Shown piece after piece: positions 1 to 64,000 of a stretch of DNA of 64,000 nucleotides. The position numbers and the translations under genes were made by a program. Each line of letters opens with the position of its first letter. Position 1 is the first letter of the stretch. Source of the DNA: Alphaproteobacteria bacterium (lineage in GTDB: Bacteria; Pseudomonadota; Alphaproteobacteria; RF32; CAG-239); NCBI GenBank assembly GCA_017480745.1, contig JAFUSA010000008.1, forward strand, positions 86,090 through 150,089, written 5' to 3'. Below the pieces are notes generated by a model. It had not been told where the DNA came from and ran no database searches. It saw only the letters and a program-made list of their open reading frames with translations.

Positions 1-1043
1 TCAGCGCTTAAATTAAATCCACACACTTGTCCGTTTTCGTAAATCATTTGCAGAGCCACTTGCGATGATCTTTTAATCTGTTTATAAAGGTCTTCTAATT
101 CGGCACGACTTTTTATGATATGTTGTTGCACTTGCGGTTGAATATTTTGTTGTTCGGGAATGTTATTTTCAGTGTTACACCCGCGCTCTTGAGCCCATTT
201 TTCTAATTTTGGGCGAATACTTTTAAAGCCAAGCTCATCGGCAAAAGCCAAAAGTTTTGGAGCGTCCGGTGCACAACATTTGAACAAACTTATATCATGT
301 TCAAGCGGAACATCGTCTTTCAGAGTAACCAATTTTAAAGATATTTGTGCCGCTTCTTTATTTTGTTCGATCAATTCGCGACGTTTATTTTGTTTTATTT
401 TATCGGCATTATCCAAAACCCTCTGCAATGAACCATATTCGTTAACCAATTCAGCAGCCGTTTTAGGGCCTATGCCGGGAACTCCCGGAACATTATCTAT
501 TTTATCGCCGGAAAGCGCCTGAACATCTACTATTTTTTCAGGATAAACACCAAATTTTTCTTTTACGTCTTCACGGGTAAAAAATTTATCTTTCATTGCA
601 TCATAAAACTGCACTTGCGGCCTCATGAGCTGCATTAAATCCTTATCTGCCGAAACCACAACAACTTCATGCCCTTGTTCCAATGCTTGTTTGGTATATG
701 AGGCAATCAAGTCATCGGCTTCATAACCTTCTTGCAAAACATAGGGAAAACCCATAACTTCAATGGCTTGATGAATTAAATCAAATTGAGGAATAAGCAT
801 TTCAGGTGTTTCTGCGCGATTTGTTTTATAAGCCGGAAAAATATTATTGCGAAAATTTTGCCGTTTGGCATCTAATAAAACCACGCAATAATCACACGGA
901 ATATTTTTCATAAGGCGCATAAACATAGTAACAAACCCGTAAACAGCATTAACCGGAGTTCCGTTTGGCGCCGTCATAATCGGCAATGCATAAAAAGCGC
1001 GAAAAATATATCCAGAACCGTCTATTAAACAAACCTTAGCCAT
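1..1043 (-). CDS. polA: DNA polymerase I, N-terminal 5'-3' exonuclease domain (partial; continues past the left edge)
   Basis: My translation of the minus strand from ATG at 1043 gives MAKVCLIDGSGYIFRAFYALP...EADDLIASY...GVPGIGPKTAAELV. This matches 5'-nuclease/FEN motifs. The ORF is absent from the track because it has no stop in the window. Confidence 0.85.
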   Translation of the reverse strand, partial: MAKVCLIDGSGYIFRAFYALPIMTAPNGTPVNAVYGFVTMFMRLMKNIPCDYCVVLLDAKRQNFRNNIFPAYKTNRAETPEMLIPQFDLIHQAIEVMGFPYVLQEGYEADDLIASYTKQALEQGHEVVVVSADKDLMQLMRPQVQFYDAMKDKFFTREDVKEKFGVYPEKIVDVQALSGDKIDNVPGVPGIGPKTAAELVNEYGSLQRVLDNADKIKQNKRRELIEQNKEAAQISLKLVTLKDDVPLEHDISLFKCCAPDAPKLLAFADELGFKSIRPKLEKWAQERGCNTENNIPEQQNIQPQVQQHIIKSRAELEDLYKQIKRSSQVALQMIYENGQVCGFNLSA

Positions 1044-1144
1044 CTTATTTTCTCCCAAGATGTAATATAAACTCTTTTTTTGTTTGCGCAAAGTATTTTA
1101 AAATTTACTCCCAAGCTTTATAATTTCTTTAACTTCTGTGCGTT

Positions 1145-3211
1145 ATGATAGCTCAATTTTTAATGGGGAATGATATGCCGCAAACGCAACGTAAAAAAAC
1201 AAGCAAATCAGTAGATAAATCAGAAAATAAAAAAACAAGACGGCGCACTCCCGTCAAAAATAAAGTCGCTAAAAAGAAAACAAGCACTGGAAATAAAATT
1301 TCGTGGAAGCGGAGGTTATTTAAATGGTGTTTATATACTTGTTTGACACTGTTTATTGCTCTTTGCGGCTATATTTTTTATTGCTATGTAACCTTGCCTG
1401 ATATTCAAAAAGCAATAACTCGTTCGCGAGAACCTTCAACTGTTGTGTTGGCGGAAAACGGTAACGAAGTTGCCAAGTTCGGAAATGTTTACGCCGAAGT
1501 TATTTATCCGGATAAACTGCCGAAAAATTTAACCGACGCAGTTATTGCCACCGAGGATAGACATTTTTATAGCCATTTCGGGTTTGATATTTTTGGTTTT
1601 GCGCGCGCAATGATTACTAATATTTTTAGAAAACGCTATTCGCAAGGTGCATCTACCATAACTCAACAGGTAGCAAAAAATGTGTTTTTAACTCCGAGTA
1701 AAAACATAAAACGCAAAGTGCAGGAACTCTTACTCTCTTTTTGGTTAGAATACAAATTGAGCAAAAATCAAATTATGGCTCTGTATCTGAATCGCGTTTA
1801 TTTCGGCTCTGGATCATACGGTGCACAGGCGGCGGCAAATTGGTATTTTAACAAAAGTGTTTATGATTTGAATTTGCGCGAAGCAGCCATTTTAGCCGGA
1901 ATGCTGAAAGCGCCGAGTCGCTACAATCCGATTTTTAAGCGTAGCGCCTCACTCAAAAGAGCCGATATTGTTTTGGATAATATGCGTAAAAACGGTTATA
2001 TCAGCGAAAAACAATATAAACAAGCCCTCTCCTTACCTATCAGCGACGGGCGTAAATATCGTGTTAGTGGCGGCAAGCATTTTGCACAATATGTTTATGA
2101 TGAGGTTAACTCCTTTGTTGGCGAACGCTCTGACGATATTGTTATTATTACTACGCTTGATCAAAAGTTACAGGAAACTGCCGAAAAAATTTTGCGAGCA
2201 AAAATATTTAATGCCAAGGAGCAAAAAGTCAGCGAAGGAGCAGTTGTAATCATGGATAAAAACGGAGCTATCAAAGCTATGGTTGGTGGTGTTGATTATA
2301 ACCGCAGTCAATTCAACCGCGCAGTGCAAGCCAAGCGTCAAGCTGGTTCATCATTTAAGCCTTTTGTTTATTTAACGGCTTTGCAATACGGATTTACACC
2401 GGAAAGCAAAATAAATGATGCACCTATTACTATCGGTAAATGGAAACCGGAAAACTACACCAAAAAATATTATGGCGAAGTAAGCCTGAATTATGCTCTA
2501 ACTCACTCGTTGAATGTGGCTACGGTTAATCTTTCACAAGAGTTATACATTAAAGATATTGCCGCCAATGCACATAAAATGGGAATTTCAACCGATATTT
2601 CATTGGCTCCGGCAATGGTTTTGGGCACCAGCGGCGTAAAAGTTTTGGATATGGCAACTGCTTACGCTACTATTGCCAACGGCGGGATAAAAGTATTTCC
2701 GCATGCCATTAACGAAGTTGCCACTAAGGATGGAAGACAGATTTATGTGCGTCAGGAAAATCCCAAAGAGCGTATTTTGGACCAAAGTGTTGTGCGTGGC
2801 ATAACTTCAATGTTAGAAAAAGTTATCACTCAGGGCACCGGACAACGAGCCAAGTTGCCGTTTTTTGCCGCCGGAAAAACCGGTACAACTCAAAATTATC
2901 GAGATGCGTGGTTTATAGGTTGGACCAATAAATATGTGGCAGCCGTTTGGGTTGGTAATGATAATGAAAAACCGATGAATAAAGTAGGTGGCGGTAATTT
3001 GCCGGCAGAAATTTGGCATGATATTATGCTGAGCACGGTAAAAGATATTGACGTTGAAGATGTGGATTTCAGCAACTTCGATATGGAGAAAGAAGAAAAC
3101 GACGATATCGGTGATTTAATAGAAAAGGAAGCCACAGATATTGGTGCATCAGCCGCATCTCCGGCAAAATCTGCTCCGCAATCTATGGAAGAATTGTTAG
3201 AAGAACTGTGA
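1145..3211 (+). CDS. mrcA: Class A penicillin-binding protein (transglycosylase/transpeptidase, PBP1A family)
   Basis: Motifs ATEDRHFYSHFGFD, QGASTITQQ, SSFKPF and KTGTT, with an N-terminal TM helix. Alternative starts at 1163 and 1175. Confidence 0.85.
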   Translation: MIAQFLMGNDMPQTQRKKTSKSVDKSENKKTRRRTPVKNKVAKKKTSTGNKISWKRRLFKWCLYTCLTLFIALCGYIFYCYVTLPDIQKAITRSREPSTVVLAENGNEVAKFGNVYAEVIYPDKLPKNLTDAVIATEDRHFYSHFGFDIFGFARAMITNIFRKRYSQGASTITQQVAKNVFLTPSKNIKRKVQELLLSFWLEYKLSKNQIMALYLNRVYFGSGSYGAQAAANWYFNKSVYDLNLREAAILAGMLKAPSRYNPIFKRSASLKRADIVLDNMRKNGYISEKQYKQALSLPISDGRKYRVSGGKHFAQYVYDEVNSFVGERSDDIVIITTLDQKLQETAEKILRAKIFNAKEQKVSEGAVVIMDKNGAIKAMVGGVDYNRSQFNRAVQAKRQAGSSFKPFVYLTALQYGFTPESKINDAPITIGKWKPENYTKKYYGEVSLNYALTHSLNVATVNLSQELYIKDIAANAHKMGISTDISLAPAMVLGTSGVKVLDMATAYATIANGGIKVFPHAINEVATKDGRQIYVRQENPKERILDQSVVRGITSMLEKVITQGTGQRAKLPFFAAGKTGTTQNYRDAWFIGWTNKYVAAVWVGNDNEKPMNKVGGGNLPAEIWHDIMLSTVKDIDVEDVDFSNFDMEKEENDDIGDLIEKEATDIGASAASPAKSAPQSMEELLEEL

Positions 3212-3275
3212 AAAAGTTTTTGTCTTTCATTTCAGAGCATTATCTATTTTTCTCAGATATTCTGATAGAAACCGT

Positions 3276-3487
3276 TTGACTTTGAATTTTTTTGTGATAT
3301 AGTGAGCATAAGATGAGGTAACTTGTCTGAGGTATCCTAACCTCTCTAACAGCGTCTTTTAGGGCGTAAATTTTTCCGGCCACGGTCGGAAGGTCGCAAA
3401 ATGAAGCAGTGTGCGAATATGCGACACTATTCTGTTAGATAGTTAGGAACTTCCGGCCGTCTTGTCTGAGGCGGTTGTTTTTTTAAC
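3276..3487 (+). promoter_or_regulatory. Class A structured leader (promoter + ~190-nt RNA + terminator hairpin) upstream of a non-pilin ORF
   Basis: TTGACT 3276-3281, 16-nt spacer, TGaTATAGT ending at 3303. Conserved blocks gatgaggtaacttgtctgaggt..acctc, ttccggcc/ggtcggaagg, gtcgca..tgcgac, actat..atagt, then acttccggccgtc..gaggcgg + T-run 3478-3485. Confidence 0.75.
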
Positions 3488-3515
3488 AACAAAAGAGCAA
3501 AAAAGGAAAATAACG

Positions 3516-3791
3516 ATGACTTTTGATGTTGAACACACTTATGACGGAACAGTTAAAGTTCGTCGTCATTATGATTTTTACACAACAGTGGAAATTAAGG
3601 AACGAGATTATCAATTTGTTTTATGCTGGCATTTTTTGGATGAAAAACAAAAAGAACAAGTTTTGCAATATATTCGCCAAATAAGCGATAACAAATTTCC
3701 GTTTCGCGATACATCTCAATACCCGCCATTTAAGCCGAAAAAATACCTTAAAACTCTGTTGAGTATGGCTGATTTATTCCATTGGATGTGA
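3516..3791 (+). CDS. Hypothetical small protein (91 aa)
   Basis: ATG at 3516 is preceded by aaaagga. The track's upstream extension (3462) overlaps the leader terminator, so I trimmed it. No recognisable domain. Confidence 0.55.
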   Translation: MTFDVEHTYDGTVKVRRHYDFYTTVEIKERDYQFVLCWHFLDEKQKEQVLQYIRQISDNKFPFRDTSQYPPFKPKKYLKTLLSMADLFHWM

Positions 3792-3813
3792 AAATTTACT
3801 GTCGGCAATTATG

Positions 3814-4257
3814 TTAAAAACACATACTGACATGATTAGCCGACGGTTGACATTCGCCATTTTTTATCTCATTTACCTTAATCTCAGCCATACCCCACTC
3901 CGGACTTTTGGCAATTTCACATTGAGCTTTATTCAACCCCTTAATGTCCAAACAATAAGAATTAATACTGACCGGTAAAACATCCCATTCTAAGCCTTTC
4001 AGACCGCGAAAATAAAGCAATGATTTTTTGGCTTCACCATAGTTGCCGATGAACATCACTTGAATTTCTGAGTGCACTTGCGCCAAATCCTGCTTAAACT
4101 TAACCAAATTCATAGCATTATTCATCTTGTTTATACCTTCCATGGCTGCCGCATCGGTCGTGCCATCTACCGCCAATGTGCCCAATAAATCACCCATTTG
4201 TGCATTTGCGCTGAAAGCATACAAACAACAAACAAAACTCCACAGTAACTTTTTCAT
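3814..4257 (-). CDS. Secreted hypothetical protein (Sec signal peptide, Cys-containing)
   Basis: N-terminus MKKLLWSFVCCLYAFSANA|Q. Abuts the stop of the upstream ROK gene. Confidence 0.6.
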   Translation of the reverse strand: MKKLLWSFVCCLYAFSANAQMGDLLGTLAVDGTTDAAAMEGINKMNNAMNLVKFKQDLAQVHSEIQVMFIGNYGEAKKSLLYFRGLKGLEWDVLPVSINSYCLDIKGLNKAQCEIAKSPEWGMAEIKVNEIKNGECQPSANHVSMCF

Positions 4258-5061
4258 CTATACCCCTTTCATTTTATTTATACACAGCAAAGCTGCTCCA
4301 ACCATTCCGGCGTTATTCAAACATTTTGCCGCAACAATTTTCGGCGGATTACGCCATTCTTTTTCTGTTATAGCGGCATTAACAAATTCATAATCAACAA
4401 TTTGCGCCAAACTGCCGGATAAGGCAATGACCTCAATATCTAACAAGCGATTAAGCATCTGCAAACCGTCAATCAACCTGTTTTCCCATTGTTTATAAAT
4501 CATTGCGGCTTGATTGTTTTTTTGCTTATATAAATCATAAATAGCAAAGCAATCTTTTTTAGCCAAGGAATAATTCTGCGCCAATTTTTGCAAATCGCGT
4601 CCGGAAAATTTAAAATCATATTCTCCTGCCGCACCGATTTTTCCTCGCATAAGCATTCCATTACAAATCAAACCGCAGCCTACCGCAGTGCCTATGGTTA
4701 GCAATACACCTTGTTGCACATTTTTAAGCTCTCCGATTCGATATTCCGCCCAAGTAGCGGCATTGGCGTCATTTTCTATAATATAAGGAGTTTTACAAAT
4801 ATCGGCTATATCAATTTTTTCGTATCCTGCCGGCAAATTATTCGGTTTTCCCAAAACTCTGTTATTATTTACAACTCCGGCAGTAGCTAATGCGAATCCG
4901 TCAAAATCATATTGCACTGCGGCTGTTTGAAAAATTTGTTCTATCTCGGCAGCGGTTGACGGAGTCGCAACTTTATTTATGTCCGACACAAAATCGCCGC
5001 GTTCGTTTAGCAAAGCCCACACAATTTTAGTTCCGCCAACATCAAAAGACAATATATTCAT
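4258..5061 (-). CDS. ROK-family sugar kinase
   Basis: FDVGGTKI N-terminal ATP motif, ENDANAA, and a Gly-rich GTAVGCG segment. Confidence 0.75.
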   Translation of the reverse strand: MNILSFDVGGTKIVWALLNERGDFVSDINKVATPSTAAEIEQIFQTAAVQYDFDGFALATAGVVNNNRVLGKPNNLPAGYEKIDIADICKTPYIIENDANAATWAEYRIGELKNVQQGVLLTIGTAVGCGLICNGMLMRGKIGAAGEYDFKFSGRDLQKLAQNYSLAKKDCFAIYDLYKQKNNQAAMIYKQWENRLIDGLQMLNRLLDIEVIALSGSLAQIVDYEFVNAAITEKEWRNPPKIVAAKCLNNAGMVGAALLCINKMKGV

Positions 5062-5188
5062 CTTCGCTCTCCTTTATTGTATATCGCTATCACAATAATG
5101 TAAAAACTTTGTTAGCGAAAGAAAAAATCTTTACAATCTCAATAATATTGTGTAGAATATGACATTGTTGTTTTAAGGAACTTTAAAT

Positions 5189-6334
5189 ATGGCACCGCAA
5201 AAATTATCATTGGCAGAAACACAGGCGAAATTTAAGCAATTCTATCAAAAAAATTTGCAAAAAGACTATGAAAATCTGGAAATAAAACGCATAAAATATT
5301 TGAAAAAGTTTTGGCTTTATCTTTTTGCTTATACTGCTTTGCTTTTTATTGTTTTTGCAATTCATAACAGAGGATATATCGGCCAAGATTGGTTTTCGAA
5401 TATAGCTGCCGTAGTAATAATTGCCGGATGTATCGCCGTATATATGCAAATCAGAAATTATCGCGATGACACTAAAAATATGTCTATGAAAAAAGTTCTC
5501 TCTTTTTGGGGTAATTTTTCCTATCATAACAGTTGCAGTTCGTCGCACCCGAAAAATATTAAGTCCTCGGAACTTTTTGCTTATTATAATTGTGAGGAAA
5601 CCGACGAATCTTTTTCCGGTTCATATAGCGGCACCTCAATCAACGTGGCAGAGCAAGAATTACGCATTAAAGGCAACAAACATGATATATACATTTTTCG
5701 TGGAGTGTTAATTTTACTCGATTTTCAAAAAAAATATAATCGCAAAACAGTGGTTATAAGCAAAGGTCGTTGGTGGGGATTTATTAAAAATAATCCATTA
5801 TTCATTATCACATTATCACTTTTAAGCGTACCGTTATTTTTTGCCGGATATATTTTTTTAGAATCCGGTTTACCCAGTGATTGGGGATATTTATATCCGC
5901 TTTTAATACCTTTTGGGGCTTTTTTATTTGTGGCAATTACTTATTTTATTTATCAGCACTATAATCCTAAAAAAGCCACTCAAAAAGTTGTTTTGGAAGA
6001 TTTATCGTTTTTACGCAAATGGAATGTTTATACTAACAACCAAATTGATGCTCGCTATATTTTAACCCCGCATTTTATGGAAAAAATAGTGGAAATCAAA
6101 CGACTTTTTCACGGCCATGCAGTAGATTTTAGCTTTTTCGGCGGTAAATTATTAATTGCAGTGCATACTAACAAAGATATGTTTGAAACAACATCTTTAT
6201 TCAGGCGCGCTACTGATTATCGTCCAATGGCGGAAGTTGTGGAACAGCTACACAGCATTTTTTCGGTAATAGATGTTATTAAAGCACAAAAAAACATATC
6301 AAGCGAAAATATTAACGCAAAAACAAATGGATAA
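5189..6334 (+). CDS. Hypothetical membrane protein (possibly DUF3137-like)
   Basis: Two clusters of TM helices with a coiled N-terminus. Domain assignment is from memory only. Confidence 0.45.
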   Translation: MAPQKLSLAETQAKFKQFYQKNLQKDYENLEIKRIKYLKKFWLYLFAYTALLFIVFAIHNRGYIGQDWFSNIAAVVIIAGCIAVYMQIRNYRDDTKNMSMKKVLSFWGNFSYHNSCSSSHPKNIKSSELFAYYNCEETDESFSGSYSGTSINVAEQELRIKGNKHDIYIFRGVLILLDFQKKYNRKTVVISKGRWWGFIKNNPLFIITLSLLSVPLFFAGYIFLESGLPSDWGYLYPLLIPFGAFLFVAITYFIYQHYNPKKATQKVVLEDLSFLRKWNVYTNNQIDARYILTPHFMEKIVEIKRLFHGHAVDFSFFGGKLLIAVHTNKDMFETTSLFRRATDYRPMAEVVEQLHSIFSVIDVIKAQKNISSENINAKTNG

Positions 6335-6463
6335 TATTGTGGTAATATAATACCGCAATAATAAAATATTGAAAAATTTGCATTTTTTTGTTGACAAGTG
6401 CAAAAATTTGTGTATATTGACCACGAATTTAACAATTTTTTTAATTTTAGAAAGAGATGTAAA

Positions 6464-6934
6464 ATGATTTCTACACACACAACAAAGCCGTCAGACATTG
6501 AAAGAAAATGGTATGTCGTTGATGCCGATGGCGTAGTTTTAGGTCGTCTTTCCGCAGAAATTGCTAAAATTTTGCGCGGCAAGAATAAACCTTATTTTGC
6601 TCCAAATTTGGATTGCGGCGATTATGTCATTGTTATCAATGCGGAAAAAGTTAAATTAACCGGTAAAAAATTAGCTGATAAACACTATTATAAGCACACC
6701 GGTTATATCGGTAGTGTTAAAGACACTACTGCCGGTAAGATTTTGAACAGCAGATTCCCTGAAAGAGTTATTCAAAAAGCAGTTGAAAGAATGATTTCTC
6801 GCAACCCGCTTGGTCGTCAGATGATGACAAAGTTAAAAGTTTACGCCGGTTCGGAGCATCCACACACGGCACAAAATCCGGTTGTTTTGGATATTGCTTC
6901 TCAGAACCCTAAAAATAAAAGGAGTGCTTTATAA
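6464..6934 (+). CDS. rplM: 50S ribosomal protein L13
   Basis: [21 protein letters not shown]...; start trimmed to ATG 6464. Confidence 0.95.
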
Positions 6935-7422
6935 TGGCTAAAAAAATCGAATCTTTGCAAGATATTAAATCTGCTGCAGTTGTTGCTGAAACCGAAGTTA
7001 AAGCCGCTTCTGTCCGCAAACCGGTAAAAGATAAATTCGGTCGTTCTTATGCTACCGGCAAAAGAAAAGATGCTGTTGCCCGCGTATGGATTAAACCGGG
7101 ACATGGTAATATTACCGTTAATGATAAAACTATTGACGAATATTTTGCTCGTCCGGTTTTGAAAATGGTTATCAATCAGCCATTTGTTATTACTAACCGT
7201 GAAAACGAATTTGATGTTGTTTGCACAGTTAAAGGCGGTGGATTATCCGGTCAGGCCGGAGCCATCAAACATGGTATTTCTAAGGCTTTGAATGATTATG
7301 AGCCTGAATTGAGATCTGTTTTGAAACAAGCCGGATTCTTAACACGTGATGATCGTGTTGTTGAACGTAAGAAATACGGTAAAGCTAAAGCTCGCCGTTC
7401 TTACCAATTCAGCAAACGTTAA
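6934..7422 (+). CDS. rpsI: 30S ribosomal protein S9
   Basis: C-terminal [22 protein letters not shown] overlap with rplM. Confidence 0.95.
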
Positions 7423-7447
7423 TATTATACGGTTTTGCAAATTACTT

Positions 7448-7482
7448 CTGCCGATTCTGTTATGGAATCGGCAGAAAATTTT
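7448..7482 (+). terminator. Intrinsic terminator after rpsI
   Basis: Stem ctgccgattc / gaatcggcag followed by aaaatttt. Confidence 0.6.
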
Positions 7483-7577
7483 GTGAACTTATTTATTACT
7501 CCGTTAAAACTTGATATTTTAACAAATTTAAAGAGCTCGTATAATAAATTACGAGCTTTTTAATAGGAAAAATTATT

Positions 7578-8108
7578 TTACTCAGGCATTGACAAGCCGA
7601 ACGGATCTTGTTTAGGCTTATCATTTGCCTTTTCTTCCGAGGCAATCGGTTCAACCTCAGAAGTATTTTGCGCTTTTTCTACCGCATTTTGAATTTCATC
7701 AAAACTAAACAGAGGGCTTCCAAAGCGATCAAACACGGTATCTTCATTTAAAACCTGCTGCCATTGCAATTTATGAGCTTCTTCTGACAAAGGCTCAACC
7801 GCATGTTGCAGACTTAAAGCATACACATCATCCCAAGTATAAATTTTTCCCGAATCCAAATTAACATGCGATATTTGATGTGTGTTGGCATCAATATACG
7901 CAAAATGTCCTTTCTCATCTGTGTAATTTTTGCACGGAATATCTATCGGATCCGGATATTCTACTTTTGGAGCGGTATTACTTTTTGTGATTTCAACTGT
8001 TTCAGTTGCAACACCCTGCGCAGAAGATACTTGCGTTTTTCTATCAGTAGAGGTAGCCGAATCTGACTTAATTCCCCTCAAAGCATTAAGCTGTTCAAGC
8101 GTTAGCAT
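7578..8108 (-). CDS. Hypothetical protein (176 aa)
   Basis: Start overlaps the stop of the upstream ORF (TAATG), suggesting translational coupling. No domain recognised. Confidence 0.55.
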   Translation of the reverse strand: MLTLEQLNALRGIKSDSATSTDRKTQVSSAQGVATETVEITKSNTAPKVEYPDPIDIPCKNYTDEKGHFAYIDANTHQISHVNLDSGKIYTWDDVYALSLQHAVEPLSEEAHKLQWQQVLNEDTVFDRFGSPLFSFDEIQNAVEKAQNTSEVEPIASEEKANDKPKQDPFGLSMPE

Positions 8109-8938
8109 TATCTTCCCCCGTAGTCAATCCACTTATCAGATAACATCTTACTTGTGGCAGCGCCATCTAATTTTTGGCCACGACTGATACTGGCTTGTGT
8201 ATCAGCACCATATTGTAATTGTTCTTGCAATATATGGCTAGCCTGATATCTGTCTATTGACTTGAGATGTCCGTCTTTAGTTTTTTCGTAGTGGCGTACA
8301 TTTTTATATACACCATCAGAACCTTTATCATTCGGATCGTAAGTGGTGATAATGTCACCGCGCTGAACAGCGGCTGTGCGCAACTCCTGACCTTCACGAT
8401 CCGCCTTGCGGGCACAACAGAATTTCATATTATCATATTCACGGCGCTTTTCATAATCAATGATTATACCGCCATTAGACATAGGCACACCCATTCCGTC
8501 CGCAAAATGTAATTGATCGCGTAAAGCATAAATGATTTCCGGATCCTTAGTAATTATCATTTCTTTGCCGTGGTATACCTTTGCCGCATAAACACCATTA
8601 TTGGAACCTACCATGCCGACAGCCGTTTTACCGCCGATATCTTGACCGGCCATTTCATCATCATATACTTGAAAATCATTGCGCGCAAAAGCTCCCTTCT
8701 CCTTTTCGTACGGGTGAACATGCTGTCCCCCAAAGGAGGCATAAGGATTTTCAACCAGATTATAATGTCCATCCGTCTGCCCATCACTAACCTTAATGTT
8801 CTCATAATCTTTGACAACCATGAATGTATTTTCAGCAAAGCCCATTTCCTTCAATTTGGTGCTTAATGGTTTCACTTCGTAACTTTCAGGATTATGCACC
8901 ATTTCCTTCCAAGTAGTATCTCTTGACTGCCATGACAT
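8108..8938 (-). CDS. Hypothetical protein (276 aa)
   Basis: Start trimmed to ATG 8938 (MSWQSRDTTWKE) behind a strong RBS, aaggag. The track extension to 9052 runs through the leader hairpin. Confidence 0.6.
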   Translation of the reverse strand: MSWQSRDTTWKEMVHNPESYEVKPLSTKLKEMGFAENTFMVVKDYENIKVSDGQTDGHYNLVENPYASFGGQHVHPYEKEKGAFARNDFQVYDDEMAGQDIGGKTAVGMVGSNNGVYAAKVYHGKEMIITKDPEIIYALRDQLHFADGMGVPMSNGGIIIDYEKRREYDNMKFCCARKADREGQELRTAAVQRGDIITTYDPNDKGSDGVYKNVRHYEKTKDGHLKSIDRYQASHILQEQLQYGADTQASISRGQKLDGAATSKMLSDKWIDYGGR

Positions 8939-8959
8939 CTCTTTTCTCCTTAATTTGTT

Positions 8960-9128
8960 AAAACGACAAAGCCGCCCGAACCGGCGGCAGAGGAGTGCAA
9001 AATCATATTTGTACAAAGGAACAACGGTTTCAGCATTGCATACAAACAACACCGGTACAAATAGGAGCTTTGCAGGCCCCGAACCAAAGTTCTATATTCA
9101 TTATACCCTAAAAAAAAATAAAAGTCAA
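8960..9128 (-). promoter_or_regulatory. Short class-B-like leader (promoter + 5' hairpins + terminator hairpin) upstream of a non-pilin operon
   Basis: On the minus strand: TTGACT (9128-9123), 17-nt spacer, TATAAT (9105-9100). Then agaactttggttcggggcctgcaaagctcc as in class B, ending ctgccgccggttcgggcggctttgtcgtttt. Confidence 0.65.
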
Positions 9129-9244
9129 ACAGTTTTACAGCATCTGTTACAAATTTCAGCGGATAAAATAATTCATTGTTTGCCTTTTGCAAAAAAATAA
9201 GAGATAAATAGTAACAGATATTTTAACAAGGTAAGGATTTGATT

Positions 9245-10276
9245 ATGGAAAAAGATAAAGCATTAGAAGCCGCATTAAGCCAAATTGAACGCGCTTTCGG
9301 CAAAGGCTCCGTTATGCGTCTCGGGCAAAATACCAATATTGATATCGAGGCAATTTCTACCGGTTCGTTAGGTATAGATATAGCGCTTGGTATTGGTGGT
9401 ATGCCTAAGGGGCGTATTGTTGAAATTTACGGTCCGGAGAGTTCCGGCAAAACCACTTTGGCATTAAGCGTTATTGCGCAAGCGCAGAAAAAAGGCGGAA
9501 CTTGTGCTTTTGTAGATGCTGAACATGCCTTAGACCCATCTTATGCCAAAAAAATCGGTGTAGATGTAGAAAATTTGTTAGTTTCGCAACCGGATTCCGG
9601 TGAACAAGCTTTGGAAATCGCCGACACGTTGGTGCGCTCCGGAGCCATTGATGTTATGGTAGTAGATTCGGTAGCTGCTTTGGTTCCAAAGGCAGAACTT
9701 GAAGGTGAAATGGGCGATTCGCATATGGGGTTACAGGCGCGCCTTATGAGTCAGGCCTTGCGTAAACTAACGGCAACGGTGGCTCGTTCCAATACCTTAA
9801 TTATATTCATTAACCAAATTCGCATGAAAATCGGCGTAATGTTTGGTAATCCGGAAACCACAACCGGAGGTAATGCTCTTAAATTTTATGCCTCAGTGCG
9901 CATAGATATTCGTCGTGTTGGCGCTATTAAAGACAAAGACGACGTTATCGGTTCGCAAACACGCGTTAAAATTGTTAAAAACAAGGTTGCTCCTCCTTTT
10001 AAGACTGTTGACTTTGACATTATGTATGGAGAAGGTATATCCAAAACCGGTGAATTAATTGACTTGGGTGTTAAATCCGGTATTGTAGATAAGGCCGGTG
10101 CATGGTTCTCGTATAACGGCGATAAAATCGGACAAGGAAGAGAAAATGCTAAAATTTTCTTGAAAGAGCATCCGGAAATTGCCGCTGAAATTGAAACAAA
10201 AATTCGTGCTGACGCCGGTCATTTAACCACCGAAATGATTGGGGATGATAATGAACCGATGGATGATGAAGATTAA
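9245..10276 (+). CDS. recA: Recombinase A
   Basis: [10 protein letters not shown] Walker A and overall RecA sequence. ATG 9245 preferred over the TTG at 9239. Confidence 0.97.
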
Positions 10277-10302
10277 TTAAGCGGATTCTTGTTATAAAAT
10301 AT

Positions 10303-10343
10303 ACCGCCGATTTCATTAATGTGGATTCGGCGGTGTTTTTTTT
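10303..10343 (+). terminator. Intrinsic terminator after recA
   Basis: accgccga...tcggcggt stem followed by an 8-nt T-run. Confidence 0.8.
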
Positions 10344-10383
10344 GATATCCATATTTTTTTATTTAACAGATAAACTTATGTGA

Positions 10384-11475
10384 TCAGCGGTTACTTTCAA
10401 AATTAATCCGCGGATCTACAAGTGAGTAGGTTATGTCGCTGACAAGTTTCAGCACCAAGCCCAAGAGGCCGAAGATGTATAGTGTGCCGAAAACTACCGG
10501 ATAATCGCGCGTCATAATTGCCTCGTAACCGAGCAATCCTAAGCCGTTGAGCGAAAAAATAACCTCAATTAACAGCGAACCGGTGAACAGCATTTTAATC
10601 AGCAGTGATGGAAATCCGGCAATAATTATCAGCATGGCGTTGCGGAAAATATGCCCGTATAAAATACGCTTTTCCGGAACGCCTTTGGCACGTGCAGTCA
10701 TAACATATTGCTTGTTTATTTCGTCTAAAAACGAGTTTTTGGTTAGCATGGTCAAACCGGCAAAACCGCCGATTACCATTGTTAATACCGGCAAGGTAAT
10801 ATGCCAAAAATAATCGCCTATTTTATGCAAAAGTGTAAAACTATCCCAATTATCCGACACTAATCCGCGCAATGGAAACCACTGCAAATAAACTCCTCCG
10901 GCAAAAAATACAATGAAAAATACTGCTAATAAAAACACGGGCATTGCTGAACCGACGACAATTAAAAACGATGTAATCGTATCAAACATTGAGCCGTCTT
11001 TTTGTGCTTTTTTAATTCCCAGCGGTATGGCAATCAAATAAATTATCAAAGTTGACCACAAACCGAGCGAAACCGAAACCGGTAACCGCTCTTTAATCAA
11101 ATCAACAATAGTTTTGTCGCGATAATAACTTTTACCAAAATCAAACAATAGATAATCTTTAAGCATCTTGCCGTAGCGATAATACCAAGGTTTATCAAAA
11201 CCGAATTGTTCTTCTAAAGCTTTAATTAAATCCTCCGGTACTCCCTGCGCACCAACGTATTTTGATGATGATGAAGAACCGGATGAAGCATTGCTGTTAA
11301 CCTCGCTCATTGCCGTAATCTGTGATTTAGCATCAGTATTCATTCCGCGATATTGCGCAAGAATATAATCCACCGGACCACCTGGAGCTAATTGAATTAT
11401 AGCAAAATTAACCGTTATAATCCCCCACAAAGTAAACGGAATTAATAAGAGTCTTTTTAAAATATATTGCCGCAT
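10384..11475 (-). CDS. ABC transporter permease, oligopeptide/microcin C (YejB-like) family
   Basis: [34 protein letters not shown], a typical DppB/YejB N-terminus. Start trimmed to 11475. Confidence 0.8.
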
Positions 11476-11479
11476 TATT

Positions 11480-13279
11480 TTATTGCTCCTTAATCCACCA
11501 AGTGAACGGTTGAAACCCAACTTTCAAATTTGTATCCGGACGTCCGAATTTATCCCAATAAGCAATGCGCGAAAAGGGCGAATACCACTGAAAAATCATG
11601 TAATTTTCACTGAGTAAAACTCTATCCAGCGCTTTAACATAAGCCACATAATCTTCTTTTTCCTGCGCCGATACTAAACCTTTTATCAATTCATCTACCA
11701 CCGGATTTTTTATACCTATAATATTATTGCTTCCCTTAATATCGGCAGATTCACTACCCCAATAATCGCGTTGTTCATTGCCCGGAAGTTGTGAAACACG
11801 ATAAGAAACAATCGCCATATCAAAATCAAAATTATCCAAACGATTTTTGAATATGTTGACTTCCAAATTTCGAAACACCGCTTTAATACCTATTTTGCGC
11901 AAATTTTCAATAAACGGCAACATAACCTTTGTAAAAGTAGCACCGTTTGCCGAATTGCTTAAAATCTCAATTTCCAAAGGTTCTCCTGTTTGCAAATTAA
12001 CCATTTTATCACCTGAAAAATCGAAACCTGCTTCTTTGAGCAAGGCTACTGCTTTTTTCAAATTTTTGCGAGAATTGTAAATATCTTCATTTACGGTTAA
12101 TTTATACGGCTTATTAAAAATATCAGGCGATAATTTATCGGCATATTGTTGCAAAATAGCTAATTCTTTACCTTGTGGCAAACCCGTTGCTTCCATACCG
12201 GTATTGGTAAAATAGCTGAACAATCGGCGATATTGCCCGTAAAACAGTTTTTCATTTGCCCACTCAAAGTTAAATGCTAAATCAATAGCCTTACGCACAC
12301 GCCGATCTTTAAACTTATCGCGACGCACGTTATAAGCAAAATTTTGCAAAGTTGCCGGATTATTATGTTCAATATTTTCTTTTTTTATTTTAGCAGATTT
12401 AATTAAATCATTGTCATAACCTGTCATCCAAATTTTGGCAATATATTCCTCCCGTGCGTCAATACTTCCGGAAAATAGGGCTTGTAAAGTAACAGTCGTA
12501 TCCTGATAATAATCATATCGAACAGTATCAAAGTTGTAAAATCCTTTGCGCACAGGCAAATCTTTGCCCCAATAATGCGGATTTTTTTGCAGTTCCACAA
12601 ATTTATTAACCTGAAAATCCTTAACCGTATAAGGACCGCTTCCCAACGGAACTTGTAATGTTGGTTTATCAAACTCACGTCCTTGCCAGTCTTTTTGCGA
12701 AAAAATATGAATTTGAGCCAAAATCATCGGCAATTCTTTATTATTTGTGCCTTCTTTGAAGTAAAAGCGCACTTCGCGATCATTTATTTTTTCCACTCTG
12801 TCCACATCGCCGTAATACATTCGATAAACTGGTGCGCCTTTTTCCATAATAGCATTGAAGCTAAACACCACATCGTCGGCCGTTACCTCCGAACCGTCAG
12901 AAAAACGCGCTTTGTTGTTAAGAATAAACCCGATATATGACTTATCTGCCGGAATATCGAATTTTTCTGCTAACAAAGGATATACCGTAAACGGATCATC
13001 TGCCGGAGAATATCCCAAAGTTTCTGCCCCCAACTCGGTAACAAAACTCGCTGCCACACCTTTGAAAATATATGGATTAAAATTATCAAAAGTTCCATAC
13101 GCCGGCAATACAATTTTTCCACCTTGTGGTGCTTGCGGATTAACATAATCAAAATGTTTAAAATCGGCTGAATATTTTGCTGCACCATATAAAGCGATAT
13201 AGTCATAAATTTTTGCCGAAGCCGACACGCTCCATAAACAAAGGGCAACAAACAAACTACTTACGATAATTTTCTTCAT
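11480..13279 (-). CDS. ABC transporter substrate-binding protein, family 5 (YejA-like)
   Basis: Signal peptide [22 protein letters not shown], about 600 aa, adjacent to the permease. Confidence 0.75.
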
Positions 13280-14654
13280 CGGTCCAACCACCAAAAGGAT
13301 AAACCAAATCTTCATCATCTTCGTTTTTTGCCGTAACAGTTCTCTCGCCAGCCGTAAAAGATGCTTCTTCCACCGTATTCAATTTTGGCTCCGGATTTAA
13401 CTCAGGAGCAATATTTGTTGTTTCAGGTTGCAAATTCGCAGAGTTTTCAGCGGCTGAATTATTGCGCAAGCTTTCAAGAGTGCTCTGTAAATTACCGAAA
13501 GCGGGGCGCAAATTAACACTTGGAGCCTCCGCCGATAAACTCGGTTCTGCTTCCGAAGTGTTTTCGATTTCTGTTGATGATGAAAAAGCTGTAAACGATG
13601 GAGCTTCGCGTTCATCTTCATCTCCGCGAAAACTATTATGCAGGGCCTGAAAAAACGGATCAGGCTCACTACCTAAATCATAATCAATATCTTGTTCTTT
13701 TTTGCGAAACGGATTTAATTTACCCAAAAAAGAAAGAGGAGAAGTCGGCTCTGAATCTTCTTCATAATCCTCTTCTGTTTGATTACCCTCATCGTCATTT
13801 TTATCTATATTCATTATATTTTTACTTATCTGAGGTTCTTCCAAAGTGGCTATTTTCAGCACGGAAGAATAATCTTTTTGTGTTTGCGGCTCTGCTTGGT
13901 CCTGCGGTGTAAGCGATATTTTTTCCAGCCCCTCGCTAAGCGGAGCAATAATAGAATATACTTTGCCGAATACTCCGCTTTCTATCATCCCGATGAAAAC
14001 GCGATCACGATCATGTTTTTCAAGCAACAACATCAGATTTTGGTAGCGCGAACAAAACTCCAACAGCGATCCGCGAAACACTTTATCGCGATTAACTTTT
14101 TCTTTTACCCATGCGTCAAAAGTGCTTTGATTTTTACTTGCCTCCACAATGGCTTTTCCCAAAGTCCAACGTTCGCCACGGCGTACGCGTTGCCACAAAT
14201 TATCTAATTGCGCCATAGAGGCAATATTGCAACGCTGGATAATTTCCCCCAACGCCTCATTCATATCGTTGATAAACAAATCAAATTTATTGAGCACAAA
14301 GCCGTCTTTAATCTCGTGTTCGGCATCTAACATAACTCGCACCACCAAATCAGTATAATCCTGATTTTTTTGCAGTTGAGTTAAAAGTTCATTTTGTTTA
14401 ATATTCATATTGCGGTTACTCAAAAATTGATTAACATAGCCGAAAACCGCCCAAATTACCAATATTGGCAAAAAAATTACCAATAGCAATGTCAGCATAA
14501 TTTCCGGACTTTGTTCCCACAAACCCTCAACTTCTATTTTAGCACGCACAAATAAGAGCGCATAAATAAACCAACTAAACGAGGAAAAAACAGCGGTAAA
14601 AAAAGCAAACATCAGCATTTTATCAACCTTTGCGCAAGCAATTACAATTATCAA
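13257..14654 (-). CDS. Hypothetical membrane protein with acidic low-complexity C-terminus
   Basis: Two N-terminal TM helices and a D/E-rich tail. Start uncertain (alternative 14618). Confidence 0.5.
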   Translation of the reverse strand: MIIVIACAKVDKMLMFAFFTAVFSSFSWFIYALLFVRAKIEVEGLWEQSPEIMLTLLLVIFLPILVIWAVFGYVNQFLSNRNMNIKQNELLTQLQKNQDYTDLVVRVMLDAEHEIKDGFVLNKFDLFINDMNEALGEIIQRCNIASMAQLDNLWQRVRRGERWTLGKAIVEASKNQSTFDAWVKEKVNRDKVFRGSLLEFCSRYQNLMLLLEKHDRDRVFIGMIESGVFGKVYSIIAPLSEGLEKISLTPQDQAEPQTQKDYSSVLKIATLEEPQISKNIMNIDKNDDEGNQTEEDYEEDSEPTSPLSFLGKLNPFRKKEQDIDYDLGSEPDPFFQALHNSFRGDEDEREAPSFTAFSSSTEIENTSEAEPSLSAEAPSVNLRPAFGNLQSTLESLRNNSAAENSANLQPETTNIAPELNPEPKLNTVEEASFTAGERTVTAKNEDDEDLVYPFGGWTDEENYRK

Positions 14655-14775
14655 TATGATGCATTATATCGATTTTATGCAAATAAGCAAAGTTTTTTAT
14701 CAAAAAGTTCACAATGATTAGTAAAAAACTCCGATATGAAATCAGAGTTTTTCTCAAAGCACTAGTACAAAAATG

Positions 14776-15516
14776 TCAGTCAACCCAATCCATATCCCAC
14801 TCTTCTGAATTAGGATCAATATCGAAATGAAAGGATATAGCTGTATCATCAGGATCTGATTCTATAACTTCTGAACATTTTTCCGTAATTTTATCTACAG
14901 GAATCGGAAAAGATTTGAAGTAATAACCAATATCACTATACAAAAGAACTGCACTAACATTTGCTGATGTCCAATCTTGACTCAACAGTTCAATACATGC
15001 TTCTTCATTATCTCCAATGTAGTAATCAAGACTAAACGCCTGATTATCACCGCTTTTGGATTTAATTGTCGGACCTAACACAACCCCGTAACCAAAAGGA
15101 TTGGTAATAGACATAATCTTACCATCAGTTACAGTAATCATTTCATCAGGGAATATTTTGGCTTTTTTAACTATCGGACAGCCATTGTAAGCAGATTTGC
15201 CTGCATTATAGTCATAACATTGACAACCGGAAGCGGGGCAAGTGCCATCCTTACTACTACAATCCGCCCCTTCATAATTTCCCTGTGGTCCCCAAAAGGC
15301 ACGCACATTGCCGGCAATGAGAGTTATCTGTTCAATAGTTTTGTTAATACGATATTTCATCATCGCTTTTGAATATCCGGCGATTCCGCCAACACTCAAA
15401 ACACCAATTATAGCCAGCACGCCCAACATCTCAATCATTGAGCGACCGCTCTGTGCATTTTTCGTCATTGCGAGCGCAGCGTGGCAATCTATATTTTTTA
15501 TCTCTAAGTTTCTCAT
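14776..15516 (-). CDS. Prepilin-like protein, paralog 1 (class III signal peptide, G|RSMIEML)
   Basis: MRNLEIKNIDCHAALAMTKNAQSG|RSMIEMLGVLAIIGVLSVGGIAGYSKAMMKYRINKTIEQITLIAGNVRAFW. Glu at +5, hydrophobic helix, conserved EACIEL..DW, and a C-terminal Cys. Confidence 0.8.
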   Translation of the reverse strand: MRNLEIKNIDCHAALAMTKNAQSGRSMIEMLGVLAIIGVLSVGGIAGYSKAMMKYRINKTIEQITLIAGNVRAFWGPQGNYEGADCSSKDGTCPASGCQCYDYNAGKSAYNGCPIVKKAKIFPDEMITVTDGKIMSITNPFGYGVVLGPTIKSKSGDNQAFSLDYYIGDNEEACIELLSQDWTSANVSAVLLYSDIGYYFKSFPIPVDKITEKCSEVIESDPDDTAISFHFDIDPNSEEWDMDWVD

Positions 15517-15552
15517 AGTAAACTTCCTTTCGTATGAATTGTTGATATTACA

Positions 15553-15763
15553 TTAAAACAATACCGCCCCAACGAGGCGGCCGGAAGCTGCAAACTATTT
15601 TACACGAAATAGCGCCGCATATTAATACAAGATTCTATTCTGCGACCTTCCGGCCACTGCCGGAAATTTTTACGTCCATACGACGCGTGTAAAAGAGGCT
15701 TGCAGGCCCCAGACAAGTTATCTCATCTTATGTTTACTATACCATAAAAAAATCCAAAGTCAA
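15553..15763 (-). promoter_or_regulatory. Class A structured leader of pilin paralog 1
   Basis: Minus strand: TTGACT (15763-15758), 16-nt spacer, TGgTATAGT (-10 at 15741-15736). All class A blocks present. Terminator gccgcctcgttggggcggtattgtttt. Confidence 0.75.
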
Positions 15764-15811
15764 ATATTTTTTGCTAAGAAACCATCAAAAATTGCTATAC
15801 TATTTAAATAT

Positions 15812-15852
15812 AAAAATACCGCCGATCTGTTACAGAGTTGGCGGTATTTTTT
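15812..15852. terminator. Bidirectional terminator hairpin downstream of pssA
   Basis: ataccgcc...ggcggtat flanked by an A-run and a T-run. Confidence 0.7.
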
Positions 15853-15863
15853 GGTAAAATAGA

Positions 15864-16718
15864 TTATTCCGCGGTTTCGGAACGTGATTCTTCATACGCC
15901 TTTTTCTCGCGCATAAAACGCACAACCGTAAACGGAACGGAAAGCATATAACACAAAGTAAACAAACCCAGTGTCAACCACGGTTTAGTAATAAGACAGC
16001 TAACAAACATCGCTAACAAAATCATAATCGGTAAAAACCAATCGCTGCTGATTTTTGTTTTTTTCAACGATATAGTCGGAATGCGGCTAACCATTAAATA
16101 AGCCACCAAAACCATCACCACGCTACAAAAATACGGACTGCGTAATATAAAGGAAATTTCCGGAAAGTCAAATGACATTAACATTGGCATAACTCCGATT
16201 GCTGCCGCCATAGGCGCCGGAACTCCCACAAAATAATGCGACCAATATTCTGGAACAGCCGAATCTTCAAGCATAGTATTAAAGCGAGCCAAACGCATTG
16301 CCATTGCTGCTGAAAACATTAGAGTAAAAATCCATCCCCAATGCGGTAAATTACACAAACTCCATTGATACATTAAAATAGCCGGAGCCACTCCGAAACT
16401 AACAAAATCTGAAAGCGAATCCAGCTCGGCACCAAATTTTGAGGAAGCTTTCAATTTGCGTGCCACACGACCATCCAGTCCATCAAAAACACTGGCAAAA
16501 AAGATAAAAATCAATGCCATTGTCCATTTGCCCAAAATAGCATAACGAATTGTGGTTATACCCGAGCATAACGCCATCAAAGTCACAATATTCGGCGCCA
16601 TTTTACGGAACGGAATTTCCTTAAACTTGCCGATAGCCTTTTTTTTGATTACCGCTTGACCTTTAACCAAGGCTTTTACTTTTGCGGAAGTATTTTTTTT
16701 CATTATTTTCTCCATCAA
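15864..16718 (-). CDS. pssA: CDP-diacylglycerol--serine O-phosphatidyltransferase
   Basis: CDP-alcohol phosphatidyltransferase motif DGLDGRVARKLKASSKFGAELDSLSD. Multi-TM protein. Confidence 0.85.
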   Translation of the reverse strand: MMEKIMKKNTSAKVKALVKGQAVIKKKAIGKFKEIPFRKMAPNIVTLMALCSGITTIRYAILGKWTMALIFIFFASVFDGLDGRVARKLKASSKFGAELDSLSDFVSFGVAPAILMYQWSLCNLPHWGWIFTLMFSAAMAMRLARFNTMLEDSAVPEYWSHYFVGVPAPMAAAIGVMPMLMSFDFPEISFILRSPYFCSVVMVLVAYLMVSRIPTISLKKTKISSDWFLPIMILLAMFVSCLITKPWLTLGLFTLCYMLSVPFTVVRFMREKKAYEESRSETAE

Positions 16719-16940
16719 TAAGGGAGTTGTTAACAGAAATCGCGAATCAGATATAAGATATCAACAGACTTTGCTTACACCCCCATAAAGAATGCCGAAA
16801 CGCTGTTTCAGCCACATTCTCACAAATTAATCAGAGGAGAGTTTATCCTCTTTCCGCAGATAAATAAACACATTTTGAAAAAAAATTCAAGTTTTATCTT
16901 GCATTTTAATTTTTTCTATGTATAACATCATTTAGCAGAT

Positions 16941-17027
16941 GCGCTTGTGGCGGAATCGGTAGACGCTGCAGACTTAAAATCTGTTGGGATTTATCCCGTG
17001 CCAGTTCAAGTCTGGCCTAGCGCACCA
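16941..17027 (+). tRNA. tRNA-Leu (anticodon UAA), CCA encoded
   Basis: 87 nt. Acceptor gcgcttg/ctagcgc, anticodon loop cuUAAaa, long variable arm, T arm gccag-ttcaagt-ctggc. Confidence 0.9.
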
Positions 17028-17032
17028 AAACA

Positions 17033-17066
17033 AAAGCTTTCACTCTCAGTGTGGAAGCTTTTTTTG
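17033..17066 (+). terminator. Terminator after tRNA-Leu(UAA)
   Basis: aaagctttcac...gtggaagcttt followed by a T-run. Confidence 0.75.
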
Positions 17067-17133
17067 CCTCAAAAATACTGGGAGTAAATAACAAAGCGGT
17101 ATTTTCCTTAATTAGAAAATACCGCCTTTCTAT

Positions 17134-17220
17134 TGGTGCCCTGAAGAAGACTCGAACTTCCACTGCCTGAGGCAACATGCACCTGAAGCATGCGCGTCTA
17201 CCAATTCCGCCATCAGGGCA
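17134..17220 (-). tRNA. tRNA-Leu (anticodon CAG), CCA encoded
   Basis: Reverse complement tgccctgatggcggaattggtagacgcg-catgc-ttCAGgt-gcatg..., long variable arm, ends in ...gggcacca. Confidence 0.9.
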
Positions 17221-17314
17221 ACTTACCGCTTGAATATAGAAGTCTTTTATTTATCTGTCAACATATTTTTTATAATTTGTTGAATTATTACACTCAAAGC
17301 CTGAACTCGTTGCC

Positions 17315-17353
17315 GAAAGAAAAAATCCGCGATCTTTAATCTGGTCGCGGATT
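17315..17353 (-). terminator. Terminator after pilin paralog 2
   Basis: aatccgcga...tcgcggatt with a T-run on the minus strand. Confidence 0.7.
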
Positions 17354-17369
17354 TACTGTTGTAGAAATA

Positions 17370-17993
17370 TTACTTAACTTCTCCGCTGAGGGAGCTATCT
17401 GCGAAAAACATGATGACGGTATCATATCTATTAGTGCACATATTTACCGCTCCCTCCACACTAACCGGAACTTTTAAATCGTGCAAAGCTCCATCATCAT
17501 CACTGATAGTGATTATATTTATATTTGCTACTGTCCAGTCATAAGTTAATAGTTCAATACAAACTTCATCAGGAATATCATAATAGGCTATACTGAATGC
17601 TTTATTATCTTCCTCTTCTGCTAAACTAACCCCACCACCGAAAGGATTGGTAATAGAGGTGATTTTACCAGCCGCATTAATGGTAATCATTTCATCAGGG
17701 AATATTTTGGCTTTTTTAACTATCGGACAGCCATCACCGGAAGATTGCCCATAGCAACCGGCACTATTGCAATAACAACGCACCCCGATATAATTCTTCT
17801 GTGGTCCCCAAAAGGCATGCACATTTCCGGCAATGAGGGTTATTTGCTCAATGGTTTTATTGATTCTGTGTTTCATCATTGCTTTGCTATATCCGGCAAT
17901 TCCACCAACAGATAATACGCCGATTATGGCGAGCACTCCTAACATTTCTATCATTGAACGACCATTTTGATATTTAATTTCAAAGTTTCTCAT
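17370..17993 (-). CDS. Prepilin-like protein, paralog 2
   Basis: MRNFEIKYQNG|RSMIEMLGVLAIIGVLSVGGIAGYSKAMMKHRINKTIEQITLIAGNVHAFW...VCIELLTYDW. Confidence 0.8.
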   Translation of the reverse strand: MRNFEIKYQNGRSMIEMLGVLAIIGVLSVGGIAGYSKAMMKHRINKTIEQITLIAGNVHAFWGPQKNYIGVRCYCNSAGCYGQSSGDGCPIVKKAKIFPDEMITINAAGKITSITNPFGGGVSLAEEEDNKAFSIAYYDIPDEVCIELLTYDWTVANINIITISDDDGALHDLKVPVSVEGAVNMCTNRYDTVIMFFADSSLSGEVK

Positions 17994-18028
17994 AATCTTA
18001 TCTCCTAAATCATAGAGGTTAATACATT

Positions 18029-18260
18029 AAAAAAACTAACCGCCAAACGGCGGTCGGGAGAGGTAGAAAATCATATTAGTTGAAATGATTTCTGTGATCT
18101 TTAGACAATAGCCCTGTACATCCACCACAGACTCCCCAACCCACGTCGGAGATATTTCACATTCAATAACGATGTCAAAAACACCGCAACTAATAAGAGC
18201 TTTCTACAGCTCCGAACCGAAGTTCTAAGTTTATATTATCACAAAAAATCTAAAAGTCAA
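18029..18260 (-). promoter_or_regulatory. Class B structured leader of pilin paralog 2
   Basis: Minus strand: TTGACT (18260-18255), 16-nt spacer, TGaTAATAT. gaac-ttcg-gttc hairpin, atatctccgacgtgggttggggag, ctgtg..cacag, ctctcccgaccgccgtttggcggt + T-run. Confidence 0.75.
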
Positions 18261-18347
18261 AATATTTTTATCAGTATTTTTAACATTTTATTGAGTATTT
18301 TATTTTATAATGTCAGCCATTGCAAAACAGTATTTTTGAGGGAATTG

Positions 18348-21083
18348 ATGGCTAAGAAAAAAATAATAGAAGAAAAAAAAACACCGTGGTGGAAAACCGC
18401 TTTATGCAATATTTTCGGTATATTTTTTATTGTTTTTCCGTTGCTTGTTTATGCCGGATTGTCAGATTATCATGCGTCCGATCCCTCGTTTAATAAAGTT
18501 ACATCCGAAGAGGTGCAAAATTTTCTTGGGAAATTCGGTGCGTATAGCGCAGATTTTGTGTTAAGCTCATTTGGATTATCTTTGATTATCTTTTTGTTGG
18601 TGCCGATTTTTTGGGGTATCGGACTATTGAAATTTAAAAGCTTCAGCGAATATAAAAGCCGTATTTTTGCGTGGATTGTTGGTGTTTTATGTCTTGCCTG
18701 CTTTATTGATGTTGCTTGCAGTTCTTACATTGCAAGTCTGAACTTGCCGCATAATCTGACCGGAGATTGGAGTCATATAATCAGCCGATGGCTCAATAAT
18801 TATATCAATCAGGTTTCATTCCCTTATAATTCATTGATTATAAAATCTATAATTTTGTTTGTCAGTTTTTTGGCTTTCAATTTTTCTTCCGGCATAACAT
18901 TTAGTGTATGGGTAAAAATGTTTGGCAAAATAGGCGGTTTTTGCAAATCCGTTTACGCCGTATGTGTAAAAATATTCAAAAAAGCTGCCAATATTCGCAA
19001 CTTCAACGAGTTTCAAGAGCTAAATCCGCGCTATTTGCAAGAGAAGATAAAAAATAATTCTGCGCAAAAACATCAGAATGAACCAAAATTTGAAGAACAT
19101 GAAATCAATTTTGCTCCCAGTCTCAATGCTTCATCTTCACACAACATCAGTGTCACTCCGTTAACCGATGCGCTATTAGCACCAAGCATGAGTCTTAATT
19201 CTCAACCGACAAAATCCGCTTCTGTTTCCGGTTTAACCATAGAAATTCCGCAGTTCAATAATTCCGTTAATGATGTTTCTTCTCTAAACATAAACAAAAA
19301 TTCGTTAAATACCGAGCAAAACATTTTGACTCCTACTTTTGATTTTATGATTGATAGTGTAGAGGAAAATCCGTTGCCTAAAAAAGCAGAGAGCAAAGCC
19401 ACCACAAATAATATTTATCAAATTGACGGAGTTAAGAAATTTGTCAGCAAAATGCGCTCAAAAAATAAATCTGCCGATACAGCACAACAAGATGATTTAT
19501 TAACCGTTCCGACCTCGGCAACTGCTCCGCAGAAACCGTTGCAGGCACAGGTTGCTTTTAATGATTCGACAGCGATAGAAAAAAGCAAAGATGAATATGT
19601 TTTTCCGGATATTAATTTGCTTTCTGTTCCGCAAAATAAGGAAATTGAAATTGACGAAGAAGTATTAAAGAAAAATGCCGCACAGTTAGAACAGGTTTTG
19701 CAAGACTTTGGCATTCGCGGACAAATAGTTAAAGTTCGTCCCGGTCCGGTGGTTACACTTTATGAACTTGAACCGGCTCCGGGAATCCGCACAGCCAGAG
19801 TTATCGGTCTTTCAGATGATATAGCGCGTTCTATGGCGGTTGCTTCGGTGCGTATGGCGGTTGTTAGCGGACAAAAGACAATAGGTATTGAATTGCCTAA
19901 CTCGATTCGCCAAACTGTCGGCTTGCGAGAGCTTTTAGAAAGTAAAGATTTCAGAAACAGTAAAAATATTTTAAATGTTGCATTAGGTAAAGATATCGGT
20001 GGGCAGTATGTTTATGCAGATTTAGCCGGAATGCCGCATTTGTTGGTTGCCGGAACAACCGGTTCAGGTAAGTCGGTTGGTGTTAACTCAATGATTTTAT
20101 CTCTTCTTTACCGAATGACACCGGAGCAATGCAAATTTATTATGATTGACCCGAAATGCGTTGAGTTTTCTATGTATAATGGTATACCACATCTGCTTAC
20201 GCCGGTAATTACCGATCCGGCAAAGGCGGTGGTTGGCTTAAAATGGGCAGTGCAGGAAATGGAAAGCCGCAACCGTTCGTTGGCGCTGTTAAATGTGCGC
20301 AATATAAGCGGATATAACCGAAAAATTGAAGAAATCGCAAAATCTTCCAAAGAATTTAAAAAGACTATTCAAACCGGCTTTGACAAGGAAACAGGTAATC
20401 CTATTTATGAAGAACAGGTTATTGATACAACCCCAATGCCATACATAGTGATTGTGGTTGATGAAATGGCAGATTTAATGTTAGTTGCCGGAAAAGAGGT
20501 TGAAGCGGCAATTCAACGTTTGGCTCAAATGGGACGTGCGGTGGGTATTCACTTGATTATGGCCACACAACGTCCGTCGGTTGACGTTATTACCGGTGTG
20601 ATTAAAGCCAACTTCCCAAGCCGCATAAGCTTTCATGTGACTAACAAATTTGACAGCACAACCATTATCGGTGAAAAAGGAGCAGAACAATTGCTTGGAC
20701 GTGGTGATATGTTGTTTGTAGCCTCGGGAGATAAGCCACGGCGTGTTCACGGTTGTTTTGTGCCGGATGATGAAGTGGAAAAAATTGTTGAATTCATCAA
20801 AAAACAGGGTGAGCCTAAATATGTGGCAGAAGTTACTGCCGGTGAACTCAACAGTAAAGATTCCGGTCCGGTATTTGACAAAGGAGAAATGGGAGATGCC
20901 GGAGAAGATCTATATAGGCAAGCGGTGGACATTGTGCGCACAGATAAAAAAGCTTCCACCAGTTATGTTCAACGTAAACTGCGTATAGGATATAATCGTG
21001 CCGCAAACCTGATCGAACGTATGGAAGATGAAGGAATTGTCAGTCATCCGGATCATGTCGGTCGCCGTGAAGTCATCGGATAA
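18348..21083 (+). CDS. ftsK: DNA translocase FtsK
   Basis: N-terminal TM domain, low-complexity linker, motor domain with GTTGSGKSVGVN Walker A, and a C-terminal gamma (winged-helix) domain YVQRKLRIGYNRAANLIE. Confidence 0.95.
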   Translation: MAKKKIIEEKKTPWWKTALCNIFGIFFIVFPLLVYAGLSDYHASDPSFNKVTSEEVQNFLGKFGAYSADFVLSSFGLSLIIFLLVPIFWGIGLLKFKSFSEYKSRIFAWIVGVLCLACFIDVACSSYIASLNLPHNLTGDWSHIISRWLNNYINQVSFPYNSLIIKSIILFVSFLAFNFSSGITFSVWVKMFGKIGGFCKSVYAVCVKIFKKAANIRNFNEFQELNPRYLQEKIKNNSAQKHQNEPKFEEHEINFAPSLNASSSHNISVTPLTDALLAPSMSLNSQPTKSASVSGLTIEIPQFNNSVNDVSSLNINKNSLNTEQNILTPTFDFMIDSVEENPLPKKAESKATTNNIYQIDGVKKFVSKMRSKNKSADTAQQDDLLTVPTSATAPQKPLQAQVAFNDSTAIEKSKDEYVFPDINLLSVPQNKEIEIDEEVLKKNAAQLEQVLQDFGIRGQIVKVRPGPVVTLYELEPAPGIRTARVIGLSDDIARSMAVASVRMAVVSGQKTIGIELPNSIRQTVGLRELLESKDFRNSKNILNVALGKDIGGQYVYADLAGMPHLLVAGTTGSGKSVGVNSMILSLLYRMTPEQCKFIMIDPKCVEFSMYNGIPHLLTPVITDPAKAVVGLKWAVQEMESRNRSLALLNVRNISGYNRKIEEIAKSSKEFKKTIQTGFDKETGNPIYEEQVIDTTPMPYIVIVVDEMADLMLVAGKEVEAAIQRLAQMGRAVGIHLIMATQRPSVDVITGVIKANFPSRISFHVTNKFDSTTIIGEKGAEQLLGRGDMLFVASGDKPRRVHGCFVPDDEVEKIVEFIKKQGEPKYVAEVTAGELNSKDSGPVFDKGEMGDAGEDLYRQAVDIVRTDKKASTSYVQRKLRIGYNRAANLIERMEDEGIVSHPDHVGRREVIG

Positions 21084-21121
21084 GCCGAACAATCCTTTTT
21101 TTATAAAAACTGTTTGAATAA

Positions 21122-21186
21122 GTTACACTATTTAACCTAAAATAGCTATGAACTTCCGGCCGCCTCAGTGGGCGGTTGTTTTTATA
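21122..21186 (+). terminator. Terminator after ftsK, made from a 3' fragment of a class A leader
   Basis: cactatttaacctaaaatag + gaacttccggccgcctcagtgggcggttgttttt matches the last hairpin, third segment and terminator of class A leaders. Confidence 0.7.
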
Positions 21187-21195
21187 CATAATTTC

Positions 21196-21903
21196 TTATT
21201 TTCTAACATCAAAAACAGCAAATTTTTCACGCAGATAATTTAGCAATTTTTCATCGCGGAAAAACTTTTCACAATCGGCATCTTGCGTTATTTTATCGCT
21301 CGGAATCGGCCGATATTTCTGCAAATAATACTCCTTAACTCCAAGTGCCGAAAGGTCGTCAGCAATTTTATAAATATCCTCAACAGACAAAATACGCGGA
21401 TCACAAGTGGTTCGGCATTCAAAATGCACACCGCTTGCCAATAAAATACCTAAACTTTCTTTAACTTTTTCCACTTGCGCAATACCACCGGTTGCCCTTT
21501 TATAATGCGCCTCTTCAAACGGCGCTTTTATATCAAAACCGATCCACATAACCTTATCTATAACATTACGCAGCGCTTCCGGATTATAGCCGCCGGTATG
21601 CATACCAACCTCGAATCCCATTGCTTTAACCGTATCCATTGCTTGCGCTAATCCTTTCTGCATAAGCGGTTCGCCACCGGAAAATACGACAGCATCCAAA
21701 ATTCCTTTACGATGTTCTAACAAATGAATTAAATGTTCCCATTCAACTTCGGTCGTTGCATTTGCATTTTGCAAAGATGTGTTATAGCAAAACGGACAAC
21801 GCCACGGACAGCCTTGCATAAAAACAACTGCAGCTATCTTAGAAGGCAAATCGACGATACTGAATTTTTCAATATCGCCGATTTTGATTAGATTTTCTGC
21901 CAT
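21196..21903 (-). CDS. nrdG: Anaerobic ribonucleoside-triphosphate reductase activating protein (radical SAM)
   Basis: CPWRCPFCYN cluster motif. Adjacent to nrdD. Confidence 0.9.
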   Translation of the reverse strand: MAENLIKIGDIEKFSIVDLPSKIAAVVFMQGCPWRCPFCYNTSLQNANATTEVEWEHLIHLLEHRKGILDAVVFSGGEPLMQKGLAQAMDTVKAMGFEVGMHTGGYNPEALRNVIDKVMWIGFDIKAPFEEAHYKRATGGIAQVEKVKESLGILLASGVHFECRTTCDPRILSVEDIYKIADDLSALGVKEYYLQKYRPIPSDKITQDADCEKFFRDEKLLNYLREKFAVFDVRK

Positions 21904-21910
21904 TAGAGAA

Positions 21911-22135
21911 CTATTCAGCAGCAGCCATCGTGCAACAATCGCAAGGTTCTTCCAAGCTCATATGCATAACCGCCTTTTCTTCCTCAAAGCATTTGCGTGA
22001 ATAATATTCACTCTTTTTGCCTTTATTAAATTCGGAAACCGGACGGTGATACCCCATAACACGAGTCCAAACTTCGCAAGGTTGACGTTCTGCATCGCTC
22101 AAAGCAATATCTTCAAAATTTATGGTGTTAGACAT
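21911..22135 (-). CDS. Stand-alone glycyl-radical domain protein of class III RNR (NrdD C-terminal module as a separate ORF)
   Basis: EVWTRVMGYHRPVSEFNKGKKSEYYSRK resembles the RV.GY...NKGK..E...R glycyl-radical segment normally at the NrdD C-terminus. Has its own RBS (ggaga) and is separated from nrdD by 49 nt. Confidence 0.7.
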   Translation of the reverse strand: MSNTINFEDIALSDAERQPCEVWTRVMGYHRPVSEFNKGKKSEYYSRKCFEEEKAVMHMSLEEPCDCCTMAAAE

Positions 22136-22184
22136 TTATATTCTCCAAAGTTAGGTTAATTTTAATTGTTCTTTTTTTTGCTTT

Positions 22185-24284
22185 TTAAGCAACATTACTT
22201 GCCTTCAAAGCTTTAATTTTTGCATTTTTCTTTTCTTCATCACAAAGCGGGCAGAACTTGTGTTCTCCGGCTAAATAGCCATGTTTCGGACAAATAGAGA
22301 AAGTAGGTGTAATAGTAATATAAGGCAGGCGGTAGTTGGTCAAAACCTTCTTGATCAATTCTCCGCAAACCTTGGCCGAAGATATTCTTTGGCTCATATA
22401 CAAGTGTAATACAGTTCCGCCGGTATATTTGGATTGCAACGTCGCCTGCAAATCCAAAGCCTCAAACGGATCATCGGTGTAGCCCACCGGAAGTTGTGAA
22501 GAGTTCGTGTAATACGGATCTTCTTTGGTGCCGGCTTGAATAATGCCAGGAAAACGCTTTTTATCTTCGCGTGCAAAACGATATGTTGCGCTTTCTGCCG
22601 GAGTAGCTTCCAAATTATACATGTGACCGGTTTCTTCCTGAATTTTTATCAATTTAGCGCGAATATAATCCAAGAATTTTTCGGCAAAAGCCTTACCCCA
22701 CGGATCTGCAATTTCATGTTCTCCGTTAGTAAAGTTCAAAATCATCTCGTTAATACCATTCACTCCAATAGTCGAGAAGTGATTACGTAAAGTACCTAAA
22801 TAACGCTTAGTATAAGGATACAAGCCATTATCTATCAAGCGTTGAATAACCTTACGTTTAATTTCCAAAGAAGTACGCGCAATGTTCAGCAACTCATCAA
22901 CACGGCCGAACAAACCTTCTTCATTGCCTTTATATACATACCCCAAACGTGCACAGTTAAAAGTTACTACACCAATGGAGCCGGTTTGTTCTGCCGAGCC
23001 GAACAATCCGTTACCTTTGGCCAATAACTCACGCAAATCCAACTGCAAGCGGCAGCACATAGAGCGAATTTGCCCCGGTTTCAAAACAGAATTAATAAAG
23101 TTTTGGAAATAAGGCATACCGTATTTTGCCGTCATTTCAAACAACAACTGTGATTTTTCATCTTCCCATGGAAAATCAGGTGTCATATTATAGGTAGGAA
23201 TCGGGAAAGTAAACGGACGATCCATCACATCACCTTCCATCATAACTTCAATGTAGGCGCGGTTAATCATATCCATTTCTTTTTGTAAATCACCATAAGT
23301 GAATGGCATTTCTTCCTGCCCTTCAATAATTGGCATAAAGTTTTCATCATGACCGGCAATATGACCACCGATATAAGGATGTTGATTGCGTAAATCCTCC
23401 GGACATACCCAATCAAACGTAAAGTTTGTAAACGGAGTCTGTGAGCCCCAACGCGAAGGTACATTCAAATTATAAACCAATTCTTGAATACATTGTTTAA
23501 CTTCTTCGTATGAAAGATTATCTTTGCGAACATACGGCGCTAAATAAGTATCAACCGAAGAAAATGCCTGCGCTCCTGCCCACTCGTTTTGCAGAGTTCC
23601 CATAAAGTTAACCATCTGACCGGTAGCCGCGGATAAATGCTTTGGCGGATTCGCTTCTGCTTTGCCACGCACACCGTTAAAACCCTCTTTGAGTAAATTT
23701 TTCAGAGACCAACCGGCACAATAAGCAGCCAACATATCCAAATCATGAATGTGAATATCGCCATTGCGATGTGCTTCACCAACTTCCGCCGGATACACAT
23801 GGCTTAACCAATAGTTGGCCGTAACTTTACCGGAAACATTCAAAATCAAACCGCCGTTAGAATATCCTTGGTTAGCATTAGCATTAACACGCCAATCCAA
23901 TTTTTCCAAATATTCATTAATTGAGCTTTCAACATCTACCATAACTTTATGGTCTTTGCGGGCACGCGTGCGTTGATCTCTATACAAAATATAGGCTTTT
24001 GCAGTTGCTGTATAGTTGGATGAAATTAACGCTTGTTCAACAATATCTTGAATTTGTTCAATCGTCGGCACGGATTCGGCAAACTTATAGTTTATCACTT
24101 TCATAACCTGTGCGGTCAATAACCATGCATCCGCTTCCCCAAATTCACCGGTAGAAGTACCGGCTTTTAACAAAGCGTTGTATATTTTGCTACCATCAAA
24201 CGGCGCCAAAGTCCCGTCGCGTTTTGTAACATTTTCGACATTAGAATGAATGCTCGTCGGCTGATTTTCTTGCTCTGCGGCCAT
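22185..24284 (-). CDS. nrdD: Anaerobic ribonucleoside-triphosphate reductase large protein (ATP-cone + catalytic barrel + Cys/His Zn site), lacking the glycyl-radical tail
   Basis: N-terminal ATP-cone (VTKRDGTLAPFDGSKIYNAL), about 700 aa, C-terminal CPKHGYLAGEHKFCPLCD. Followed by nrdG. Confidence 0.9.
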   Translation of the reverse strand: MAAEQENQPTSIHSNVENVTKRDGTLAPFDGSKIYNALLKAGTSTGEFGEADAWLLTAQVMKVINYKFAESVPTIEQIQDIVEQALISSNYTATAKAYILYRDQRTRARKDHKVMVDVESSINEYLEKLDWRVNANANQGYSNGGLILNVSGKVTANYWLSHVYPAEVGEAHRNGDIHIHDLDMLAAYCAGWSLKNLLKEGFNGVRGKAEANPPKHLSAATGQMVNFMGTLQNEWAGAQAFSSVDTYLAPYVRKDNLSYEEVKQCIQELVYNLNVPSRWGSQTPFTNFTFDWVCPEDLRNQHPYIGGHIAGHDENFMPIIEGQEEMPFTYGDLQKEMDMINRAYIEVMMEGDVMDRPFTFPIPTYNMTPDFPWEDEKSQLLFEMTAKYGMPYFQNFINSVLKPGQIRSMCCRLQLDLRELLAKGNGLFGSAEQTGSIGVVTFNCARLGYVYKGNEEGLFGRVDELLNIARTSLEIKRKVIQRLIDNGLYPYTKRYLGTLRNHFSTIGVNGINEMILNFTNGEHEIADPWGKAFAEKFLDYIRAKLIKIQEETGHMYNLEATPAESATYRFAREDKKRFPGIIQAGTKEDPYYTNSSQLPVGYTDDPFEALDLQATLQSKYTGGTVLHLYMSQRISSAKVCGELIKKVLTNYRLPYITITPTFSICPKHGYLAGEHKFCPLCDEEKKNAKIKALKASNVA

Positions 24285-24324
24285 CTTTTAATTTTCTCCT
24301 CTGCTGTGTGTTAAATTTAATGAA

Positions 24325-24372
24325 ACATACTATATATAGTTTAATAAAAAATTAAAACACAAAATATAGTGT
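24325..24372 (-). promoter_or_regulatory. Tandem NrdR boxes upstream of nrdD
   Basis: acatactatatatagt (24325-24340) and acacaaaatatagtgt (24357-24372), centres 32 bp apart, 40-90 nt upstream of the nrdD start. Confidence 0.7.
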
Positions 24373-24921
24373 ATTAACAATTTTTATTACCGCAATAATT
24401 TTTATTTTTCGTTTAGATTTATTAAAGCCAAAAAGTTGTCTATATAACAAGAATTTTTTTTGCAAATTTTGCATATTTTAAATCTTTTTTTGCCTAACAT
24501 TTTATATTTGCGCTATAATTTTTTTTATCTATCGGTTAATAAACTCATTAACCTTTATTAACGGTATTTTTTATATTTCTTAGACGCAAAAACATTACGT
24601 TACACATAATATTTTGATTTTGCATAATTAAAAAATCCACAATTAGCTGTAAAATAAAAGTTAATTCTTATTTTCAAAGAAAAAGATATTATTTTTCTTA
24701 AATTTGCGATTCTGTGAAATCTAATAACTGCGAATCGGAAAAGCATTTATCGAACGCTTAATAGATTTACGCTGAAACGGAGATCAACCGTTTCAGCGTA
24801 CGGCTCGCGAGCCTTGTATTTATGACAATGGTTTTTAGAGAAGTTTAGAATAAGTTATTTTAAACCATTACCATAAAAGGAATATCGCCGGACTAAGTTG
24901 CCTCATCTGGCGCTTATATGA

Positions 24922-25671
24922 CTAATAAAATTTCAGAAGTAAAGCATTTTGATCGGCTTTTCCGTCAGCCGTTCCACAAACAGCGGCAGCATTGGCAGCA
25001 GTCATCGGACCTTTACCTCCGCAAGCAACACCCTCACCAACCGTACATGTTGTCACGGCAGTTTTAGCAAAATCGGTAACCGTTCCAGATGTTGCAGCTT
25101 TAGGTGTACAACCATTTTTCGGATTACCTTGAGCGTCTTTACAATCGTCTCCAGCATCTGCACCTGCCAATTCACCAGCAATTATTTTAGCCTGAATTAA
25201 ACCTGAACCGGAAGCTGAGCCCCAATCCTGAGTTGCCAAATCCATACATGCTTCTTCCGGAATATTATCAAAAACCAATACAAAAGATTTAGCATCACCG
25301 CAACCGGTGCAAGTACCGGTTTCTGTGGTGCTGCTGCGTGCACCCGCTTGCAGATAAATGTTTCCACCAAATGGATTGCCATTAGCTATTATTCCATCAC
25401 TTGTAATCAACTCATCCGGAAATAACTTTGCTTTGGCAATCAAACTTCCGTTTGTTGCGGCACCCAAAGCCTTGTAATTCTTTTGGCTACCGAACAGGGT
25501 GCGCACGTTGGTTACAATCATTGAAATTTGTTCAATAGTTTTATTAGTGCGATATTTCATCATCGCTTTGGAATAACCGGCAATACCACCAACGCTCAAC
25601 ACGCCGATAATTGCCAATACGCCGAGCATTTCAATCATGGAACGACCGGATTCGATATTGTGTGTTTTCAT
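24922..25671 (-). CDS. Prepilin-like protein, paralog 3 (divergent Cys/Gly/Ala-rich C-terminal half)
   Basis: Start trimmed to ATG 25671 behind gaaggag: MKTHNIESG|RSMIEMLGVLAIIGVLSVGGIAGYSKAMMKYRTNKTIEQISMIVTNVRTLF...EACMDLATQDW. Confidence 0.8.
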   Translation of the reverse strand: MKTHNIESGRSMIEMLGVLAIIGVLSVGGIAGYSKAMMKYRTNKTIEQISMIVTNVRTLFGSQKNYKALGAATNGSLIAKAKLFPDELITSDGIIANGNPFGGNIYLQAGARSSTTETGTCTGCGDAKSFVLVFDNIPEEACMDLATQDWGSASGSGLIQAKIIAGELAGADAGDDCKDAQGNPKNGCTPKAATSGTVTDFAKTAVTTCTVGEGVACGGKGPMTAANAAAVCGTADGKADQNALLLKFY

Positions 25672-25714
25672 TTTTAAATCTCCTTCTCGAAAAAAAATAT
25701 ATGTTATTAATACT

Positions 25715-25940
25715 AATTTTGACCGCCACTGGCGGTCGGAGAGTTTACAAATCATACCACATCAATGATCCTGCTAATCTTTAGGTAAACTACCCTGAAC
25801 ATCCACTAACAGCTCCCCGACCAAATCGGAGATATATCATCTGTCAACGACGTTTTTTCCACGTCGAATGCGGTATGAGCTTGTAAAGGCTCTGAACCGA
25901 AGTTCTGAATTTATGATAACATAAAAAATGAAAAAGTCAA
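25715..25940 (-). promoter_or_regulatory. Class B structured leader of pilin paralog 3
   Basis: Minus strand: TTGACT (25940-25935), 16-nt spacer, TGtTATCAT. gaac-ttcg-gttc, cgacgt..acgtcg, tctccgatttggtcggggag, ctgttag..ttagcag, ctctccgaccgccagtggcggtc. The U-tract after the last hairpin is poor in this copy. Confidence 0.7.
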
Positions 25941-26006
25941 ATACTTTTTTGTTGCAATTTGCAAAATTTTCTGCAAATGCAAACGAAGTTGCGGATTTTT
26001 TAACAT

Positions 26007-26696
26007 TTAAATGCGTTTGTTGATTATCTCAGCAATGGAAATAATCTCTTCTTCGCATACCTTGTGTGCAAGTCGCTGATATGTTTTAACGCAAGCCGGC
26101 ACATTATTTTCTTTCAACCATAACACACTATGCTGCAAAGTTTTATATTGTACTTTCAAATCATCCTCACCATGGAATAAATACAAAGGCGGACGCGAGC
26201 ATATTTGCTTTTGCAAGCTCTTTTCGGCAGCTACCAAACCGGAAAGGACAAATCCGCCGGCCAAACATGTGCTGCGCGTTAAGGCTGCATAAATCGTCAG
26301 CATTGCGCCTTGCGAAAATCCCATCAAATAAGTATGCGCATCATCTGTTTGATATCGCTGTTGCATTTGCGATATAAAAAGGTTAATATTCGCGGCTTGT
26401 TTTTGAATATCGTCCGCTGCTTTTTCATATATGGCAAAAATTTCTTTCGTTGATGTTTGCGGCTGCCGCCTTTTATTATCCGGATCATATTTAAGCATAC
26501 CAAACCACTGCAAGTGTGCCGAATTTCTGTCACATGGCTGAGCAGATTCCGGAAAAATAAGATAGGCAGATTTCAATTTATCGCAAAACAAAGCAATTTT
26601 ATCAGAATAACTGGCAACAGAATCGTTATATCCGTGAAGAAATATCAGCAAATTTTGCGGTTTTTCACCAACTTTATGCAATGTATACGGCAGCAT
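26007..26696 (-). CDS. Alpha/beta hydrolase (phospholipase/carboxylesterase family)
   Basis: LIFLHGYNDS and the GFSQGAM nucleophile elbow. Start trimmed to 26696. Confidence 0.75.
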   Translation of the reverse strand: MLPYTLHKVGEKPQNLLIFLHGYNDSVASYSDKIALFCDKLKSAYLIFPESAQPCDRNSAHLQWFGMLKYDPDNKRRQPQTSTKEIFAIYEKAADDIQKQAANINLFISQMQQRYQTDDAHTYLMGFSQGAMLTIYAALTRSTCLAGGFVLSGLVAAEKSLQKQICSRPPLYLFHGEDDLKVQYKTLQHSVLWLKENNVPACVKTYQRLAHKVCEEEIISIAEIINKRI

Positions 26697-26799
26697 AATC
26701 TTTTCCTTATCTAAACGATATATAATATATAACCGGTTTAGGGTAAACAAAAATCCCCGGTTTGTTCACAAACGGGGGATTTAAGAAAGTTTGTAATCA

Positions 26800-26955
26800 T
26801 TACAAGCTATCGCCACAATCTTTCAGGCGCTTGCGTTTAATCTCAACACAGGCATCATCGGAATGGGGAACAGCGCTTCTGCGGCGGCAGGAATTTTTGC
26901 CCAGCAGATCATCACGAAGATAGGCCTCTTGTTCAGGCGAATAGTTTTTTTTCAT
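26800..26955 (-). CDS. Small hypothetical protein (51 aa; below the ORF-track cutoff)
   Basis: My translation: MKKNYSPEQEAYLRDDLLGKNSCRRRSAVPHSDDACVEIKRKRLKDCGDSL. Followed by hairpin aatccccg..cgggggatt with a T-run on the minus strand. Confidence 0.4.
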   Translation of the reverse strand: MKKNYSPEQEAYLRDDLLGKNSCRRRSAVPHSDDACVEIKRKRLKDCGDSL

Positions 26956-27082
26956 ATCCATATCTGCATAATTTAAGTATCAGATCAACCTTTAACAAAA
27001 AAAATTTTGCCAGTCAATAAGCAAATGTGCGGATGGTTATAACAATTTTTCTATGACTTTCGCTCTGTTTGATAATATGAAA

Positions 27083-27772
27083 TTAACATCCATCAGGTAA
27101 TGAACAGCGATTTAGTTCTTTTTGCCAATAGGTGGAACTTTGCTGGATATCAAATAAAAAACTTATAGTTACCTGATCAAGATCAGAACAAACATTTATG
27201 GCATCATCAATGGCTATCGGAGGCAATAGATAATACTCCGGTTCTTCTCCATTTGTCTTTATGTTATAAGCATATATAATAGAAGCAAGACTAAGTGATG
27301 TCCAATCTTGTGTCAGCAATTCAATACAAACTTCTTCATTATGTGTAAACAATCCTATTCTAAAAGCCTTCTCATCTCCCTCGCTTATCTTATCCGCAGC
27401 TGCCAGAGCAACACCATCTCCCCAAACATCTTTAATGTAATTATAATCACCATCCCACATTTCATCGGGCACAAGTTTGGCTTTTTTAATAACCTTTTTA
27501 TCATCCAATCCAGCATAGTTTCCTTGCGGAGCAAAAAACGAGCGTATGTTTCCGGCAATGAGAGTTATTTGTTCAATGGTTTTGTTGATCCTATACTTAG
27601 TCATCGCCTTTGAATATCCGGCGATTCCGCCAACAGAAAGCACGCCGATGATGGCAAGAACGCCTAACATCTCTATCATAGAGCGACCGCATTGCGTGGC
27701 AAAGCGACACTTATAGTCATGCCTGTGCATGTTAATAATTTCTTTGATACTTTTTATATCTAAGTTTTTCAT
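27083..27772 (-). CDS. Prepilin-like protein, paralog 4 (29-aa presequence)
   Basis: MKNLDIKSIKEIINMHRHDYKCRFATQCG|RSMIEMLGVLAIIGVLSVGGIAGYSKAMTKYRINKTIEQITLIAGNIRSFF...VCIELLTQDW. Confidence 0.8.
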   Translation of the reverse strand: MKNLDIKSIKEIINMHRHDYKCRFATQCGRSMIEMLGVLAIIGVLSVGGIAGYSKAMTKYRINKTIEQITLIAGNIRSFFAPQGNYAGLDDKKVIKKAKLVPDEMWDGDYNYIKDVWGDGVALAAADKISEGDEKAFRIGLFTHNEEVCIELLTQDWTSLSLASIIYAYNIKTNGEEPEYYLLPPIAIDDAINVCSDLDQVTISFLFDIQQSSTYWQKELNRCSLPDGC

Positions 27773-27810
27773 AGTATACTTCCTTTCATTTTTGTTGTTG
27801 ATATTACACT

Positions 27811-28017
27811 AAAACAACCGCCCGATAAGGCGGCCGGAAGTTCGAAACTACTTCTACATAAATAGTGTCATGTATTAAAAAAACTATCTATTCCATGACC
27901 TTCCAGCCAATGCCGGAAATATTAACGCCATTTACAGCGATGTAGAAAGAGGTTTCGACACCTCAGACAAGTTACCTCATCTTGTTTTTATGATAGCATA
28001 AAAAAACTAAAAGTCAA
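27811..28017 (-). promoter_or_regulatory. Class A structured leader of pilin paralog 4
   Basis: Minus strand: TTGACT (28017-28012), 16-nt spacer, TGcTATCAT. All class A blocks present. The gtcatg/catgac stem carries a double compensatory change. Confidence 0.75.
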
Positions 28018-28018
28018 A

Positions 28019-28900
28019 TTATTTTTGCAAAAAATTTTTTATTCGCCAATATCCGCATAATATCATCAGCAAACATAATCTCTTACGCCAACCCCGACGT
28101 TTTTTATCAGGATTACGCAAGCGACGCAATAACAAATTAACATAAAACATTTGCACCCCGTAAAGCCACTCTGATTCAGAATAAGAATGGTGCGCATTAA
28201 ATAAGCCATATAAGCGGATAAATTCTCTTAAATTTCCATAAAGCGAACGAAAACCGCTGAGTTGTAATAACAAACCGGCAACATCTTCCGTTGGCGCACC
28301 GTAACGAACGGCTTCATAGTCCAACAAAAAAATATTGCCATTTTTCAGCAAAATATTGTTAATTGTCAAATCACCGTGCAACACTGATTTTTGCGCAGGC
28401 TCATCCATCAGTTGCGCTTTAAATCTCTGCCAAAACAATTTACGGATAACCGCTAAACAAAAATCGTTGTTTGCGGCAAATAGTTTATCTGTTTCATTTA
28501 CCAAATCGACCAATTTTTGCGCCTCTAAAACATCATCAGAATATTGCAACGCATTCTGCAATTTTTCATACTCAGCATAAAAATTCTCGATCATTTTCGC
28601 ATCTATATCATGACTGTTTATTTTTCGACCATCATAATAAGGAAGCGCTAACATAAAAAAATTATTATAATTCTGTTGCGACAAGGGATATAAAATACCT
28701 AAATTTTGCAAAATATTTTTTAAATGCGTAAAGCGCTTTTCATCATTTATAAGTTTTAACAAATATTTCTTGTTTGTCGTTTCAACACAAAAATTATACG
28801 AACTTCCGCCGGAATAAATTTCATTCATATCTGTAAAACCGGCAAATAAATTATGTTGTTTAATAAAACTTTTTAGCTCTGTTGCACACTCAAACTTCAT
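28019..28900 (-). CDS. Phosphotransferase-family kinase (APH/choline kinase-like)
   Basis: VLHGDLTINNILL...FLLDYE catalytic loop and metal-binding pattern. Confidence 0.7.
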   Translation of the reverse strand: MKFECATELKSFIKQHNLFAGFTDMNEIYSGGSSYNFCVETTNKKYLLKLINDEKRFTHLKNILQNLGILYPLSQQNYNNFFMLALPYYDGRKINSHDIDAKMIENFYAEYEKLQNALQYSDDVLEAQKLVDLVNETDKLFAANNDFCLAVIRKLFWQRFKAQLMDEPAQKSVLHGDLTINNILLKNGNIFLLDYEAVRYGAPTEDVAGLLLQLSGFRSLYGNLREFIRLYGLFNAHHSYSESEWLYGVQMFYVNLLLRRLRNPDKKRRGWRKRLCLLMILCGYWRIKNFLQK

Positions 28901-28901
28901 A

Positions 28902-29744
28902 TTAATTCATTCTTTCATAGCGATAGTTATGCGCCTTATAACAACCTAAAATTTGGTAGCTCTCGGAAAAGAATTTTAACTCAGCCAACGCATATTGCAA
29001 GGCTTTTGAATTAACATGTTGTTCAACTTCAATATAAAACTGTGCCGAAAAAAATCTTCCGTTAAGCAGATAACTTTCCAATTTTGAAATATTAATTCCG
29101 TTAGTGGCAAATCCACCCAAAACTTTATACAATGCTGCCGGAATATGTTTAGTAACAAACACAATGGAAGTTATATATTTATCTCCCTCATACGATGGAA
29201 TCTCCTCCTCTTTTTGCATAACCAAAAAGCGCGTGGTGTTGTTACTGGCATTTTCAATATTAGATGCCAAAATATCAAGACCATAAATTTCAGCTGCCAA
29301 TTTAGACGCAATAGCCGCTTTGGTAAGGTCTTGTTCAAGCGCTATTTTTTCACATGATTTGGCGGTATCAATACGCGATAAGGCGTGTATGTTATGTGCT
29401 TTCAAAAATTCTGAACATTGCGCCAAAGCTTGCGGGTGGGAAGCAGCAGTTTGAATATTTGCTAACTTTGCCCCTTTAACCGCTAAAAGCTGATGTTCAA
29501 TACGCATAAAAAATTCATCAACAATATGCAAACCGGATTCCGGCAACAAAAAATGCACATCCGAAACACGGCCTGCATTGGAATTTTCCACCGGAATAAC
29601 AGCTTTATCCGCATTGCCATTTTTTACCAATTCCATAGCAATTTCAAATGTATCGCAAGCAATATATTCCTGTCCGGGAAACAATCTGGTGCAAGCAATG
29701 TGCGAATATGCTCCCGCAACTCCCTGATATGCTATTTTTAACAT
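28902..29744 (-). CDS. pheA: Prephenate dehydratase
   Basis: MLKIAYQGVAGAYSH, TRFLVM, and a C-terminal ACT-like region. Confidence 0.85.
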   Translation of the reverse strand: MLKIAYQGVAGAYSHIACTRLFPGQEYIACDTFEIAMELVKNGNADKAVIPVENSNAGRVSDVHFLLPESGLHIVDEFFMRIEHQLLAVKGAKLANIQTAASHPQALAQCSEFLKAHNIHALSRIDTAKSCEKIALEQDLTKAAIASKLAAEIYGLDILASNIENASNNTTRFLVMQKEEEIPSYEGDKYITSIVFVTKHIPAALYKVLGGFATNGINISKLESYLLNGRFFSAQFYIEVEQHVNSKALQYALAELKFFSESYQILGCYKAHNYRYERMN

Positions 29745-29775
29745 TTAATTCCTTTCTTTACTTAAAAAAAATGCT

Positions 29776-30444
29776 CTACATAAAATCTGATTTCTGTGCA
29801 ATTTGTGCTTCGTTATCTGCAACGATATCTTCTAAATCGTCTAAAAACCAATCTATATCATCATCAGAATCTTCGTGCAACATTTTATAAAAACGTTCAC
29901 GATACGAAATTAAAAAGCTGCTTTCGCTTATCTTTAAGTCGCGCACTTGTATAACATTTTGATTTTGCACCACTTCAAAAATAACTTTTATTCCGCCCTT
30001 AGAAGCCTTATCACTCACATTTTCCAATTTTTTAATAAATACGGTGCAATAAATATTTATCTTACTTTTGTCGGCAACAGCTCTGTCAACCGAAAAAGTA
30101 ACCTCTCCCTGTTCCATATCCAAAGGATAAAGTTTATAAATACTGTTTGTATAGCGCCGAAAAAGTGTTGTATAGCGCTCTTTTTGTGAATCGCTCATAA
30201 GGCGCCAATATTTACCCATAACAAATTTGGCTGCATGATCTAAGTCGATATCTCGATTAAATATTTCATCAAGTTGCTGAAACTTCAAAGCGCTGTTCGG
30301 TGAAGTTAAAATACCAATAATTTCCTTGCCCTTATTTTGTGCCCACAGCTTTGCCTCATCTGCGGAAAGCGTTTGTGCAACGGCACTACATGCAAATCCA
30401 CAGATAAAAAACAAAGCCAACAACCTATAAAATATTTTATTCAT
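29776..30444 (-). CDS. MlaC/Ttg2D-family periplasmic lipid-binding protein
   Basis: Signal peptide, then AAKFVMGKYWRLMSDSQKERYTTLFRRY, typical of MlaC. Start trimmed to 30444. Confidence 0.65.
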   Translation of the reverse strand: MNKIFYRLLALFFICGFACSAVAQTLSADEAKLWAQNKGKEIIGILTSPNSALKFQQLDEIFNRDIDLDHAAKFVMGKYWRLMSDSQKERYTTLFRRYTNSIYKLYPLDMEQGEVTFSVDRAVADKSKINIYCTVFIKKLENVSDKASKGGIKVIFEVVQNQNVIQVRDLKISESSFLISYRERFYKMLHEDSDDDIDWFLDDLEDIVADNEAQIAQKSDFM

Positions 30445-30559
30445 TTTTCCAAATCCGATCAACACTTTTTTGCATTATAACACGTTTACGGAAAAATGGA
30501 AGATATTTTTTTGCATAAAGAAACGTAAAAATATATTTACGCATTTTTGCAAAAACAAA

Positions 30560-30764
30560 TTGACATAAGGGATTTTTTGGTTTAATATGATCCTCATGAT
30601 GAGGTAAAAATCATCTGGGGTCTCTAAGCCTCTTTAAACCCGTCTTTGTAGACGTAATTTTTCCAGCTTGGCTGGAAGGTCGTGGAATAGTTAATGAATG
30701 AATACGCGACACTGTTTGGTTTAAATAGTTTAGAGCTTCCAGCCACCTCTCGGAGGTGGTTTTA
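30560..30764 (+). promoter_or_regulatory. Class A structured leader of pilin paralog 5
   Basis: TTGACA 30560-30565, 17-nt spacer, TAATAT 30583-30588. The three repeated segments all carry ccagc/gctgg instead of ccggc/gccgg. Terminator ccacctc-tcg-gaggtgg + tttt. Confidence 0.75.
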
Positions 30765-30797
30765 ATGTAATTTTAATTAAGTGAAAGGAAGTTTACT

Positions 30798-31430
30798 ATG
30801 AGAAACTTAGAAATTAAAAATCAAAATGGCCGTAGTATGATAGAGATGCTTGGCGTGCTTGCCATAATCGGCGTGCTTTCTGTGGGCGGAATTGCCGGAT
30901 ACAGCAAAGCAATGCAAAAGTATAAAATCAATAAAACCATTGAACAAATAACTCTCATTGCCGGTAATATACGTGCTTTCTTTGCTAATCAACCCGAAGG
31001 AACTAAATACACGGATTTATATTCCGAAGGCGAAAAAGCACAAATACTAAAAAAAGCGAGGTTAATTCCTGATGAAATGTGGAATGGATCTAAAATAGAA
31101 AATATTTTTGGAGGTGCGACATACATTAGTTATTTGGGTACATCTGGTAATATTGATTATAGAAGTTTTCTCATTAATTTAGGAAACATACCACAAGAAG
31201 CTTGTATTGAACTTTTAACACATGATTGGAGCGCATCAGGAGTATATGTTATGGGTAATGTGAGTGCATTAGCTTATGGTGCTAAGGCAAGTCATGATAA
31301 TTGCGAAACAAAGGAAATTATGAGTGGACCTTATTCGTTTGGCTATACATATTGTGGTACATCAATGCCCATGGAAACAGCAATAGAATTTTGTAAGGAG
31401 GTAACAGATTTTTATTTAGGATTCCATTAA
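30798..31430 (+). CDS. Prepilin-like protein, paralog 5
   Basis: MRNLEIKNQNG|RSMIEMLGVLAIIGVLSVGGIAGYSKAMQKYKINKTIEQITLIAGNIRAFF...EACIELLTHDW. Confidence 0.8.
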   Translation: MRNLEIKNQNGRSMIEMLGVLAIIGVLSVGGIAGYSKAMQKYKINKTIEQITLIAGNIRAFFANQPEGTKYTDLYSEGEKAQILKKARLIPDEMWNGSKIENIFGGATYISYLGTSGNIDYRSFLINLGNIPQEACIELLTHDWSASGVYVMGNVSALAYGAKASHDNCETKEIMSGPYSFGYTYCGTSMPMETAIEFCKEVTDFYLGFH

Positions 31431-31449
31431 TGTGAAAAAATACACCAAC

Positions 31450-31482
31450 AAAAAACCGCTGATTTATAAAGAATCAGCGGTT
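31450..31482. terminator. Hairpin between convergent pilin 5 and rplS
   Basis: aaccgctgatt..gaatcagcggtt. The T-run is better on the minus strand (rplS). Confidence 0.65.
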
Positions 31483-31506
31483 CTACTCTACAAATTTTCT
31501 TAAAGC

Positions 31507-31896
31507 CTATTTTCCGGCGTTAACGTCTTTAACCGATACCGACAAATCATCGGCAATACGAGCCGAACGACCACGCAGAGCACGCAAGAAGTATAATTTA
31601 GCGCGGCGAACTTTACCTACGCGGGATACTTCAATTTTTGCTACATTCGGAGAATATAACGGGAACACACGTTCAACACCTTCACCGAAAGAAATTTTTC
31701 TAACCGTGAAAGACGAGTTTAATCCGTCATTTTTACGAGCAATGCAAACGCCTTCATAAACTTGAATACGTTCTCTGTCGCCTTCTTTTACTTTGGTATG
31801 AACGCGCAAAGTATCTCCGGCTTTGAACTTCGGAAGATTTTTGCCTTCCATCAGTTTTTCAATTTGTTCTTTTTCAATATTTTCGATAATGTTCAT
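31507..31896 (-). CDS. rplS: 50S ribosomal protein L19
   Basis: Sequence and the conserved rimM-trmD-rplS context. Confidence 0.95.
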
Positions 31897-31909
31897 TTTT
31901 TTATTACCT

Positions 31910-32632
31910 TTACTTTATTTTTTTATTCCCATACACCAAAATTTGTGCAAAATCAAGAGTTTTTTCCAACAAATCCGGGCGTCGTTGTTTAGTTATTTGA
32001 AGAGCCTGTTCTTTTTGCCATTTGGCAACATTTTCATGATGACCGCTCATAAGAATTTCCGGCACTTTGCGCCCTTTCCATTCTATCGGACGTGTATATT
32101 GCGGATATTCTAAAAGATTATCTTCAAAACTTTCATTTTGAGTGGAAGCCGAGTTACCCAATACATTAGGCAACAAACGAACTACCGCATCAAGCATAAT
32201 CATTGCCGCTTGCTCACCGCCGGTTAATATATAATCACCGATACTTATTTCCTCAACTTGATAGTGTTCAATCACTCTCTCGTCAATTCCTTCAAAGCGT
32301 CCGCAGATAATCGTCAACTCCGTCTCTTGGCTAAGCTCACGAACTTTTGCCTGAGTTAACGGTCTGCCTTTCGGACTCATATATATAATTTTACCGCCGT
32401 TATGATTGTGCTCAATCGCATTTCCCAAAACATCCGGCCGCATAATCATTCCGGCACCTCCGCCACAAGGAGTATCATCAACAGATCCGTGTTTATCAAA
32501 AGCATAATCACGAATATTGATCGCTTCAAGCTGCCAAATACCTTCTTTTAAGGCTTTTCCGGTTAGCGAATATCCCAAAAAACCTGGGAATATGTCCGGA
32601 AAAATCGTCAGTATTTTAACCTTAAAGCTCAT
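31910..32632 (-). CDS. trmD: tRNA (guanine37-N1)-methyltransferase
   Basis: [23 protein letters not shown]... Start trimmed to 32632, overlapping the rimM stop. Confidence 0.92.
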
Positions 32633-33158
32633 CTGCTTCCTCATCATCTTCCGCAAAATTCATAGTTGCCGATGAAACAATTATATAGCCGCCATCAATA
32701 TTTATTTCCGGAACATATTCCTTGGTAAACGGCAACATCTCCGTCTCCCTCTGCCCGTTGAGTTTAAGCTCTATAATTTCTCCGGCGCCGAAATTGCTGA
32801 ATCCGGATACTGTGCCGATAACCTTATTTTTTGTTTGCAAACAAACTTTTAACCCGACAAGATCAAAGTGATAATATTCATCCTCGCCCAATTCCGGCAA
32901 TTTAGTGCGGTCAATATAAAATTCGGTGCCAATAAGCGCTTCCGCTGTATTTCGATCATCCACGCCTTTTATTTTAACTCGCACATTGGAAGAAGTTACC
33001 CCCATAACTTTTAAGCAAAAAACTTTGTCAGCATCCTTATTTTCCACCGCACCCAACTTATCCAAATCTGACGGAGAAGCGGTAAAGCTCTGCACCTTAA
33101 CCTCTCCTCTAATACCGTGAGCGGCAACAATTTTACCTATGCAAACGCGTTTTTTCAT
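32622..33158 (-). CDS. rimM: 16S rRNA processing protein RimM
   Basis: IGKIVAAHGIRGEVKV N-terminus and PRC barrel. Operon context. Confidence 0.9.
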   Translation of the reverse strand: MKKRVCIGKIVAAHGIRGEVKVQSFTASPSDLDKLGAVENKDADKVFCLKVMGVTSSNVRVKIKGVDDRNTAEALIGTEFYIDRTKLPELGEDEYYHFDLVGLKVCLQTKNKVIGTVSGFSNFGAGEIIELKLNGQRETEMLPFTKEYVPEINIDGGYIIVSSATMNFAEDDEEADEL

Positions 33159-33259
33159 TCAAAAGTCCTTATCTCATTTTTTACCGGCATTTCATCGCTG
33201 ATTTGCCGAAGGTCATCACAGACTCAAAATAACTACTTAATTTGTAAGCATTCCGAAAA

Positions 33260-33634
33260 TTATTCGGCAGAAGCTTCAGCAGCGGCTGCAGCTGCGGCAG
33301 CGGCTTCTTCTTTAGCTTTCAATCTTTCCATAGCTTTGGCCTTTGGAGCAGATTTTTTCGGTTGGTCATGCATCTTCGGAGCTGCACAAATACCTAAGTT
33401 AGCAAACAATTTTTGCAATCTTTCGGTCGGTTGAGCACCCTTAGACAACCAAGCGGCAACCTTTTCCTTATCCAAAACCAATCTATTTTCGTTATCCTGA
33501 GGCAACAACGGATTGTATGCACCCAATTTTTCAATATATCTACCGTCACGAGGAGCTCTTTGATCGGCCGCTACAATGTGATAATACGGACGTTTTTTTG
33601 AACCACCGCGAGATAGTCTTATACGTACTGCCAT
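33260..33634 (-). CDS. rpsP: 30S ribosomal protein S16 with Ala-rich C-terminal extension
   Basis: [24 protein letters not shown].. core. Tail ...[15 protein letters not shown]. Confidence 0.93.
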
Positions 33635-33661
33635 TTTTATTTTTTCCTTTCTTGACTATTC

Positions 33662-35044
33662 CTAAAACGGAAATTTTTTACTAAACCCGCCGGACATAGG
33701 CATACGCCCGAACGGATTACCCATTAACTTAGACACTGCCGACATAGCGCCGAACTTGCCCATTTTTTTCATCATTGTTGACATCTGCTCGTATGATTTG
33801 AGCAAAACGTTAACATCATGAACATCTACTCCGGAACCGAGTGCAATTCTTCTCTTGCGAGAAGCTTTTATTATATCGGGATGCGAACGTTCTTCTTTGG
33901 TCATAGAAAGAATAATCGCTTCCTGTTTTTTCATCAGACTGTCGGCGATTCCGGATTCCTCAATCTGAGATTTAAATTTTGACAATCCGGGAATCATACC
34001 TATTATGCTTCCCATACTGCCAATTTTTTGCATTTGTCGCATTTGTTCCAACATATCGTTTAAATCAAATGCTCCTTTTAGCATTTTACCGGCCATTTTT
34101 TCGGCCTCGGCACGATCAACATTTTCCATGGCTTTTTCAACCAAAGAAACAACGTCACCTTGCCCTAAAATACGTCCGGCAACACGGTCGGCGTGAAACT
34201 CTTCAATATCATCTAATTTTTCACCCGTTCCCAAAAATTTAATGGCAACACCGGACACCATTTTCATAGATAAAGCGGCACCGGCACGCGAAGTTCCGTC
34301 AATTCTGGTCAACACCAAACCGGTTACACCTGTTTTATCCTTAAACTCTTTTGCCACATTGCAAGCTTCCTGACCGATTAAGGCATCTGCCACCAACAAC
34401 ACTTCTGTCGGATTCGCTATTTTTTTAACTTCAACTGCCTCATTCATCAGATTCTCATCAATCTGCAAACGGCCGGCCGTATCCAAAATCAGCAAATCAT
34501 AAACACCTTTTTTGGCTTCTTGCAAAGCGCGTTTAGTAATCTCCAACGGATTCTGCCCCTTAATAATCGGCAAAACATCAACCTCGATTTGTTTTCCTAA
34601 TTGTGCTAATTGCTCTTGCGCTGCCGGACGATATACATCAAGTGAAGCCAATAAAATGCGTTTATTTTTCTTTAATTTCTTGGCAATTTTGGCGGCCGTT
34701 GTTGTTTTACCTGAACCTTGCAAACCAACTAACATCATACAAACAGGCGCCGGAGCATTAAAATTAAGTTCGGTATCATTTGCACCCAATAATTTGACTA
34801 ACTCGTCATGCACAATTTTAATAACCATTTGCCCCGGTTGCACTGATTTTACTACTTTTTCGCCCAAAGCTTGTTCTTTAACTTTGGCAATAAAATCTTT
34901 AACCACCGGCAGAGAAACATCGGCTTCCAACAAAGCAACGCGAATTTCGCGCATGGCATCGTCAATATCTTTTTCCGACAACACTCCGCGTGAGGTTATC
35001 TTAGAAAAAGCTTGGCTCAGCTTGTCGGTTAAACTATCAAACAT
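33662..35044 (-). CDS. ffh: Signal recognition particle protein Ffh
   Basis: MFDSLTDKLSQAF, GLQGSGKTTT, DTAGR, and a Met-rich M domain. Start trimmed to 35044. Confidence 0.95.
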   Translation of the reverse strand: MFDSLTDKLSQAFSKITSRGVLSEKDIDDAMREIRVALLEADVSLPVVKDFIAKVKEQALGEKVVKSVQPGQMVIKIVHDELVKLLGANDTELNFNAPAPVCMMLVGLQGSGKTTTAAKIAKKLKKNKRILLASLDVYRPAAQEQLAQLGKQIEVDVLPIIKGQNPLEITKRALQEAKKGVYDLLILDTAGRLQIDENLMNEAVEVKKIANPTEVLLVADALIGQEACNVAKEFKDKTGVTGLVLTRIDGTSRAGAALSMKMVSGVAIKFLGTGEKLDDIEEFHADRVAGRILGQGDVVSLVEKAMENVDRAEAEKMAGKMLKGAFDLNDMLEQMRQMQKIGSMGSIIGMIPGLSKFKSQIEESGIADSLMKKQEAIILSMTKEERSHPDIIKASRKRRIALGSGVDVHDVNVLLKSYEQMSTMMKKMGKFGAMSAVSKLMGNPFGRMPMSGGFSKKFPF

Positions 35045-35236
35045 AAATGTTTTTCCTTCAACGGTTATCATAAACAAACAATCGTCAGTGTGCGAATCCT
35101 CGCTGGCTGACGTACTCCGTAGAGCTTGATTTTAACAGACTTTTAAGGGTAAAATTCTCTAAAATCAAGATTTCTTTACCCTCAAAAAATCCGTTTGTCA
35201 AGAGTGTTTTTAAGAAAAGTGCGGAAAATTTTCATA

Positions 35237-35980
35237 TTATCTGAAATAAAAGTGTAATTCAGCGTCATCAGAACAAGTGCTTGCGGCTTTATCAACGCTT
35301 ATCGGTAATGTTTTGTTGTAAATACAGCCAACATTATCATCATCCCAATAATCTCCCGTTACACAATCAAACATTACAGCACTGTCATCTTCATTTATTG
35401 CCAGAGCTATTAAATCGCTGACAGACCAATCATGTGTGGATAGTTCAATACAGGCTTCTTGCGGTAAACCATAAAGGGTTATCTTATAGCCCGTCACTGT
35501 TTTACTTCCGTTGCTGCCCCAATAATCGTAAATATAAACCGCACCACCAAAAGCATTGGTTATATTCGTGATATTACCGTCGGAATCTAATGTCAGCATT
35601 TCATCGGGTACAAGTTTGGCTTTTTTGATAATTGCTTTTCCTGTATCAGAATACGAAGATAATCCGTCATAATTTCCTTGCGGGCCGAAGAATGCCCGAA
35701 CATTACCGGCGATTAAAGTTATTTGCTCAATAGTTTTATTGATGCGATACTTTTGCATTGCCTTTGAATATCCGGCGATTCCGCCAACAGATAACACGCC
35801 GATGATGGCAAGAACACCAAGCATTTCTATCATTGAGCGACCATTCTGTCCGCCCTCAACATTTTGCACTTCTTTTGAGTTAAACAAAGCATTGCAATAA
35901 ATATTCTGCGGAGCGAACGAATGTTCGCGACCTGATGCGTTAGCATCACAAATAGTTTGTTTGAAATTACAATTTCCCAT
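35237..35980 (-). CDS. Prepilin-like protein, paralog 6 (46-aa presequence)
   Basis: MGNCNFKQTICDANASGREHSFAPQNIYCNALFNSKEVQNVEGGQNG|RSMIEMLGVLAIIGVLSVGGIAGYSKAMQKYRINKTIEQITLIAGNVRAFF...EACIELSTHDW. Confidence 0.78.
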   Translation of the reverse strand: MGNCNFKQTICDANASGREHSFAPQNIYCNALFNSKEVQNVEGGQNGRSMIEMLGVLAIIGVLSVGGIAGYSKAMQKYRINKTIEQITLIAGNVRAFFGPQGNYDGLSSYSDTGKAIIKKAKLVPDEMLTLDSDGNITNITNAFGGAVYIYDYWGSNGSKTVTGYKITLYGLPQEACIELSTHDWSVSDLIALAINEDDSAVMFDCVTGDYWDDDNVGCIYNKTLPISVDKAASTCSDDAELHFYFR

Positions 35981-36015
35981 AGTAAACTTTCTTTCATTTT
36001 TGTTGATATTACACT

Positions 36016-36222
36016 AAAACAACCGCCCGATAAGGCGGCCGGAAGTTCGTAACTACTGCAATTAATAGTGTCGCATATTCAACCCATAGTCTTATTCTGC
36101 GACCTTCCGGCCACAAAGCCGGAAATTTTTACGTCTTTAAGACGAATTGCAAGAGGTTACGACACCTCAGACAAGTTACCTCATCTTGATTTTATGATAG
36201 CATAACAAAAACTGAAAGTCAA
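36016..36222 (-). promoter_or_regulatory. Class A structured leader of pilin paralog 6
   Basis: Minus strand: TTGACT (36222-36217), 17-nt spacer, TATCAT (36199-36194). Canonical class A blocks. Terminator ggccgccttatcgggcggttgtttt. Confidence 0.75.
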
Positions 36223-36301
36223 ACAAAAAATTTAAATCAGCCATTTTTTATTAGTCACGGATTATTTTTTGAGCAGATTTTGATTTCTCAGAAAAAATAA
36301 T

Positions 36302-36531
36302 TTGACATTTTAAAATTTTGTGATATAGTAATCACAGAACTACGGTTCGGGGCTTTCATCGGCTCTCATTACGCTTGGTGTGTAAAAAACACTATCATAA
36401 GGTATGTAATATCTCCGATTGGGTCGGGGAGACTGCAATGGATGTTCAGAGCTTTTGCTTAAAGATTGTAGTGATTATTAGCGTAATGTAATTGATGAAC
36501 TCCCCTGCCGCCGTTTGGCGGTTAAATTTTT
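36302..36531 (+). promoter_or_regulatory. Class B structured leader of pilin paralog 7
   Basis: TTGACA 36302-36307, 16-nt spacer, TGaTATAGT (-10 at 36324-36329). gaac-tacg-gttc, atatctccgattgggtcggggag, ctgcaa..ttgtag, actcccctgccgccgtttggcggt + T-run. Confidence 0.75.
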
Positions 36532-36565
36532 AATGTGTTAACCTTTAATTTTAGGAGATAAAATT

Positions 36566-37213
36566 ATGATAAACTATAATAATGAAAACGGTCGTTCGAT
36601 GATAGAGATGCTGGGCGTATTAGCTATCATTGGTGTTTTAAGTGTTGGTGGTATCGCTGGATATACCAAGGCGATGATGAAATACAGAATCAATAAAACC
36701 ATCGAGCAAATTACTCTTATTGCCGGCAATGTGAGAACGTTTTTCGCAAATCAAAAAACAATTTCATTAAGATTTAATAAAGATGGTCCACAGGATGAAG
36801 CAAGTGAAAAAATTGTCAGAAAGGCAAGGTTAGTGCCGGAAGAAATGATGTATTTGAATGGTGATGGCGAAATAGTGTATCTTGTAAGTACGTTTGGTGA
36901 ACGTTTTTTTGTAATAGGAAGTCCATCAAGCAAGTTCTTTTCCTTATATTTTTATAATCTTCCACAGGAGGCTTGTATTGAATTGTTATCGCATGATTGG
37001 AATAACGCTAATGCTTCTGCAATTAGTGTTAATGGCGGTGAATATCTTACTTTTTTTCTTCCAGTAAACGTGGATGATGCCGTGAAAGCCTGTGATTACA
37101 TCAACCGTAGCCTCGATAGTAATGGTGATTATAATGTATCGATATTATTTGACTACACCGGAGATATGACGGATGCTGTAAATGAAACAAAAGAAATATT
37201 GAGCAAATTATAA
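36566..37213 (+). CDS. Prepilin-like protein, paralog 7
   Basis: MINYNNENG|RSMIEMLGVLAIIGVLSVGGIAGYTKAMMKYRINKTIEQITLIAGNVRTFF...EACIELLSHDW. Confidence 0.8.
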   Translation: MINYNNENGRSMIEMLGVLAIIGVLSVGGIAGYTKAMMKYRINKTIEQITLIAGNVRTFFANQKTISLRFNKDGPQDEASEKIVRKARLVPEEMMYLNGDGEIVYLVSTFGERFFVIGSPSSKFFSLYFYNLPQEACIELLSHDWNNANASAISVNGGEYLTFFLPVNVDDAVKACDYINRSLDSNGDYNVSILFDYTGDMTDAVNETKEILSKL

Positions 37214-37216
37214 CCC

Positions 37217-37672
37217 CTATCCCTTTTGTTGCCAAGCACCGCGATCAGATTGTTGCCAGTAATAAACTTCATTTCCGGCATCTTTATAAGTTTTCCATAA
37301 GCGGCGTGCTTGGCTCAAAGCTTCTTCTGAACGACCGTCAAAAATATTGAATACGCGTTCAAATTTGGTGATTATTTCTATGCTGACTTCCGCGCCATCT
37401 GCCAAAAATAAAAATTCTGCCTGATTGGGATTATCGTCATCGGATGTCAACCATATCGGCTGTTGATCGGCAAAACCGTCTTTTTTGCTTCCGTGTGGCA
37501 AAAAACTTTCATCACTGTATGTCCATAGCCATGAATTTATGCGCTCCATATCTTCCGGTTTACCTATTTTCAGCAAAATACGTTTTCCGGTAGCGTAAGC
37601 TTTGTTCAAAAGCACCGGCAGCACCTCATCAAGACTTTGTTTTTGCAAATGATAAAAATCAATTCTGCTCAT
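37217..37672 (-). CDS. holC: DNA polymerase III chi subunit
   Basis: MSRIDFYHL...LWTYSDESFLPHG...QPIWLT...FDGRSEEALSQARRLWKTYK..YWQQ, typical of chi. Confidence 0.85.
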   Translation of the reverse strand: MSRIDFYHLQKQSLDEVLPVLLNKAYATGKRILLKIGKPEDMERINSWLWTYSDESFLPHGSKKDGFADQQPIWLTSDDDNPNQAEFLFLADGAEVSIEIITKFERVFNIFDGRSEEALSQARRLWKTYKDAGNEVYYWQQSDRGAWQQKG

Positions 37673-38957
37673 CTGATTTCCGCAAATTAAGTGTTATGGT
37701 ATCAACCGTATCCGGTGAAATAAACTGCAAAGTTGCTTTTCCGTTATCAGTCGCTTGCTTTATTTTTGTTTGCAAATCGGCTATTCCGAAAATCTGCTTA
37801 CCATCAATAGTTTTAAATCTATCTCCGGCACGTATCCCTTTACGATAGGCTTCTGAATCCGGCTTAACATCAACCACTGCAAAATATTTTTGCTCCTCAT
37901 CATAATAGGCTTTAAACCCTAAATCAACAAAATCAACTGCCGATTTTACTTGTTCCTCATCTAAATGTAGTGCATCATAATCCGGCTTTTCATTCGAAGT
38001 TTTACCCGTTTTATCAATGCTGTTTGTTTTGTCGCTCGGCATTTCAGCAACCTTCACCACAAATTCCAATGGTTCACCATCGCGAGTTATAGTTATTGAA
38101 AGTTCGCTGTCCGGCTTACTTTGAGCCACTTTCAGTGAAAACAAACGTGGATTATTCAGTGGAAAATCACTTACTTTTTCCAAAACATCTCCTACTTTGA
38201 GTCCGGCTGTTTCTGCCGGCGATCCTTCTATTAACGAAGCTATCGCTAACTTGTTTTCGGGGTTAACTTTTTGCACTCCTATTCCCAGCCAACCGCGCAC
38301 AACTTTGCCGTTTTGTTTCAATTCTTCCGCAACCCAACGTACGATATTGGCAGGAGTGGCAAAACCAACCCCCATATTTTTACCATCCGTAGAAAATATT
38401 GCCGTATTCATTCCAACAATTTCGCCCTCCGTATTAAACAAAGGACCGCCCGAATTTCCCTGATTAATCGCCGTATCGGTTTGAATAAAATTATCATACG
38501 GACCTTTTTCAATATCGCGTTCCTTAGCCGATATAATCCCCAAAGATACACTATTACCGAGCCCGAACGGATTACCTATGGCAAAAACTTGATTTCCGAC
38601 CCTTGTTTTATCGGAATCCGTAAATTTTGCCGGTTCAAATCCCTGCGGATGCTGAACTTTGAGCAAGGCAATATCCGTTTTAACATCTGCTCCGATTAAA
38701 TCTGCCGCATATTCCGTATCATCACTGGTAATTACGGTTATTTTTTCTGCGTTTTCGCACACATGCGCGTTGGTTACCACATAACCATCAGCACCGATAA
38801 TGATTCCGGCTCCCAAAGACTGAACATCATCAGCAGCATCGGCTGCCACGCTCACAACCGCTGTATTGACTTCGGCAATAACATCTTCCAGCGCATATTC
38901 TTTGGCATTTACCGGCGAAATTAAAAACAAAGCAATAACAAAACAAAGTAGTCGCAT
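37659..38957 (-). CDS. Periplasmic serine endoprotease, DegP/HtrA family (S1C) with PDZ domains
   Basis: Signal peptide, TNAHV, D..LLKV, and the GNSGGPL catalytic Ser motif. Confidence 0.9.
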   Translation of the reverse strand: MRLLCFVIALFLISPVNAKEYALEDVIAEVNTAVVSVAADAADDVQSLGAGIIIGADGYVVTNAHVCENAEKITVITSDDTEYAADLIGADVKTDIALLKVQHPQGFEPAKFTDSDKTRVGNQVFAIGNPFGLGNSVSLGIISAKERDIEKGPYDNFIQTDTAINQGNSGGPLFNTEGEIVGMNTAIFSTDGKNMGVGFATPANIVRWVAEELKQNGKVVRGWLGIGVQKVNPENKLAIASLIEGSPAETAGLKVGDVLEKVSDFPLNNPRLFSLKVAQSKPDSELSITITRDGEPLEFVVKVAEMPSDKTNSIDKTGKTSNEKPDYDALHLDEEQVKSAVDFVDLGFKAYYDEEQKYFAVVDVKPDSEAYRKGIRAGDRFKTIDGKQIFGIADLQTKIKQATDNGKATLQFISPDTVDTITLNLRKSDEQN

Positions 38958-38964
38958 GATTTTT

Positions 38965-39837
38965 TTACTTCTTCATATTACGATTAAAATATTTGAAAAA
39001 ATCGGAATCCGGCGACAATACCAAAGATGTTTCTTTATCTGCCAACGATTTACGATATGCGTCTAATGAGCGATAAAACTCATAAAACTCTATATCTTGC
39101 CCAACTGTTTTATTCCACAACTCAACTGCTGTTTTATCTCCCTCACCACGGGTTATTTGTGCGTTTTTCTCCGCTTCGGCCACAATAATCGTCGCTTCTT
39201 TATCAGCGGTTGCTCGAATATTTTGAGCCTGTTGCTGTCCTTTGGCACGAAATTCCTTTGCATCGCGCTGACGTTCAGTTTTCATGCGGTCATTAATGGC
39301 TTGCATAACCTCAATCGGCAAATCGGCTCGGCGGATTCGCACATCGGCAACACTAACTCCGATAGCTTCGGCATCTTTTTTTACGGTAGCGCTGATATCA
39401 TTCATAATTTGTGTGCGTTGTTCCGATAAAAGCTCAGTTAAAGTAACACGACCCAAAACTTTACGCAGAGAAGAGTTAACAATTTCAGCCAACTTGCTTT
39501 GAGCCTGCTCTTCATTACGCACTGTTTTATAAAATTTGAGCGGATCAACAATTTTATACCGCGTAAAACTATCCACATCCAAGCGTTTTTTATCATTCAG
39601 CACAACTTCTTGCGCCGGCGGATCCAAATTCAACAACCGCATATCATAAAAAGTAACATCTTGCACAAAAGGCACCTTAAAATTAAGTCCAGGTTCGCGC
39701 ACTTCACGAATCGGTTGTCCAAACTGAAAAACTATTGCTTGTTCAGCCTGATTAACAATATAAGCCGAACTGAGCAAGACAATCAGCAGTGCTCCGCCGA
39801 CAACGGCAAAAATATGCATAAATCCTATTTTATTCAT
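38965..39837 (-). CDS. hflC: Protease modulator HflC
   Basis: SPFH/band 7 domain with an N-terminal TM helix, directly downstream of hflK. Confidence 0.88.
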   Translation of the reverse strand: MNKIGFMHIFAVVGGALLIVLLSSAYIVNQAEQAIVFQFGQPIREVREPGLNFKVPFVQDVTFYDMRLLNLDPPAQEVVLNDKKRLDVDSFTRYKIVDPLKFYKTVRNEEQAQSKLAEIVNSSLRKVLGRVTLTELLSEQRTQIMNDISATVKKDAEAIGVSVADVRIRRADLPIEVMQAINDRMKTERQRDAKEFRAKGQQQAQNIRATADKEATIIVAEAEKNAQITRGEGDKTAVELWNKTVGQDIEFYEFYRSLDAYRKSLADKETSLVLSPDSDFFKYFNRNMKK

Positions 39838-39841
39838 TTCC

Positions 39842-40882
39842 TTACTCCTTTTTGCCTTGCGTATTCAATGGTAAAACCGGCAGTACATTACTGTTTTTGG
39901 CCGGATCAATAATTACCTTATTTGCTTTGGCTAAAACATTTTCCAACGTATCTAAATACATTTTTTTGATGGTAACTTCCTGCCCGTTTTTATAAGCGGC
40001 ATAAACCGAAGCAAAACGTTTTGCCTCACCTTCTGCTTTGTTAATGGTTGCGGCTTTATAAGCTTCGGCATCTTGCGTTATTTGTGCGGCATGACCACGT
40101 GCTTTTGGCAAAACCTCATTGCGATAGGCTTCGGCTTCATTTTTGAAACGTTCCATATCGGCTTTGGCACGTTGCACCTCATTAAAGGCGTCTACAACTT
40201 CGCGTGGAGGATCAGCTTTTTGCAACTTCACACGCACAATTTCAATTCCGGCATTAAACTCATCCAAAACCCTTTGCAACTCAGCTTTGGTTTCATCTTC
40301 CACTTTGCCGCGATCTCCCGTAATAATCGGCTGCATTTCAGATTGTCCGACAATTTCGCGTAACACAGATTGCGCGGCAACACTAACAGTTTCCGCCGGA
40401 GAACGCATACTAAACAAAAAGTCCTTAGCATCTTTAATTTTCCATACCACGGTTAAGTTAATATCCACGATATTTTCATCACCGGTCAGCATATGACTTT
40501 CCGTAAACGCATTATTACGGTAATCACGATTATCTCCCGAACCTAAGTTGATACTGCGCTCCTGAGTTACCACCACTTTAACAACTTTTTCAATTGGTGC
40601 CGGCAAGTGATAATGCAAACCTGCATCAGTGGTATATACATATTTACCAAAGCGCATAACCACTCCTTGTTCACTTGGTTGCACCTGATAAAAGCCACTG
40701 CATACCCACAATATCAAAAACAAAATGATTCCATATTTTATATACGAACCATAATTATCATCCGGTGTTTTGCCGGAAATTTGTTTCAAACGGCGAGCGA
40801 TACGCTTACCGGCAGATGAATTAGTCAATTCTTCCAAATTGATAATGTCATCACCATCCCACGGATTATTATTTTTTACCAT
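39842..40882 (-). CDS. hflK: Protease modulator HflK
   Basis: SPFH domain. hflK-hflC-degP-like gene order. Confidence 0.88.
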   Translation of the reverse strand: MVKNNNPWDGDDIINLEELTNSSAGKRIARRLKQISGKTPDDNYGSYIKYGIILFLILWVCSGFYQVQPSEQGVVMRFGKYVYTTDAGLHYHLPAPIEKVVKVVVTQERSINLGSGDNRDYRNNAFTESHMLTGDENIVDINLTVVWKIKDAKDFLFSMRSPAETVSVAAQSVLREIVGQSEMQPIITGDRGKVEDETKAELQRVLDEFNAGIEIVRVKLQKADPPREVVDAFNEVQRAKADMERFKNEAEAYRNEVLPKARGHAAQITQDAEAYKAATINKAEGEAKRFASVYAAYKNGQEVTIKKMYLDTLENVLAKANKVIIDPAKNSNVLPVLPLNTQGKKE

Positions 40883-40982
40883 ATTGCACCTTAATTTTAT
40901 ATAATTTCACTTGCAATAAGATAATCTATATATTAAATAAAAACAATTAACTATGAGAGAATATCCACATCGGAGTAAACTT

Positions 40983-41981
40983 ATGACGGAAAACGAAATT
41001 TTGGAATTAGCGGCAAAATACTACCCGCAAGCAAATATAAAAAGTGCAAAAAAATTGGGCAATCGCGTGATTATTGAAATACATAATTTAGCGGAAAATC
41101 AAAGCATTACAGCAAAATTAAAACAAGAACTAAGCGCTTTGTTGCCACAAAGCAAAATTTCCGTTTTGTTTGTAGAAGAAAAACAGGTTAATATCGGAGT
41201 GCAGGAAATAGCAAAATGGCAAATAAGCGGAGTTAAAAAAATAATCGGAGTGGCTTCGGGCAAAGGTGGAGTCGGTAAGTCTACCACGGCGGTTAATTTG
41301 GCGCTGGCGCTTGCAAATTGCGGCAAAAAAGTGGCACTTGTTGATGCTGATATTTACGGGCCATCGATACCTACCATGCTTGGTTATGAAGGGCAACCGC
41401 TAAGTTCGGAAGATGGTGTTAATTTTGTGCCGTTTAGAGAATATGGTATTCAATCCGTTTCCATCGGTTCGCTGATTGACCGCAACACACCGCTGATTTG
41501 GCGCGGAGCCAAAGCTTGCGGGGCCATTGAACAGTTATTAACGCAAACAGCATGGAATAATGTGGATATTATGGTAATAGATATGCCTCCGGGAACGGGC
41601 GATATTTTAATTACACTCTCCCAGCGAGTTGATTTTGCCGGCATTGTAATTGTTTCCACTCCGCAAGATATTGCGCTGATTGATGCCATTAAGGGAGTAA
41701 ATATGTTCAAAAAAACCGGCACTCCCGTTTTGGGTATCGTTGAAAATATGAGCTATTTTATCTGCCCGCATTGCGGTAAACAAAGCGATATTTTCGGACA
41801 CGAAGGAGCTAAACAGACGGCTGAAAAAATGGGAGAAACATTTTTGGGAGCGATTCCACTGACTATGGATATTCGCCAAAATTCCGACAACGGCACACCG
41901 ATAGTGGCGGCCGCACCGGATAGCCCACATACCAAAGCTTACGAAGAAATCGCCCGCAAAATTGTGGCAAGGATAGGGTAA
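40983..41981 (+). CDS. apbC: Fe-S cluster carrier ATPase (Mrp/ApbC/NBP35 family)
   Basis: ASGKGGVGKST deviant Walker A and the CPHCG motif. Start trimmed to 40983 (RBS ggag). Confidence 0.85.
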   Translation: MTENEILELAAKYYPQANIKSAKKLGNRVIIEIHNLAENQSITAKLKQELSALLPQSKISVLFVEEKQVNIGVQEIAKWQISGVKKIIGVASGKGGVGKSTTAVNLALALANCGKKVALVDADIYGPSIPTMLGYEGQPLSSEDGVNFVPFREYGIQSVSIGSLIDRNTPLIWRGAKACGAIEQLLTQTAWNNVDIMVIDMPPGTGDILITLSQRVDFAGIVIVSTPQDIALIDAIKGVNMFKKTGTPVLGIVENMSYFICPHCGKQSDIFGHEGAKQTAEKMGETFLGAIPLTMDIRQNSDNGTPIVAAAPDSPHTKAYEEIARKIVARIG

Positions 41982-42050
41982 ATTGCTAAAATAACACAAA
42001 AATTTTTCTTGTTTTGTTTGTTATATTTTTGCGGATTTTGCAAAAAGTGG

Positions 42051-42257
42051 TTGACTTTTGAGCTTTTTATGATATAGTAAAAGCAAGATGAGGTAACTTG
42101 TCTGAGGTGTCAGAACCTCTTGCAATTCGTCTTAAAGACGTAAAAATTTCCGGCTTTGTGGCCGGAAGGTCGTGGAATAAAACTATAGGTTGAATATGCG
42201 GCACTATTAATTGCAGTAGTTCTGAACTTCCGGCCGCCCTTATCGGGTGGTTGTTTT
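42051..42257 (+). promoter_or_regulatory. Class A structured leader of pilin paralog 8 (reference copy)
   Basis: TTGACT 42051-42056, 16-nt spacer, TGaTATAGT (-10 at 42073-42078). Segment 1 ttccggc 42148-42154, segment 2 gccggaagg 42161-42169, segment 3 cttccggcc 42227-42235. Terminator cggccgccc/gggtggttg + tttt to 42257. Confidence 0.78.
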
Positions 42258-42292
42258 AGTGTAATATCAACAAAAATGAAAGGAAGTTTACT

Positions 42293-42970
42293 ATGAAAAA
42301 CTTAGAAATAAAAAATCAAAACGGTCGTTCAATGATAGAGATGTTAGGTGTTCTTGCCATCATCGGTGTTTTGAGTGTCGGTGGAATCGCCGGATATTCC
42401 AAAGCTATGCAAAAATATAGAATTAACAAAACCATTGAGCAAATAACACTTATTACCGGAAACGTTCGCTCATTTTTTGCCAGTCAAGGAAATTATAGGG
42501 GATTAAGTTCAACTAATACAGGAAAAGCGATTATCAAAAAAGCTAAACTTGTACCTGATGAAATGTTAGAGCTCAATGCCGATGGTACCATAAAGCAAAT
42601 TAACAACTCTTTCGGCGGAACGGTTTTGATTGAAGCTGCTAATAAATCAAGTTCAGCTAATGGAAGTGAGCCTATATACATTTATGGTGATGAAAAAGCT
42701 TTTGCTTTATCTTTCAGCGATATTCCGCAGGAGGCCTGTATTGAATTGGTAACACAAGATTGGAGCGAGGCCAACATCGGAGCCCTCCAAAAAGGAGGTT
42801 TTATTCCTACTAAGAATAATGTAATTTTTACACCGGCAAGCATCGATATCGCCACGAATATGTGTGGTTCTACAAATGAAATATCTTTTTTTGCTGATGT
42901 TGATACTAATTCCACTTATTGGAAAGGTCTTTTGGGTGATGAAAAGTTGGTGGGTACTATCGGTAATTAG
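42293..42970 (+). CDS. Prepilin-like protein, paralog 8
   Basis: MKNLEIKNQNG|RSMIEMLGVLAIIGVLSVGGIAGYSKAMQKYRINKTIEQITLITGNVRSFF...EACIELVTQDW...NMCG. Confidence 0.8.
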   Translation: MKNLEIKNQNGRSMIEMLGVLAIIGVLSVGGIAGYSKAMQKYRINKTIEQITLITGNVRSFFASQGNYRGLSSTNTGKAIIKKAKLVPDEMLELNADGTIKQINNSFGGTVLIEAANKSSSANGSEPIYIYGDEKAFALSFSDIPQEACIELVTQDWSEANIGALQKGGFIPTKNNVIFTPASIDIATNMCGSTNEISFFADVDTNSTYWKGLLGDEKLVGTIGN

Positions 42971-43055
42971 GAGTAAAAACATAATCAAATCGACACGAAA
43001 ATAACTCACTTCCGAGTAGTATTGCGAGTTAGTGTCGTTAAAAAATTATACTGCT

Positions 43056-43349
43056 TTATCCCACAATTGTGGCTTCATAAGCATAAACAATCTCGGTTTC
43101 ATCCGGATTATCGGTCGGTGCAATTTCGCACACCAAAAGTTTTTCTTTATCGTGCAAATTATTGAAAATTTCCGCGCCCACTTCTTGCAAAGTCAACGCA
43201 TCTGCGCCGTTGCGATAAAGCTCCACAACCTGCTCCTTGGCAATTAAACGCACAGCAGGTCCCACCGGTTCAGTTTCGCGCGCATAAATAACCAGCATAA
43301 CCTCATTGTCTTCGCTAATCATAAAATCAAAGGTATTCATATCAGCCAT
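43056..43349 (-). CDS. Hypothetical small acidic protein (97 aa)
   Basis: Clean ORF with no domain recognised. Confidence 0.5.
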   Translation of the reverse strand: MADMNTFDFMISEDNEVMLVIYARETEPVGPAVRLIAKEQVVELYRNGADALTLQEVGAEIFNNLHDKEKLLVCEIAPTDNPDETEIVYAYEATIVG

Positions 43350-43427
43350 GGTTAATCATCCTTTTTTATTCGTCTTAAACGAATTTTAGGATATTTAGGT
43401 TAATATTTGTATAACAAAGGAACAAAA

Positions 43428-44105
43428 ATGAATAAATATTTTGATTTTTTTCTTAATCTTTTTCGCTGGCCGGTCGCTATTTTTTTGTTGTTTTCCATTC
43501 CGGCTTTGATTGATTCCTTTAACTACTTTGATTTCAAAACAGAGCGATTTTATGCTTTTGCCGGTGGAGCTATTTTATATTTTGCCATGATGATTATCGT
43601 CGGTTCAAATGTATATCGCACTATGCAAATCATTTCTCATGAATTAACACATACTGTTTTTGCGTTGCTTACTTTTCATGATGCCGGAAAAATACGTATA
43701 AATCCGGACGGCAGTGGTGGATCTATGCAAGTTAAAGGCGGAGGTAACTGGCTTATAACTCTTTCGCCTTACTTTTTTCCGTTGTTTGCTTTTTTGTATA
43801 TGCTTATAATGCCGGGACTGTTGCAAATAGGTCAAAATCATTGGCTTGTGCACCTTTTTTACGGGTATCTGATCGCTTATTATTGGGCAACGATAATTGA
43901 TCAGGTTCACCCTAAACAAACAGATATTATTCGTGAAGGATATCTGTTTTCAACCATAATCATAGTCGGAAGCAATTTATATATCAGTGGTTTAGCGCTT
44001 GCCTTCAACAGCCAACAATGGGACGGCATAGTAAAATATCTGCGTATGGTGCATAAGTTTAATCTGCAATATTGGCCAAAAATCATGGCTTTTATCGGCG
44101 TATAA
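43428..44105 (+). CDS. Integral membrane HExxH metalloprotease-like protein
   Basis: IISHELTHTVF motif within a multi-TM protein. Start trimmed to 43428. Confidence 0.55.
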   Translation: MNKYFDFFLNLFRWPVAIFLLFSIPALIDSFNYFDFKTERFYAFAGGAILYFAMMIIVGSNVYRTMQIISHELTHTVFALLTFHDAGKIRINPDGSGGSMQVKGGGNWLITLSPYFFPLFAFLYMLIMPGLLQIGQNHWLVHLFYGYLIAYYWATIIDQVHPKQTDIIREGYLFSTIIIVGSNLYISGLALAFNSQQWDGIVKYLRMVHKFNLQYWPKIMAFIGV

Positions 44106-44982
44106 TTTCCAAAGTTGCCGTATCGGCACACAAACAAACATCAGCTCCTAAGGGCAAAACATAGCGCGACTTGGTGTGCCCGAAGTTAAAATTATTAACC
44201 GTCGGCAAATCAACGCCTTGCAAAAAGTCATTGATACAGTCTTTCACGGTTCCGTCTTCCGTATCTCCGGTGCAATCGGTAAATTGTCCGAAAATAATTC
44301 CTTTAAGATTCTTAAAATCAGGCTGTTGTTTTAATTGCTGCAACATTAAGTCTATTTTGTGTATGCGCTCGTGCACATCTTCAATCAACAAAATTTTTCC
44401 ACTCAAATCGGGAAAATATTCCGTTCCAGCCAACCTTAACAACACACTCAAATTACTAACTATAAGCTGTCCCTCGGCTGTTCCTCCATGAATTGTATCG
44501 CCGGAATGTATTGTCATTTTTTCTTCTTTAAGATTTTTTTGCAAAGTTTCAGAAATTAAGGGATCCAATACACCATCTCTAAAATCATAGGTCAAATTAA
44601 AGCCGTTAATGGAGTGAATACCGCTTTTTTGATAAAGCGCCAACTGCACAGCAACGTTATCACAAAAACCAATTACCGGTTTGGGATTTTTTTGCGCAGT
44701 TTCATAGTCAATATAAGGCAAAATACGGCTTCCACCAGCCGCCGCACGCACACAAAATAAAGCTTTTATTTGCGGATCGCAAAATGCAATGTTTATATCT
44801 TCCGCTCTTTGTTCGTCAGTTCCGGCCATATAACGATTAACCGCAAAAATATGTTTTCCCAACACCGGTTGAAAACCGAGTTGGCGCAAGTAATTTAAGC
44901 CTTGCTCTATTTTGCTGATTTCACCTATTTGCCCACAAGGAGCCACAATCGCAACTTTATCTCCGGCAACAAGTTTATTCAT
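44092..44982 (-). CDS. LD-carboxypeptidase (peptidase S66, LdcA-like)
   Basis: GDKVAIVAPCG N-terminus, IGFCDN at the nucleophile-elbow position, LIEDVHE, and FGHT near the C-terminus. Confidence 0.7.
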   Translation of the reverse strand: MNKLVAGDKVAIVAPCGQIGEISKIEQGLNYLRQLGFQPVLGKHIFAVNRYMAGTDEQRAEDINIAFCDPQIKALFCVRAAAGGSRILPYIDYETAQKNPKPVIGFCDNVAVQLALYQKSGIHSINGFNLTYDFRDGVLDPLISETLQKNLKEEKMTIHSGDTIHGGTAEGQLIVSNLSVLLRLAGTEYFPDLSGKILLIEDVHERIHKIDLMLQQLKQQPDFKNLKGIIFGQFTDCTGDTEDGTVKDCINDFLQGVDLPTVNNFNFGHTKSRYVLPLGADVCLCADTATLEIIRR

Positions 44983-46347
44983 TTATAATTTCTCCAAAAT
45001 TTCGTAGCACAAATCAGTCAACGAATTATCGCGCGCTCCCATTATAACAATACGATCATTAGGTTTGACCAAAGACAATATCTTTTCTTTTGCCTCATCT
45101 TTATTTGCCGCAAAATAAGCTTCCTTTTTGCCGAGTGTATGCACATAATTTATAAAATCTGCCGAAGATATATCTTTGGTAACCGTTCCGCCGACAAAGA
45201 ATATTTCAGGCATAATTAAAATATCATCAGAGCCCATATTAGCGGCAAATTCTGCCATAATTTCCTTACCAAGCGAGCGCATCGGTCCGAAACCATGCGG
45301 TTGAAACATTATAATCAAACGCCCGTCATATTGCCGTAACGCACTGACTGAAGCTTTTACTTTATCGGGATTATGCGCGAAATCATCAATCACTGTTATA
45401 TTATTTTTTTGCCCAATAACTTCTAAACGACGTTTAGTACCGTGAAAATCCTGCAAAATTTCCGCCGCACGCAACTTATCCACCCCAAAAACCGAGCAAG
45501 TTGCAATTGCAGACAGTGCATTTGCCACATTAAAAGCACCAATTAAATTAAGACTGAAATGTTTACCGCAAAAATTATAACATACTCCGCCGGCAATAGG
45601 AGTTATTTGTGATGCATAAAAATCAGCTTGCGGATTTTGCAACGAAAAAGTCAACGGTCTGTTTTTATGAGTTATTGTGCGGCACAAATCATAATCATCG
45701 TTAATAATCACCCGTTCGGCCGTACGATCAGATAAATGTTGAAACAATTCCCGCAATTCACTCAACGATTTATGGTCTGCCGATATATTGTTTATTACCG
45801 CAACATAAGGATTATACAAATCTATACTGCCATTGCTTTCATCTGCTTCTGCCACACAAATATCCCCGTTATTATAGATAATATTAGGAATGGCATATTG
45901 CCCTTCATAATCGCGCAATAACCCTCCGTTTATCATACAAGGCTTGTAACCGGCCTTATCCAAAATAAATCCAATCATAGCCGTTGTGGTTGTCTTTCCG
46001 CTTGTTCCGCCCACGGCAATACCGTATTTATAACCATGAAAAGTTTTTGCCAAAAGCTCGGGCCTTGTAATTATTCGCACACCTTTTTCTTTTGCGACTT
46101 TAATATCGGCAATACTATCTTCCACCGCCGTAGAAGCACAAACAAAATCTATACTTTCATCAATTCCCGATCCGTCTTGCGGAAAAATGGAAATTCCGGC
46201 TTTTTCAAGCGCTAAACGATTTTTAGTATCACGCCCCAAATCAAAATTGCGATCAGATCCTTGCACTATATTACCGGAAAGTTTCAAAATTTGTGCCAGT
46301 GAGCTCATACCGCTACCTGATATACCGCAAAAACTTATCTTAGCCAT
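44983..46347 (-). CDS. Mur ligase family protein (MurC/Mpl-like)
   Basis: GISGSGMSSLA Rossmann N-terminus, GGTSGKTTTT, EADESNGS, NISADH. Confidence 0.75.
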   Translation of the reverse strand: MAKISFCGISGSGMSSLAQILKLSGNIVQGSDRNFDLGRDTKNRLALEKAGISIFPQDGSGIDESIDFVCASTAVEDSIADIKVAKEKGVRIITRPELLAKTFHGYKYGIAVGGTSGKTTTTAMIGFILDKAGYKPCMINGGLLRDYEGQYAIPNIIYNNGDICVAEADESNGSIDLYNPYVAVINNISADHKSLSELRELFQHLSDRTAERVIINDDYDLCRTITHKNRPLTFSLQNPQADFYASQITPIAGGVCYNFCGKHFSLNLIGAFNVANALSAIATCSVFGVDKLRAAEILQDFHGTKRRLEVIGQKNNITVIDDFAHNPDKVKASVSALRQYDGRLIIMFQPHGFGPMRSLGKEIMAEFAANMGSDDILIMPEIFFVGGTVTKDISSADFINYVHTLGKKEAYFAANKDEAKEKILSLVKPNDRIVIMGARDNSLTDLCYEILEKL

Positions 46348-46356
46348 TATCTCACC

Positions 46357-47655
46357 TTAAATATCACTGATTAACTCATTCAACAAACCCTCTTTTTCCT
46401 TTTGCAAAAGAGGTAAATTTTTGTAATCTATTGTAATATAGCTTTGTTGCTTGTCATTTGCTAACAAATCTATTACAGCTCCTATGCTTTCACTTTCAAA
46501 CGTTGCATAAAGAGTGGCTTTATTTTGCGCTAATTCCTGCAAAAAGTCATCATTACCGATAGGATTAGACTTCTCTACCACACCAACAGATTTTTCTTTA
46601 TCATCTGCTTCAAGCGCAATAACATTCGGAGAAAAAAATTCTTTGGCATTACCATATTTTTGCTCCAAAGCTTTATAATATTGATGATATAATCGTAGCC
46701 CCTCTCCGGCTTTATTATCATCATTTTGCAACGCACTTTGCGCATATATGCAGTAAAGGTGATTTTGAGAACCGAAAACTGCTAATATCCGCGCAAAAGT
46801 TTTTTTATTTTGCTTAGGATTTTTTACTTCATAGACATTTTGATATTCTTCCCGTTCGGCTTGCTCTAACTTAAAACCCAGAGCTTCCGTTTCTTCTTTG
46901 GAAGCATCCCAATATAAGCCAAACGGAGCCCCCTCAAACCTGTCGGCTAAAGCTTGTTTTTCATTATCTTCCGCTTGACTTTTTTGAGGCGAGACTATCT
47001 TCTTCGGTTCTGTCGGAAGAGATTTTATTATCGGAACTTGCACATTATTTGCCGGAATCTGATTATTTAAACCGCCCGAACTATCCTTTTTTTGCGGCGC
47101 TTCCGACAATACTTCCCGTTCAAAAATTTCCTGAGCCTTTTTTTGCTCATATTCCTTGCGTTTTCTATCCCCTTCTTCAATCATTTTTATTTGATTTTGC
47201 CGTAACGAAAGAATATTCGGTTTTTTAGAAAGAATATCGCGAGCATCTTTTTGAGCCTTATCTGCGGTTTCTAACCCCTGCAAATATTCATTCATAACAT
47301 TTTTGCGTTCATCAAATTCAATATCGTCAACATTATTTTCTTGCATAAAATCATCGAAATCATTTTCTTTTTGCCGAATATCTTCCGCTTGATCTGCTTT
47401 CGTTTCCGATTTTACAACGGTTAACGAACCGTTCAAAATAGCCGGATTTTTCTCCTCAATCGTAGCAACTGTTTCAGCAACACTATCTGCTGTTTTTTCC
47501 TTATCAGGCTCAACCGTTACTTCTTCTTTCTGTGTTTCAACAACCTGTTCATCAACCGCTTCGTCCAATCCCAAAAAATCCATTTGAGCTATCGCCGATT
47601 GCGGATTTACAACCATCAATAACCATGCCGAAAGTAAAAATAGACTGTTTCTCAT
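46357..47655 (-). CDS. Hypothetical secreted K/E-rich protein (432 aa)
   Basis: Signal peptide MRNSLFLLSAWLLMVVNPQSAIA and a charged low-complexity middle region. Confidence 0.55.
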   Translation of the reverse strand: MRNSLFLLSAWLLMVVNPQSAIAQMDFLGLDEAVDEQVVETQKEEVTVEPDKEKTADSVAETVATIEEKNPAILNGSLTVVKSETKADQAEDIRQKENDFDDFMQENNVDDIEFDERKNVMNEYLQGLETADKAQKDARDILSKKPNILSLRQNQIKMIEEGDRKRKEYEQKKAQEIFEREVLSEAPQKKDSSGGLNNQIPANNVQVPIIKSLPTEPKKIVSPQKSQAEDNEKQALADRFEGAPFGLYWDASKEETEALGFKLEQAEREEYQNVYEVKNPKQNKKTFARILAVFGSQNHLYCIYAQSALQNDDNKAGEGLRLYHQYYKALEQKYGNAKEFFSPNVIALEADDKEKSVGVVEKSNPIGNDDFLQELAQNKATLYATFESESIGAVIDLLANDKQQSYITIDYKNLPLLQKEKEGLLNELISDI

Positions 47656-47754
47656 AAATAATCCCTTGATAACCGCAAAAAAAAATTGAATAACTTTTTT
47701 CTTTGATTATAATATCGTTTAAATGCAAATATTTTATTAATTATATGGCATAAA

Positions 47755-48348
47755 ATGGAAAAAGACGAATTACAGAATTTTTTAATTAACATAGGGCGCT
47801 CTATGGTGCAGGAAAACGGCACAGATGCGCTGACAGTGCGCAAATTGTCCGAAGCTTCCAAATGCTCGGTCGGCGCCATATATAACCAGTTTTCCAATAT
47901 GGATAACTATATCGTGATCCAAAATTGCATAACTCTTGATGAGTTACACGCTGCTTTAAGCAAAGTGCAACGTTCCAACAACGTGTTCATCGATATGAAT
48001 AATTATTTGCAGACTTTTGTTGACTATGTTTTGGATAATAAAAATTTATGGTATATGCTTTATACCTTTCACTTGAAACATAATAAATATCGCTATTCAT
48101 CATTTTATTTGCGCAAAATAATAAAAATTGTGCGTATTGTTAATGAGCTGCTAAAAGATGCCACTCCGCGAGTTGAAAGACCTGAACGTCTGCTTTCGGC
48201 TCAGGTTTTATGGCTGACAATGTTTTCACTCAGCGCCTTGCTCACTAAGGATATTTTAGACTCTTTTTCCAAAATCAATCGCCGCAATTTGTGTGAAATT
48301 GTTTTGAATACTTTTGTTGCCGGTATGACTGTGCTGGAAAATAGGTAA
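47755..48348 (+). CDS. TetR-family transcriptional regulator
   Basis: N-terminal HTH: GTDALTVRKLSEASKCSVGAIYNQF. Confidence 0.8.
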   Translation: MEKDELQNFLINIGRSMVQENGTDALTVRKLSEASKCSVGAIYNQFSNMDNYIVIQNCITLDELHAALSKVQRSNNVFIDMNNYLQTFVDYVLDNKNLWYMLYTFHLKHNKYRYSSFYLRKIIKIVRIVNELLKDATPRVERPERLLSAQVLWLTMFSLSALLTKDILDSFSKINRRNLCEIVLNTFVAGMTVLENR

Positions 48349-48360
48349 TTTTTAAACAAA

Positions 48361-48546
48361 GCGCTCGCCGACGTGTTGAAAGCTACCTAATAGAATAGTG
48401 TCGCATATTATACAATTTATTCTGCGACCTTCCGACCATTGTCGGAAACATTTTACGTCCTGTCTGACGCTATTAGAGAGGCTTTCAAACCTCAGACAAG
48501 TTACCTCATCTTACTTAGATACTATCACAAAAAATGTAAAAGTCAA
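48361..48546 (-). ncRNA. Orphan class A leader-like RNA with promoter but no downstream gene
   Basis: Minus strand: TTGACT (48546-48541), 16-nt spacer, TGaTAGTAT. Then gatgaggtaacttgtctgaggtttgaaagcctc, cgtc..gacg, tttccgacaatggtcggaagg, gtcgca..tgcgac, cactatt. The 3' part diverges and runs into the convergent tetR stop. Confidence 0.6.
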
Positions 48547-48618
48547 ACTTTTTTTCGTAGTCAAACACAAAATTATGGCGCGCTATAATTTGTGCTTATA
48601 CACCAAATCATAAAAGTC

Positions 48619-49761
48619 TTATTTATCTCCGCAGAAAAAATAAGCCAAAAAATCTTTATAAACATTATAGAGAGTTGCAATATTCGCCAAATCTTCACAC
48701 TCATTGTTTTTATGAATAGTTTTATTGGTCAAACCATATTCCACAACCGGACAATAATTTTTCACAAATCGCGCATCTGATGTTCCGCCGGCGGTTGAAT
48801 AGGTCGGAATCTTTCCCGTATGTAGCTGAATGATTTTTCTTAAATTTTCTATGTGATCATTAATCGGGCTTAAAAAAGATTCTCCTACATATTCGGCCTG
48901 ATATGTAAATTGTCCGCTGGTTTGCTCTATATGTTGCCGCAACCATTGCTCAATATCGGCAAACGTATGCTCTGAATTAAAGCGAATATCTATTTGTGCA
49001 AAAGCCTTATTCGGCACAACATTAGACGCCTTGTTATTAACGTCAAATGCGGTTATATGCAAACTTGATGGTGCAAAATACGCATTACCGTCATCTAATT
49101 TATCGTGTTGCAGTGAATATAAAAGATTAACCAAATTATGCACGGGGTTACTGTTTACATCGCTATACGCTGTATGCCCTGATTGACCGTATGAAGTTAT
49201 GTTCAACACCATATCTCCGCGACGGCCTATTTTTATTTCATCTCCCATTGTTAGCGGATTCGACGGTTCTCCGACAATGGCAAAATCAAAATACTCCCGT
49301 TCTTCCGATAATAATTTGAGCATTTTTTTACTACCTTCAACTATCGGTTCTTCTTCATCGCCGGAAATAATCAGCGTAATTTTGCCTGAAAAATCGTTAT
49401 TTTGAATGAAATCTTTGCAAGCCTGCAAAAAACAAGCAATACCGCCTTTCATATCAGCGATTCCGCGACCATATAAAATATCATCTTCAATTTTTGCCGC
49501 AAAAGGTGAAAATTGCCATAAGGATATATCATTTGCCGGAACAACATCAATATGCCCGACAAACAAAAGATGTGGTTTGCCGCTTCCAAAACTTGCACAC
49601 AAGTTAGAAACTTTTTTCCCTTCCGTCTCAAAATCCACAATGCGGGCAGAAAAATTATTTTGTTCCAAAAAATTTTTCAAAAACAACAATGCTTCTGTGC
49701 AATTATTACCAACACTTTGAAATTGCACCAGTTTTTGACATAATTCTATTAAATCAGACAT
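48619..49761 (-). CDS. dapE: Succinyl-diaminopimelate desuccinylase (M20 family)
   Basis: HLLFVGHIDVVP, GRGIADMKG and overall M20 layout, about 380 aa. Confidence 0.75.
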   Translation of the reverse strand: MSDLIELCQKLVQFQSVGNNCTEALLFLKNFLEQNNFSARIVDFETEGKKVSNLCASFGSGKPHLLFVGHIDVVPANDISLWQFSPFAAKIEDDILYGRGIADMKGGIACFLQACKDFIQNNDFSGKITLIISGDEEEPIVEGSKKMLKLLSEEREYFDFAIVGEPSNPLTMGDEIKIGRRGDMVLNITSYGQSGHTAYSDVNSNPVHNLVNLLYSLQHDKLDDGNAYFAPSSLHITAFDVNNKASNVVPNKAFAQIDIRFNSEHTFADIEQWLRQHIEQTSGQFTYQAEYVGESFLSPINDHIENLRKIIQLHTGKIPTYSTAGGTSDARFVKNYCPVVEYGLTNKTIHKNNECEDLANIATLYNVYKDFLAYFFCGDK

Positions 49762-49977
49762 ATTTGCACCTCAACAACAAAATTATTATACCACATAAAT
49801 TTTATTTGACAATTAAAAAAATAAATGTAATACTATGTAAAAATTTTCGAGATTAAAAGAAATGACTGATTTAAAAATTACTATTCAAAGCATATTTAAA
49901 CGTAGCGTTTTTTTGCGACGATGATTTTTTCTTTGCAAATAAATTGTGATTTTTGAAAAATTGTTTCTACGGAGAAT

Positions 49978-50766
49978 ATGATGAATAATGATGAGTTGTT
50001 GCTGAAAAAATTAGATATTAAGGATTTAAAAAGTTTAATTGATTTACAAGATAAAATTATTGCCGACCTGAAAGATGATGAACAGCATTTTATTTTGCAC
50101 CGCACAGCCAGCGATTTTTTAAATGCATTGGAAAGCGATTCTATGTATGTTTTCGGCTTATATGACGGAGACCGCCTTGTTTCGCAGTCGATTCTTTCTT
50201 TGCCGCAAGATAATGATAAACGAGAAATTTCCGAATTTTTAAGCAATGAAAAAAATTCTGATTTAGCTGTATATAAAGCCGTTTTAGTTGATCCGGAATA
50301 CCGTGGACGAGGTTTGATGAAAAGAATGCTGCAAATTCGTGAAGACGCGGCTATTTTGAACGGACGTCGTATTGCCATCACACAAATAGCGGCCGACAAT
50401 CCGGCCAGTTGGATCAATGCTTTGCGTTATGGTATGCAAATCACTAAGGTTGGTTTTGATCCAGATGACAACGCCAAGGTTATTTATTTACAAAAAAATC
50501 TTGACGGACAAAAAGAGCCTAAACTTAATATGCAACAAGAATATTCTATGTCACTGGGCAAAGATATTCATCATCAAGTACCGGTTTTATTCAATAAAAT
50601 GCAAAAGCTCTCTCAAGACGGCTGGGTGGCTACAAACATAAAGATAGATAAAAATGATGATAGTTTTCGTCTTGATTGGCATCCGATAATCAAACAGAAA
50701 AGAGAGCGCTATCAAAGCTTTGCCAAACCACTGACTATGGCAAAAGAAAAAGAATTTGCCTATTAA
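49978..50766 (+). CDS. GNAT-family N-acetyltransferase
   Basis: VLVDPEYRGRGLMKRML acetyl-CoA binding motif. RBS ggaga. Confidence 0.7.
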   Translation: MMNNDELLLKKLDIKDLKSLIDLQDKIIADLKDDEQHFILHRTASDFLNALESDSMYVFGLYDGDRLVSQSILSLPQDNDKREISEFLSNEKNSDLAVYKAVLVDPEYRGRGLMKRMLQIREDAAILNGRRIAITQIAADNPASWINALRYGMQITKVGFDPDDNAKVIYLQKNLDGQKEPKLNMQQEYSMSLGKDIHHQVPVLFNKMQKLSQDGWVATNIKIDKNDDSFRLDWHPIIKQKRERYQSFAKPLTMAKEKEFAY

Positions 50767-50859
50767 AAGAGTATTTAAACCGGCGCTTGTGAGGAACGCC
50801 GGTATTTCTTGTAGAAAAAAAGGAACCAACCGGCTTGGCAGGTCAGTCATTTTTTGTAT

Positions 50860-51651
50860 TTAATACCACGTTACTCCCAGATCAGCGGCTTCCTTCTTAT
50901 AAAAACTTTCATCTGCATCAAAAAATAAAGATACACTTGTACTAATTACATCATCTTCAGGATCGACGTACGCATATGAACATATGTTGACAGCATTATC
51001 AATAGATATTGGTAAAGAAAAACTTGCTTTATCTATAGTTTGCAAGTTATTTACCGAAATAAAACTGACATTTGCGTTAGTCCAGTCATGTGTTAAAAGT
51101 TCTATACAAGCTTCTACGTTATTTCCTATGTCATACGTAACATCAAATGCTTGATCTTCACTATTAAATGATTTATAATTTGCATTTAATACAACTTTTC
51201 CACCAAAAACATTTTCCAAAGCCGTTTTGTCACTATTCCACATTTCATCAGGGACTAATTTAGCTTTGTGTATTATTTTTCTGCCATTAGTTTCATTGCT
51301 ATTCAATCCTTTATAATTCCTCTGCGGAGCAAAAAATGTTCGCACATTGCCGGCAATTAAAGTTATTTGCTCAATAGTTTTGTTGATGCGATATTTGGTC
51401 ATTGCTTTGCTGTATCCGGCGATTCCGCCAACCGAAAGAACGCCAATAATTGCCAACACGCCAAGCATTTCAATCATTGAACGTCCGCTCTGCGTGGCAA
51501 AACCACACTTATAGTCATGCCTCGATTCCGCAGGAATCGTCAAGTCATCTTCTGCTTGATTAAAATTAATTTGAAGATCCCTTGACGCATTCGCCTTTGC
51601 AAGGCTCTGCGAGGGATGACTTTTTATATTTTTTATTTTTAAGTTATTCAT
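50860..51651 (-). CDS. Prepilin-like protein, paralog 9 (56-aa presequence)
   Basis: MNNLKIKNIKSHPSQSLAKANASRDLQINFNQAEDDLTIPAESRHDYKCGFATQSG|RSMIEMLGVLAIIGVLSVGGIAGYSKAMTKYRINKTIEQITLIAGNVRTFF...EACIELLTHDW. Confidence 0.78.
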   Translation of the reverse strand: MNNLKIKNIKSHPSQSLAKANASRDLQINFNQAEDDLTIPAESRHDYKCGFATQSGRSMIEMLGVLAIIGVLSVGGIAGYSKAMTKYRINKTIEQITLIAGNVRTFFAPQRNYKGLNSNETNGRKIIHKAKLVPDEMWNSDKTALENVFGGKVVLNANYKSFNSEDQAFDVTYDIGNNVEACIELLTHDWTNANVSFISVNNLQTIDKASFSLPISIDNAVNICSYAYVDPEDDVISTSVSLFFDADESFYKKEAADLGVTWY

Positions 51652-51689
51652 AGTAAACTTCCTTTCATCTGAATTGTTGATATTACATT

Positions 51690-51895
51690 AAAACAACCGC
51701 CCGATAAAGGCGGCCGGAAGTTGACGACTATTTAAGATTAGATAGTGTGGCTTATTTGGTTCACCCTTATTCAACCACCTTCCAGCCATACTGGAAAATT
51801 TTTACGTCTTCAAAGACGACTTCAAAGAGGTTTTCAGACCTCAGACAAGTTACCTTATCTTGTTTTCACTATATCATAAAAAACGCAAAAGTCAA
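51690..51895 (-). promoter_or_regulatory. Class A structured leader of pilin paralog 9
   Basis: Minus strand: TTGACT (51895-51890), 16-nt spacer, TGaTATAGT. The gtggtt/aagccac stem is compensatory relative to gtcgca/tgcgac. Terminator ggccgcctttatcgggcggttgtttt. Confidence 0.75.
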
Positions 51896-51971
51896 ACTAT
51901 TTTTCAAAAAAATGCAGAAAGCCACCGATTGTAAAAACCGGTGGTCTTTTGCTATAACAATATTTCAGCAG

Positions 51972-52733
51972 CTATTTTGTAGCGTTAACTTCTTTCAGTT
52001 TGAAAGTTGCAAACTCACCCTCTGTCGGAATATTCAAGTTCATTTTGGTATTAGGTGCAACATCAGCGGCTTCAACTCCGCCCTCATAAATTAACTCACC
52101 TTTATCATCAAAGAAACTTATTGAAATAACTACGCTTTTGAAAGTGTTTTCACCTGAATTTTCTACTTTACCGCAAACACCTTGTTCACATTTGCTGAGT
52201 TCGGAAATTTTTAAGCCATCTTTATCATAGGTATTTTCATCGGCCTTAGGTGTTTCTGCCTTAGGGGCAATCTGTGTAACTTCTGCCTTAGGTGCAGGTG
52301 CAGGCTTAACCGGTTCAGATGACGGCCAAATAATATAGAAGAAAAGGAAAACACCGGCAACCACAACGGCTGTAAGCGGAATTTTTTTACCTTTAACTTC
52401 AACATATTTACCCTTGAGATGTTTGTCATACAAAGCTTTACTCAAACCGGCAGCTTTGCGTGAAGCATCGCCGTAATTTTTATCTTTAATTAAACCGGCA
52501 AGCTCTTTAACTTCTTTAATAGCATTAACATCACTTGCCGAAACCGGAGTTTCAGCCACAGGCGCTTCTGCTACCGGTTCACTGATTTCTGCCGAAGTTT
52601 CCCCTGCCGGAGCTTCCTCAACAGGAGCAACCGGTTCACTTGGTATTTCCTCAACCGGAGCTACAGGAGCTGCCTCTTCAACAGGTGCTTCCGGAGCCAC
52701 ATTTTCTTCTTTTACTTCTTCATTTTCTGTCAT
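51972..52733 (-). CDS. Membrane-anchored protein with Pro/Ala/Glu repeats and a C-terminal beta-rich domain
   Basis: Repeats APVEE.., a single TM (LTAVVVAGVFLFFYIIW), and a C-terminal region with ISFFDDKGELIYEG. Confidence 0.55.
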   Translation of the reverse strand: MTENEEVKEENVAPEAPVEEAAPVAPVEEIPSEPVAPVEEAPAGETSAEISEPVAEAPVAETPVSASDVNAIKEVKELAGLIKDKNYGDASRKAAGLSKALYDKHLKGKYVEVKGKKIPLTAVVVAGVFLFFYIIWPSSEPVKPAPAPKAEVTQIAPKAETPKADENTYDKDGLKISELSKCEQGVCGKVENSGENTFKSVVISISFFDDKGELIYEGGVEAADVAPNTKMNLNIPTEGEFATFKLKEVNATK

Positions 52734-52753
52734 TAAAATTCTCCTTAATTGTT

Positions 52754-53707
52754 TTAGTCAAATAATTGAACACCGCGAGAAAGTCTGATTCTCTGCGATT
52801 CTATTGTTGTTGATAAATTTAATTTTCCGCTCTTAATTATGCCGCGCAACTGGTCTCCCTTTGTGCCATCCGGATTAGCAAACACATATTCAAGTTCCGG
52901 ATGCTTAGGAACACCTACCAAACGTTGGTGTAACACACTGAGAACACCGTTACCCACCAAATCATACGACATATCTTCCGAAATACCGCTGGCAGCCGCA
53001 TATTTTACGATTGACTGAATGGCATCCGTTACAGTACTTGCGTGAATAGTAGAAAGCACTAAGTGGCCGGAAATAGCCGCACGCAGAGCTTCTGATGCAA
53101 TTTCAGGATCACGTATCTCACCCAAATAAACATAACGTGGTTTAGAACGCAACATGGACTTCAAACCCTCAGACCACGAACCTCCCGGAGGTGTCATCTG
53201 TTTGCAAATACCAAGTTCGCCGTTTACCGTATGATACGTGCCATCCAAAGGCATTTCAACCGGATCTTCCAACGTAAACGCATATCCGCCGTCACGAATT
53301 AAATACTCGCGCAACAACGCAGATAATGTTGTTGTTTTACCGGAACCAGTTGTTCCTGCCATTAATATCAAGCCGGAAGCACCGCTGAGCGATTTAAGAT
53401 ATTTAAGCAGATGATCCTCAATTCCAAGCTTATTGATATCCGGAACTGTATGAGGCATTTTACGTGCACAATACTGCTGACCATCTAATGTAACCGTTCT
53501 TTCCACACGATAGTTAAGTCCTTTGTATTTTACCAAATACGAAGGATTATTCCCATCGTATGTATCCATCACTGTTTGATAAAATTCCTGATAATCATCC
53601 GGCTCAACCTGAATCAAGCCGCTCGGAGTTTTACGTCCCCAAATATAGGCCGTTCCATCCGGAATAATATAAATATCGGAAAAATCAACTTCATTTACTG
53701 TAGCCAT
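52754..53707 (-). CDS. Type II/IV secretion-family ATPase, PilT-like (317 aa)
   Basis: Walker A GTTGSGKTTT, Asp box FTLEDPVE, Walker B/Arg LGEIRD, His box SGHLVLSTIHAS. Confidence 0.8.
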   Translation of the reverse strand: MATVNEVDFSDIYIIPDGTAYIWGRKTPSGLIQVEPDDYQEFYQTVMDTYDGNNPSYLVKYKGLNYRVERTVTLDGQQYCARKMPHTVPDINKLGIEDHLLKYLKSLSGASGLILMAGTTGSGKTTTLSALLREYLIRDGGYAFTLEDPVEMPLDGTYHTVNGELGICKQMTPPGGSWSEGLKSMLRSKPRYVYLGEIRDPEIASEALRAAISGHLVLSTIHASTVTDAIQSIVKYAAASGISEDMSYDLVGNGVLSVLHQRLVGVPKHPELEYVFANPDGTKGDQLRGIIKSGKLNLSTTIESQRIRLSRGVQLFD

Positions 53708-53969
53708 ATTTTAATCTTTCACAAAATAATCTCATTGGTATAATAACACCGCTTTTATTAATCTTTTATTACTAAATATATTATTTCTCGTCTATATTTT
53801 AGCTGGCAAATAGTAAGTTATCCACAAATTTTAGGGCAGAAAACACATCTCAACTGTGCAAAAAAAATAATAGTATCCTCAAAGAAACTACTTGTGCACA
53901 AAATAAAATATTTACCATTGACCGCCAAAGATGTAACTTTAACTCAGGTTAATTTTTTTAGAGGTGACT

Positions 53970-55229
53970 ATGAAAAATATTTATATGATGACTGCCTTGG
54001 CATTGTTGTTAGGTATTAACAATGCAAATGCAGCCGGCTATCAGTTAAACGAATTTTCGGCAACCGGTTTGGGTCGCGCCTTTGCCGGTTCCGGTATTAT
54101 GGGCGACGATTTTTCTGCCATGGGTTATAATCCGGCCGGTATGACAGCCAACAAAAACAGTGGTGCACAATTAGGTATTGCTTTCACAGAAATTGCTTCT
54201 AAGGCAAAAAGCAAATACGGAACCGATAAAATGGATTATTTTGTGCCACTGCCAAGCTTTATGAGCCAATGGAATATTAACAATAAGTGGTTTTTAGGAT
54301 TTGGTGTGTATGTTCCTTACGGTCTGTCCACAGAATATAAGCACGACAGCCATGTAGCGACAAAATCTGCCGGCGGTGCCCGCAAATCTTATTTGGAAGT
54401 AATTGACACGAACTTGTCTGGCGCATATCGTTTTGATAACGGTATTTCACTCGGTGCCAGCGCCATCTTGCGCCACATTTCAGGTCAGTTAACCTCAAAC
54501 ATCAACGCCATGCCAGCCTATGGTCTGAGAAGTGATTTCAATGTTCACGGTTGGTCGCACTCCTTCCAATTGGGCGGAATGTATGAGTTTAGTGAAAATA
54601 CCAGAGTCGGCCTTTCTTATCGCTTTAAGAGTACTCAAAAGACCAAAGGTAAACATTATATAACTACAACTTCAACCAATCCTATGATTATCGCTGGTTT
54701 GGAAGCTATGGGTATGATCGGCAAATTCCACTCAATTTCTGATCCGGAATTGCCGGCAAGCTGGGTATTATCCGGCTTTCATAAGTGGAATGAAAAATGG
54801 GGTACTTCGGCCACGGTTAAGTATGTTCAGTGGCACCGCTTTAATGTTTTCCCTGGTGAAACAACATGGCCTGGTTTGGCTTTAAGCGGAAAGAAAAACT
54901 TAGATGTTGATTATAAATGGAAAGATGCTTGGACAGTTGCTCTTGGGCAAGAGTATTACTTGAATGATAAGTGGACACTTCGTGCCGGTGCGGCATGGGA
55001 TCAATCTCCTTCCCGCAAAAGTAGTTTCCGCACTAACCGTATTCCGGATACCGATCGTATTTGGACGTCATTGGGTGCCAGCTATGCAACCGGAAATCAT
55101 CAATTTGATTTAGGCTATGCTCATTTGTTTATGATGCACGGTAAAACAGTTGATCAGCCAACTGATTTAACTGTTAAATATCATAATCACAGCAATATGT
55201 TTGCCTTCCAGTATCAATACAAGTTCTAA
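53970..55229 (+). CDS. Outer membrane transport protein, OmpP1/FadL/TodX family
   Basis: Signal peptide then AAGYQLNEFSATGLGRAFAG. C-terminal aromatic residue (..QYQYKF). Confidence 0.85.
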   Translation: MKNIYMMTALALLLGINNANAAGYQLNEFSATGLGRAFAGSGIMGDDFSAMGYNPAGMTANKNSGAQLGIAFTEIASKAKSKYGTDKMDYFVPLPSFMSQWNINNKWFLGFGVYVPYGLSTEYKHDSHVATKSAGGARKSYLEVIDTNLSGAYRFDNGISLGASAILRHISGQLTSNINAMPAYGLRSDFNVHGWSHSFQLGGMYEFSENTRVGLSYRFKSTQKTKGKHYITTTSTNPMIIAGLEAMGMIGKFHSISDPELPASWVLSGFHKWNEKWGTSATVKYVQWHRFNVFPGETTWPGLALSGKKNLDVDYKWKDAWTVALGQEYYLNDKWTLRAGAAWDQSPSRKSSFRTNRIPDTDRIWTSLGASYATGNHQFDLGYAHLFMMHGKTVDQPTDLTVKYHNHSNMFAFQYQYKF

Positions 55230-55257
55230 ACATATTACGTAAATTATATTAGTCCCG

Positions 55258-55287
55258 AAAGTACCGTCATATGGCGGTACTTTTTTT
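55258..55287 (+). terminator. Terminator after the FadL-family gene
   Basis: gtaccgtc..ggcggtac followed by a 7-nt T-run. Confidence 0.75.
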
Positions 55288-55409
55288 GTGAGAAACAAAC
55301 GCCGAAGACCACGTAACATTGACAAAAAATAACCGAAAAAATTACTTGACACGGAAAATATTATATGTTAAAAATGGTGCAATTATTCTGTAAAATTAAA
55401 GAGGTAAAA

Positions 55410-56378
55410 ATGGTTAAATTAAACGAAAACACATCTTATAAAAGAGGGCAAGAATTATTAGATTCCGGCCACTATGAAGAGGCAATTGAAAAATTTGCCG
55501 AAGTTATAGCGGAGAATCCTCGGGCTTGGAAAGCGTTAAACAGTCAGGGTTTTGCCTTTCAAAAGATGAGTAAGTATACCGATGCGGTAAATTGTTTTGA
55601 TACGGCGTTGTCCATAAATCCAAAGTCGGTGGAAGTTTTGAATAATAAAGGTGTTACACTGAGTATGCGCGGACTATATAAAGAAGCAATAGCTTGTTTT
55701 GATGAGGCTTTTGCCAACGACCGCACTTCATTGGAAGCCTTAAACGGTAAAGCTATTGCCCTGCAACATATGTTTTCATATAAAGAAGCCTTGGATGTTT
55801 TGGAAGAAGCCATGAAAATTGACAATAAACATCCGCAAACACTACTCAGCATTGCCGTAACATTGCAAAAATTAAAACAATATGACCGTTCTATCTCTTT
55901 CTTTAAGAAAGTTTTATCCGGTGACAAGTTTAACACCAAAGCATGGAACGGAATTGGCGTTACTTATCAGTTAATGGGTGATAATGATTCTGCGTTAAAA
56001 TGCTTTACTAAAATTTTAAACATAAATAGTCAGGATTTACAAGCCTGGGTTTCTATCGGCTATGTATATCAAAAAATGTTCAAATTTAAGGATGCTTTGA
56101 AGTGCTATAAAAAAGCTCAAGCCGTTGTAAACGGACGTTACACACATAAATTATATGACGGATTAGCTTCTTGTTTGACCAAGCTTTCAGAGTTTGACCA
56201 AGCAATAGAGGTTTATAAAATAATTTATCAAAGTGAAGAAGGTAAACGTAAGTGGGATGCCCAACGTTCAATAAAGTTTGTTAATAAACTGAAACGTAAG
56301 CAGGCGATTGGCGCTTTGCCGGAAATTACTCCGCATAGCGATGATGATGGTAGCGGAAGTTCTGCTCCGGCTGAATAA
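55410..56378 (+). CDS. Tetratricopeptide (TPR) repeat protein
   Basis: Repeated 34-aa A..A/Y..A units (EEAIEKF.., YKEAIACFDEA.., YKEALDVLEEA..). Start at 55410 behind gaggt. Confidence 0.75.
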   Translation: MVKLNENTSYKRGQELLDSGHYEEAIEKFAEVIAENPRAWKALNSQGFAFQKMSKYTDAVNCFDTALSINPKSVEVLNNKGVTLSMRGLYKEAIACFDEAFANDRTSLEALNGKAIALQHMFSYKEALDVLEEAMKIDNKHPQTLLSIAVTLQKLKQYDRSISFFKKVLSGDKFNTKAWNGIGVTYQLMGDNDSALKCFTKILNINSQDLQAWVSIGYVYQKMFKFKDALKCYKKAQAVVNGRYTHKLYDGLASCLTKLSEFDQAIEVYKIIYQSEEGKRKWDAQRSIKFVNKLKRKQAIGALPEITPHSDDDGSGSSAPAE

Positions 56379-56407
56379 AGATATTTGCACTTAATACTAT
56401 ATAGAAT

Positions 56408-56438
56408 ATCCGCCGAGTCAGCTTGGCGGATTTGTTTG
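56408..56438 (+). terminator. Terminator after the TPR gene
   Basis: atccgcc..ggcggat followed by ttgtttg. Confidence 0.65.
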
Positions 56439-56550
56439 TCAACACTGCCAACTTGGATCAATATTTACGGAATTACTTTTGGGGATTGATAATTTGCTTA
56501 AAGCCCTGCACAAATGCAGGGCTTTATGTCATGTTTATTGAATATTTAAC

Positions 56551-57420
56551 CTACTTAAAACCCAATATAATCTCGCAAGTATCTTCTGTGCACGAACATG
56601 CGGCAACAGCTTTTTCCAGTGGAAGCGGCAAAGTATTTCCCGCTGGACAAAAATACCTATCATCTTCCGCGGTACAATCATTATCCGCGACATTAGCCAT
56701 ATCTCCGTCCAACGTTTCATTGATATACATACCTACAACATTTGCGGCTTGCCAATCATGACTGGCTATCTCAATACAGGCTTCTGCCGGTAAATATGCT
56801 ATGCTTATGCCAAAAGCTGTAAAACCATTAGTTACATTCTCCGATAATACAACCCCACCACCGAAGGGATTGGTAATAGCGGTAATTTTTTTACCGGTAG
56901 AATCAAGAGTAATCATTTCATCCGGTAATATCTTGGCTTTTTTTATTATCGGACAGCCATTGACAGTAGAAGTAGGATAGCCGCTGCTGCTAACACCGCC
57001 ATCACTTCCCTTACATCCGTTGGTTGCATTGCAGGTATAACCACTACAATTAACCCCGATATAGTTCTTCTGTGGTCCCCAGAAAGCACGCACATTGCCG
57101 GCAATTAATGTTATTTGCTCAATAGTTTTATTGATGCGATACTTTTGCATTGCCTTACTATATCCGGCTATTCCGCCAACGCTTAATACGCCGATTATAG
57201 CCAGTACGCCTAACATCTCGATCATTGAACGACCAGACTGCGGCGCATCTGCACCACTCTCCGCAAGAGGTGAACATCCACTCTGTTCACTTTTTGCATC
57301 AAGCACTTCTTTTGCAGTTAAAAACGTATTGCAACAAATATTCCATGGAGCGGATGAAAATCCGCGACCCGGCGCACCAGCGCCGTTAATGTTTTGTTTA
57401 GAATTTATATTTCTCATCAT
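56551..57420 (-). CDS. Prepilin-like protein, paralog 10 (63-aa presequence)
   Basis: MMRNINSKQNINGAGAPGRGFSSAPWNICCNTFLTAKEVLDAKSEQSGCSPLAESGADAPQSG|RSMIEMLGVLAIIGVLSVGGIAGYSKAMQKYRINKTIEQITLIAGNVRAFW...EACIEIASHDW. Confidence 0.78.
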   Translation of the reverse strand: MMRNINSKQNINGAGAPGRGFSSAPWNICCNTFLTAKEVLDAKSEQSGCSPLAESGADAPQSGRSMIEMLGVLAIIGVLSVGGIAGYSKAMQKYRINKTIEQITLIAGNVRAFWGPQKNYIGVNCSGYTCNATNGCKGSDGGVSSSGYPTSTVNGCPIIKKAKILPDEMITLDSTGKKITAITNPFGGGVVLSENVTNGFTAFGISIAYLPAEACIEIASHDWQAANVVGMYINETLDGDMANVADNDCTAEDDRYFCPAGNTLPLPLEKAVAACSCTEDTCEIILGFK

Positions 57421-57449
57421 TTTATCTCCTCTATTTGATAGGTTTAATT

Positions 57450-57687
57450 AAAAATCAAAGGCCACCAAACGGTGGCAGGGGAGTTTACAAATCATAGAGT
57501 TTAAAATGATCCGCGCAATTTTTAGGCACAAACCCTGAACATTTACCACGCGCTCCCCGACCAAGTCGGAGATATTCATCATATCTTTAACGATGTTAAA
57601 AAAATTAACACCGTAAACTCTAAGAGCTTGTAAAGGCCCTGAACCGAAGTTCTGTTTCTATAATATCATAGAATTTTAAAAAGTCAA
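57450..57687 (-). promoter_or_regulatory. Class B structured leader of pilin paralog 10
   Basis: Minus strand: TTGACT (57687-57682), 16-nt spacer, TGaTATTAT. gaac-ttcg-gttc, tgttaa..ttaaca, atatctccgacttggtcggggag, gcgcg..tgcgc, actcccctgccaccgtttggtggc + T-run. Confidence 0.75.
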
Positions 57688-57709
57688 ACTATTTATAATA
57701 TTACTTACA

Positions 57710-57739
57710 CCAAAAATTCAGGGGCGGAAAACCGCCCCT
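57710..57739 (-). terminator. Terminator immediately after rplO
   Basis: aggggcgg-aaaa-ccgcccct with gaattttt following on the minus strand. Confidence 0.75.
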
Positions 57740-57764
57740 ATAAAACTTTAAGCAACGTTTCAAA

Positions 57765-58217
57765 TTAAGCAATGCTTACTTTACCACCGGCTTTTTCAAC
57801 CGCTGCAACAGCTGCTTTGGATGCAGAATTTACGGTAATATTAACGCTGCTGGTAATCGCTCCGCGAGCCAACAAACGAATACCGTCTAACTGCTTAGAA
57901 ATTACATTGGCTTTTAATAAAGCTTCAACAGTAATTTCCTTGGCATCTAATTTGCCGGCATCAACAGCTTTTTGAATGGTATCCAAATTTACAACAGCAT
58001 AAGTCTTTGCAAACGGATTTTTGAAACCATGCTTCGGCAATTGACGATACAACGGCATTTGTCCGCCTTCAAAACCCAACTTTGCGCCGCCACTGCGAGC
58101 TTTTTGACCCTTATGACCAAGTCCGCAGGTCTTGCCCTTACCGGAACCAATACCGCGACCAACGCGTTTACGATTCTTTGTAGCGCCTTCGTTGTCTTTT
58201 AATTCATTAAGTTTCAT
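57765..58217 (-). CDS. rplO: 50S ribosomal protein L15
   Basis: [30 protein letters not shown]. Confidence 0.95.
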
Positions 58218-58367
58218 TTTTTATTATCCTTTTCTGTATTCACTCTAAAAGGTTTCTTTCTAAAAAACTTCGGCAAAGAGGCTTGTGATTGTTTATTTTG
58301 TAAGTGTGCATACAAATCAACACACAAGCACGCAAATTAAGCAATACAAAGCCCCTTTTGCAAAGTT

Positions 58368-58556
58368 TTATTCTTCAACCTTAACTAAGTGAGCCACCTT
58401 CTTAATCATTCCACGAACAGCAGGAGTATCCTCCAACTCAACAGTGCGGCCAGTTTTGGTCAAACCCAAACCTCTTAAATTCAGTTCCTGACTTTTCGGA
58501 CGACCAATTGTGCTGCCGATTCTGGTAACTTTTATAGTTTTATTTTTAGTTGCCAT
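58368..58556 (-). CDS. rpmD: 50S ribosomal protein L30
   Basis: [24 protein letters not shown]. Confidence 0.93.
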
Positions 58557-58559
58557 GGA

Positions 58560-59126
58560 TTAAGCCTCCTCTTTTACATCTTTGGCACCGTTTTCACGAC
58601 GGCTTACAATATCGCCGACTTTCTTACCGCGTTTTGCTGCAACCATTCTTGGAGAATTGATTGCTTTCAAAGCGGCAAAAGTTGCCTTAATCATGTTATA
58701 CGGATTGTTAGAACCCAAAGATTTAGCCACTACATCCTGCACACCTAAAACTTCAAATACGGCACGCATAGGACCACCGGCAATAACACCGGTACCGGCA
58801 GGAGCTGTTCTAAGCACAACTTTACCTGCACCGAAACGACCGGAAATATCGTGGTGCAAAGTTCTGCCCTCACGCAATGGAATACGAACCATATTTTTTC
58901 TGGCTTCGTTTGAAGCTTTAACAATAGCGTCCGGCACTTCCATAGCTTTACCTGTTCCCAAACCGATACGGCCTTTCTGATCACCGACAACAACTACTGC
59001 GGCAAAGGAAATTGTGCGGCCGCCTTTAACAGTTTTGGCAACGCGATTTACGTGAACTAATTTTTCAACTAATTCATCTTTCAATTCTTTTTTATTATGA
59101 CGATCTGTATTTTGTACCATCTTCAT
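58560..59126 (-). CDS. rpsE: 30S ribosomal protein S5
   Basis: [12 protein letters not shown]...GTGVIAGG. Confidence 0.95.
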
Positions 59127-59129
59127 CTC

Positions 59130-59492
59130 CTAAAACTTCAAACCTGCTTCACGAGCAGCTTCCGCCAAAGCTTTTACACGACCGTGATAGATATATCCAC
59201 CACGATCAAATACAACTTCGGAAATACCGGATTTTGCTGCACGTTGAGCAATTATTTTACCAATGAAGCCGGCGGCTTCTACAGTAGAAGATTTTTTAAT
59301 TTCCCCTCTTATATCCTTATCCAAGGTGGAAGCAGAGGCAACCGTTAAACCTTTTACATCGTCAATGATTTGCGCATAAATATGCTTACCACTGCGGAAA
59401 ACAGATAATCTCAACTTTCCGTTGGCAGCGGCTTTAATAGCAGATCTTACACGCGCTTGTCTTCTTTCAAACAATTTTTTTGGTGTATTCAT
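59130..59492 (-). CDS. rplR: 50S ribosomal protein L18
   Basis: Spc operon order. ..[26 protein letters not shown]. Confidence 0.95.
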
Positions 59493-59503
59493 CGACTTAT
59501 TCC

Positions 59504-60040
59504 TTATTTCTTCTTACCTTCTTTACGACGAACAGTTTCATTCGCATATTTTACACCTTTACCTTTATAAGGTTCCGGCTTTCTGTATTTGCGAATTTCG
59601 GCGGCTACTTGACCTACCAATTGTTTGTCTGCACCAAAAATGGAAATTTGGGTAGGAGCGGCACAAGTGATTTTGATTCCTTCCGGAGCTTCAAAAACAA
59701 CATCGTGAGAAAAGCCCAAAGACAAAATCAAATTTTTGCCTTCAACACGAGCTTTATAACCTACACCAACCAATTCCATATCTTTGGTAAAGCCTTCGCT
59801 CACACCCTTAACCATATCATTAATGCGAGCGCGAGTTGTTCCCCACAAAGCTCTTGACATATTGCTTTGTGATAACGGAGTCACCGTAACTTTACCGTCT
59901 TCAAATTTTGTAGCAACATGACTGTCGTCAAAAGAATAACTTAATTGACCCAACTTGCCTTTTGCTACAACTGTATTGTTATTTATGCTCAATTCTACAC
60001 CGGCAGGAATAACAACAGGATATTTACCTACTCTTGACAT
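59504..60040 (-). CDS. rplF: 50S ribosomal protein L6
   Basis: [15 protein letters not shown]... Confidence 0.95.
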
Positions 60041-60052
60041 TCCATCCTCCTC

Positions 60053-60451
60053 TTAGAATACTTGGCACAAAACTTCGCCGCCAACATTGGCCTGACGGGC
60101 TTCATTATCACTCATAACCCCCATCGGAGTAGAGATAATAGAAATACCCAAACCGTTATATACTCTCGGTAAGTCTTTAACGCTTGAATAAACGCGACGA
60201 CCCGGAGTGGATACACGGTAAATTTCTGTTATAACGGCGGTACCTTCATGGTACTTTAATTGAATACGAAGTTCATCAACACCAGGTCTTACATTGCTTT
60301 TTTCATAACCGGCAATGTAACCTTCTCTTTTCAAAACTTCTAACACATTTTCACGCAAGCGAGAAGCAGGTGATACAACATCACTCTTTTTCGCTCTTTG
60401 TGCGTTTCTGATGCGTGTGAGCATATCGCCCAAAGGATCACTCATAGACAT
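60053..60451 (-). CDS. rpsH: 30S ribosomal protein S8
   Basis: [17 protein letters not shown]... Confidence 0.95.
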
Positions 60452-60465
60452 GATATCATTCCTCC

Positions 60466-60771
60466 TTACCAGCTTGATTTTACTAAACCAGGAATTTCGC
60501 CAAAGCTTGCCAAATCTCTCAATTCAACACGGCTTAAACCGAATTTTCTGTAATAACTACGTGAACGTCCCGTAAGTTTGCAACGATTACGAATACGAAT
60601 CTTTGCGGAGTTCTTCGGGAATTTTTGCAAAGCAAATTGAGCTTGCATTCTCTCTTCCGGAGATGCATTTTTATCCATCATTATTGCTTTTTGTTTTTGA
60701 CGGCGGTTCGCATACTTAGCAGCCATCTTAACTCTTTTCAAGTTTCTGTAAACTGAACTTGTTTTAGACAT
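60466..60771 (-). CDS. rpsN: 30S ribosomal protein S14 (long, 101 aa form)
   Basis: ...[41 protein letters not shown]. Confidence 0.95.
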
Positions 60772-60785
60772 AGTAAAATCTCCGC

Positions 60786-61340
60786 TTATTTCTTGTAAGG
60801 CAAGTTAAATGAAGTCAGCAAAAATTTTGCTTCTTCATCTGTCTTGGCAGTTGTGCAAATAACAACATCAAGTCCTCTTACTTCATCAACTTTTTCATAG
60901 TTGATTTCTGGGAAGATGATTTGTTCTTTAATACCGAAGGCGAAGTTACCTTTGCCATCAAAGTTCTTACCGGTAATACCATGGAAATCACGGATTCGCG
61001 GCAATGCCATGTTTACCAATCTTTCTAAGAACTCATACATTCTGTCCGAACGTAAAGTTACTTTGCAACCAATCGGCATACCTTCTCTTAACTTGAAAGT
61101 TGCGATAGATTTACGTGCCTTTGTCATAACCGGTTGTTGACCAGCTATTAAGGCCAGTTCTTCCATTGCGGATGTTACTTTTTTCTTATCGGTAACAGCA
61201 TCGCCGATACCCATATTCAAAACGATTTTTGTCAGCTTTGGAATCTCATGTGGGTTTTTGTAACCGAATTTTTCCACAAGAGATTTCTTTATGACATCGT
61301 TATATAAAGTTTCAAAATTAGTCATAAAATTTTCTCCCAT
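60786..61340 (-). CDS. rplE: 50S ribosomal protein L5
   Basis: Spc operon order and sequence. Start is either 61340 (TAATG overlap with rplX) or 61325 (RBS gggaga). Confidence 0.93.
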
Positions 61341-61648
61341 TAATCGATTACTTCACCGGATTTACGCGCAACACGCACTTTTTTACCATCAACAACTTTG
61401 TAACCTACTTTGGTGGCTTTACCATCTTTGTATATGGCTACATTAGATGTGTGAATGGCAGCTTCCTTGGAAACAATTCCTCCCGGATTGTTTTGAGAAG
61501 GTTTTGTGTGGCGTTTAACCATATTAATACCTTCAACAATAACCTTGTTTTCCTTAGGCATTGCTTGTTTCACTACGCCGGTTTTACCTTTGTCGTCTCC
61601 CGACAAAATGATAACCGTGTCGTTTTTCTTTATTTTCATTTTCGGCAT
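61340..61648 (-). CDS. rplX: 50S ribosomal protein L24
   Basis: [23 protein letters not shown] motif. Confidence 0.95.
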
Positions 61649-62016
61649 TACAATACCTCCGGTGCTAACGAAATGATTTTCATAAATTTCTTTGCGCGCA
61701 ATTCTCTTGTAACAGGGCCAAAGATACGAGTACCAATCGGCTCACCGTCTTTATTGATTAAAACTGCGGCGTTATTATCAAAACGGATTACACTTCCGTC
61801 CTTGCGGCGAATATCACTGGCCGTTCTTACGATTACGGCTTTGTAAACATCACCTTTCTTTACATGCCCCTTTGGCAATGCTTCTTGTATAGCAACAACA
61901 ATCACATCACCAACAGAAGCAGTTTTTCTCTTGGAACCACCAAGAACCTTGATGCACTGCACCTGACGTGCGCCGGAATTATCCGCTACATCGAGGTTGG
62001 TTTGCATTTGTATCAT
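61648..62016 (-). CDS. rplN: 50S ribosomal protein L14
   Basis: [17 protein letters not shown]... Confidence 0.96.
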
Positions 62017-62034
62017 TTTTCTATTCCTTCATAT

Positions 62035-62274
62035 TTAGGCGTTATCTGACGAAATTACAGTCCAAGATTTGTTCTTGGAAATAGGGCGGCATTCTTCAAT
62101 GGACACTCTATCGCCTACCTTGTACTGATTGTTCTCATCGTGTGCAGCAAACTTTTTGCTTTTTTTCACGAACTTTTTATAAACAGGATGCATAACCTGA
62201 CGCTCTACACTGACTACGACAGTTTTATCCTGCTTATCACTTACAACAACACCTTGAAGAATTCTCTTAGGCAT
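62035..62274 (-). CDS. rpsQ: 30S ribosomal protein S17
   Basis: [20 protein letters not shown]... Confidence 0.95.
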
Positions 62275-62284
62275 ATTCTTTCTC

Positions 62285-62482
62285 CTAACTATTCTTCTTG
62301 CGCTCAGTAATGAGCGTGTTGATTTGAGCTACTTCACGGCGAACCTTTCTGATATTAGAAGTGTTCTGCAGTTGTCCGGTTGCTTGTTGAATACGCAGAT
62401 TAGCTTGCTCTTTTTTGCATTCCAACAATCTGCCTTCCAATTCATCAATCGTCATAGCACGTAAATCTTTAATTTTAACCAT
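62285..62482 (-). CDS. rpmC: 50S ribosomal protein L29
   Basis: Position between rplP and rpsQ. ..[25 protein letters not shown]. Confidence 0.93.
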
Positions 62483-62916
62483 TATGCTTCTCCTTCAGAT
62501 ATATCAGAGTTCAAGCGCTTTATAAATTTGCACTTAACCGGCAATTTAGCAGCACCCAATTCGAAAGCTCTGCGAGCGATTTCTTCAGAAACGCCGGCAA
62601 TTTCAAACATGATACGCCCCGGTTTTACTCTTGCTACCCAAAATTCAATAGCACCCTTACCTTTACCCATACGTACCTCAGCCGGTTTATCGGAAACAGG
62701 TACATCCGGAAAAATTCTGATCCACAGCTTTCCGGCTCTCTGCATCTGACGAGTAATCGCACGACGAGCAGCCTCGATTTGACGAGCGGTTACACGTTCA
62801 GGAGTCAGAGCTTTCAAGCCGAACGAACCGAAATTCAATTCTGCTCCACCCTTAGCCAAGCCGTGAATACGACCTTTATGCTGTTTGTGGAACTTTAAAC
62901 GTTTTGGACTTAACAT
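62482..62916 (-). CDS. rplP: 50S ribosomal protein L16
   Basis: [16 protein letters not shown]... Confidence 0.96.
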
Positions 62917-62935
62917 CTTACCTAAACCTCACTGA

Positions 62936-63604
62936 TTATTTTTGTTCAGCCAACTTCTTATCTTGCGCCATCGGATCATGACTCATAATTTCGCCTTTAT
63001 AGATCCATACTTTCACGCCGCAAGCACCATAAGTAGTATGAGCTGTTGAAGTTGCATAGTCTATGTCAGCACGCAGTGTGTGCAAAGGTACGCGACCTTC
63101 ACGATAATATTCCGTTCTGGCAATTTCAGCACCGCCCAAACGACCACTACAGCTAACCTTAATACCTTCTGCACCCAAACGAAGAGCCGATTGCATAACG
63201 CGTTTCATTGCTCTACGGAAAGCAACACGCTTTTCCAACTGCTGAGCAACAGAATCAGCAACCAATTTGGCATCCAATTCAGGTTTTCTTACTTCAACGA
63301 TATTTAATTGAACCTCGGAATCGGTCAACTTTTGAATTTCTTTTCTTAAAATTTCAATATCTTGACCTTTCTTACCGATTACAATACCCGGTTTAGCAGA
63401 ATGAATGGTAACTCTGGCTTTTTTAGCCGGACGCTCGATAACGATATGGCTAACACCTGCCTGAGCCAACTTTTCATTCAAAAATTTTCTGATTTTCAGA
63501 TCTTCGTGGAGATAGTCAGTAAACTTTTCATCAGCATACCAACGAGAGTCCCAAGTGCGGTTAACACCTAAACGAAGACTGGTAGGATTAACTTTCTGTC
63601 CCAT
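62936..63604 (-). CDS. rpsC: 30S ribosomal protein S3
   Basis: [24 protein letters not shown]... Confidence 0.96.
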
Positions 63605-63608
63605 TTAT

Positions 63609-63965
63609 TTACTCCCCACTCTCTGAAACAACGATAGTCATGCTGGAAAACGGCTTCAAAATACGAGCGCTTCTACCACGGCCACGTGCATTCATACGTT
63701 TCATTACTATACCCTTACCAACATAAGCTTCGCTTACAACTAACTTATCAATGTTAAGGTTGTGATTATTTTCTGCGTTTGAAATTGCCGATTGCAACAA
63801 TTCCAAAGCAACCTTTGCGATTCTCTTTTTAGAGAAGCTCAATTCGGCTACCGCTTTTTCAACACCCAATCCGCGAATGGTTTGCGCAACCAAATTCAAT
63901 TTGCGCGGACTTGTGCGAATGGAGCGACATACTGCCTTTGCTTGTTTTGCATTATTCATAGCCAT
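63609..63965 (-). CDS. rplV: 50S ribosomal protein L22
   Basis: Sequence and position upstream of rpsC. Confidence 0.94.
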
Positions 63966-63967
63966 AA

Positions 63968-64000
63968 TTAACCTCTCTTCGCTGTAGTTTTAACGTGACC
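63968..64000 (-). CDS. rpsS: 30S ribosomal protein S19, C-terminal end (partial at the right edge)
   Basis: In-frame ..[10 protein letters not shown]-stop read on the minus strand. Expected position upstream of rplV. Confidence 0.6.

Follow-up and report, generated by a model that had tools for sequence, protein, structure and literature searches.

In protein-dependent attenuation of the type represented by the BglG/SacY RAT antiterminators and by HutP, the gene for the regulator is placed downstream of the very leader on which it acts. The Brt RNAs of Bartonella are about 200 nt long, occur in multiple highly similar copies, and carry their own promoter and a 3' terminator-like structure (PMC5387305). 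They sit immediately upstream of small regulator genes of the XRE family, named trp, and a riboswitch-like control by read-through was proposed for them and tied to adhesin expression, with Brt1 also being proposed to act in trans (PMC5387305). Brt RNAs were reported to be specific to Bartonella and to precede only XRE genes (PMC5387305). In Clostridioides difficile, c-di-GMP riboswitches control pilA1 and other surface-protein genes (PMC6366702, PMC11477304).

The DNA analysed here, referred to as the window, is a stretch of 64,000 nt from Alphaproteobacteria bacterium GCA_017480745.1 (contig JAFUSA010000008.1, positions 86,090-150,089, forward strand), and its host is an uncultured alphaproteobacterium of low GC content from the gut or rumen. 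In the literature searched for a pilin-associated RNA in these bacteria, none is described. At 3276-3791, the plus strand carries, in this order, a sigma-70-type promoter, a class A leader, an intrinsic terminator, a Shine-Dalgarno (SD) sequence and a 91-codon ORF, ORF91 (Table 1). The leader is probably a cis-acting transcription attenuator with two exclusive folds, and ORF91 a genuine member of its regulon that is read via the leader.

Table 1. Positions of the leader, its helices and the neighbouring signals at the ORF91 locus, and of the other leader copies in the window.
Feature	Position	Strand	Description
Sigma-70-type promoter	3276-3303	+	-35 TTGACT 3276-3281; 16-nt spacer; TG-extended -10 TATAGT 3298-3303
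Class A leader	3308-3484	+	About 177 nt, in the 5' UTR of ORF91
P0 hairpin	3308-3326	+	3308-3312 with 3322-3326, loop AUGAGGUAA
Rod P1, 5' strand	3329-3352	+	P1a GAGGU 3329-3333; bulge 3334; P1b UCCUAAC 3335-3341; internal loop CUC 3342-3344; P1c UCUAACAG 3345-3352
HP1 local hairpin (alternative)	3329-3333 with 3340-3344	+
P2 hairpin	3353-3366	+	CGUC 3353-3356 with GGCG 3363-3366; 4/4 pairs covary
P3 hairpin	3374-3391	+	UUCCGGC 3374-3380 with GUCGGAA 3385-3391; segments 1 and 2 of the preliminary description
Antiterminator (alternative fold)	within 3383-3459	+	3383-3392 (segment 2) with 3450-3459 (segment 3)
P4 helix	3393-3425	+	GUCGCA 3393-3398 with UGCGAC 3420-3425
HP5 local hairpin (alternative)	3427-3431 with 3438-3442	+
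Rod P1, 3' strand	3432-3453	+	P1c' CUGUUAGA 3432-3439; P1b' GUUAGGA 3442-3448; P1a' ACUUC 3449-3453
Segment 3	3450-3459	+
Intrinsic terminator	3454-3484	+	Stem-loop 3454-3477; U-run 3478-3484 (T7)
SD sequence	3504-3507	+	AGGA, 8 nt 5' of the ATG
ORF91	3516-3791	+	ATG at 3516, stop to 3791; 91 aa, cytoplasmic-looking
Shortened class-B-like leader	8965-9127	-	Promoter, P0, rod, terminator; without P3 and P4
Class A leader	15555-15731	-	Upstream of pilin 14776-15516; one of 6 pilin-linked class A copies
Class B leader	18029-18227	-	Upstream of pilin 17370-17993; one of 4 class B copies
Class B leader	25690-25907	-
Class A leader	27811-27985	-	Pilin-linked
Class A leader	30592-30766	+	Pilin-linked
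Class A leader	36016-36190	-	Pilin-linked
Class B leader	36335-36531	+
Class A leader	42083-42257	+	Pilin-linked
Truncated class A leader	48355-48549	-	Segment 3 and terminator lost; orphan, no downstream gene
Class A leader	51690-51863	-	Pilin-linked
Class B leader	57457-57654	-

This -35/-10 pair is conserved across all class A and class B copies, and transcription at the ORF91 locus probably starts near 3308-3311. The preliminary description had credited this copy with the full set of class A elements, including segments 1, 2 and 3 and a strong terminator with a long U-run, and all of these are present. The T7 run exceeds that of the pilin copies in the window; these finish in TTGTTTTA. All six pairs of the terminator stem covary, and at least four T stand at the end of 107 of 118 full-length leaders. 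The gap between the end of the leader and the ATG of ORF91 is 31 nt, a geometry repeated in about 100 other copies. Homology of this leader to the pilin-linked copies was found with nhmmer, independently of the covariance model, at E-values of 1e-14 to 1e-29. The covariance model assigns it 173 bits (E about 1e-57), a score that is by construction, since the seeds of the model were this copy, one external copy and the six class A copies that are linked to pilins in the window (n = 8). Furthermore, a leader core pattern matched 7/7 complete class A copies of the window, with 0 matches expected from 100 shuffles.

As judged from its covariation, the leader is a genuine structured RNA with two mutually exclusive folds. 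In a MAFFT alignment of the eight seed copies, 94% of the cells are paired and 12 pairs covary. The corresponding values are 96% and 26 of 44 pairs for 25 leaders from pilin-centred loci in more than 10 species, and 95.9%, with compensatory changes in 34 of 44 pairs, for 95 distinct metagenomic leaders; both of these alignments were fitted to the model, and their percentages are therefore inflated. Sliding the 3' partner by one to three columns lowers pairing in the 95-leader set to about 40-50%. The metagenome leaders were picked by a pattern in which some of the conserved nucleotides are preset, so that conservation among them is partly circular. Besides the seed alignment, a test on P1c is free of model-fitting bias: matched 5' and 3' segments form a median of 8 contiguous bp, compared with 4 in mismatched leader pairs (n = 89). 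The variable 7-mer of P1b is different in each copy, with complete compensation. The RNA goes beyond the segments 1, 2 and 3 named in the preliminary description, which left out its main feature, the long-range rod P1.

Among the remaining helices, P0 shows compensatory changes in 5/5 pairs with 97% of the cells paired (95 distinct leaders), and P4 covaries in 6/6 pairs with 99% of the cells paired. Inside P4, a small hairpin lies between AAUG, at the position of the conserved AAUA, and AAUAU. The alternative hairpin HP1 is paired in 90% of the cells and covaries in 4/5 pairs. The antiterminator reaches 98%, with three covarying pairs (25 leaders, more than 10 species), and its overlap with P3, P1a and the terminator makes it mutually exclusive with all three.

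A scan of the whole window at gathering score with Rfam 15, whose families include c-di-GMP-I/II, T-box and ribosomal-protein leaders, returned two tRNAs only and no leader match. The class A and class B leader regions, searched at E up to 10 and up to 1, respectively, matched no known riboswitch model, and the best sub-threshold Rfam scores on them, osmY with 26 bits (cutoff 47) and Hrs13 with 20 bits (cutoff 52), were judged to be noise. These results suggest that the leader belongs to an attenuator or riboswitch-like class that lies outside Rfam and is undescribed in the literature searched.

The window contains at least 13 leader or leader-derived copies, forming a multi-copy family of promoter plus leader. 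Class A, class B and the shortened leader have the rod and the terminator in common, whereas their junction nucleotides differ. In the shortened leader, for which the complementarity of the rod was read directly from the sequence, the downstream genes form a non-pilin operon of two genes on the minus strand (8108-8938 and 7578-8108). The proposed reach of the regulon beyond the pilin paralogs was borne out and had even been understated, as not only ORF91 and its small-protein family are linked to leaders, but leaders in metagenomes mostly precede genes other than pilins. Among the first ORFs behind 100 metagenome-sampled leaders, about 39 are pilins and about 61 non-pilins, as called by our own heuristic with a Pfam check on ten only. 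The non-pilin genes encode signal-peptide proteins, lipoproteins, outer-membrane beta-barrels, glycosyltransferases, XRE regulators and ORF91-like proteins. The slot downstream of rplO is occupied by a class B leader and a pilin in the window, as opposed to a class A leader and an ORF91 homolog in L005. Tandem leaders were observed at three loci (L214, L094 and L157).

In the proposed OFF state, GAGGU, the variable 7-mer, CUC and the variable 8-mer would pair over about 100 nt with their complement just upstream of segment 3, yielding an interrupted rod of about 20 bp (P1a/b/c) with the hairpins P2, P3 and P4 as caps. The GC-rich 3' part of segment 3 would be released for the terminator hairpin, at whose U-run RNA polymerase would halt, with P3 serving as an anti-antiterminator. 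In the ON state, the rod strands would be sequestered in the local hairpins HP1 and HP5, displaying the variable stretches in their loops, and segment 3 would form the antiterminator with segment 2, abolishing both P3 and the terminator. The minimum free energy (MFE) structure is the OFF fold with -66.2 kcal/mol, and enforcing the antiterminator yields -57.4 kcal/mol. With a stability advantage of about 9 kcal/mol for the OFF fold, the default state would be termination. Nascent transcripts of 60-120 nt were computed to fold HP1, P2, P3 and P4. For read-through, some factor or condition would then have to hold the nascent RNA in the hairpin/antiterminator fold; conversely, the rod could be locked by a ligand. 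ORF91 would be transcribed only via read-through of the leader and would thus share the control of the type IVb pilin paralogs; in relatives, this shared control would extend to many envelope proteins, glycosyltransferases and XRE regulators. The occurrence of termination, read-through and translation, the direction of the switch and the nature of its trigger are deduced from the nucleotides; in a rough weighting, a small-molecule effector and an RNA-binding protein would be equally plausible triggers, and temperature or transcription kinetics almost as plausible. Against an attenuator speak the length of the rod, which is long for a riboswitch P1, and thermodynamics that strongly favour the OFF fold.

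Several elements considered during the analysis were discarded. A hairpin P5 (CACUAUU/AAUAGU) was dropped from the OFF fold, as the MFE fold and the matched/mismatched test place its "loop" in P1c, where it pairs with the segment after ACCUCU. The former P5 is kept as the alternative hairpin HP5, and model R1 retains the superseded P5. Attenuation by a leader peptide, mediated by the ribosome, was rejected because the leaders contain no conserved ORF: an ORF with SD and ATG is absent in 91 of 120 leaders, and in the others its length is inconsistent. Short ORFs with a UUG start in the window copies vary in length and are not conserved, and other species have not kept the apparent mini-ORF AUG-AGG-UAA that the window copies carry in the P0 loop. 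An RfaH/ops-like site, the GGCGGU of the terminator, was rejected because this sequence is free to vary with compensation.

The presence of a multi-helix junction in which CACUAU, CCUCU, UAGUU and, on the two sides of the P4 hairpin, AAUA and AAUAU are conserved and unpaired makes it conceivable, as a tentative reading, that the leader senses a small molecule in the manner of a riboswitch. Its ligand, plausibly a lifestyle second messenger (a cyclic dinucleotide or alarmone, for instance), would lock the OFF fold by binding at the four-way junction and the internal loop of the rod, and ORF91 would merely be one regulated gene among many. As in classical OFF riboswitches, the antiterminator shares the 3' strand of P1; this, the missing leader peptide and the tandem loci are in line with such a switch. 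Furthermore, the set of pilin, adhesin-like envelope, glycosyltransferase and regulator genes resembles the regulons of c-di-GMP riboswitches (PMC6366702, PMC11477304). However, known riboswitch models give no match, the 20-bp P1 would form ligand-free, and the sampled regulated genes do not include any for metabolite biosynthesis or transport. As the junction nucleotides of the two classes differ and the shortened leader has neither P3 nor P4, a single shared ligand pocket is not evident.

Regarding the protein, the absence of a class III signal peptide was confirmed: ORF91 has neither a hydrophobic N-terminal segment nor a G/xxxxE prepilin motif. It matched none of PilS, Bundlin and N_methyl, while the neighbouring paralogs match all three, and sequence-profile searches against Pfam, NCBIfam, PHROGs and the PDB gave no match. 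Only four close ORF91 clusters exist among 5.8 billion sequences, and a profile of the close homologs, searched against 1.84 billion representatives, retrieved only its own cluster and a weak repeat match, P0005. ORF91 was not found in GTDB species genomes with the close-homolog alignment, a scan whose patterns could not reach the wider family. A mobile or phage origin was rejected, as ORF91 is absent from 50,697 phage records and the leader pattern occurs in 1 of 2.9 million viral contigs.

The scarcity of close clusters and the lack of known families would fit a chance ORF behind an orphan leader, a reading that is highly improbable given the comparison with the homologs. These yield a dN/dS of 0.08-0.22 at saturating dS (0.7-1.8), and they retain the length of 91-92 aa, the start codon and the SD sequence down to 66% identity, with strong SD sites such as GAAGGAG, AAGGAG and GAGGAG. 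In addition, the family profile reaches 30 clusters, and leader, SD and ATG are arranged alike in all family members examined. The sequence comparison thus indicates that ORF91 is a genuine gene under purifying selection. The preliminary description had allowed for an ORF that is not conserved, which is contradicted by the dN/dS values, the retained length, start and SD, and the wider family.

This small-protein family comprises 30 clusters at E up to 1e-3, with lengths of 47-143 aa, mostly 72-101. Its members are typically about 80-100 aa long and share an N-terminal F/L-x-x-DGTV-x-V beta-hairpin, an invariant Tyr at position 32, the helix motif E-E/K-Q/E-K-x-V/L-L-x-Y-I-x-R-I/L-T, a basic tail and a leader immediately upstream. 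By alignments, HMM and its upstream leader, ORF91 belongs to this family, and the family HMM also finds members among the 100 leader-downstream ORFs (E 2.8e-9 to 0.056). The expectation that homologs keep the linkage to the leader is supported in two ways. Three more distant homologs all lie behind a leader, of class A in L005 and of class B in L006 and L007, with differing gene neighbourhoods. Five members fetched by protein similarity alone are all (5/5) preceded by a class A leader (67-103 bits), which finishes about 20-35 nt 5' of the start codon. The family appears to be restricted to these bacteria and has so far been seen solely behind such leaders, which makes ORF91 a dedicated regulon member.

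RNase III substrates are about the size of a 20-bp rod. The leader could accordingly be imagined as a constitutive 5' UTR module, consisting of a strong promoter and a stabilising or processing structure such as a rod cleaved by RNase III, which travels with gene cassettes by recombination, ORF91 having acquired its leader by exchange. Beyond the size of the rod, the strong thermodynamic preference for the OFF fold, the orphan and truncated copies, and leader-gene cassettes in different chromosomal slots in relatives, as at rplO, agree with such a module. Yet it is improbable, because a conserved terminator and U-run between the promoter and every gene would abolish expression unless overcome. 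Moreover, covariation in the antiterminator and in the two local hairpins is independent of that in the rod, which is unexpected for one static structure, and the linkage to ORF91 survives a switch of leader class, which points to selection on the control itself.

ORF91 as an accessory or regulatory component of the pilin system, as the preliminary description had suggested, is plausible but unproven. It is favoured by the leader-only occurrence of the family, by the mostly basic character of its proteins and by one family member that is found at two loci (L214, L215) with a pilin gene directly 3' on the same strand. Structure prediction, which had been proposed as a check, gave a model of moderate confidence and fell short of a fold or family assignment. 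AlphaFold2 reached a pLDDT of 57 with 5 sequences and of 65 with 27 sequences (72-82 for residues 1-60). The model places two helices after a beta-hairpin, and a Foldseek search of the PDB with it gave no hit below E = 3.

A more specific role is rather unlikely: the ORF91-family protein would be a small basic trans-acting factor with the leader RNA or the shared promoter as its target, would set the choice between termination and read-through for the entire regulon and would exert feedback via its own leader, as BglG or HutP do. Its appeal lies in a family known only from leader-bearing bacteria, with each examined member behind a leader, and in the single ORF91 copy facing more than 12 leaders in the 64-kb window. 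The family leaders have the strongest terminators (U6-U9), fitting a tightly limited regulator; most of the proteins are basic, and many carry a K/R-rich C-terminal tail. The predicted fold is compatible with small DNA- or RNA-binding domains, although not diagnostic of them. However, no RNA- or DNA-binding family or solved structure resembling ORF91 was found, and the model is of moderate confidence overall. XRE regulators are equally frequent behind leaders and equally good candidates, and the pilin adjacency at L214 and L215 fits an accessory role just as well. It is a doubtful extension of this idea that the leader and ORF91 families form a hitherto undescribed, self-contained regulatory system of gut and rumen Alphaproteobacteria, with ORF91 reading the hairpin-versus-rod state of dozens of leaders or the shared promoter. 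That ORF91 would in such a system set which pilin paralogs and envelope proteins are expressed, with feedback via its own leader, is likewise a speculative proposal.

If the attenuator reading is correct, one RNA switch would govern a large part of the cell-surface repertoire in widespread uncultured gut and rumen Alphaproteobacteria, comprising many type IVb pilin paralogs, outer-membrane and lipoproteins, glycosyltransferases, XRE regulators and a private small-protein family. The leader would represent an orphan attenuator or riboswitch class with very clean covariation, in which two loop-displaying hairpins merge into a 20-bp rod. A single odd case would become a rule, with ORF91-type genes as obligate members of the leader regulon. 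The defined regulon can steer the search for the signal, and ORF91 offers a testable small-protein candidate partner.

Among the known systems, terminator/antiterminator riboswitches of the OFF type (SAM-I, purine, c-di-GMP-I/II) likewise have a promoter-proximal structured 5' leader, lack a leader peptide and use the 3' strand of the closing helix P1 also as the antiterminator strand opposing an intrinsic terminator. As with c-di-GMP riboswitches, multiple genomic copies, some in tandem, stand ahead of pilin, adhesin, envelope and regulator genes. In contrast to OFF riboswitches, the leader has no Rfam match, and its closing helix is an interrupted rod of about 20 bp built from two hypervariable stretches that are loop-displayed in the other fold. 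The rod and the terminator, though not the junction nucleotides, are common to two sequence classes and a shortened form, and the copy density, with at least 13 in 64 kb, is extreme. The trp and his systems of ribosome-mediated attenuation also have three competing segments (1:2, 2:3, 3:terminator) followed by a U-run, whereas here the decisive rival for segment 3 is a distant 5' strand, that of rod P1, and not a translating ribosome. The arrangement of leader, terminator, SD and small gene at ORF91 may be compared to that of BglG/SacY and HutP, but ORF91 carries no known RNA-binding domain, be it CAT/PRD, HutP or another, and the leader contains no recognisable RAT-like element. The likeness to the Brt RNAs is one of organisation only: both are multi-copy RNAs of similar size with their own promoter and a 3' terminator-like structure. 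Both hosts are alphaproteobacteria, and XRE (HTH_3) genes are among those behind the leaders. Unlike Brt, the leaders described here also precede pilins, envelope proteins, glycosyltransferases and the ORF91 family.

The leader in front of ORF91, the 91-aa non-pilin ORF, was compared with related sequences in the window by nhmmer (query 3269-3515). Seven more full-length or near-full-length copies (full copies with E-values of 1e-14 to 1e-29) and one partial copy were obtained. Six other class A copies are located directly 5' of type IVb pilin paralogs, and a second leader sequence class, class B, precedes four further pilin genes. In the multiple alignment, the copy at 3270 is intact from the -35 box through the U-run. 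The preliminary description, which recognised a complete class A leader with a terminator and a long U-run at 3276-3487, was correct. The pilin copies share the conserved spacer GUGUAAUAUCAACAA...GAAAGGAAGUUUACUAUG. As this spacer is missing from the ORF91 copy, the homology of the leader stops at the terminator. Past the terminator, the U-run and downstream bases are able to form an extra small hairpin (3478-3500; pilin copies e.g. 42247-42292), with GUUGU...ACAAC in the ORF91 copy versus UUGUU...AACAA in the pilin copies.

Features of the ORF91 unit and of the operon behind the shortened leader
Feature	Position	Strand	Details
-35 box of the ORF91 leader	3276-3281	+	TTGACT; spacer of 16 nt
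-10 box of the ORF91 leader	3298-3303	+	TATAGT, TG-extended
Terminator-like hairpin	3454-3477	+	followed by seven T
ORF91	3516-3791	+	ATG 3516, stop 3791, 91 aa; AGGA 8 nt before ATG
Shortened-leader operon, gene	8108-8938	-	276-aa protein
Shortened-leader operon, gene	7578-8108	-	176-aa protein

The key element of the RNA is a long-range helix, in which GAGGU and the following 7-nt stretch (3329-3341) pair with 3442-3453. The 7-mer of this rod differs from copy to copy (UCCUAAC, CUGCAAG, UCGUAAC, UCAGAAC, UCGAAAC, CUCUAAG), with compensation every time. Among the eight class A copies of the seed alignment, 94% of cells are paired and 12 pairs show compensatory changes; shifting the 3' partner by one to three columns as a control lowers the paired share to 36-45%. 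The covariance model R1 detects the leader 5' of pilin genes in many further species. For 25 leaders from loci centred on pilins, the paired share is 96%, with covariation at 26 of 44 pairs, and in 95 distinct metagenomic leaders, among the matches listed, the values are 95.9% and 34 of 44; unlike the seed alignment, both of these sets were fitted to R1, which biases their paired percentages towards the model. Minimum-free-energy folding suggested a third rod section, P1c (3345-3352 with 3432-3439). It was assessed without an alignment in 89 leaders by comparing the segment after ACCUCU with that between CACUAU and UAG, giving a median of eight contiguous complementary bases within the same leader versus four across different leaders. 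The OFF fold is therefore an interrupted rod of ~20 bp (P1a, P1b, P1c) that is capped by P2, P3 and P4 and followed by the terminator. Class B appears to follow the same plan with other sequences, judging from the aligned sequences; helices were counted formally for class A only.

Several elements of the leader also have alternative partners. The 5' strand of P1a can pair locally with ACCUC (3329-3333 with 3340-3344), forming HP1, which is 90% paired and shows compensatory changes in four of five pairs, e.g. GAGGU/ACCUC, GGGGU/ACCCC and GGAA/UUCC. Segment 2 (3383-3392) can pair with segment 3 (3450-3459), at 98% paired, with three covarying pairs and variants such as CCGG/CCGG, CUGG/CCAG, CAGG/CCUG and GA/UC. 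Because this pairing is incompatible with P3, P1a and the terminator, it is assigned as the antiterminator. Positions 3427-3431 and 3438-3442 could also pair as one more local hairpin, HP5; as its stem hardly varies, covariation is uninformative here. In the window copy, the computed minimum-free-energy structure is the OFF fold at -66.2 kcal/mol. Enforcing the antiterminator gives -57.4 kcal/mol at best, and nascent transcripts of 60-120 nt are predicted to fold as HP1, P2, P3 and P4. The switch would be decided kinetically, with termination as the default. Variable stretches displayed in hairpin loops could nucleate the rod, and whatever holds the hairpins would allow segment 3 to capture segment 2, resulting in read-through. 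Both termination and read-through are predicted from the sequence. No conserved leader peptide was found in the leaders.

ORF91 had been described as lacking a class III signal peptide, and no prepilin motif is present in its sequence. No match was found in Pfam, NCBIfam, PHROGs or PDB. Close homologs are confined to four clusters (66-99% identity) in a collection of 5.8 billion sequences. Pairwise dN/dS is 0.08-0.22 at dS 0.7-1.8, and the homologs keep the length, the start codon and strong Shine-Dalgarno sites, which argues against an orphan leader with a spurious ORF behind it. Like ORF91, which is a stand-alone unit with a PBP1A-type gene on one side and a convergently oriented ROK-gene operon on the other, the distant homologs at three loci are all preceded by leaders: class A in L005 (82%), class B in L006 (73%) and L007 (66%). 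In L006, another class A leader is oriented divergently from the unit. In L005, it comes after rplO; this slot holds a class B leader and a pilin in the window (56551-58217(-)), and a class A leader and the ORF91 homolog in L005 (1-893). It seems that fixed intergenic slots exchange their leader-gene cassettes. Since leader classes and contexts differ among the three loci, the linkage between leader and ORF91 has been kept through changes of both leader class and chromosomal position.

A class A leader core pattern, which matches seven of seven complete window copies with zero matches expected by chance, occurs in at least 120 metagenomic loci. The first ORFs behind 100 listed metagenomic leaders were called by an ad hoc heuristic, ten being checked against Pfam. 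Pilins account for ~39, and the remainder comprises ~50 distinct proteins in four groups. About 27 non-pilins have signal peptides or lipoboxes (N-termini read by eye), including OMP beta-barrel and PEGA-domain proteins; the others include glycosyltransferases (GT92, RgpF, Gly_transf_sug), five XRE HTH_3 regulators and five small ORF91-like proteins. In L096, L104, L137, L150, L155 and L158, the gene directly behind a class A leader is an XRE-family HTH_3 gene with the motif (L/I)TFQQIQKYEKG.

An ORF91 profile ranks the five ORF91-like proteins on top of the 100 ORFs (E 2.8e-9, 2.5e-4, 2.7e-3, 0.015 and 0.056; next 0.16). A joint-alignment profile yielded 30 clusters, mostly of 72-101 aa (range 47-143). 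All lack a functional name; those named by their source are 'hypothetical protein', one of them from an Alphaproteobacteria MAG. The genomic contexts of five members picked by protein similarity only provide an unbiased test of leader linkage: a class A leader (67-103 bits) with a U6-U9 terminator ends ~20-35 nt 5' of the start codon in all five. For one member, found at two loci (L214, L215), a type IVb pilin gene follows directly 3' on the same strand, and L212 and L213 have a prepilin peptidase (Peptidase_A24) as their convergent neighbour. In L214 (2482-2980), two leaders stand in tandem directly 5' of the ORF91-like gene with the adjacent pilin gene, which recalls tandem riboswitches. Two leaders also lie close together in L094 (1107-1548) and ~2.3 kb apart in L157 (197-390, 2625-2805). 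The window contains one family member. Most ORF91-like proteins are basic, and many have tails rich in K/R. AlphaFold2 (27 sequences) predicts a beta-hairpin, two helices and a disordered tail for ORF91, with moderate confidence for residues 1-60 (pLDDT 72-82); Foldseek with this structure returned nothing meaningful. The close-homolog profile weakly matches the 1750-aa protein P0005 (E 2e-5) at residues 623-648 and nine other stretches. This tenfold repeat aligns with ORF91 residues 4-29, the beta-hairpin region, and in our own reading resembles a YD-type repeat.

The pilin paralogs behind the six class A leaders have Pfam matches to PilS and Bundlin and a common N-terminus, GRSMIEMLGVLAIIGVLSVGG, with more than 560 matches among species-representative genomes. 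By title, nearly all of these are MAGs of uncultured Alphaproteobacteria from gut or rumen, and some are 'uncultured Azospirillum sp.'. In the window (G+C 38.7%), the pilin genes are single-gene cassettes with individual promoters and leaders, dispersed between housekeeping operons (recA, ftsK, nrdD, ffh, rpsP-rimM-trmD-rplS, holC, degP-like, hflK/C-like, mur ligase, rplO). Ten type IVb pilin paralogs occur in the 64 kb (14776-57420), with pre-peptides of ~10 to ~70 residues ahead of the conserved G/RSMIEML site. A convergent tRNA-Leu pair (16941-17027(+), 17134-17219(-); anticodons UAA, CAG) adjoins one cassette. In the class B leader at 25690-25907(-), the terminator hairpin CCGCCAGUGGCGG is followed by UCAAAAUU in place of the U-run, and this pilin copy may escape attenuation.

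Other copies are reduced. A truncated class A leader at 48355-48549(-) (114 bits) has no gene downstream; it retains the promoter and P0 through P5 (the HP5 hairpin), segment 3 and the terminator are gone, and it faces the 3' end of the convergent gene 47755-48348, which looks TetR-like in our own reading. This leader copy has the look of a relic left by a deleted cassette. The 3' half (P5, segment 3 and terminator, ~21100-21185) of a partial match at 21027-21185(+) (36 bits) lies right behind the ftsK stop (21083) and faces the convergent gene 21196-21903, presumably an nrdG-like activase. This leader-derived terminator appears to be reused as an ordinary gene-end terminator. A shortened class-B-like leader at 8965-9127(-) has a promoter (TTGACT...TATAAT), P0 (GAAC-UUUG-GUUC), rod (GGGGC-CUGCAAA / UUUGCA-CUCC plus UAUUUGUAC / GUACAAAUA) and terminator; P3 and P4 are absent. 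With its two-gene operon, whose products have no family match, it constitutes a second non-pilin unit within the window.

The leader probably controls a broad regulon centred on the envelope, with ORF91-type proteins as obligate members. The earlier claim of a regulon larger than the pilin paralogs is supported and even understated its extent, given the ORF91 linkage, the wider family and the share of pilins among first ORFs. An attenuator governing such a regulon is considered a probable explanation, and it is rather unlikely that ORF91 itself is the trans-acting factor.

No Rfam model matches the leader, and literature searches returned no account of the leader RNA or of ORF91. Functionally, it is reminiscent of a terminator/antiterminator riboswitch of the OFF type or of a protein-dependent attenuator. 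The c-di-GMP riboswitches of C. difficile have similar regulons, which include pilA1 (PMC6366702, PMC11477304). The closest published analogue in organisation is the Bartonella Brt family of ~200-nt multi-copy RNAs, which have a terminator-like 3' end, precede XRE regulator genes and were proposed to be a riboswitch of unknown ligand (PMC5387305). The Brt-trp pairs show the same arrangement as the XRE HTH_3 genes behind class A leaders.

Follow-up and report, generated by a model that had tools for sequence, protein, structure and literature searches.

Why would a single stretch of chromosome from an uncultured gut alphaproteobacterium carry ten dispersed prepilin-like genes, and how could their expression be controlled? 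The original prediction read these genes as non-canonical prepilins. Our analysis of the window (the whole stretch of 64,000 nucleotides) supports the prepilin reading through HMMs, a predicted structure and the machinery found in relatives. We consider it likely that the window holds ten functional type IVb (T4b) pilin-like paralogs, each placed behind an RNA attenuator of a surface regulon.

Ten pilin-like paralogs and their probable assembly machinery

All ten predicted open reading frames are present, with start codons exactly where claimed (15516, 17993, 25671, 27772, 35980, 51651 and 57420 on the minus strand; 30798, 36566 and 42293 on the plus strand), and a six-frame motif search found exactly ten motif copies in the window.

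Predicted T4b pilin paralogs (leader, leader peptide; scores, Pfam)
14776..15516, minus: paralog 1, 246 aa; 24-aa leader; Bundlin 27.9 bits (above gathering score); alignment A1
17370..17993, minus: paralog 2, 207 aa; 11-aa leader; PilS 42 bits
24922..25671, minus: paralog 3, 249 aa from the conserved ATG; 9-aa leader; PilS 35.6, Bundlin 31.5 bits
27083..27772, minus: paralog 4, 229 aa; 29-aa leader; Bundlin 40.4, PilS 30.9 bits
30798..31430, plus: paralog 5, 210 aa; 11-aa leader; PilS 32.5 bits
35237..35980, minus: paralog 6, 247 aa; 47-aa leader; PilS 39.1, Bundlin 31.3 bits
36566..37213, plus: paralog 7, 215 aa; 9-aa leader; PilS 28.5 bits
42293..42970, plus: paralog 8, 225 aa; 11-aa leader; PilS 39.6, Bundlin 32.3 bits; modelled with AF2
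50860..51651, minus: paralog 9, 263 aa; 56-aa leader; Bundlin 41.6 bits; globular domain replaced in strain L204
56551..57420, minus: paralog 10, 289 aa; 63-aa leader; no Pfam pilin domain above threshold

The core common to all ten paralogs, GRSMIEMLGVLAIIGVLSVGGIAGYSKAM, comprises 29 residues that are invariant in the protein, and the claimed block GRSMIEMLGVLAIIGVLSVGGIAGY(S/T)KAM proved invariant as well. In the DNA, 54 of 58 third-codon positions vary, the Ser codons of the core alternate between TCN and AGY, and the shared block is 63-83% identical among paralogs with saturated third positions, so that there was no recent conversion among them. On sequence grounds such conservation is far beyond chance, and since the core is invariant in protein with its synonymous sites saturated, it is kept by selection rather than by gene conversion. 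The other motifs originally described, P(D/E)E(M/L), FGG and (E/V)AC(I/M)(E/D)L...DW with a Cys late in the sequence, correspond to conserved columns of alignment A1, in which P123, E125, G142, E172, C174, D181, W182 and C214 are invariant. Clustered at 50% identity, the family comprises 1,617 representatives (E <= 1e-10); 80 homologs all keep G-R-S-M-I-E-M unchanged, and Arg stands at +1 in 113/113 family copies found.

Regarding identity, nine of the ten copies clear the Pfam gathering threshold of PilS (PF08805), Bundlin (PF05307) or both; paralog 10 is 56% identical to paralog 1 and carries all invariant columns. N_methyl (PF07963) stays below its gathering score in 10/10 copies and TIGR02532 is borderline only. 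Searched against the PDB, the family profile matches bundlin BfpA (E = 1.3e-5) and PilS, and the alignment brings their NPFGG and AC..L motifs into register. The AF2 model of paralog 8 (pLDDT 84.3, pTM 0.78) predicts a 50-residue N-terminal helix (residues 13-62) and a beta-sheet head, for which the best 16 Foldseek matches in the PDB are all T4b pilins (CofA, TcpA, PilS), the following match being noise. Judged by profiles and modelled fold, the ten ORFs are homologs of T4b major pilins. Paralog 3 bears a C-terminal extension rich in Cys, Gly and Ala, its start being set by RBS and ATG placement.

By definition, a class III signal couples a variable-length hydrophilic leader, whose last residue is Gly or Ala, to a stretch of 20-25 hydrophobic residues that frequently includes Glu5 (PMC10191384). 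The original description of the family's signal holds at every position (-1 Gly, +1 Arg, +3 Met, +5 Glu), and the leader peptides, of 9-63 residues, end in Gly. The term "non-canonical" was overstated, as long leaders, typical of T4b pilins, and a residue other than Phe at +1 fit the T4b class; it holds for the invariant charged Arg at +1, which is odd. Indeed, we know of no characterized T4b pilin with a charged Arg at this position, and it is this invariant residue, together with the dispersal of the genes, that makes the family unusual.

The copies had also been described as lying apart from pilus genes. They are indeed dispersed, but a T2SSE-family ATPase gene, overlooked at the time, lies two genes upstream of paralog 9:

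52754..53707, minus: small T2SSE-family ATPase, 317 aa; Pfam T2SSE 114.3 bits

This protein is 58-59% identical to the small cluster ATPases of L054, L019 and others and is the ortholog of the ATPase closing the T4b cluster in relatives. In 13 related genomes, this cluster is ordered TcpQ-like / Secretin / PAP_PilO (R64-type) / T2SSE / T2SSF / pilin / small T2SSE, and contig L196, picked solely for its leader RNA, carries the same cluster. A Peptidase_A24 gene (56.5 bits) was found in one organism, on the leader-bearing contig L125; as it adjoins a T4SS coupling-protein gene, it may be part of a conjugative element. No prepilin peptidase or platform gene was found within the window; the small ATPase is the only component visible from its own genome, and we infer the remaining machine and the peptidase from relatives.

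A leader RNA with two mutually exclusive folds

What the original prediction overlooked is a conserved leader RNA preceding all ten copies. Each pilin gene forms a transcription unit of its own, in which a conserved sigma-70-type promoter precedes a structured leader of ~190 nt belonging to one of two classes, A and B. Two further class A copies precede a small non-pilin ORF (3516-3791), which has no Pfam match, or stand without a cargo gene, facing the 3' end of a TetR-like gene (47755-48348).

Leader RNAs (class A scores, CM R1; class B scores, nhmmer with A6)
3313..3493, plus: class A, small ORF 3516-3791; 142.2 bits
15543..15726, minus: class A, paralog 1; terminator/antiterminator; 152.8 bits
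18018..18223, minus: class B, paralog 2; 148 bits; class A CM cross-hit 26.2 bits
25705..25903, minus: class B, paralog 3; 141 bits
27799..27980, minus: class A, paralog 4; 153.3 bits
30601..30778, plus: class A, paralog 5; 129.8 bits
36004..36184, minus: class A, paralog 6; 166.7 bits; promoter 36222-36194; terminator 36041-36020
36339..36546, plus: class B, paralog 7; 140 bits; promoter 36302-36329; terminator 36507-36522
42088..42269, plus: class A, paralog 8; 155.6 bits; promoter 42051-42078; terminator 42231-42253
48343..48509, minus: class A, orphan; full length (model positions 1-193), own promoter; 101.6 bits
51678..51858, minus: class A, paralog 9; 147.8 bits
57435..57650, minus: class B, paralog 10; 144 bits

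In a full-window scan no Rfam family reached its gathering score on the leaders, and no similarity to the c-di-GMP-I and c-di-GMP-II riboswitches was detectable; the leader is a previously undescribed RNA, new in this analysis.

Covariation establishes the leader as a structured RNA with two mutually exclusive conserved folds, a predicted terminator and antiterminator. In the terminator fold, a P1 helix of ~20 bp encloses P2, P3 and P4, leaving an intrinsic terminator free to form. The antiterminator fold comprises a local hairpin, P5 and a helix of 9 bp, GGCCGGAAG/CUUCCGGCC, and this helix ties up the terminator's 5' arm. An unbiased column-pair scan recovered eight covarying helices, some of them mutually exclusive. 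Overall, both folds are 96-98% paired versus about 30-50% in slid controls (0/500 shuffles). One alignment, A7, was fitted to the model and so leans towards the modelled structure. The class A terminator state is 95.9% paired, with double changes in 24/32 pairs (0/500 shuffles; slid controls 34-47%), and its antiterminator state 97.9%; the two states reach 97.0% and 97.8% in 99 independent metagenome copies, and 98.5% and 97.5% in class B. In a permutation test of the P1 extension, a run of >=6 bp formed in 95% of cases with the copy's own partner versus 13% with that of another copy. The most conserved nucleotides lie at the three-way junction of the antiterminator (AT) helix, P4 and P5.

The minimum-free-energy fold is the terminator state in 7/7 copies, by 4-10 kcal/mol. 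As the terminator would thus be the thermodynamic default, the genes are probably off unless some input stabilizes the antiterminator, a reading based on equilibrium energies rather than co-transcriptional folding.

The leader is not confined to pilins, nor are the pilins to the leader, since the family occurs without it in other lineages. Among 111 assignable genes downstream of metagenome leaders chosen by leader sequence alone, 49 encode pilins and 62 other proteins, mostly lipoproteins, outer-membrane beta-barrels, BspA-type LRR proteins (adhesins), glycosyltransferases and XRE regulators. Pilins would thus make up the largest group of genes in a regulon of the cell surface.

Variable heads, proposed mechanism and alternatives

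The exposed globular heads of the paralogs are strongly divergent. At the paralog 9 locus of strain L204, between flanks ~98% identical, the gene preserves its leader peptide and helix, whereas only 50/134 residues of the head are identical, the recombination breakpoint lying inside the conserved helix region; this replacement, observed at a single locus of a single strain pair, introduced a head that matches none of the ten copies of the window. Metagenome contigs, for their part, often end within pilin genes.

We propose that each gene yields a prepilin with a hydrophilic leader peptide ending in Gly, followed by the invariant helix RSMIEMLGVLAIIGVLSVGGIAGY with Glu5, which an A24 prepilin peptidase would cleave after the Gly. 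One R64/BFP-like T4b machine (secretin, TcpQ-like protein, PilO, extension ATPase, platform and small second ATPase) would then polymerize the subunits; as the assembly helix is identical in all paralogs, any of them should fit it. The variable, strain-swappable heads would provide a repertoire of alternative pilus surfaces, serving adhesion and evasion of antibodies or phages. Small molecules, proteins and RNAs are all candidates for the input that would stabilize the antiterminator.

The nature of this input is where the strongest alternative arises. An attenuator depending on a protein or RNA (NusG/RfaH/LoaP-like, BglG-type or trans-acting RNA), rather than a metabolite riboswitch, is a serious contender, if somewhat short of an even chance. 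The regulon is one of envelope and surface genes without a metabolic theme, as are the regulons of RfaH, UpxY and LoaP; P1 is very long for a riboswitch; one architecture exists in two sequence classes; and terminated leaders, together with the orphan copy, would be abundant ~190-nt RNAs bearing competing strands. However, the analysis gave no candidate factor, the peak of conservation at the three-way junction resembles ligand pockets, and in C. difficile type IV pili and adhesins are already known to be under the control of a riboswitch (PMC11477304).

The other alternatives are far less probable. A reading of the ten products as ordinary proteins of membrane or periplasm, kept in place by a signal anchor and, despite a pilin-like N-terminus, never cleaved or polymerized, would accommodate the unusual Arg, the sub-threshold N_methyl scores, the peptidase and platform genes missing from the window and the extraordinary length of some leader peptides (47-63 aa), yet we find it improbable: the heads are homologous to bundlin and PilS, with a predicted fold like that of CofA and TcpA, in relatives the pilin position of a complete T4b cluster is taken by a family member, and the -1 Gly, Glu5 and whole helix are invariant despite saturated synonymous change, as filament packing and machine recognition would give. 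Marginally less probable still is a Neisseria-like arrangement with a single expressed locus and silent donors recombining through the shared 5' block. The conserved 5' block with variable 3' parts, the L204 breakpoint and the contigs breaking off inside pilin genes are in line with it; against it, all ten copies are complete ORFs, each equipped with a conserved promoter and with a leader, RBS and start codon of its own, their block is too diverged at third positions, and the L204 head is unlike them all. Least likely, the leader could be a duplication relic or a protein-operator region, given that it fronts paralogs probably born by duplication and that leaderless family members exist, but its pairing is kept through hundreds of compensatory changes (<=4 pair types per position) despite saturated synonymous sites, its hypervariable segment is complementary to its own partner only, unrelated gene families also lie behind it, and it ends in a canonical intrinsic terminator.

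Comparison with known systems

Among T4b major pilins, BfpA (bundlin), TcpA, CofA and the PilS proteins of R64 and S. Typhi are the closest to the paralogs. Pfam families, predicted fold and the ITNPFGG and AC..L motifs agree, as do the Gly at -1, Glu5, the long leader peptides and a pair of conserved Cys residues, and the mature proteins are alike in having ~200 aa. The machine of the relatives likewise resembles that of R64/TCP in its PAP_PilO, its TcpQ-like protein and its secretin, a lipoprotein. Unlike known T4b pilins, the family has an invariant Arg at +1, leader peptides of up to 63 aa, an RNA attenuator per copy and at least ten dispersed monocistronic copies instead of a single gene inside an operon. 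As a rule, T4bP genes lie in clusters (PMC10191384, PMC6668835), and T4bP have been described mainly in Gammaproteobacteria (PMC6668835), the host here being a gut alphaproteobacterium.

Regarding the leader, the closest functional parallel is the c-di-GMP-II riboswitch of C. difficile, a 5' leader RNA gating pilin and other adhesin genes in a surface regulon (PMC11477304); unlike it, the present leader combines a P1 closing three hairpins with a three-helix swap, and one copy precedes each pilin paralog. The integron-borne sRNA-Xcc1 of Xanthomonas (RF02221) shares its three-helix layout with the 3' half of class A, where the AT helix surrounds P4 and P5 and a U-rich tail follows; the alignment spans the entire sRNA-Xcc1 model, but its 34.3 bits (E = 2e-4, search of 351 nt) fall well short of the gathering score of 53. 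Class B gave no match to sRNA-Xcc1, which, unlike the leader, is described as a trans-acting sRNA.

Genomes of Elusimicrobia, Planctomycetes (DUF1559 proteins) and Verrucomicrobia encode dozens of chromosomally scattered class III signal proteins, with a T4a/T2SS-type GFTLIEL signal and unrelated heads. By contrast, the members of the present family are homologous to T4b major pilins, all have the same helix and share an RNA leader. Finally, as in Neisseria pilE/pilS and the R64 PilV shufflon, a constant assembly module, usable for recombination, is joined to variable exposed parts. Unlike in these systems, the copies are complete and independently promoted, without silent cassettes or a shufflon recombinase, and the choice among them would be made by transcription attenuation rather than by DNA rearrangement.

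Ten type IVb pilin paralogs with an invariant assembly helix

The ten genes of the original prediction, which had described a dispersed prepilin-like family, have precisely the start codons proposed, as established by ORF listing and translation, and a six-frame motif search of the window recovered ten copies of the motif and none further. In the alignment of the ten proteins (A1), the GRSMIEMLGVLAIIGVLSVGGIAGY-K-AM block is invariant and the other motifs put forward (P-(D/E)-E, FGG, E-x-C-(I/M)-(E/D)-L...D-W and a late Cys) are all seen; beyond the invariant motif columns, the heads are weakly conserved, with a mean column identity of 37%. All ten genes are monocistronic and set among housekeeping genes, and not in an assembly operon as expected of a type IVb (T4b) system.

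Class III prepilin signals begin with a hydrophilic leader, variable in length and with Gly or Ala as its last residue; 20-25 mostly hydrophobic residues come next, often with Glu5 among them, and T4b pilins typically have long leaders (PMC10191384). The proposed prepilin signal fits this definition: in all ten proteins, the leader peptide (the N-terminal part preceding the predicted cleavage site) is 9-63 aa long, has Gly as its last residue and gives way to RSMIEMLGVLAIIGVLSVGGIAGY, which carries Glu5. The charged Arg at +1, invariant in 80 of 80 homologs and in 113 of 113 copies from the DNA examined, stands out as unusual, as does the length of some leader peptides (47-63 aa). The span from 9 to 63 aa results from in-frame insertions between MRNLEIKN and QNG, in the leader peptides listed below.

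Leader peptides with inserts in the window
15447-15516, minus strand, leader peptide with insert
27688-27772, minus strand, leader peptide with insert
35842-35980, minus strand, leader peptide with insert
51486-51651, minus strand, leader peptide with insert
57234-57420, minus strand, leader peptide with insert

These inserts are GC-richer, stably folding and retained in another strain, and insert sequences are common to two pairs of genes (27083 with 50860, and 35237 with 56551). Mobile repeats of the MITE or REP type were considered and rejected, each insert being limited to its own locus, its strain copies or, in part, one paralog.

Profile searches, one of the checks called for initially, assigned the family more closely. 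The generic N_methyl family (PF07963) scored 13-17.9 bits in all ten proteins (cut-off 21.2) and TIGR02532 gave borderline scores of 12.2-16.8 bits, five of the ten reaching the cut-off of 16.3. The Pfam families PilS (PF08805) and Bundlin (PF05307) are the type IVb major-pilin families, and nine of the ten proteins passed the gathering score of one or both. Searched against the PDB, a profile of 80 family members matched bundlin BfpA (E = 1.3e-5) and Salmonella Typhi PilS (E = 6e-3), and in the profile alignment the NPFGG and AC..L motifs line up with ITNPFGG and AACVSL of bundlin. Structure prediction, the second check, also bore out the pilin fold. Indeed, the AlphaFold2 model of the copy starting at 42293, a confident one (pLDDT 84.3, pTM 0.78), has a 50-residue N-terminal helix (residues 13-62) and a beta-sheet head, that is, the long alpha-1 helix and antiparallel sheet of the T4b lollipop fold. 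Its best 16 PDB matches in Foldseek are CofA, TcpA and PilS, all T4b pilins or pili, the next match (E = 0.09) being noise. The ten ORFs are thus real T4b-pilin paralogs, whose assembly helix is invariant and under selection.

The evidence for selection comes from the 58-codon shared block, in which DNA identity between copies is 63-83%, 54 of 58 third-codon positions are variable and Ser codons switch between TCN and AGY. Since synonymous sites are saturated and the shared-block DNA is only 63-83% identical, the paralogs are old, and the identical block protein reflects purifying selection; the same saturation rules out gene conversion or recent duplication as the source of the identical N-terminus.

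The heads can be replaced between strains. On contig L204 (8892-9671), the counterpart of pilin 9 (window 50860-51651) has flanks ~98% identical to those of the window and keeps the 56-aa leader peptide and the helix (97% identity over the first 60 mature residues), and its head shares 50 of 134 aa with the window pilin and matches no other window copy. The breakpoint lies within the conserved helix-coding region and 98% identity returns just beyond the gene. This is one clear instance, the remaining strains, including around S16, being mostly 99-100% identical and hence uninformative.

The family is very large. A word-indexed protein search gave 7,931 matches among 8,000 candidates, many of them named 'MAG: Alphaproteobacteria bacterium' with many per MAG, and an exhaustive search of 50%-identity representatives gave 5,244 proteins at E <= 1e-3, 1,617 at E <= 1e-10 and 146 at E <= 1e-30. 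Species-representative genomes contain at least 580 exact-motif stretches and, among the exact-motif matches listed, all come from bins of gut or rumen Alphaproteobacteria, Proteobacteria bacterium CAG:495 and Acetobacter sp. CAG:977 being among them. The window itself is 100% identical to a portion of an ENA gut-metagenome contig, and the same organism is present in at least 16 contigs. Several independent metagenome contigs (L207, L208 and L211) end within the pilin gene 35237-35980 (at window ~35600-35850), suggesting that assembly is interrupted by the repeated 5' block or by the strain-variable heads and that counts of pilin genes in MAGs are probably too low.

Assembly machinery and prepilin peptidase

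A genome devoid of pilus machinery would have pointed to ordinary signal-anchored proteins, as the original prediction stated. A T4b machine was found in the lineage, and the window itself holds only a small ATPase ortholog, a T2SSE-family protein of 317 aa (52754-53707, minus strand; 114 bits) that had initially been overlooked. In 13 related genomes (L054, L019 and 11 more), a gene cluster ends with a family pilin and, directly behind it, the ortholog of this ATPase (58-59% identity). The cluster encodes a TcpQ-like protein, a lipoprotein secretin, an R64-type PilO, a T2SSE ATPase of 560 aa and a T2SSF platform protein, and represents an R64/TCP/BFP-like T4b machine. The same T4b cluster occurs on the metagenome contig L196, which had been fetched solely for its leader RNA (a structured 5' RNA), and its pilin slot is occupied by a leader and a lipoprotein gene. 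Immediately before the pilin slot, a protein of ~212-229 aa is encoded (L196 8585-9223; L054 9189-9878) whose C-terminal motifs (..SACISL.., a late Cys and a conserved C-terminus) resemble those of pilins; it is without Pfam match and may be a minor or initiator pilin.

Regarding the prepilin peptidase, a regular-expression search found none in the first 80 loci. Probing ~2 Mb of DNA with E. coli GspO and PppA revealed a single one, a Peptidase_A24 protein of 242 aa (56.5 bits) on the leader-bearing contig L125, in which the N-terminal methyltransferase-associated domain was not detected. Its gene lies directly behind that of a VirD4/TraG-type T4SS coupling protein (L125 8-1834), and the enzyme may belong to a conjugative element rather than being the housekeeping peptidase. 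Given the cluster in relatives and on L196 and the A24 peptidase on L125, the lineage has a T4b machine, and the window's own genome presumably encodes one as well.

Of note, the gene of a 253-aa protein (51972-52733, minus strand) is flanked by that of the small ATPase and by the pilin 9 leader; the protein has an Ala/Pro/Glu-rich repetitive N-terminal half and one transmembrane segment and belongs to no Pfam family. The gene pair formed with the small ATPase is kept in the strain contigs L203-L206.

A two-state leader RNA shared by pilins and other surface genes

Upstream of all ten pilin genes, the same order is found: a conserved TG-extended sigma-70-type promoter, a conserved stretch of ~190 nt, a GC hairpin followed by a U-run, and the RBS. 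This leader exists as two sequence classes, class A preceding six of the pilin genes and class B four, and the 64-kb window holds 12 copies in total, plus fragments. A palindrome upstream of the -35 box, TTTTGCAAAAA, is present in ~4 of the 12 copies only.

Class A leader elements without a pilin gene, and tRNA genes, in the window
3313-3493, plus strand, class A leader 5' of a small non-pilin ORF (3516-3791, 91 aa, without Pfam match)
20971-21194 (core 21114-21186), plus strand, class A 3'-half fragment with P4, P5, AT 3' strand and terminator
48343-48509, minus strand, orphan class A leader of full length, behind a conserved promoter of its own and lacking a cargo gene
16941-17024, plus strand, long-arm tRNA gene (Rfam, 54.5 bits), divergent from the next
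17137-17219, minus strand, long-arm tRNA gene (Rfam, 51.6 bits)

Small proteins resembling that of ORF 3516-3791 (motif ..Y(I/V)xx(I/L)(S/T)xN(K/R)(F/L)P(F/L)..) are also encoded behind leaders at three metagenome loci (L132, L138 and L190). The orphan leader faces the 3' end of a convergent TetR-like gene (47755-48348) and may be a stand-alone RNA of ~190 nt, an antisense RNA or a remnant after gene loss. The 3'-half fragment begins inside ftsK, near the end of this gene (stop codon at 21083), and may have been co-opted as the ftsK terminator.

At the gathering threshold, an Rfam scan of the full window returned no match to the leader and only the two tRNAs, which sit between a phosphatidylserine-synthase-like gene and pilin 2. 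In permissive scans, one class A leader had sRNA-Xcc1 as its best match (34.3 bits against a gathering score of 53, over the 3' half only) and one class B leader gave nothing below E = 0.87; neither c-di-GMP-I/II nor any other known Rfam family was matched by the leaders at its gathering threshold.

An unbiased scan of all column pairs in 25 class A copies from ~18 MAGs uncovered eight covarying helices, some of them mutually exclusive; class B has the identical set in the same order, and three of its copies were cross-detected by the class A covariance model. In the terminator state (P1, P2, P3, P4 and the terminator), class A is 95.9% paired with double changes in 24 of 32 pairs, values attained by 0 of 500 shuffles, and slid controls gave 34-47%. 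The antiterminator state (a local hairpin, P2, the AT helix, P4 and P5) is 97.9% paired with double changes in 20 of 28 pairs, and its AT helix (GGCCGGAAG/CUUCCGGCC) takes one strand from P3 (the 3' arm) and the other from the terminator (the 5' arm). In an independent set of 99 distinct metagenome copies, chosen solely by their AT/P4/P5 core sequence, pairing reached 97.0% and 97.8% for the two states, with 471 compensatory cells vs 113 +/- 18 in shuffles; the corresponding values for class B are 98.5% and 97.5%. Moreover, an alignment-free permutation test showed pairing, within each copy, between the hypervariable segment following the local hairpin and the P5 loop: 95-96% of copies have a run of 6 bp or more with their own loop vs 12-13% with the loop of another copy. 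P1 is therefore a helix of ~20 bp, and three helices swap between the states.

The leader is a conserved structured domain backed by covariation, as in attenuators and riboswitches, and includes an expression platform with mutually exclusive terminator and antiterminator, both folds being conserved. In seven of seven copies tested, the minimum-free-energy fold was the terminator state, by 4-10 kcal/mol, which suggests that the leader is off by default, as judged from equilibrium energies and not from co-transcriptional folding.

This RNA is not confined to pilins. Among pilin-selected loci, a sample biased towards pilins, 33 of 48 leaders stand before pilins. A metagenome scan with the leader-core pattern alone gave at least 120 leader stretches, all those listed being from gut or rumen samples, and the 111 downstream genes that could be assigned comprise 49 family pilins and 62 others, mostly lipoproteins, outer-membrane beta-barrel proteins, BspA-type LRR proteins, surface-glycan glycosyltransferases, XRE regulators and small proteins resembling that of ORF 3516-3791. 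Since 49 of the 111 are pilins and the rest mostly surface-type genes, the leader marks an envelope or surface regulon of which pilins are the largest client. It is not a universal feature of the pilin family, being present in just ~30 of 107 upstream regions; it is restricted to part of the lineage and absent from genomes whose pilin lies inside the T4b cluster, and other lineages have instead tandem pilin arrays or different upstream motifs. In one MAG (SGB_1681; L003, L007, L008, L010, L023 and L057), the pilin genes have no leader and instead carry a perfect palindrome, TGTCCGAAAAAAGGGATCCCTTTTTTCGGACA, in two upstream copies, which looks like a different, lineage-specific control element.

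Proposed reading and comparison with known systems

The paralogs would be alternative subunits of one T4b machine, with genes that by default stay off until some input acts on the leader, and the outcome would be a repertoire of pilus surfaces. In a joint reading that we put forward tentatively, and hold to be less likely than not in its entirety, the leader would represent a new class of riboswitch or be targeted by a dedicated antiterminator that is itself new. It would place under one signal a default-off set of interchangeable T4b major pilins, along with lipoproteins, outer-membrane proteins, LRR adhesins and glycan enzymes. The two classes would answer different inputs, and the pilus and surface of the gut bacterium would be re-dressed by an RNA-level choice among dispersed genes, without DNA rearrangement.

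A literature search found no paper on the pilin expansion or on the leader. Enteric Gammaproteobacteria are the main known source of type IVb pili, which there are virulence pili encoded in a single operon; in the present case, the T4b subunit has become a multigene family, very large and hyperdiverse, in gut and rumen Alphaproteobacteria that are common but uncultured, with the same assembly helix in every copy, exchangeable heads and an unusual Arg as N-terminal residue, each pilin copy being gated by a large two-state leader RNA not in Rfam. For RNA biologists, this leader is an orphan switch with good support, and the signal that it senses can be sought; for microbiome researchers, it offers a concrete handle on surface variation in these organisms. 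T4b pili have been described as clustered systems found mainly in Gammaproteobacteria (PMC6668835, PMC10191384), and the present family therefore varies a known type in new ways, by its host lineage, by the dispersal and copy number of its genes, by its Arg at +1 and by its RNA gating. The nearest precedent is the c-di-GMP-II riboswitch regulon of Clostridioides difficile, in which type IV pili and adhesins are under RNA control (PMC11477304); the leader described here has neither sequence nor structural match to c-di-GMP-II.

Follow-up and report, generated by a model that had tools for sequence, protein, structure and literature searches.

What does the folded RNA upstream of the pilin-like gene at 30798-31430 do? 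The original prediction for this locus described three short segments, the second of which could pair either with the first, leaving a terminator free to form, or with the third, disrupting it. The raw sequence bore out the positions exactly (segment 1, ttccAgc, 30661-30667; segment 2, gcTggaagg, 30671-30679; segment 3, cttccAgcc, 30736-30744). We analyzed the whole 64-kb stretch of DNA (the window), which contained at least 12 copies of this leader, and related loci from other species; there are many copies per genome. The leader at 30560 appears to be a heavily folded RNA of ~190 nt with an attenuator core, in which a terminator or an anti-terminator fold sets the downstream gene OFF or ON. 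Its features are listed below.

30560..30588, + strand: promoter with -35 TTGACA (30560-30565), a 17-nt spacer and -10 TAATAT (30583-30588); 10/12 matches
30598..30615, + strand: P1a, 5'-terminal hairpin GAUGA / UCAUC, in the MFE fold; 89.9% paired, 5/5 pairs with two-sided changes
30617..30632, + strand: P1b hairpin GGGGU / GCCUC; 93.7% paired
30622-30627, + strand: Y (CUCUAA), the P1b loop; partner Y' at 30730-30735
30633..30640, + strand: X (UUUAAACC), 5' strand of the long-range helix closing a four-way junction; partner X' at 30718-30725; in the MFE fold
30641..30654, + strand: P2 hairpin CGUCU / AGACG, then the A-rich linker UAAUUUU; 96.7% paired, 4/4 pairs covary
30660..30667, + strand: segment 1 (UUUCCAGC), 5' strand of P3 (anti-antiterminator); 94.1% paired, many U.G
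30669..30679, + strand: segment 2 (UGGCUGGAAGG), which pairs with segment 1 (P3) or segment 3 (antiterminator)
30679..30710, + strand: P5 (GUCGUG 30679-30684 / CGCGAC 30705-30710), abutting segment 2; 99.1% paired, 6/6 pairs covary
Enclosed by P5, + strand: AAUA 30686-30689, AAUA 30701-30704 and a small variable hairpin
30711..30735, + strand: junction ACUGUU, X' (GGUUUAAA, 30718-30725), UAGU 30726-30729 and Y' UUAGAG 30730-30735
30736..30745, + strand: segment 3 (CUUCCAGCCA), the switching strand; 99.5% paired with segment 2
30741..30766, + strand: terminator hairpin (AGCCACCUC 30741-30749, loop UCG, GAGGUGGUU 30753-30761) and tail UUUUAAU; in the MFE fold
30784..30800, + strand: ribosome-binding site (RBS) AAAGGAAGUUU (GGAAGUU 30787-30793) and start codon 30798-30800 of the pilin-like gene 30798-31430

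The gene product contains the Pfam domains PilS and N_methyl. Transcription probably starts near 30595, ~7 nt past the -10 box. An equivalent promoter (TTGACT/TATAGT, 42051-42078) precedes the 42078 copy, and TTGAC-N17-TAnnnT was also found upstream of leaders from other species. The MFE fold of 30589-30775 corresponds to the terminator state (z = -4.96).

Comparative analysis of the switching core

A covariance model was built from 7 window copies and detected 120 leaders, distributed over the window and 99 related loci, most of whose hosts are uncultured gut or rumen Alphaproteobacteria represented by MAGs. The 99 loci were retrieved with a pattern requiring bases of GGAAGGU, two AAUA, CACUAU and UAG, and the apparent invariance of these motifs is therefore inflated; cell counts likewise overstate independent events because the sequences are related, many of them paralogues or orthologues. 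Four metagenome contigs of the same species showed 0-1 SNP in the leader, too little variation to be informative.

In 118 distinct leaders, the segment 2:3 helix was 99.5% paired, and its variable positions showed three or four pair types. For example, alignment columns 301 and 427 formed UA 61, CG 19, AU 13 and UG 3 and columns 300 and 428 formed CG 73, UA 14, UG 3 and GC 2, with zero unpaired cases in both. This helix and the pseudoknot between the P1b loop and Y' lay outside the model that made the alignment. The competing segment 1:2 helix (P3), whose columns were model-fitted, was 94.1% paired in the same leaders. In an alignment-free swap test, the energy of the P3 hairpin was -8.79 kcal/mol when a leader kept its variable tetramer and -5.54 when it received those of other leaders, the own tetramer being better in 87/94 leaders; the own partner was also preferred for segment 2:3 in 97/98 and for segment 3 with the terminator 3' arm in 92/98. 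For the nested state (P3 plus terminator), 95.1% of cells were paired, 40 of the 42 pairs had two-sided changes, and the covariation score was 0.653 versus 0.248 in shuffled and at most 0.108 in slid controls.

The substitutions originally described for single copies were seen in the alignment as well. In the 27.9-kb copy, segment 2 reads GCUGG while segments 1 and 3 both read CCGGC, and the two helices pair via G.U; the 51.8-kb copy has UUCCAG / CUGGAA with CCGGC in segment 3. Among the remaining copies, the one at 3.4 kb reads GGUCGG and a truncated one at 48.4 kb reads CCGAC / GUCGG. The motif TTCCRGCNNNGCYGGAAGG with up to 2 mismatches gave 3 matches versus 0.03 expected, and a long gapped pattern was matched by 8 leader copies versus 0 in 100 shuffles.

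Such complementarity might be a by-product of repeat duplication or of a palindromic terminator, with no alternative pairing at all, and segments 1 and 3 are indeed near-identical in the window copies, which are paralogues. Across species, however, the two segments diverge yet both pair with segment 2 (for example, CUUCUGGC versus CUUCCAGC, each opposite GCUGGAAG). Three core variants have all segments changed together, as seen in GGAUG/CAUCC/CAUUC and GGGAG/CUCCC, and the shuffle and slide controls reject chance. The pairing data and the swap tests described above already contradict a mere by-product. We therefore assign this explanation a nearly negligible probability.

The two helices of segment 2 are unequal, P3 being systematically the weaker one and the antiterminator the stronger. 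In P3, 45 U.G were counted at pair 227:302 and 28 G.U at pair 228:301, whereas the same two segment 2 positions had 0 and 3 wobbles in segment 2:3 pairs. Two pairing registers were considered for segment 1 and proved wrong; its tandem U.G and G.U wobbles belong to a single register. A leader peptide was also considered, but AUG-AGG-UAA in the P1a loop is confined to the window's species and no conserved ORF was found: 69/115 leaders contained no AUG-initiated ORF that was 6 or more codons long and extended to segment 1, and those in the others differed in position and length. Since a leader peptide is not conserved, ribosome stalling cannot be the input.

Helices 1:2, 2:3 and 3:4 draw on shared nucleotides and therefore exclude one another. 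On comparative evidence, the core is a four-region 1:2 / 2:3 / 3:4 attenuator, in which region 4, the terminator 3' arm, also covaries. The proposed anti-antiterminator (1:2), antiterminator (2:3) and terminator are thus supported, all three helices covarying across ~100 leaders from many species. These comparative data support the transcription-attenuation reading of the leader, and a corresponding function in vivo is what we infer.

Terminator and energy balance

As originally described, part of segment 3 lies in the 5' arm of a GC-rich hairpin, and this hairpin was called terminator-like at 42231-42253, one of two copies with such a call in a simple terminator scan. The 30741-30761 terminator is followed by 4 U only and gave no call in the same scan. 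In the family, the hairpin was 96.2% paired with 7/7 pairs covarying, and a U-tract (at least 5 T in 8 nt) followed it in 112/114 leaders. Base pairs of columns 427-429 with 479-481 re-use segment 3 and covary; columns 427-431 are common to antiterminator and terminator, the overlap amounting to only 2-4 nt, or up to 6 in some copies.

Median energies (kcal/mol) were -9.8 for P3, -10.1 for the terminator and -15.45 for the segment 2:3 duplex, and the antiterminator was stronger than P3 in 107/114 leaders. Without the nucleotides used by the antiterminator, the terminator falls from -10.1 to -3.5 kcal/mol. The sum of P3 and terminator is close to that of the antiterminator and leftover terminator, and this computed balance is as expected of a switch.

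Pairing with the ribosome-binding site

Class A genes, to which the leader at 30560 belongs, have an unusual GGAAGU RBS that is complementary to segment 3. GGAAG was found upstream of 50/84 leader genes versus 8/320 other genes, and an uninterrupted Watson-Crick match to segment 3, 7 nt or longer, was present in 29/84 leader genes versus 1/320 others. In the MFE fold of the read-through RNA, the RBS was paired with GAGCUUCC. The RBS is probably a fifth covarying region. We rejected RBS pairing as a general property of the classes, because the GGAG sites of the GGAUG/CAUCC variants are ordinary and show little complementarity; the fifth segment is therefore a class A feature.

Four leaders (L028, L038, L048 and L093) had the same sensor and segments 1 to 3, but the terminator was absent. 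Their segment 3, CUUCCU, is predicted to pair directly with an AGGGAG RBS, which would be the only expression platform there. One sensor thus occurs with two expression platforms, a terminator in most leaders and RBS sequestration alone in these four. This terminator-less variant identifies segment 3 as the switching strand, the 5' half of which pairs with segment 2 or the RBS while the 3' half is common to the terminator 5' arm.

Larger fold of the leader

The segments are embedded in a larger fold that comprises two 5' hairpins, P5, an H-type pseudoknot and a four-way junction closed by a long-range helix. P1b, X:X', Y:Y', P2 and P5 were all 94-99% paired with two-sided changes. X:X' was 95.9% paired, with two-sided changes in 7/7 pairs and all four Watson-Crick types at most positions; the Y:Y' pseudoknot of the P1b loop was 97.9% paired, and its pair (75,417) was GC 44, CG 32, AU 31 and UA 4. 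RNAalifold alone recovered the terminator together with X:X', Y:Y', P2, P3 and P5; the covariation term was -12.13 kcal/mol. From their topology we argue that X:X' and Y:Y' would be compatible with the segment 2:3 helix, and we propose that P5 may stack on either partner helix of segment 2. The original prediction did not include X:X', the P1b-loop:Y' pseudoknot, P5, regions 4 and 5 or the sister classes.

AAUA (twice), CACUAU and UAGU were nearly invariant, but these bases were demanded by the retrieval pattern; they were kept in most of 13 model-only matches and are absent from class B. The two AAUA motifs were present in 117-118/120 leaders, both being required by the search pattern. A short stem ACUA/UAGU around X' is tentative, its covariation being weak (two-sided changes in only 7 cells).

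These helices bear on whether the leader needs a dedicated effector. It may instead be a constitutive or physically tuned attenuator, a kinetic race between segment 3 invasion and the terminator, in which read-through is fixed or globally modulated (transcription speed, NTP or Mg2+, temperature and NusA/NusG could be modulators) and the structure stabilizes a highly expressed mRNA. The near-isoenergetic states and the weakened P3 could give such a fixed partition, abundant envelope-protein mRNAs often have long stabilizing 5' UTRs (ompA is an example), and ligand logic is not evident. However, two helices that are long-range or part of a pseudoknot, together with a conserved internal loop, are under strong purifying selection in many species, which is hard to explain by a hairpin race alone, and one sensor with two expression platforms is typical of regulated switches. 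We consider an effector-free attenuator unlikely.

Other copies in the window and sister classes

The further copies in the window were as follows.

42078..42261, + strand: class A leader (188.8 bits) before pilin-like gene 42293-42970; adjoins Band_7 genes
36012..36194, - strand: class A leader (192.5 bits) before pilin-like gene 35237-35980 (-)
27807..27990, - strand: class A leader (190.7 bits) before pilin-like gene 27083-27772 (-)
51686..51868, - strand: class A leader (176.2 bits) before pilin-like gene 50860-51651 (-)
15553..15736, - strand: class A leader (179.5 bits) before pilin-like gene 14776-15516 (-)
3303..3485, + strand: class A leader (182.5 bits) before a 91-aa ORF (3516-3791) with no Pfam match
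48351..48519, - strand: truncated class A leader (124.6 bits) with P1a to P5 and X' but without segment 3, terminator or downstream gene
21105-21186: leader 3' fragment
18029..18236, - strand: class B leader (23 bits, E 1e-4) before pilin-like gene 17370-17993 (-)

Class B, with 4 leaders in the window, has the class A architecture with a different core. Its member at 18029..18236 contains segment 1 UCUCCGAC, segment 2 GUUGGGGAG, segment 3 CUCUCCCGACC and a terminator.

Every leader comes with a separate promoter and a U-tract terminator, and the window holds a copy at 48351-48519 and a 3' fragment at 21105-21186 with no gene behind them. These observations would suit a terminated leader of ~190 nt that is itself the functional product and works in trans, either as an sRNA or as a protein sponge, with the gene expressed by leakage. 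But the gene-less copies are truncated remnants (that at 48351-48519 lacks a terminator), and ~90% of leaders are followed by a same-strand RBS and ORF within 10-40 nt. Moreover, the variable helices are complementary internally and share no common target. A stand-alone sRNA was considered for rabbit-gut MAGs and rejected: a ~200-nt MITE-like insertion with terminal inverted repeats separates terminator and pilin gene there, which explains these exceptions, and in sister loci without the insertion the RBS directly follows the terminator. A product acting in trans is thus highly improbable.

Regulated genes and search for related RNAs

Genes behind the leaders encode pilins, Opa-like porins, a BspA-type LRR protein and lipoproteins. 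We rejected the leader as a universal feature of the pilin family, since among 80 pilin loci retrieved from metagenomes via protein similarity a class A leader was present in 5 and a class B-like leader in 1; most of these loci had short ordinary 5' UTRs with AGGAG sites. A comparison with the 4227 families of Rfam 15 (including c-di-GMP-I/II, T-box, SAM, ROSE and the PyrR site) at the gathering threshold found only two tRNAs in the whole window and no match to the leader. At E up to 10 (30450-30850) and up to 5 (15400-18400), only weak chance matches were obtained, outside or unrelated to the leader. Our search of the literature on pilins with riboswitches or attenuation and on RF32 gut Alphaproteobacteria found no description of the leader, the sole lead being the catalogue entry HMP2_12443 (see below). 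On these sequence comparisons, we read the leaders as a candidate new family of riboswitch-like attenuators.

Could the switch be set by a trans-acting RNA-binding protein? Such a protein would act on the P5 internal loop or junction or on the P3 fold, holding segment 2 with segment 1, or would stabilize the antiterminator. PyrR acts on pyr leaders by holding the anti-antiterminator, and the anti-antiterminator / antiterminator / terminator layout seen here is PyrR's three-tier arrangement; BglG/LicT-type proteins stabilize the antiterminator. A large surface-protein regulon with many leader copies per genome suits a global protein regulator, and genes for pilins, porins and lipoproteins suggest no metabolite logic. 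On the other hand, the P3 loop varies in sequence and length (UUUGUG, AUUG, UUUAUG, GAAA and, in rabbit-gut MAGs, an inserted hairpin), unlike typical protein-binding loops, and a pseudoknotted domain of ~150 nt, whose long-range helices covary strongly, is more elaborate than known attenuation-protein binding sites. Nor was a candidate protein gene linked to the leaders within the window: neighbors were housekeeping genes, one T2SSE-family ATPase and one TetR-like ORF, and a search among them for regulator or c-di-GMP genes found none convincingly linked. A protein-operated switch therefore seems rather improbable.

Proposed mechanism and significance

We give about even chances to the reading that a monocistronic pilin gene is preceded here by a 5' leader from a family of cis-acting RNA switches with a sensor domain, which would make the leader a riboswitch. 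In the proposed mechanism, P1a, P1b and P2 would fold on the nascent RNA, after which P3 (segment 1:2) would form and stack on P5. The emerging X' and Y' would then pair back to X and the P1b loop, closing the four-way junction and the H-type pseudoknot, and this closure would set segment 3, which lies within 3 nt after Y', beside the P5/P3 junction. In the ON state, segment 3 would displace segment 1 from segment 2, giving an all-Watson-Crick helix of 9-11 bp stacked on P5 that removes the lowest 3-4 terminator pairs and hides the CUUCC anti-Shine-Dalgarno; RNA polymerase would therefore read through and the RBS would be free. In the OFF state, segment 3 would be free, its 3' half serving as the terminator base and its 5' half being able to pair with the GGAAGU RBS.

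We think that the junction and pseudoknot domain may be the sensor for an effector, most likely a small ligand, in which case the leader would be a riboswitch. We favor an effector-bound state that promotes segment 2:3 and turns the gene ON. Termination and read-through, and also the effector, its nature and its direction, are what we infer from sequence. A fuller version, offered tentatively as a realistic possibility that falls short of probable, is a new orphan riboswitch class, or a small set of sister classes (GGAAG, GGGAG and GGAUG cores, and class B with a different P5 internal loop), of gut and rumen Alphaproteobacteria. Its sensor would be a four-way junction that is held in place by an H-type pseudoknot and a long-range helix, and its output, passed on through a five-segment relay, would act on both termination and RBS sequestration. 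In each genome, dozens of genes for pilins, Opa-like porins, BspA-type proteins and lipoproteins would be co-regulated.

If the switch model is correct, one RNA device would govern all surface appendages and antigens of a poorly known uncultured gut group, among them many paralogous type IV pilins, porins, LRR adhesins and lipoproteins; the effector, once found, would show which cue in the gut leads these bacteria to make pili. If the riboswitch-class reading is true, a single signal, such as a second messenger, would reprogram the cell surface, and sister classes would let subsets of pilin paralogues answer different signals. The leader is also an unusually clear natural case in which anti-antiterminator, antiterminator, terminator and anti-Shine-Dalgarno helices are all supported by covariation. 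Such support for all competing helices is rare because expression platforms are usually too variable to align. The family could also serve as an RNA marker for the clade in metagenomes.

Comparison with known systems

The lead mentioned above, HMP2_12443, is listed as an unnamed candidate structured RNA of 56 bp, with 29 instances, no taxonomic assignment and 1 covarying base (Fremin and Bhatt 2021, PMC8040213, Table S1). Its listed neighbor domains are N_methyl, IV_pilin, HflK, HflC and Band_7 (PMC8040213) and, judging by this catalogue entry alone, resemble the Band_7 setting of the 42078-42261 copy; the entry is far shorter than the leader, however, and itself carries no structural or mechanistic description.

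A c-di-GMP-II riboswitch is located upstream of the Clostridioides difficile type IV pilin operon, CD3513-03 (PMC11477304). Both systems place a structured, pseudoknotted leader on type IV pilin genes and occur in multiple copies per genome before surface or adhesion genes. However, the present leader differs in architecture and conserved nucleotides and has no match to the c-di-GMP-I/II families of Rfam at E up to 10 or 5.

In the organization of the switch, the closest parallels are PyrR-controlled pyr attenuators and the S-box (SAM-I) platforms, which also have three exclusive tiers, an upstream hairpin sequestering the antiterminator 5' strand, and an antiterminator that takes up part of the 5' arm of an intrinsic terminator, which itself directly precedes the regulated gene. 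Unlike these, the leader has neither the PyrR-type conserved binding loop nor an Rfam aptamer match, its sensor is a four-way junction with a long-range helix and an H-type pseudoknot, and its targets are surface proteins rather than biosynthetic enzymes. The trp-type attenuators have four regions with equal pairing topology, 3:4 being the terminator, but the leader family has no conserved leader peptide. Finally, the predicted pairing of segment 3 CUUCC(U) with GGAAGU or AGGGAG RBS resembles Shine-Dalgarno-sequestering switches and thermometers (ROSE, fourU and translational riboswitch platforms). The leader differs from them in having no Rfam match, and most members of the family would couple sequestration to a terminator and to a competitor, segment 2, that mimics the RBS.

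Leader copies and relatives

Seven full copies of a ~185-nt leader with a GGAAG core (class A) were identified in the window by nhmmer and alignment. The copy under study (30.7-kb copy) precedes the pilin-like gene at 30798-31430.

Class A leaders and leader remnants in the window (coordinates, strand, description)
3303-3485, +, full copy
30589-30770, +, full copy (under study)
42078-42261, +, full copy
15553-15736, -, full copy
27807-27990, -, full copy
36012-36194, -, full copy
51686-51868, -, full copy
48351-48519, -, truncated leader without segment 3, terminator and downstream gene
21105-21186, +, 3' fragment (X', Y', segment 3, terminator, U-tract)

Both the motif (3 matches found, 0.03 expected by a chance estimate) and the leader pattern (8 found, 0 by chance) far exceeded chance. 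The truncated leader, which abuts the 3' end of a TetR-like ORF (47755-48348, +), is probably a relic of a lost pilin gene. The isolated 3' fragment lies ~20 nt past the ftsK stop codon (21083) and seems to have been re-used as the ftsK terminator.

A gapped pattern derived from conserved leader sequence was run on a one-genome-per-species collection and matched at least 99 stretches, nearly all titled uncultured Alphaproteobacteria MAGs (assignment by MAG record titles) of gut or rumen origin in humans, rabbits, roe deer, sheep or yaks. Because this pattern requires GGAAGGU, both AAUA motifs, CNCURU and UAG, the invariance of these elements is imposed at retrieval and is no evidence. A covariance model of the seven window copies and a hand-drawn nested structure found 120 leaders in the window and the pattern-retrieved loci (alignment A3; L and column numbers below refer to it). 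Metagenome contigs encoding the exact pilin protein of the copy under study carried an identical leader or one with a single SNP. The leader had no Rfam match at gathering or permissive thresholds, and literature searches found no paper describing the element.

Folded structure

In A3, 95.1% of 4637 cells of the nested structure were paired, a count that overstates independent events because many sequences are paralogues or orthologues. Changes on both sides occurred at 40 of the 42 pairs, and the covariation score was 0.653 versus 0.248 for shuffles (none of 500 reached it) and no more than 0.108 with slid partners.

Helices of the leader (coordinates in the copy under study)
30598-30602 / 30611-30615, P1a, hairpin at the 5' terminus
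30617-30621 / 30628-30632, P1b, hairpin of GAGG/CCUC type
30633-30640 (X) / 30718-30725 (X'), X:X', long-range helix of 7-9 bp
30641-30645 / 30650-30654, P2, hairpin
P3, helix of segments 1 and 2
30679-30684 / 30705-30710, P5, beginning with the nucleotide that follows GGAAG
30622-30627 (Y) / 30730-30735 (Y'), Y:Y', P1b loop with the stretch just 5' of segment 3
T, terminator helix

X:X' showed all four Watson-Crick types at most positions, and P5 surrounds two AAUA motifs and a small hairpin. Y:Y', which is absent from the model and hence unfitted, was 97.9% paired; its pair (75,417) was GC in 44, CG in 32, AU in 31 and UA in 4 leaders. With P1b it forms an H-type pseudoknot, which, as argued from chain topology, would be compatible with the antiterminator. 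An independent RNAalifold run on A3 recovered P1a, Y:Y', X:X', P2, P3, P5 and the terminator. The minimum free energy fold of the copy under study was the terminator state (-63.1 kcal/mol, z = -4.96).

The P1a loop contains AUG AGG UAA (30599-30607 and equivalents in other window copies, with AGA in the 15.6-kb and AUA in the 51.8-kb copy), which was not conserved in other species. A second GAGGU in this loop could pair with ACCUC of P1b. P2 (30641-30654) followed by UAAUUUUU appeared terminator-like by a simple scan, but is probably not functional because A residues come before the U-run.

Competing helices

All three segments of the original prediction, namely segment 1 ttccAgc (30661-30667), segment 2 gcTggaagg (30671-30679) and segment 3 cttccAgcc (30736-30744), were exact in the raw sequence, as were the variants it quoted for the 27.9-kb copy (G.U in both helices) and the 51.8-kb copy (UUCCAG/CUGGAA, segment 3 unchanged). 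Segment 3 enters a GC-rich hairpin, AGCCACCUC-UCG-GAGGUGGUU (30741-30761), followed by UUUUAAU. The alternative pairing proposed for these segments was supported: pairing of segment 2 with segment 1 excludes pairing with segment 3, and the 3' half of segment 3 (columns 427-431) pairs with either segment 2 or the terminator 3' arm (region 4), never both. This mutual exclusion, together with covariation in all three helices, defines a four-region topology, 1:2 (anti-antiterminator, P3), 2:3 (antiterminator) and 3:4 (terminator).

The covariance model fitted the columns of P3; those of the 2:3 helix lay outside the fit and were 99.5% paired. Pair (301,427) was UA 61, CG 19, AU 13 and UG 3; (300,428) was CG 73, UA 14, UG 3 and GC 2; and (299,429) was GC 65, AU 12 and GU 12. 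At the terminator base, (427,481) was AU 62 and GU 33, (428,480) GC 50, GU 44 and AU 12, and (429,479) CG 67, UA 31 and UG 10. In alignment-free checks, leaders preferred their own partner for 2:3 (97/98) and 3:4 (92/98). When the variable tetramer of segment 2 was swapped, P3 had -8.79 kcal/mol with its own tetramer and -5.54 with those of other leaders, the own one being better in 87 of 94. A large group has CUUCUGGC in segment 1 and CUUCCAGC in segment 3, each opposite GCUGGAAG, giving tandem wobbles in P3 and an all Watson-Crick antiterminator; this difference rules out that segment 1 is a mere copy of segment 3.

Median energies were -9.8 kcal/mol for P3, -15.45 for the antiterminator (which beats P3 in 107/114 leaders), -10.1 for the terminator and -3.5 for the terminator minus shared nucleotides. 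Thus, P3 plus terminator and antiterminator plus remnant are about equally stable. A U-tract followed the hairpin in 112/114 leaders; the 30.7-kb terminator has only four U and was missed by a simple scan.

Predicted translational layer

Four leaders (L028, L038, L048, L093) have a complete sensor (the junction and pseudoknot domain) and segments 1-3 but no terminator. Their segment 3, CUUCCUAUCG, is followed by 8-10 nt and then AGGGAG and the start codon, and CUUCCU:AGGGAG was paired in their predicted local folds. In terminator-bearing class A leaders, a GGAAG(U) ribosome-binding site was unusually common (upstream of 50/84 leader genes versus 8/320 other genes on the same DNA; Fisher p ~1e-32, sequences treated as unrelated). 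At least 7 consecutive Watson-Crick pairs between AACUUCC, the 5' half of segment 3, and the ribosome-binding site of the gene itself were possible in 29/84 versus 1/320, and the two are predicted to pair around the terminator hairpin in read-through RNA. Free segment 3 would therefore be OFF at both levels, and the 2:3 helix ON.

Class B and variant leaders

Variants with other cores altered all segments together, such as GGAUG / CAUCC / CAUUC in L047, L063 and L033, and GGGGAG / CUCCCC / UCUCC in the window's class B leaders, a sister class.

Class B leaders in the window (coordinates, strand, description)
18029-18236, -, before pilin paralogue
~25745-25975, -, before pilin paralogue
~57410-57715, -, before pilin paralogue
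~36243-36570, +, before pilin paralogue

Class B shares the class A architecture (P1a, here with a UUCG loop, P1b, X:X', Y:Y', P2, three segments and terminator), but differs in the core (UCUCCGAC / GUCGGGGAG / CUCCCCUGCC) and the P5 internal loop (GGUGGAUGUUCAG..UAAAGAUU). It has a conventional AGGAG ribosome-binding site.

In leaders L005, L008, L014, L040 and L072 from rabbit-gut MAGs, the terminator is separated from the ribosome-binding site by a ~200-nt MITE-like insertion bounded by terminal inverted repeats (AAACGTACGTTTTTTGCAAC / GTTGCATTAAAGGTACGTTT), which is absent from sister loci L009 and L054. In L005, L009, L014, L020, L022 and related leaders, segment 1 is replaced by an additional long hairpin, CCUUUUUUGA..UCAAAAAAGG, together with a 4-bp mini-hairpin (GGUC/GACC). 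The two hairpins look like a much weaker anti-antiterminator.

Promoters and downstream genes

A sigma-70-type promoter lies immediately 5' of each leader, for example TTGACA-17-TAATAT (30560-30588) in the copy under study and TTGACT-16-TATAGT in the 42-kb copy. A perfect palindrome, TTTTTGCAAAAA, was observed at 30544-30555, a few bases 5' of the -35 hexamer, and also 5' of the -35 box in the 42.0-kb and 28.0-kb copies; it is possibly a transcription-factor site common to pilin promoters.

The leader 3' end is 25-35 nt from the start codon of a same-strand gene. After 6 of the 7 full window copies this gene encodes a type IVb-like pilin (Pfam PilS and/or Bundlin, several with N_methyl) with the mature N-terminus GRSMIEMLGVLAIIGVLS; downstream of the 3303-3485 copy lies a 91-aa ORF without a Pfam match. 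The pilin genes, each monocistronic, are dispersed among housekeeping genes, namely rplS, trmD, rimM, rpsP, ffh, pheA, mlaC, nrdD, ftsK, recA, rplM/rpsI and a class A PBP gene. N-terminal extensions of the paralogues at 27083-27772 (-), 50860-51651 (-) and 14776-15516 (-) differ strongly: the GRSMIEML cleavage motif is preceded by ~8 to ~60 residues. Among scanned window ORFs, the only pilus-machinery-like gene was that of a T2SSE-family (type II/IV secretion) ATPase (52754-53707, -). Two tRNA genes (16941-17024, +; 17137-17219, -) lie between one class A and one class B pilin locus.

Pilins of the same family accounted for 60 of 104 predicted products downstream of leaders. Other examined products included Opa-like outer-membrane beta-barrels, a BspA-type LRR protein, several lipoprotein families, one XRE-type HTH protein and small proteins without assigned function. 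Among 80 metagenome pilin loci found by protein similarity, only 5 had a class A and 1 a class B-like leader; the leader therefore marks a clade rather than the pilin family.

Proposed mechanism and comparison with known systems

The finding is real and its interpretation supported, with unusually complete covariation support for the expression platform. What the sequences show is a set of mutually exclusive helices, the U-tract, a second expression platform and the association with particular genes. During transcription, P3 would fold first; X:X' and Y:Y' would then carry segment 3 to the P5/P3 junction. Invasion of P3 by segment 3 would give read-through and a free ribosome-binding site (ON); otherwise segment 3 would be left for the terminator and the ribosome-binding site (OFF).

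The main rivals are a purely kinetic attenuator and a switch set by a protein effector; no conserved protein-binding loop was found in the leader family. An effector-controlled switch is the best reading, because the junction and pseudoknot domain is elaborate and strongly conserved and one sensor serves two platforms. We weakly favour a small ligand as effector, with the folded or bound state ON.

The leader is a new family within a known kind of regulator. A 56-bp catalogue candidate, HMP2_12443 (29 instances, listed without taxonomy), adjoins N_methyl, IV_pilin, HflK and HflC domains (PMC8040213, Table S1) and, judged from this catalogue entry, may be a fragment of the window leader. By function, the closest analogue is the c-di-GMP-II riboswitch upstream of the C. 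difficile pilin operon (PMC11477304), although no Rfam model matches the leader. The 1:2 / 2:3 / 3:4 topology is common to trp leaders; a conserved leader peptide, as in trp-type attenuation, was not found in the leaders. Pyr leaders and S-box platforms are three-tier attenuators, and the window leader works alike.
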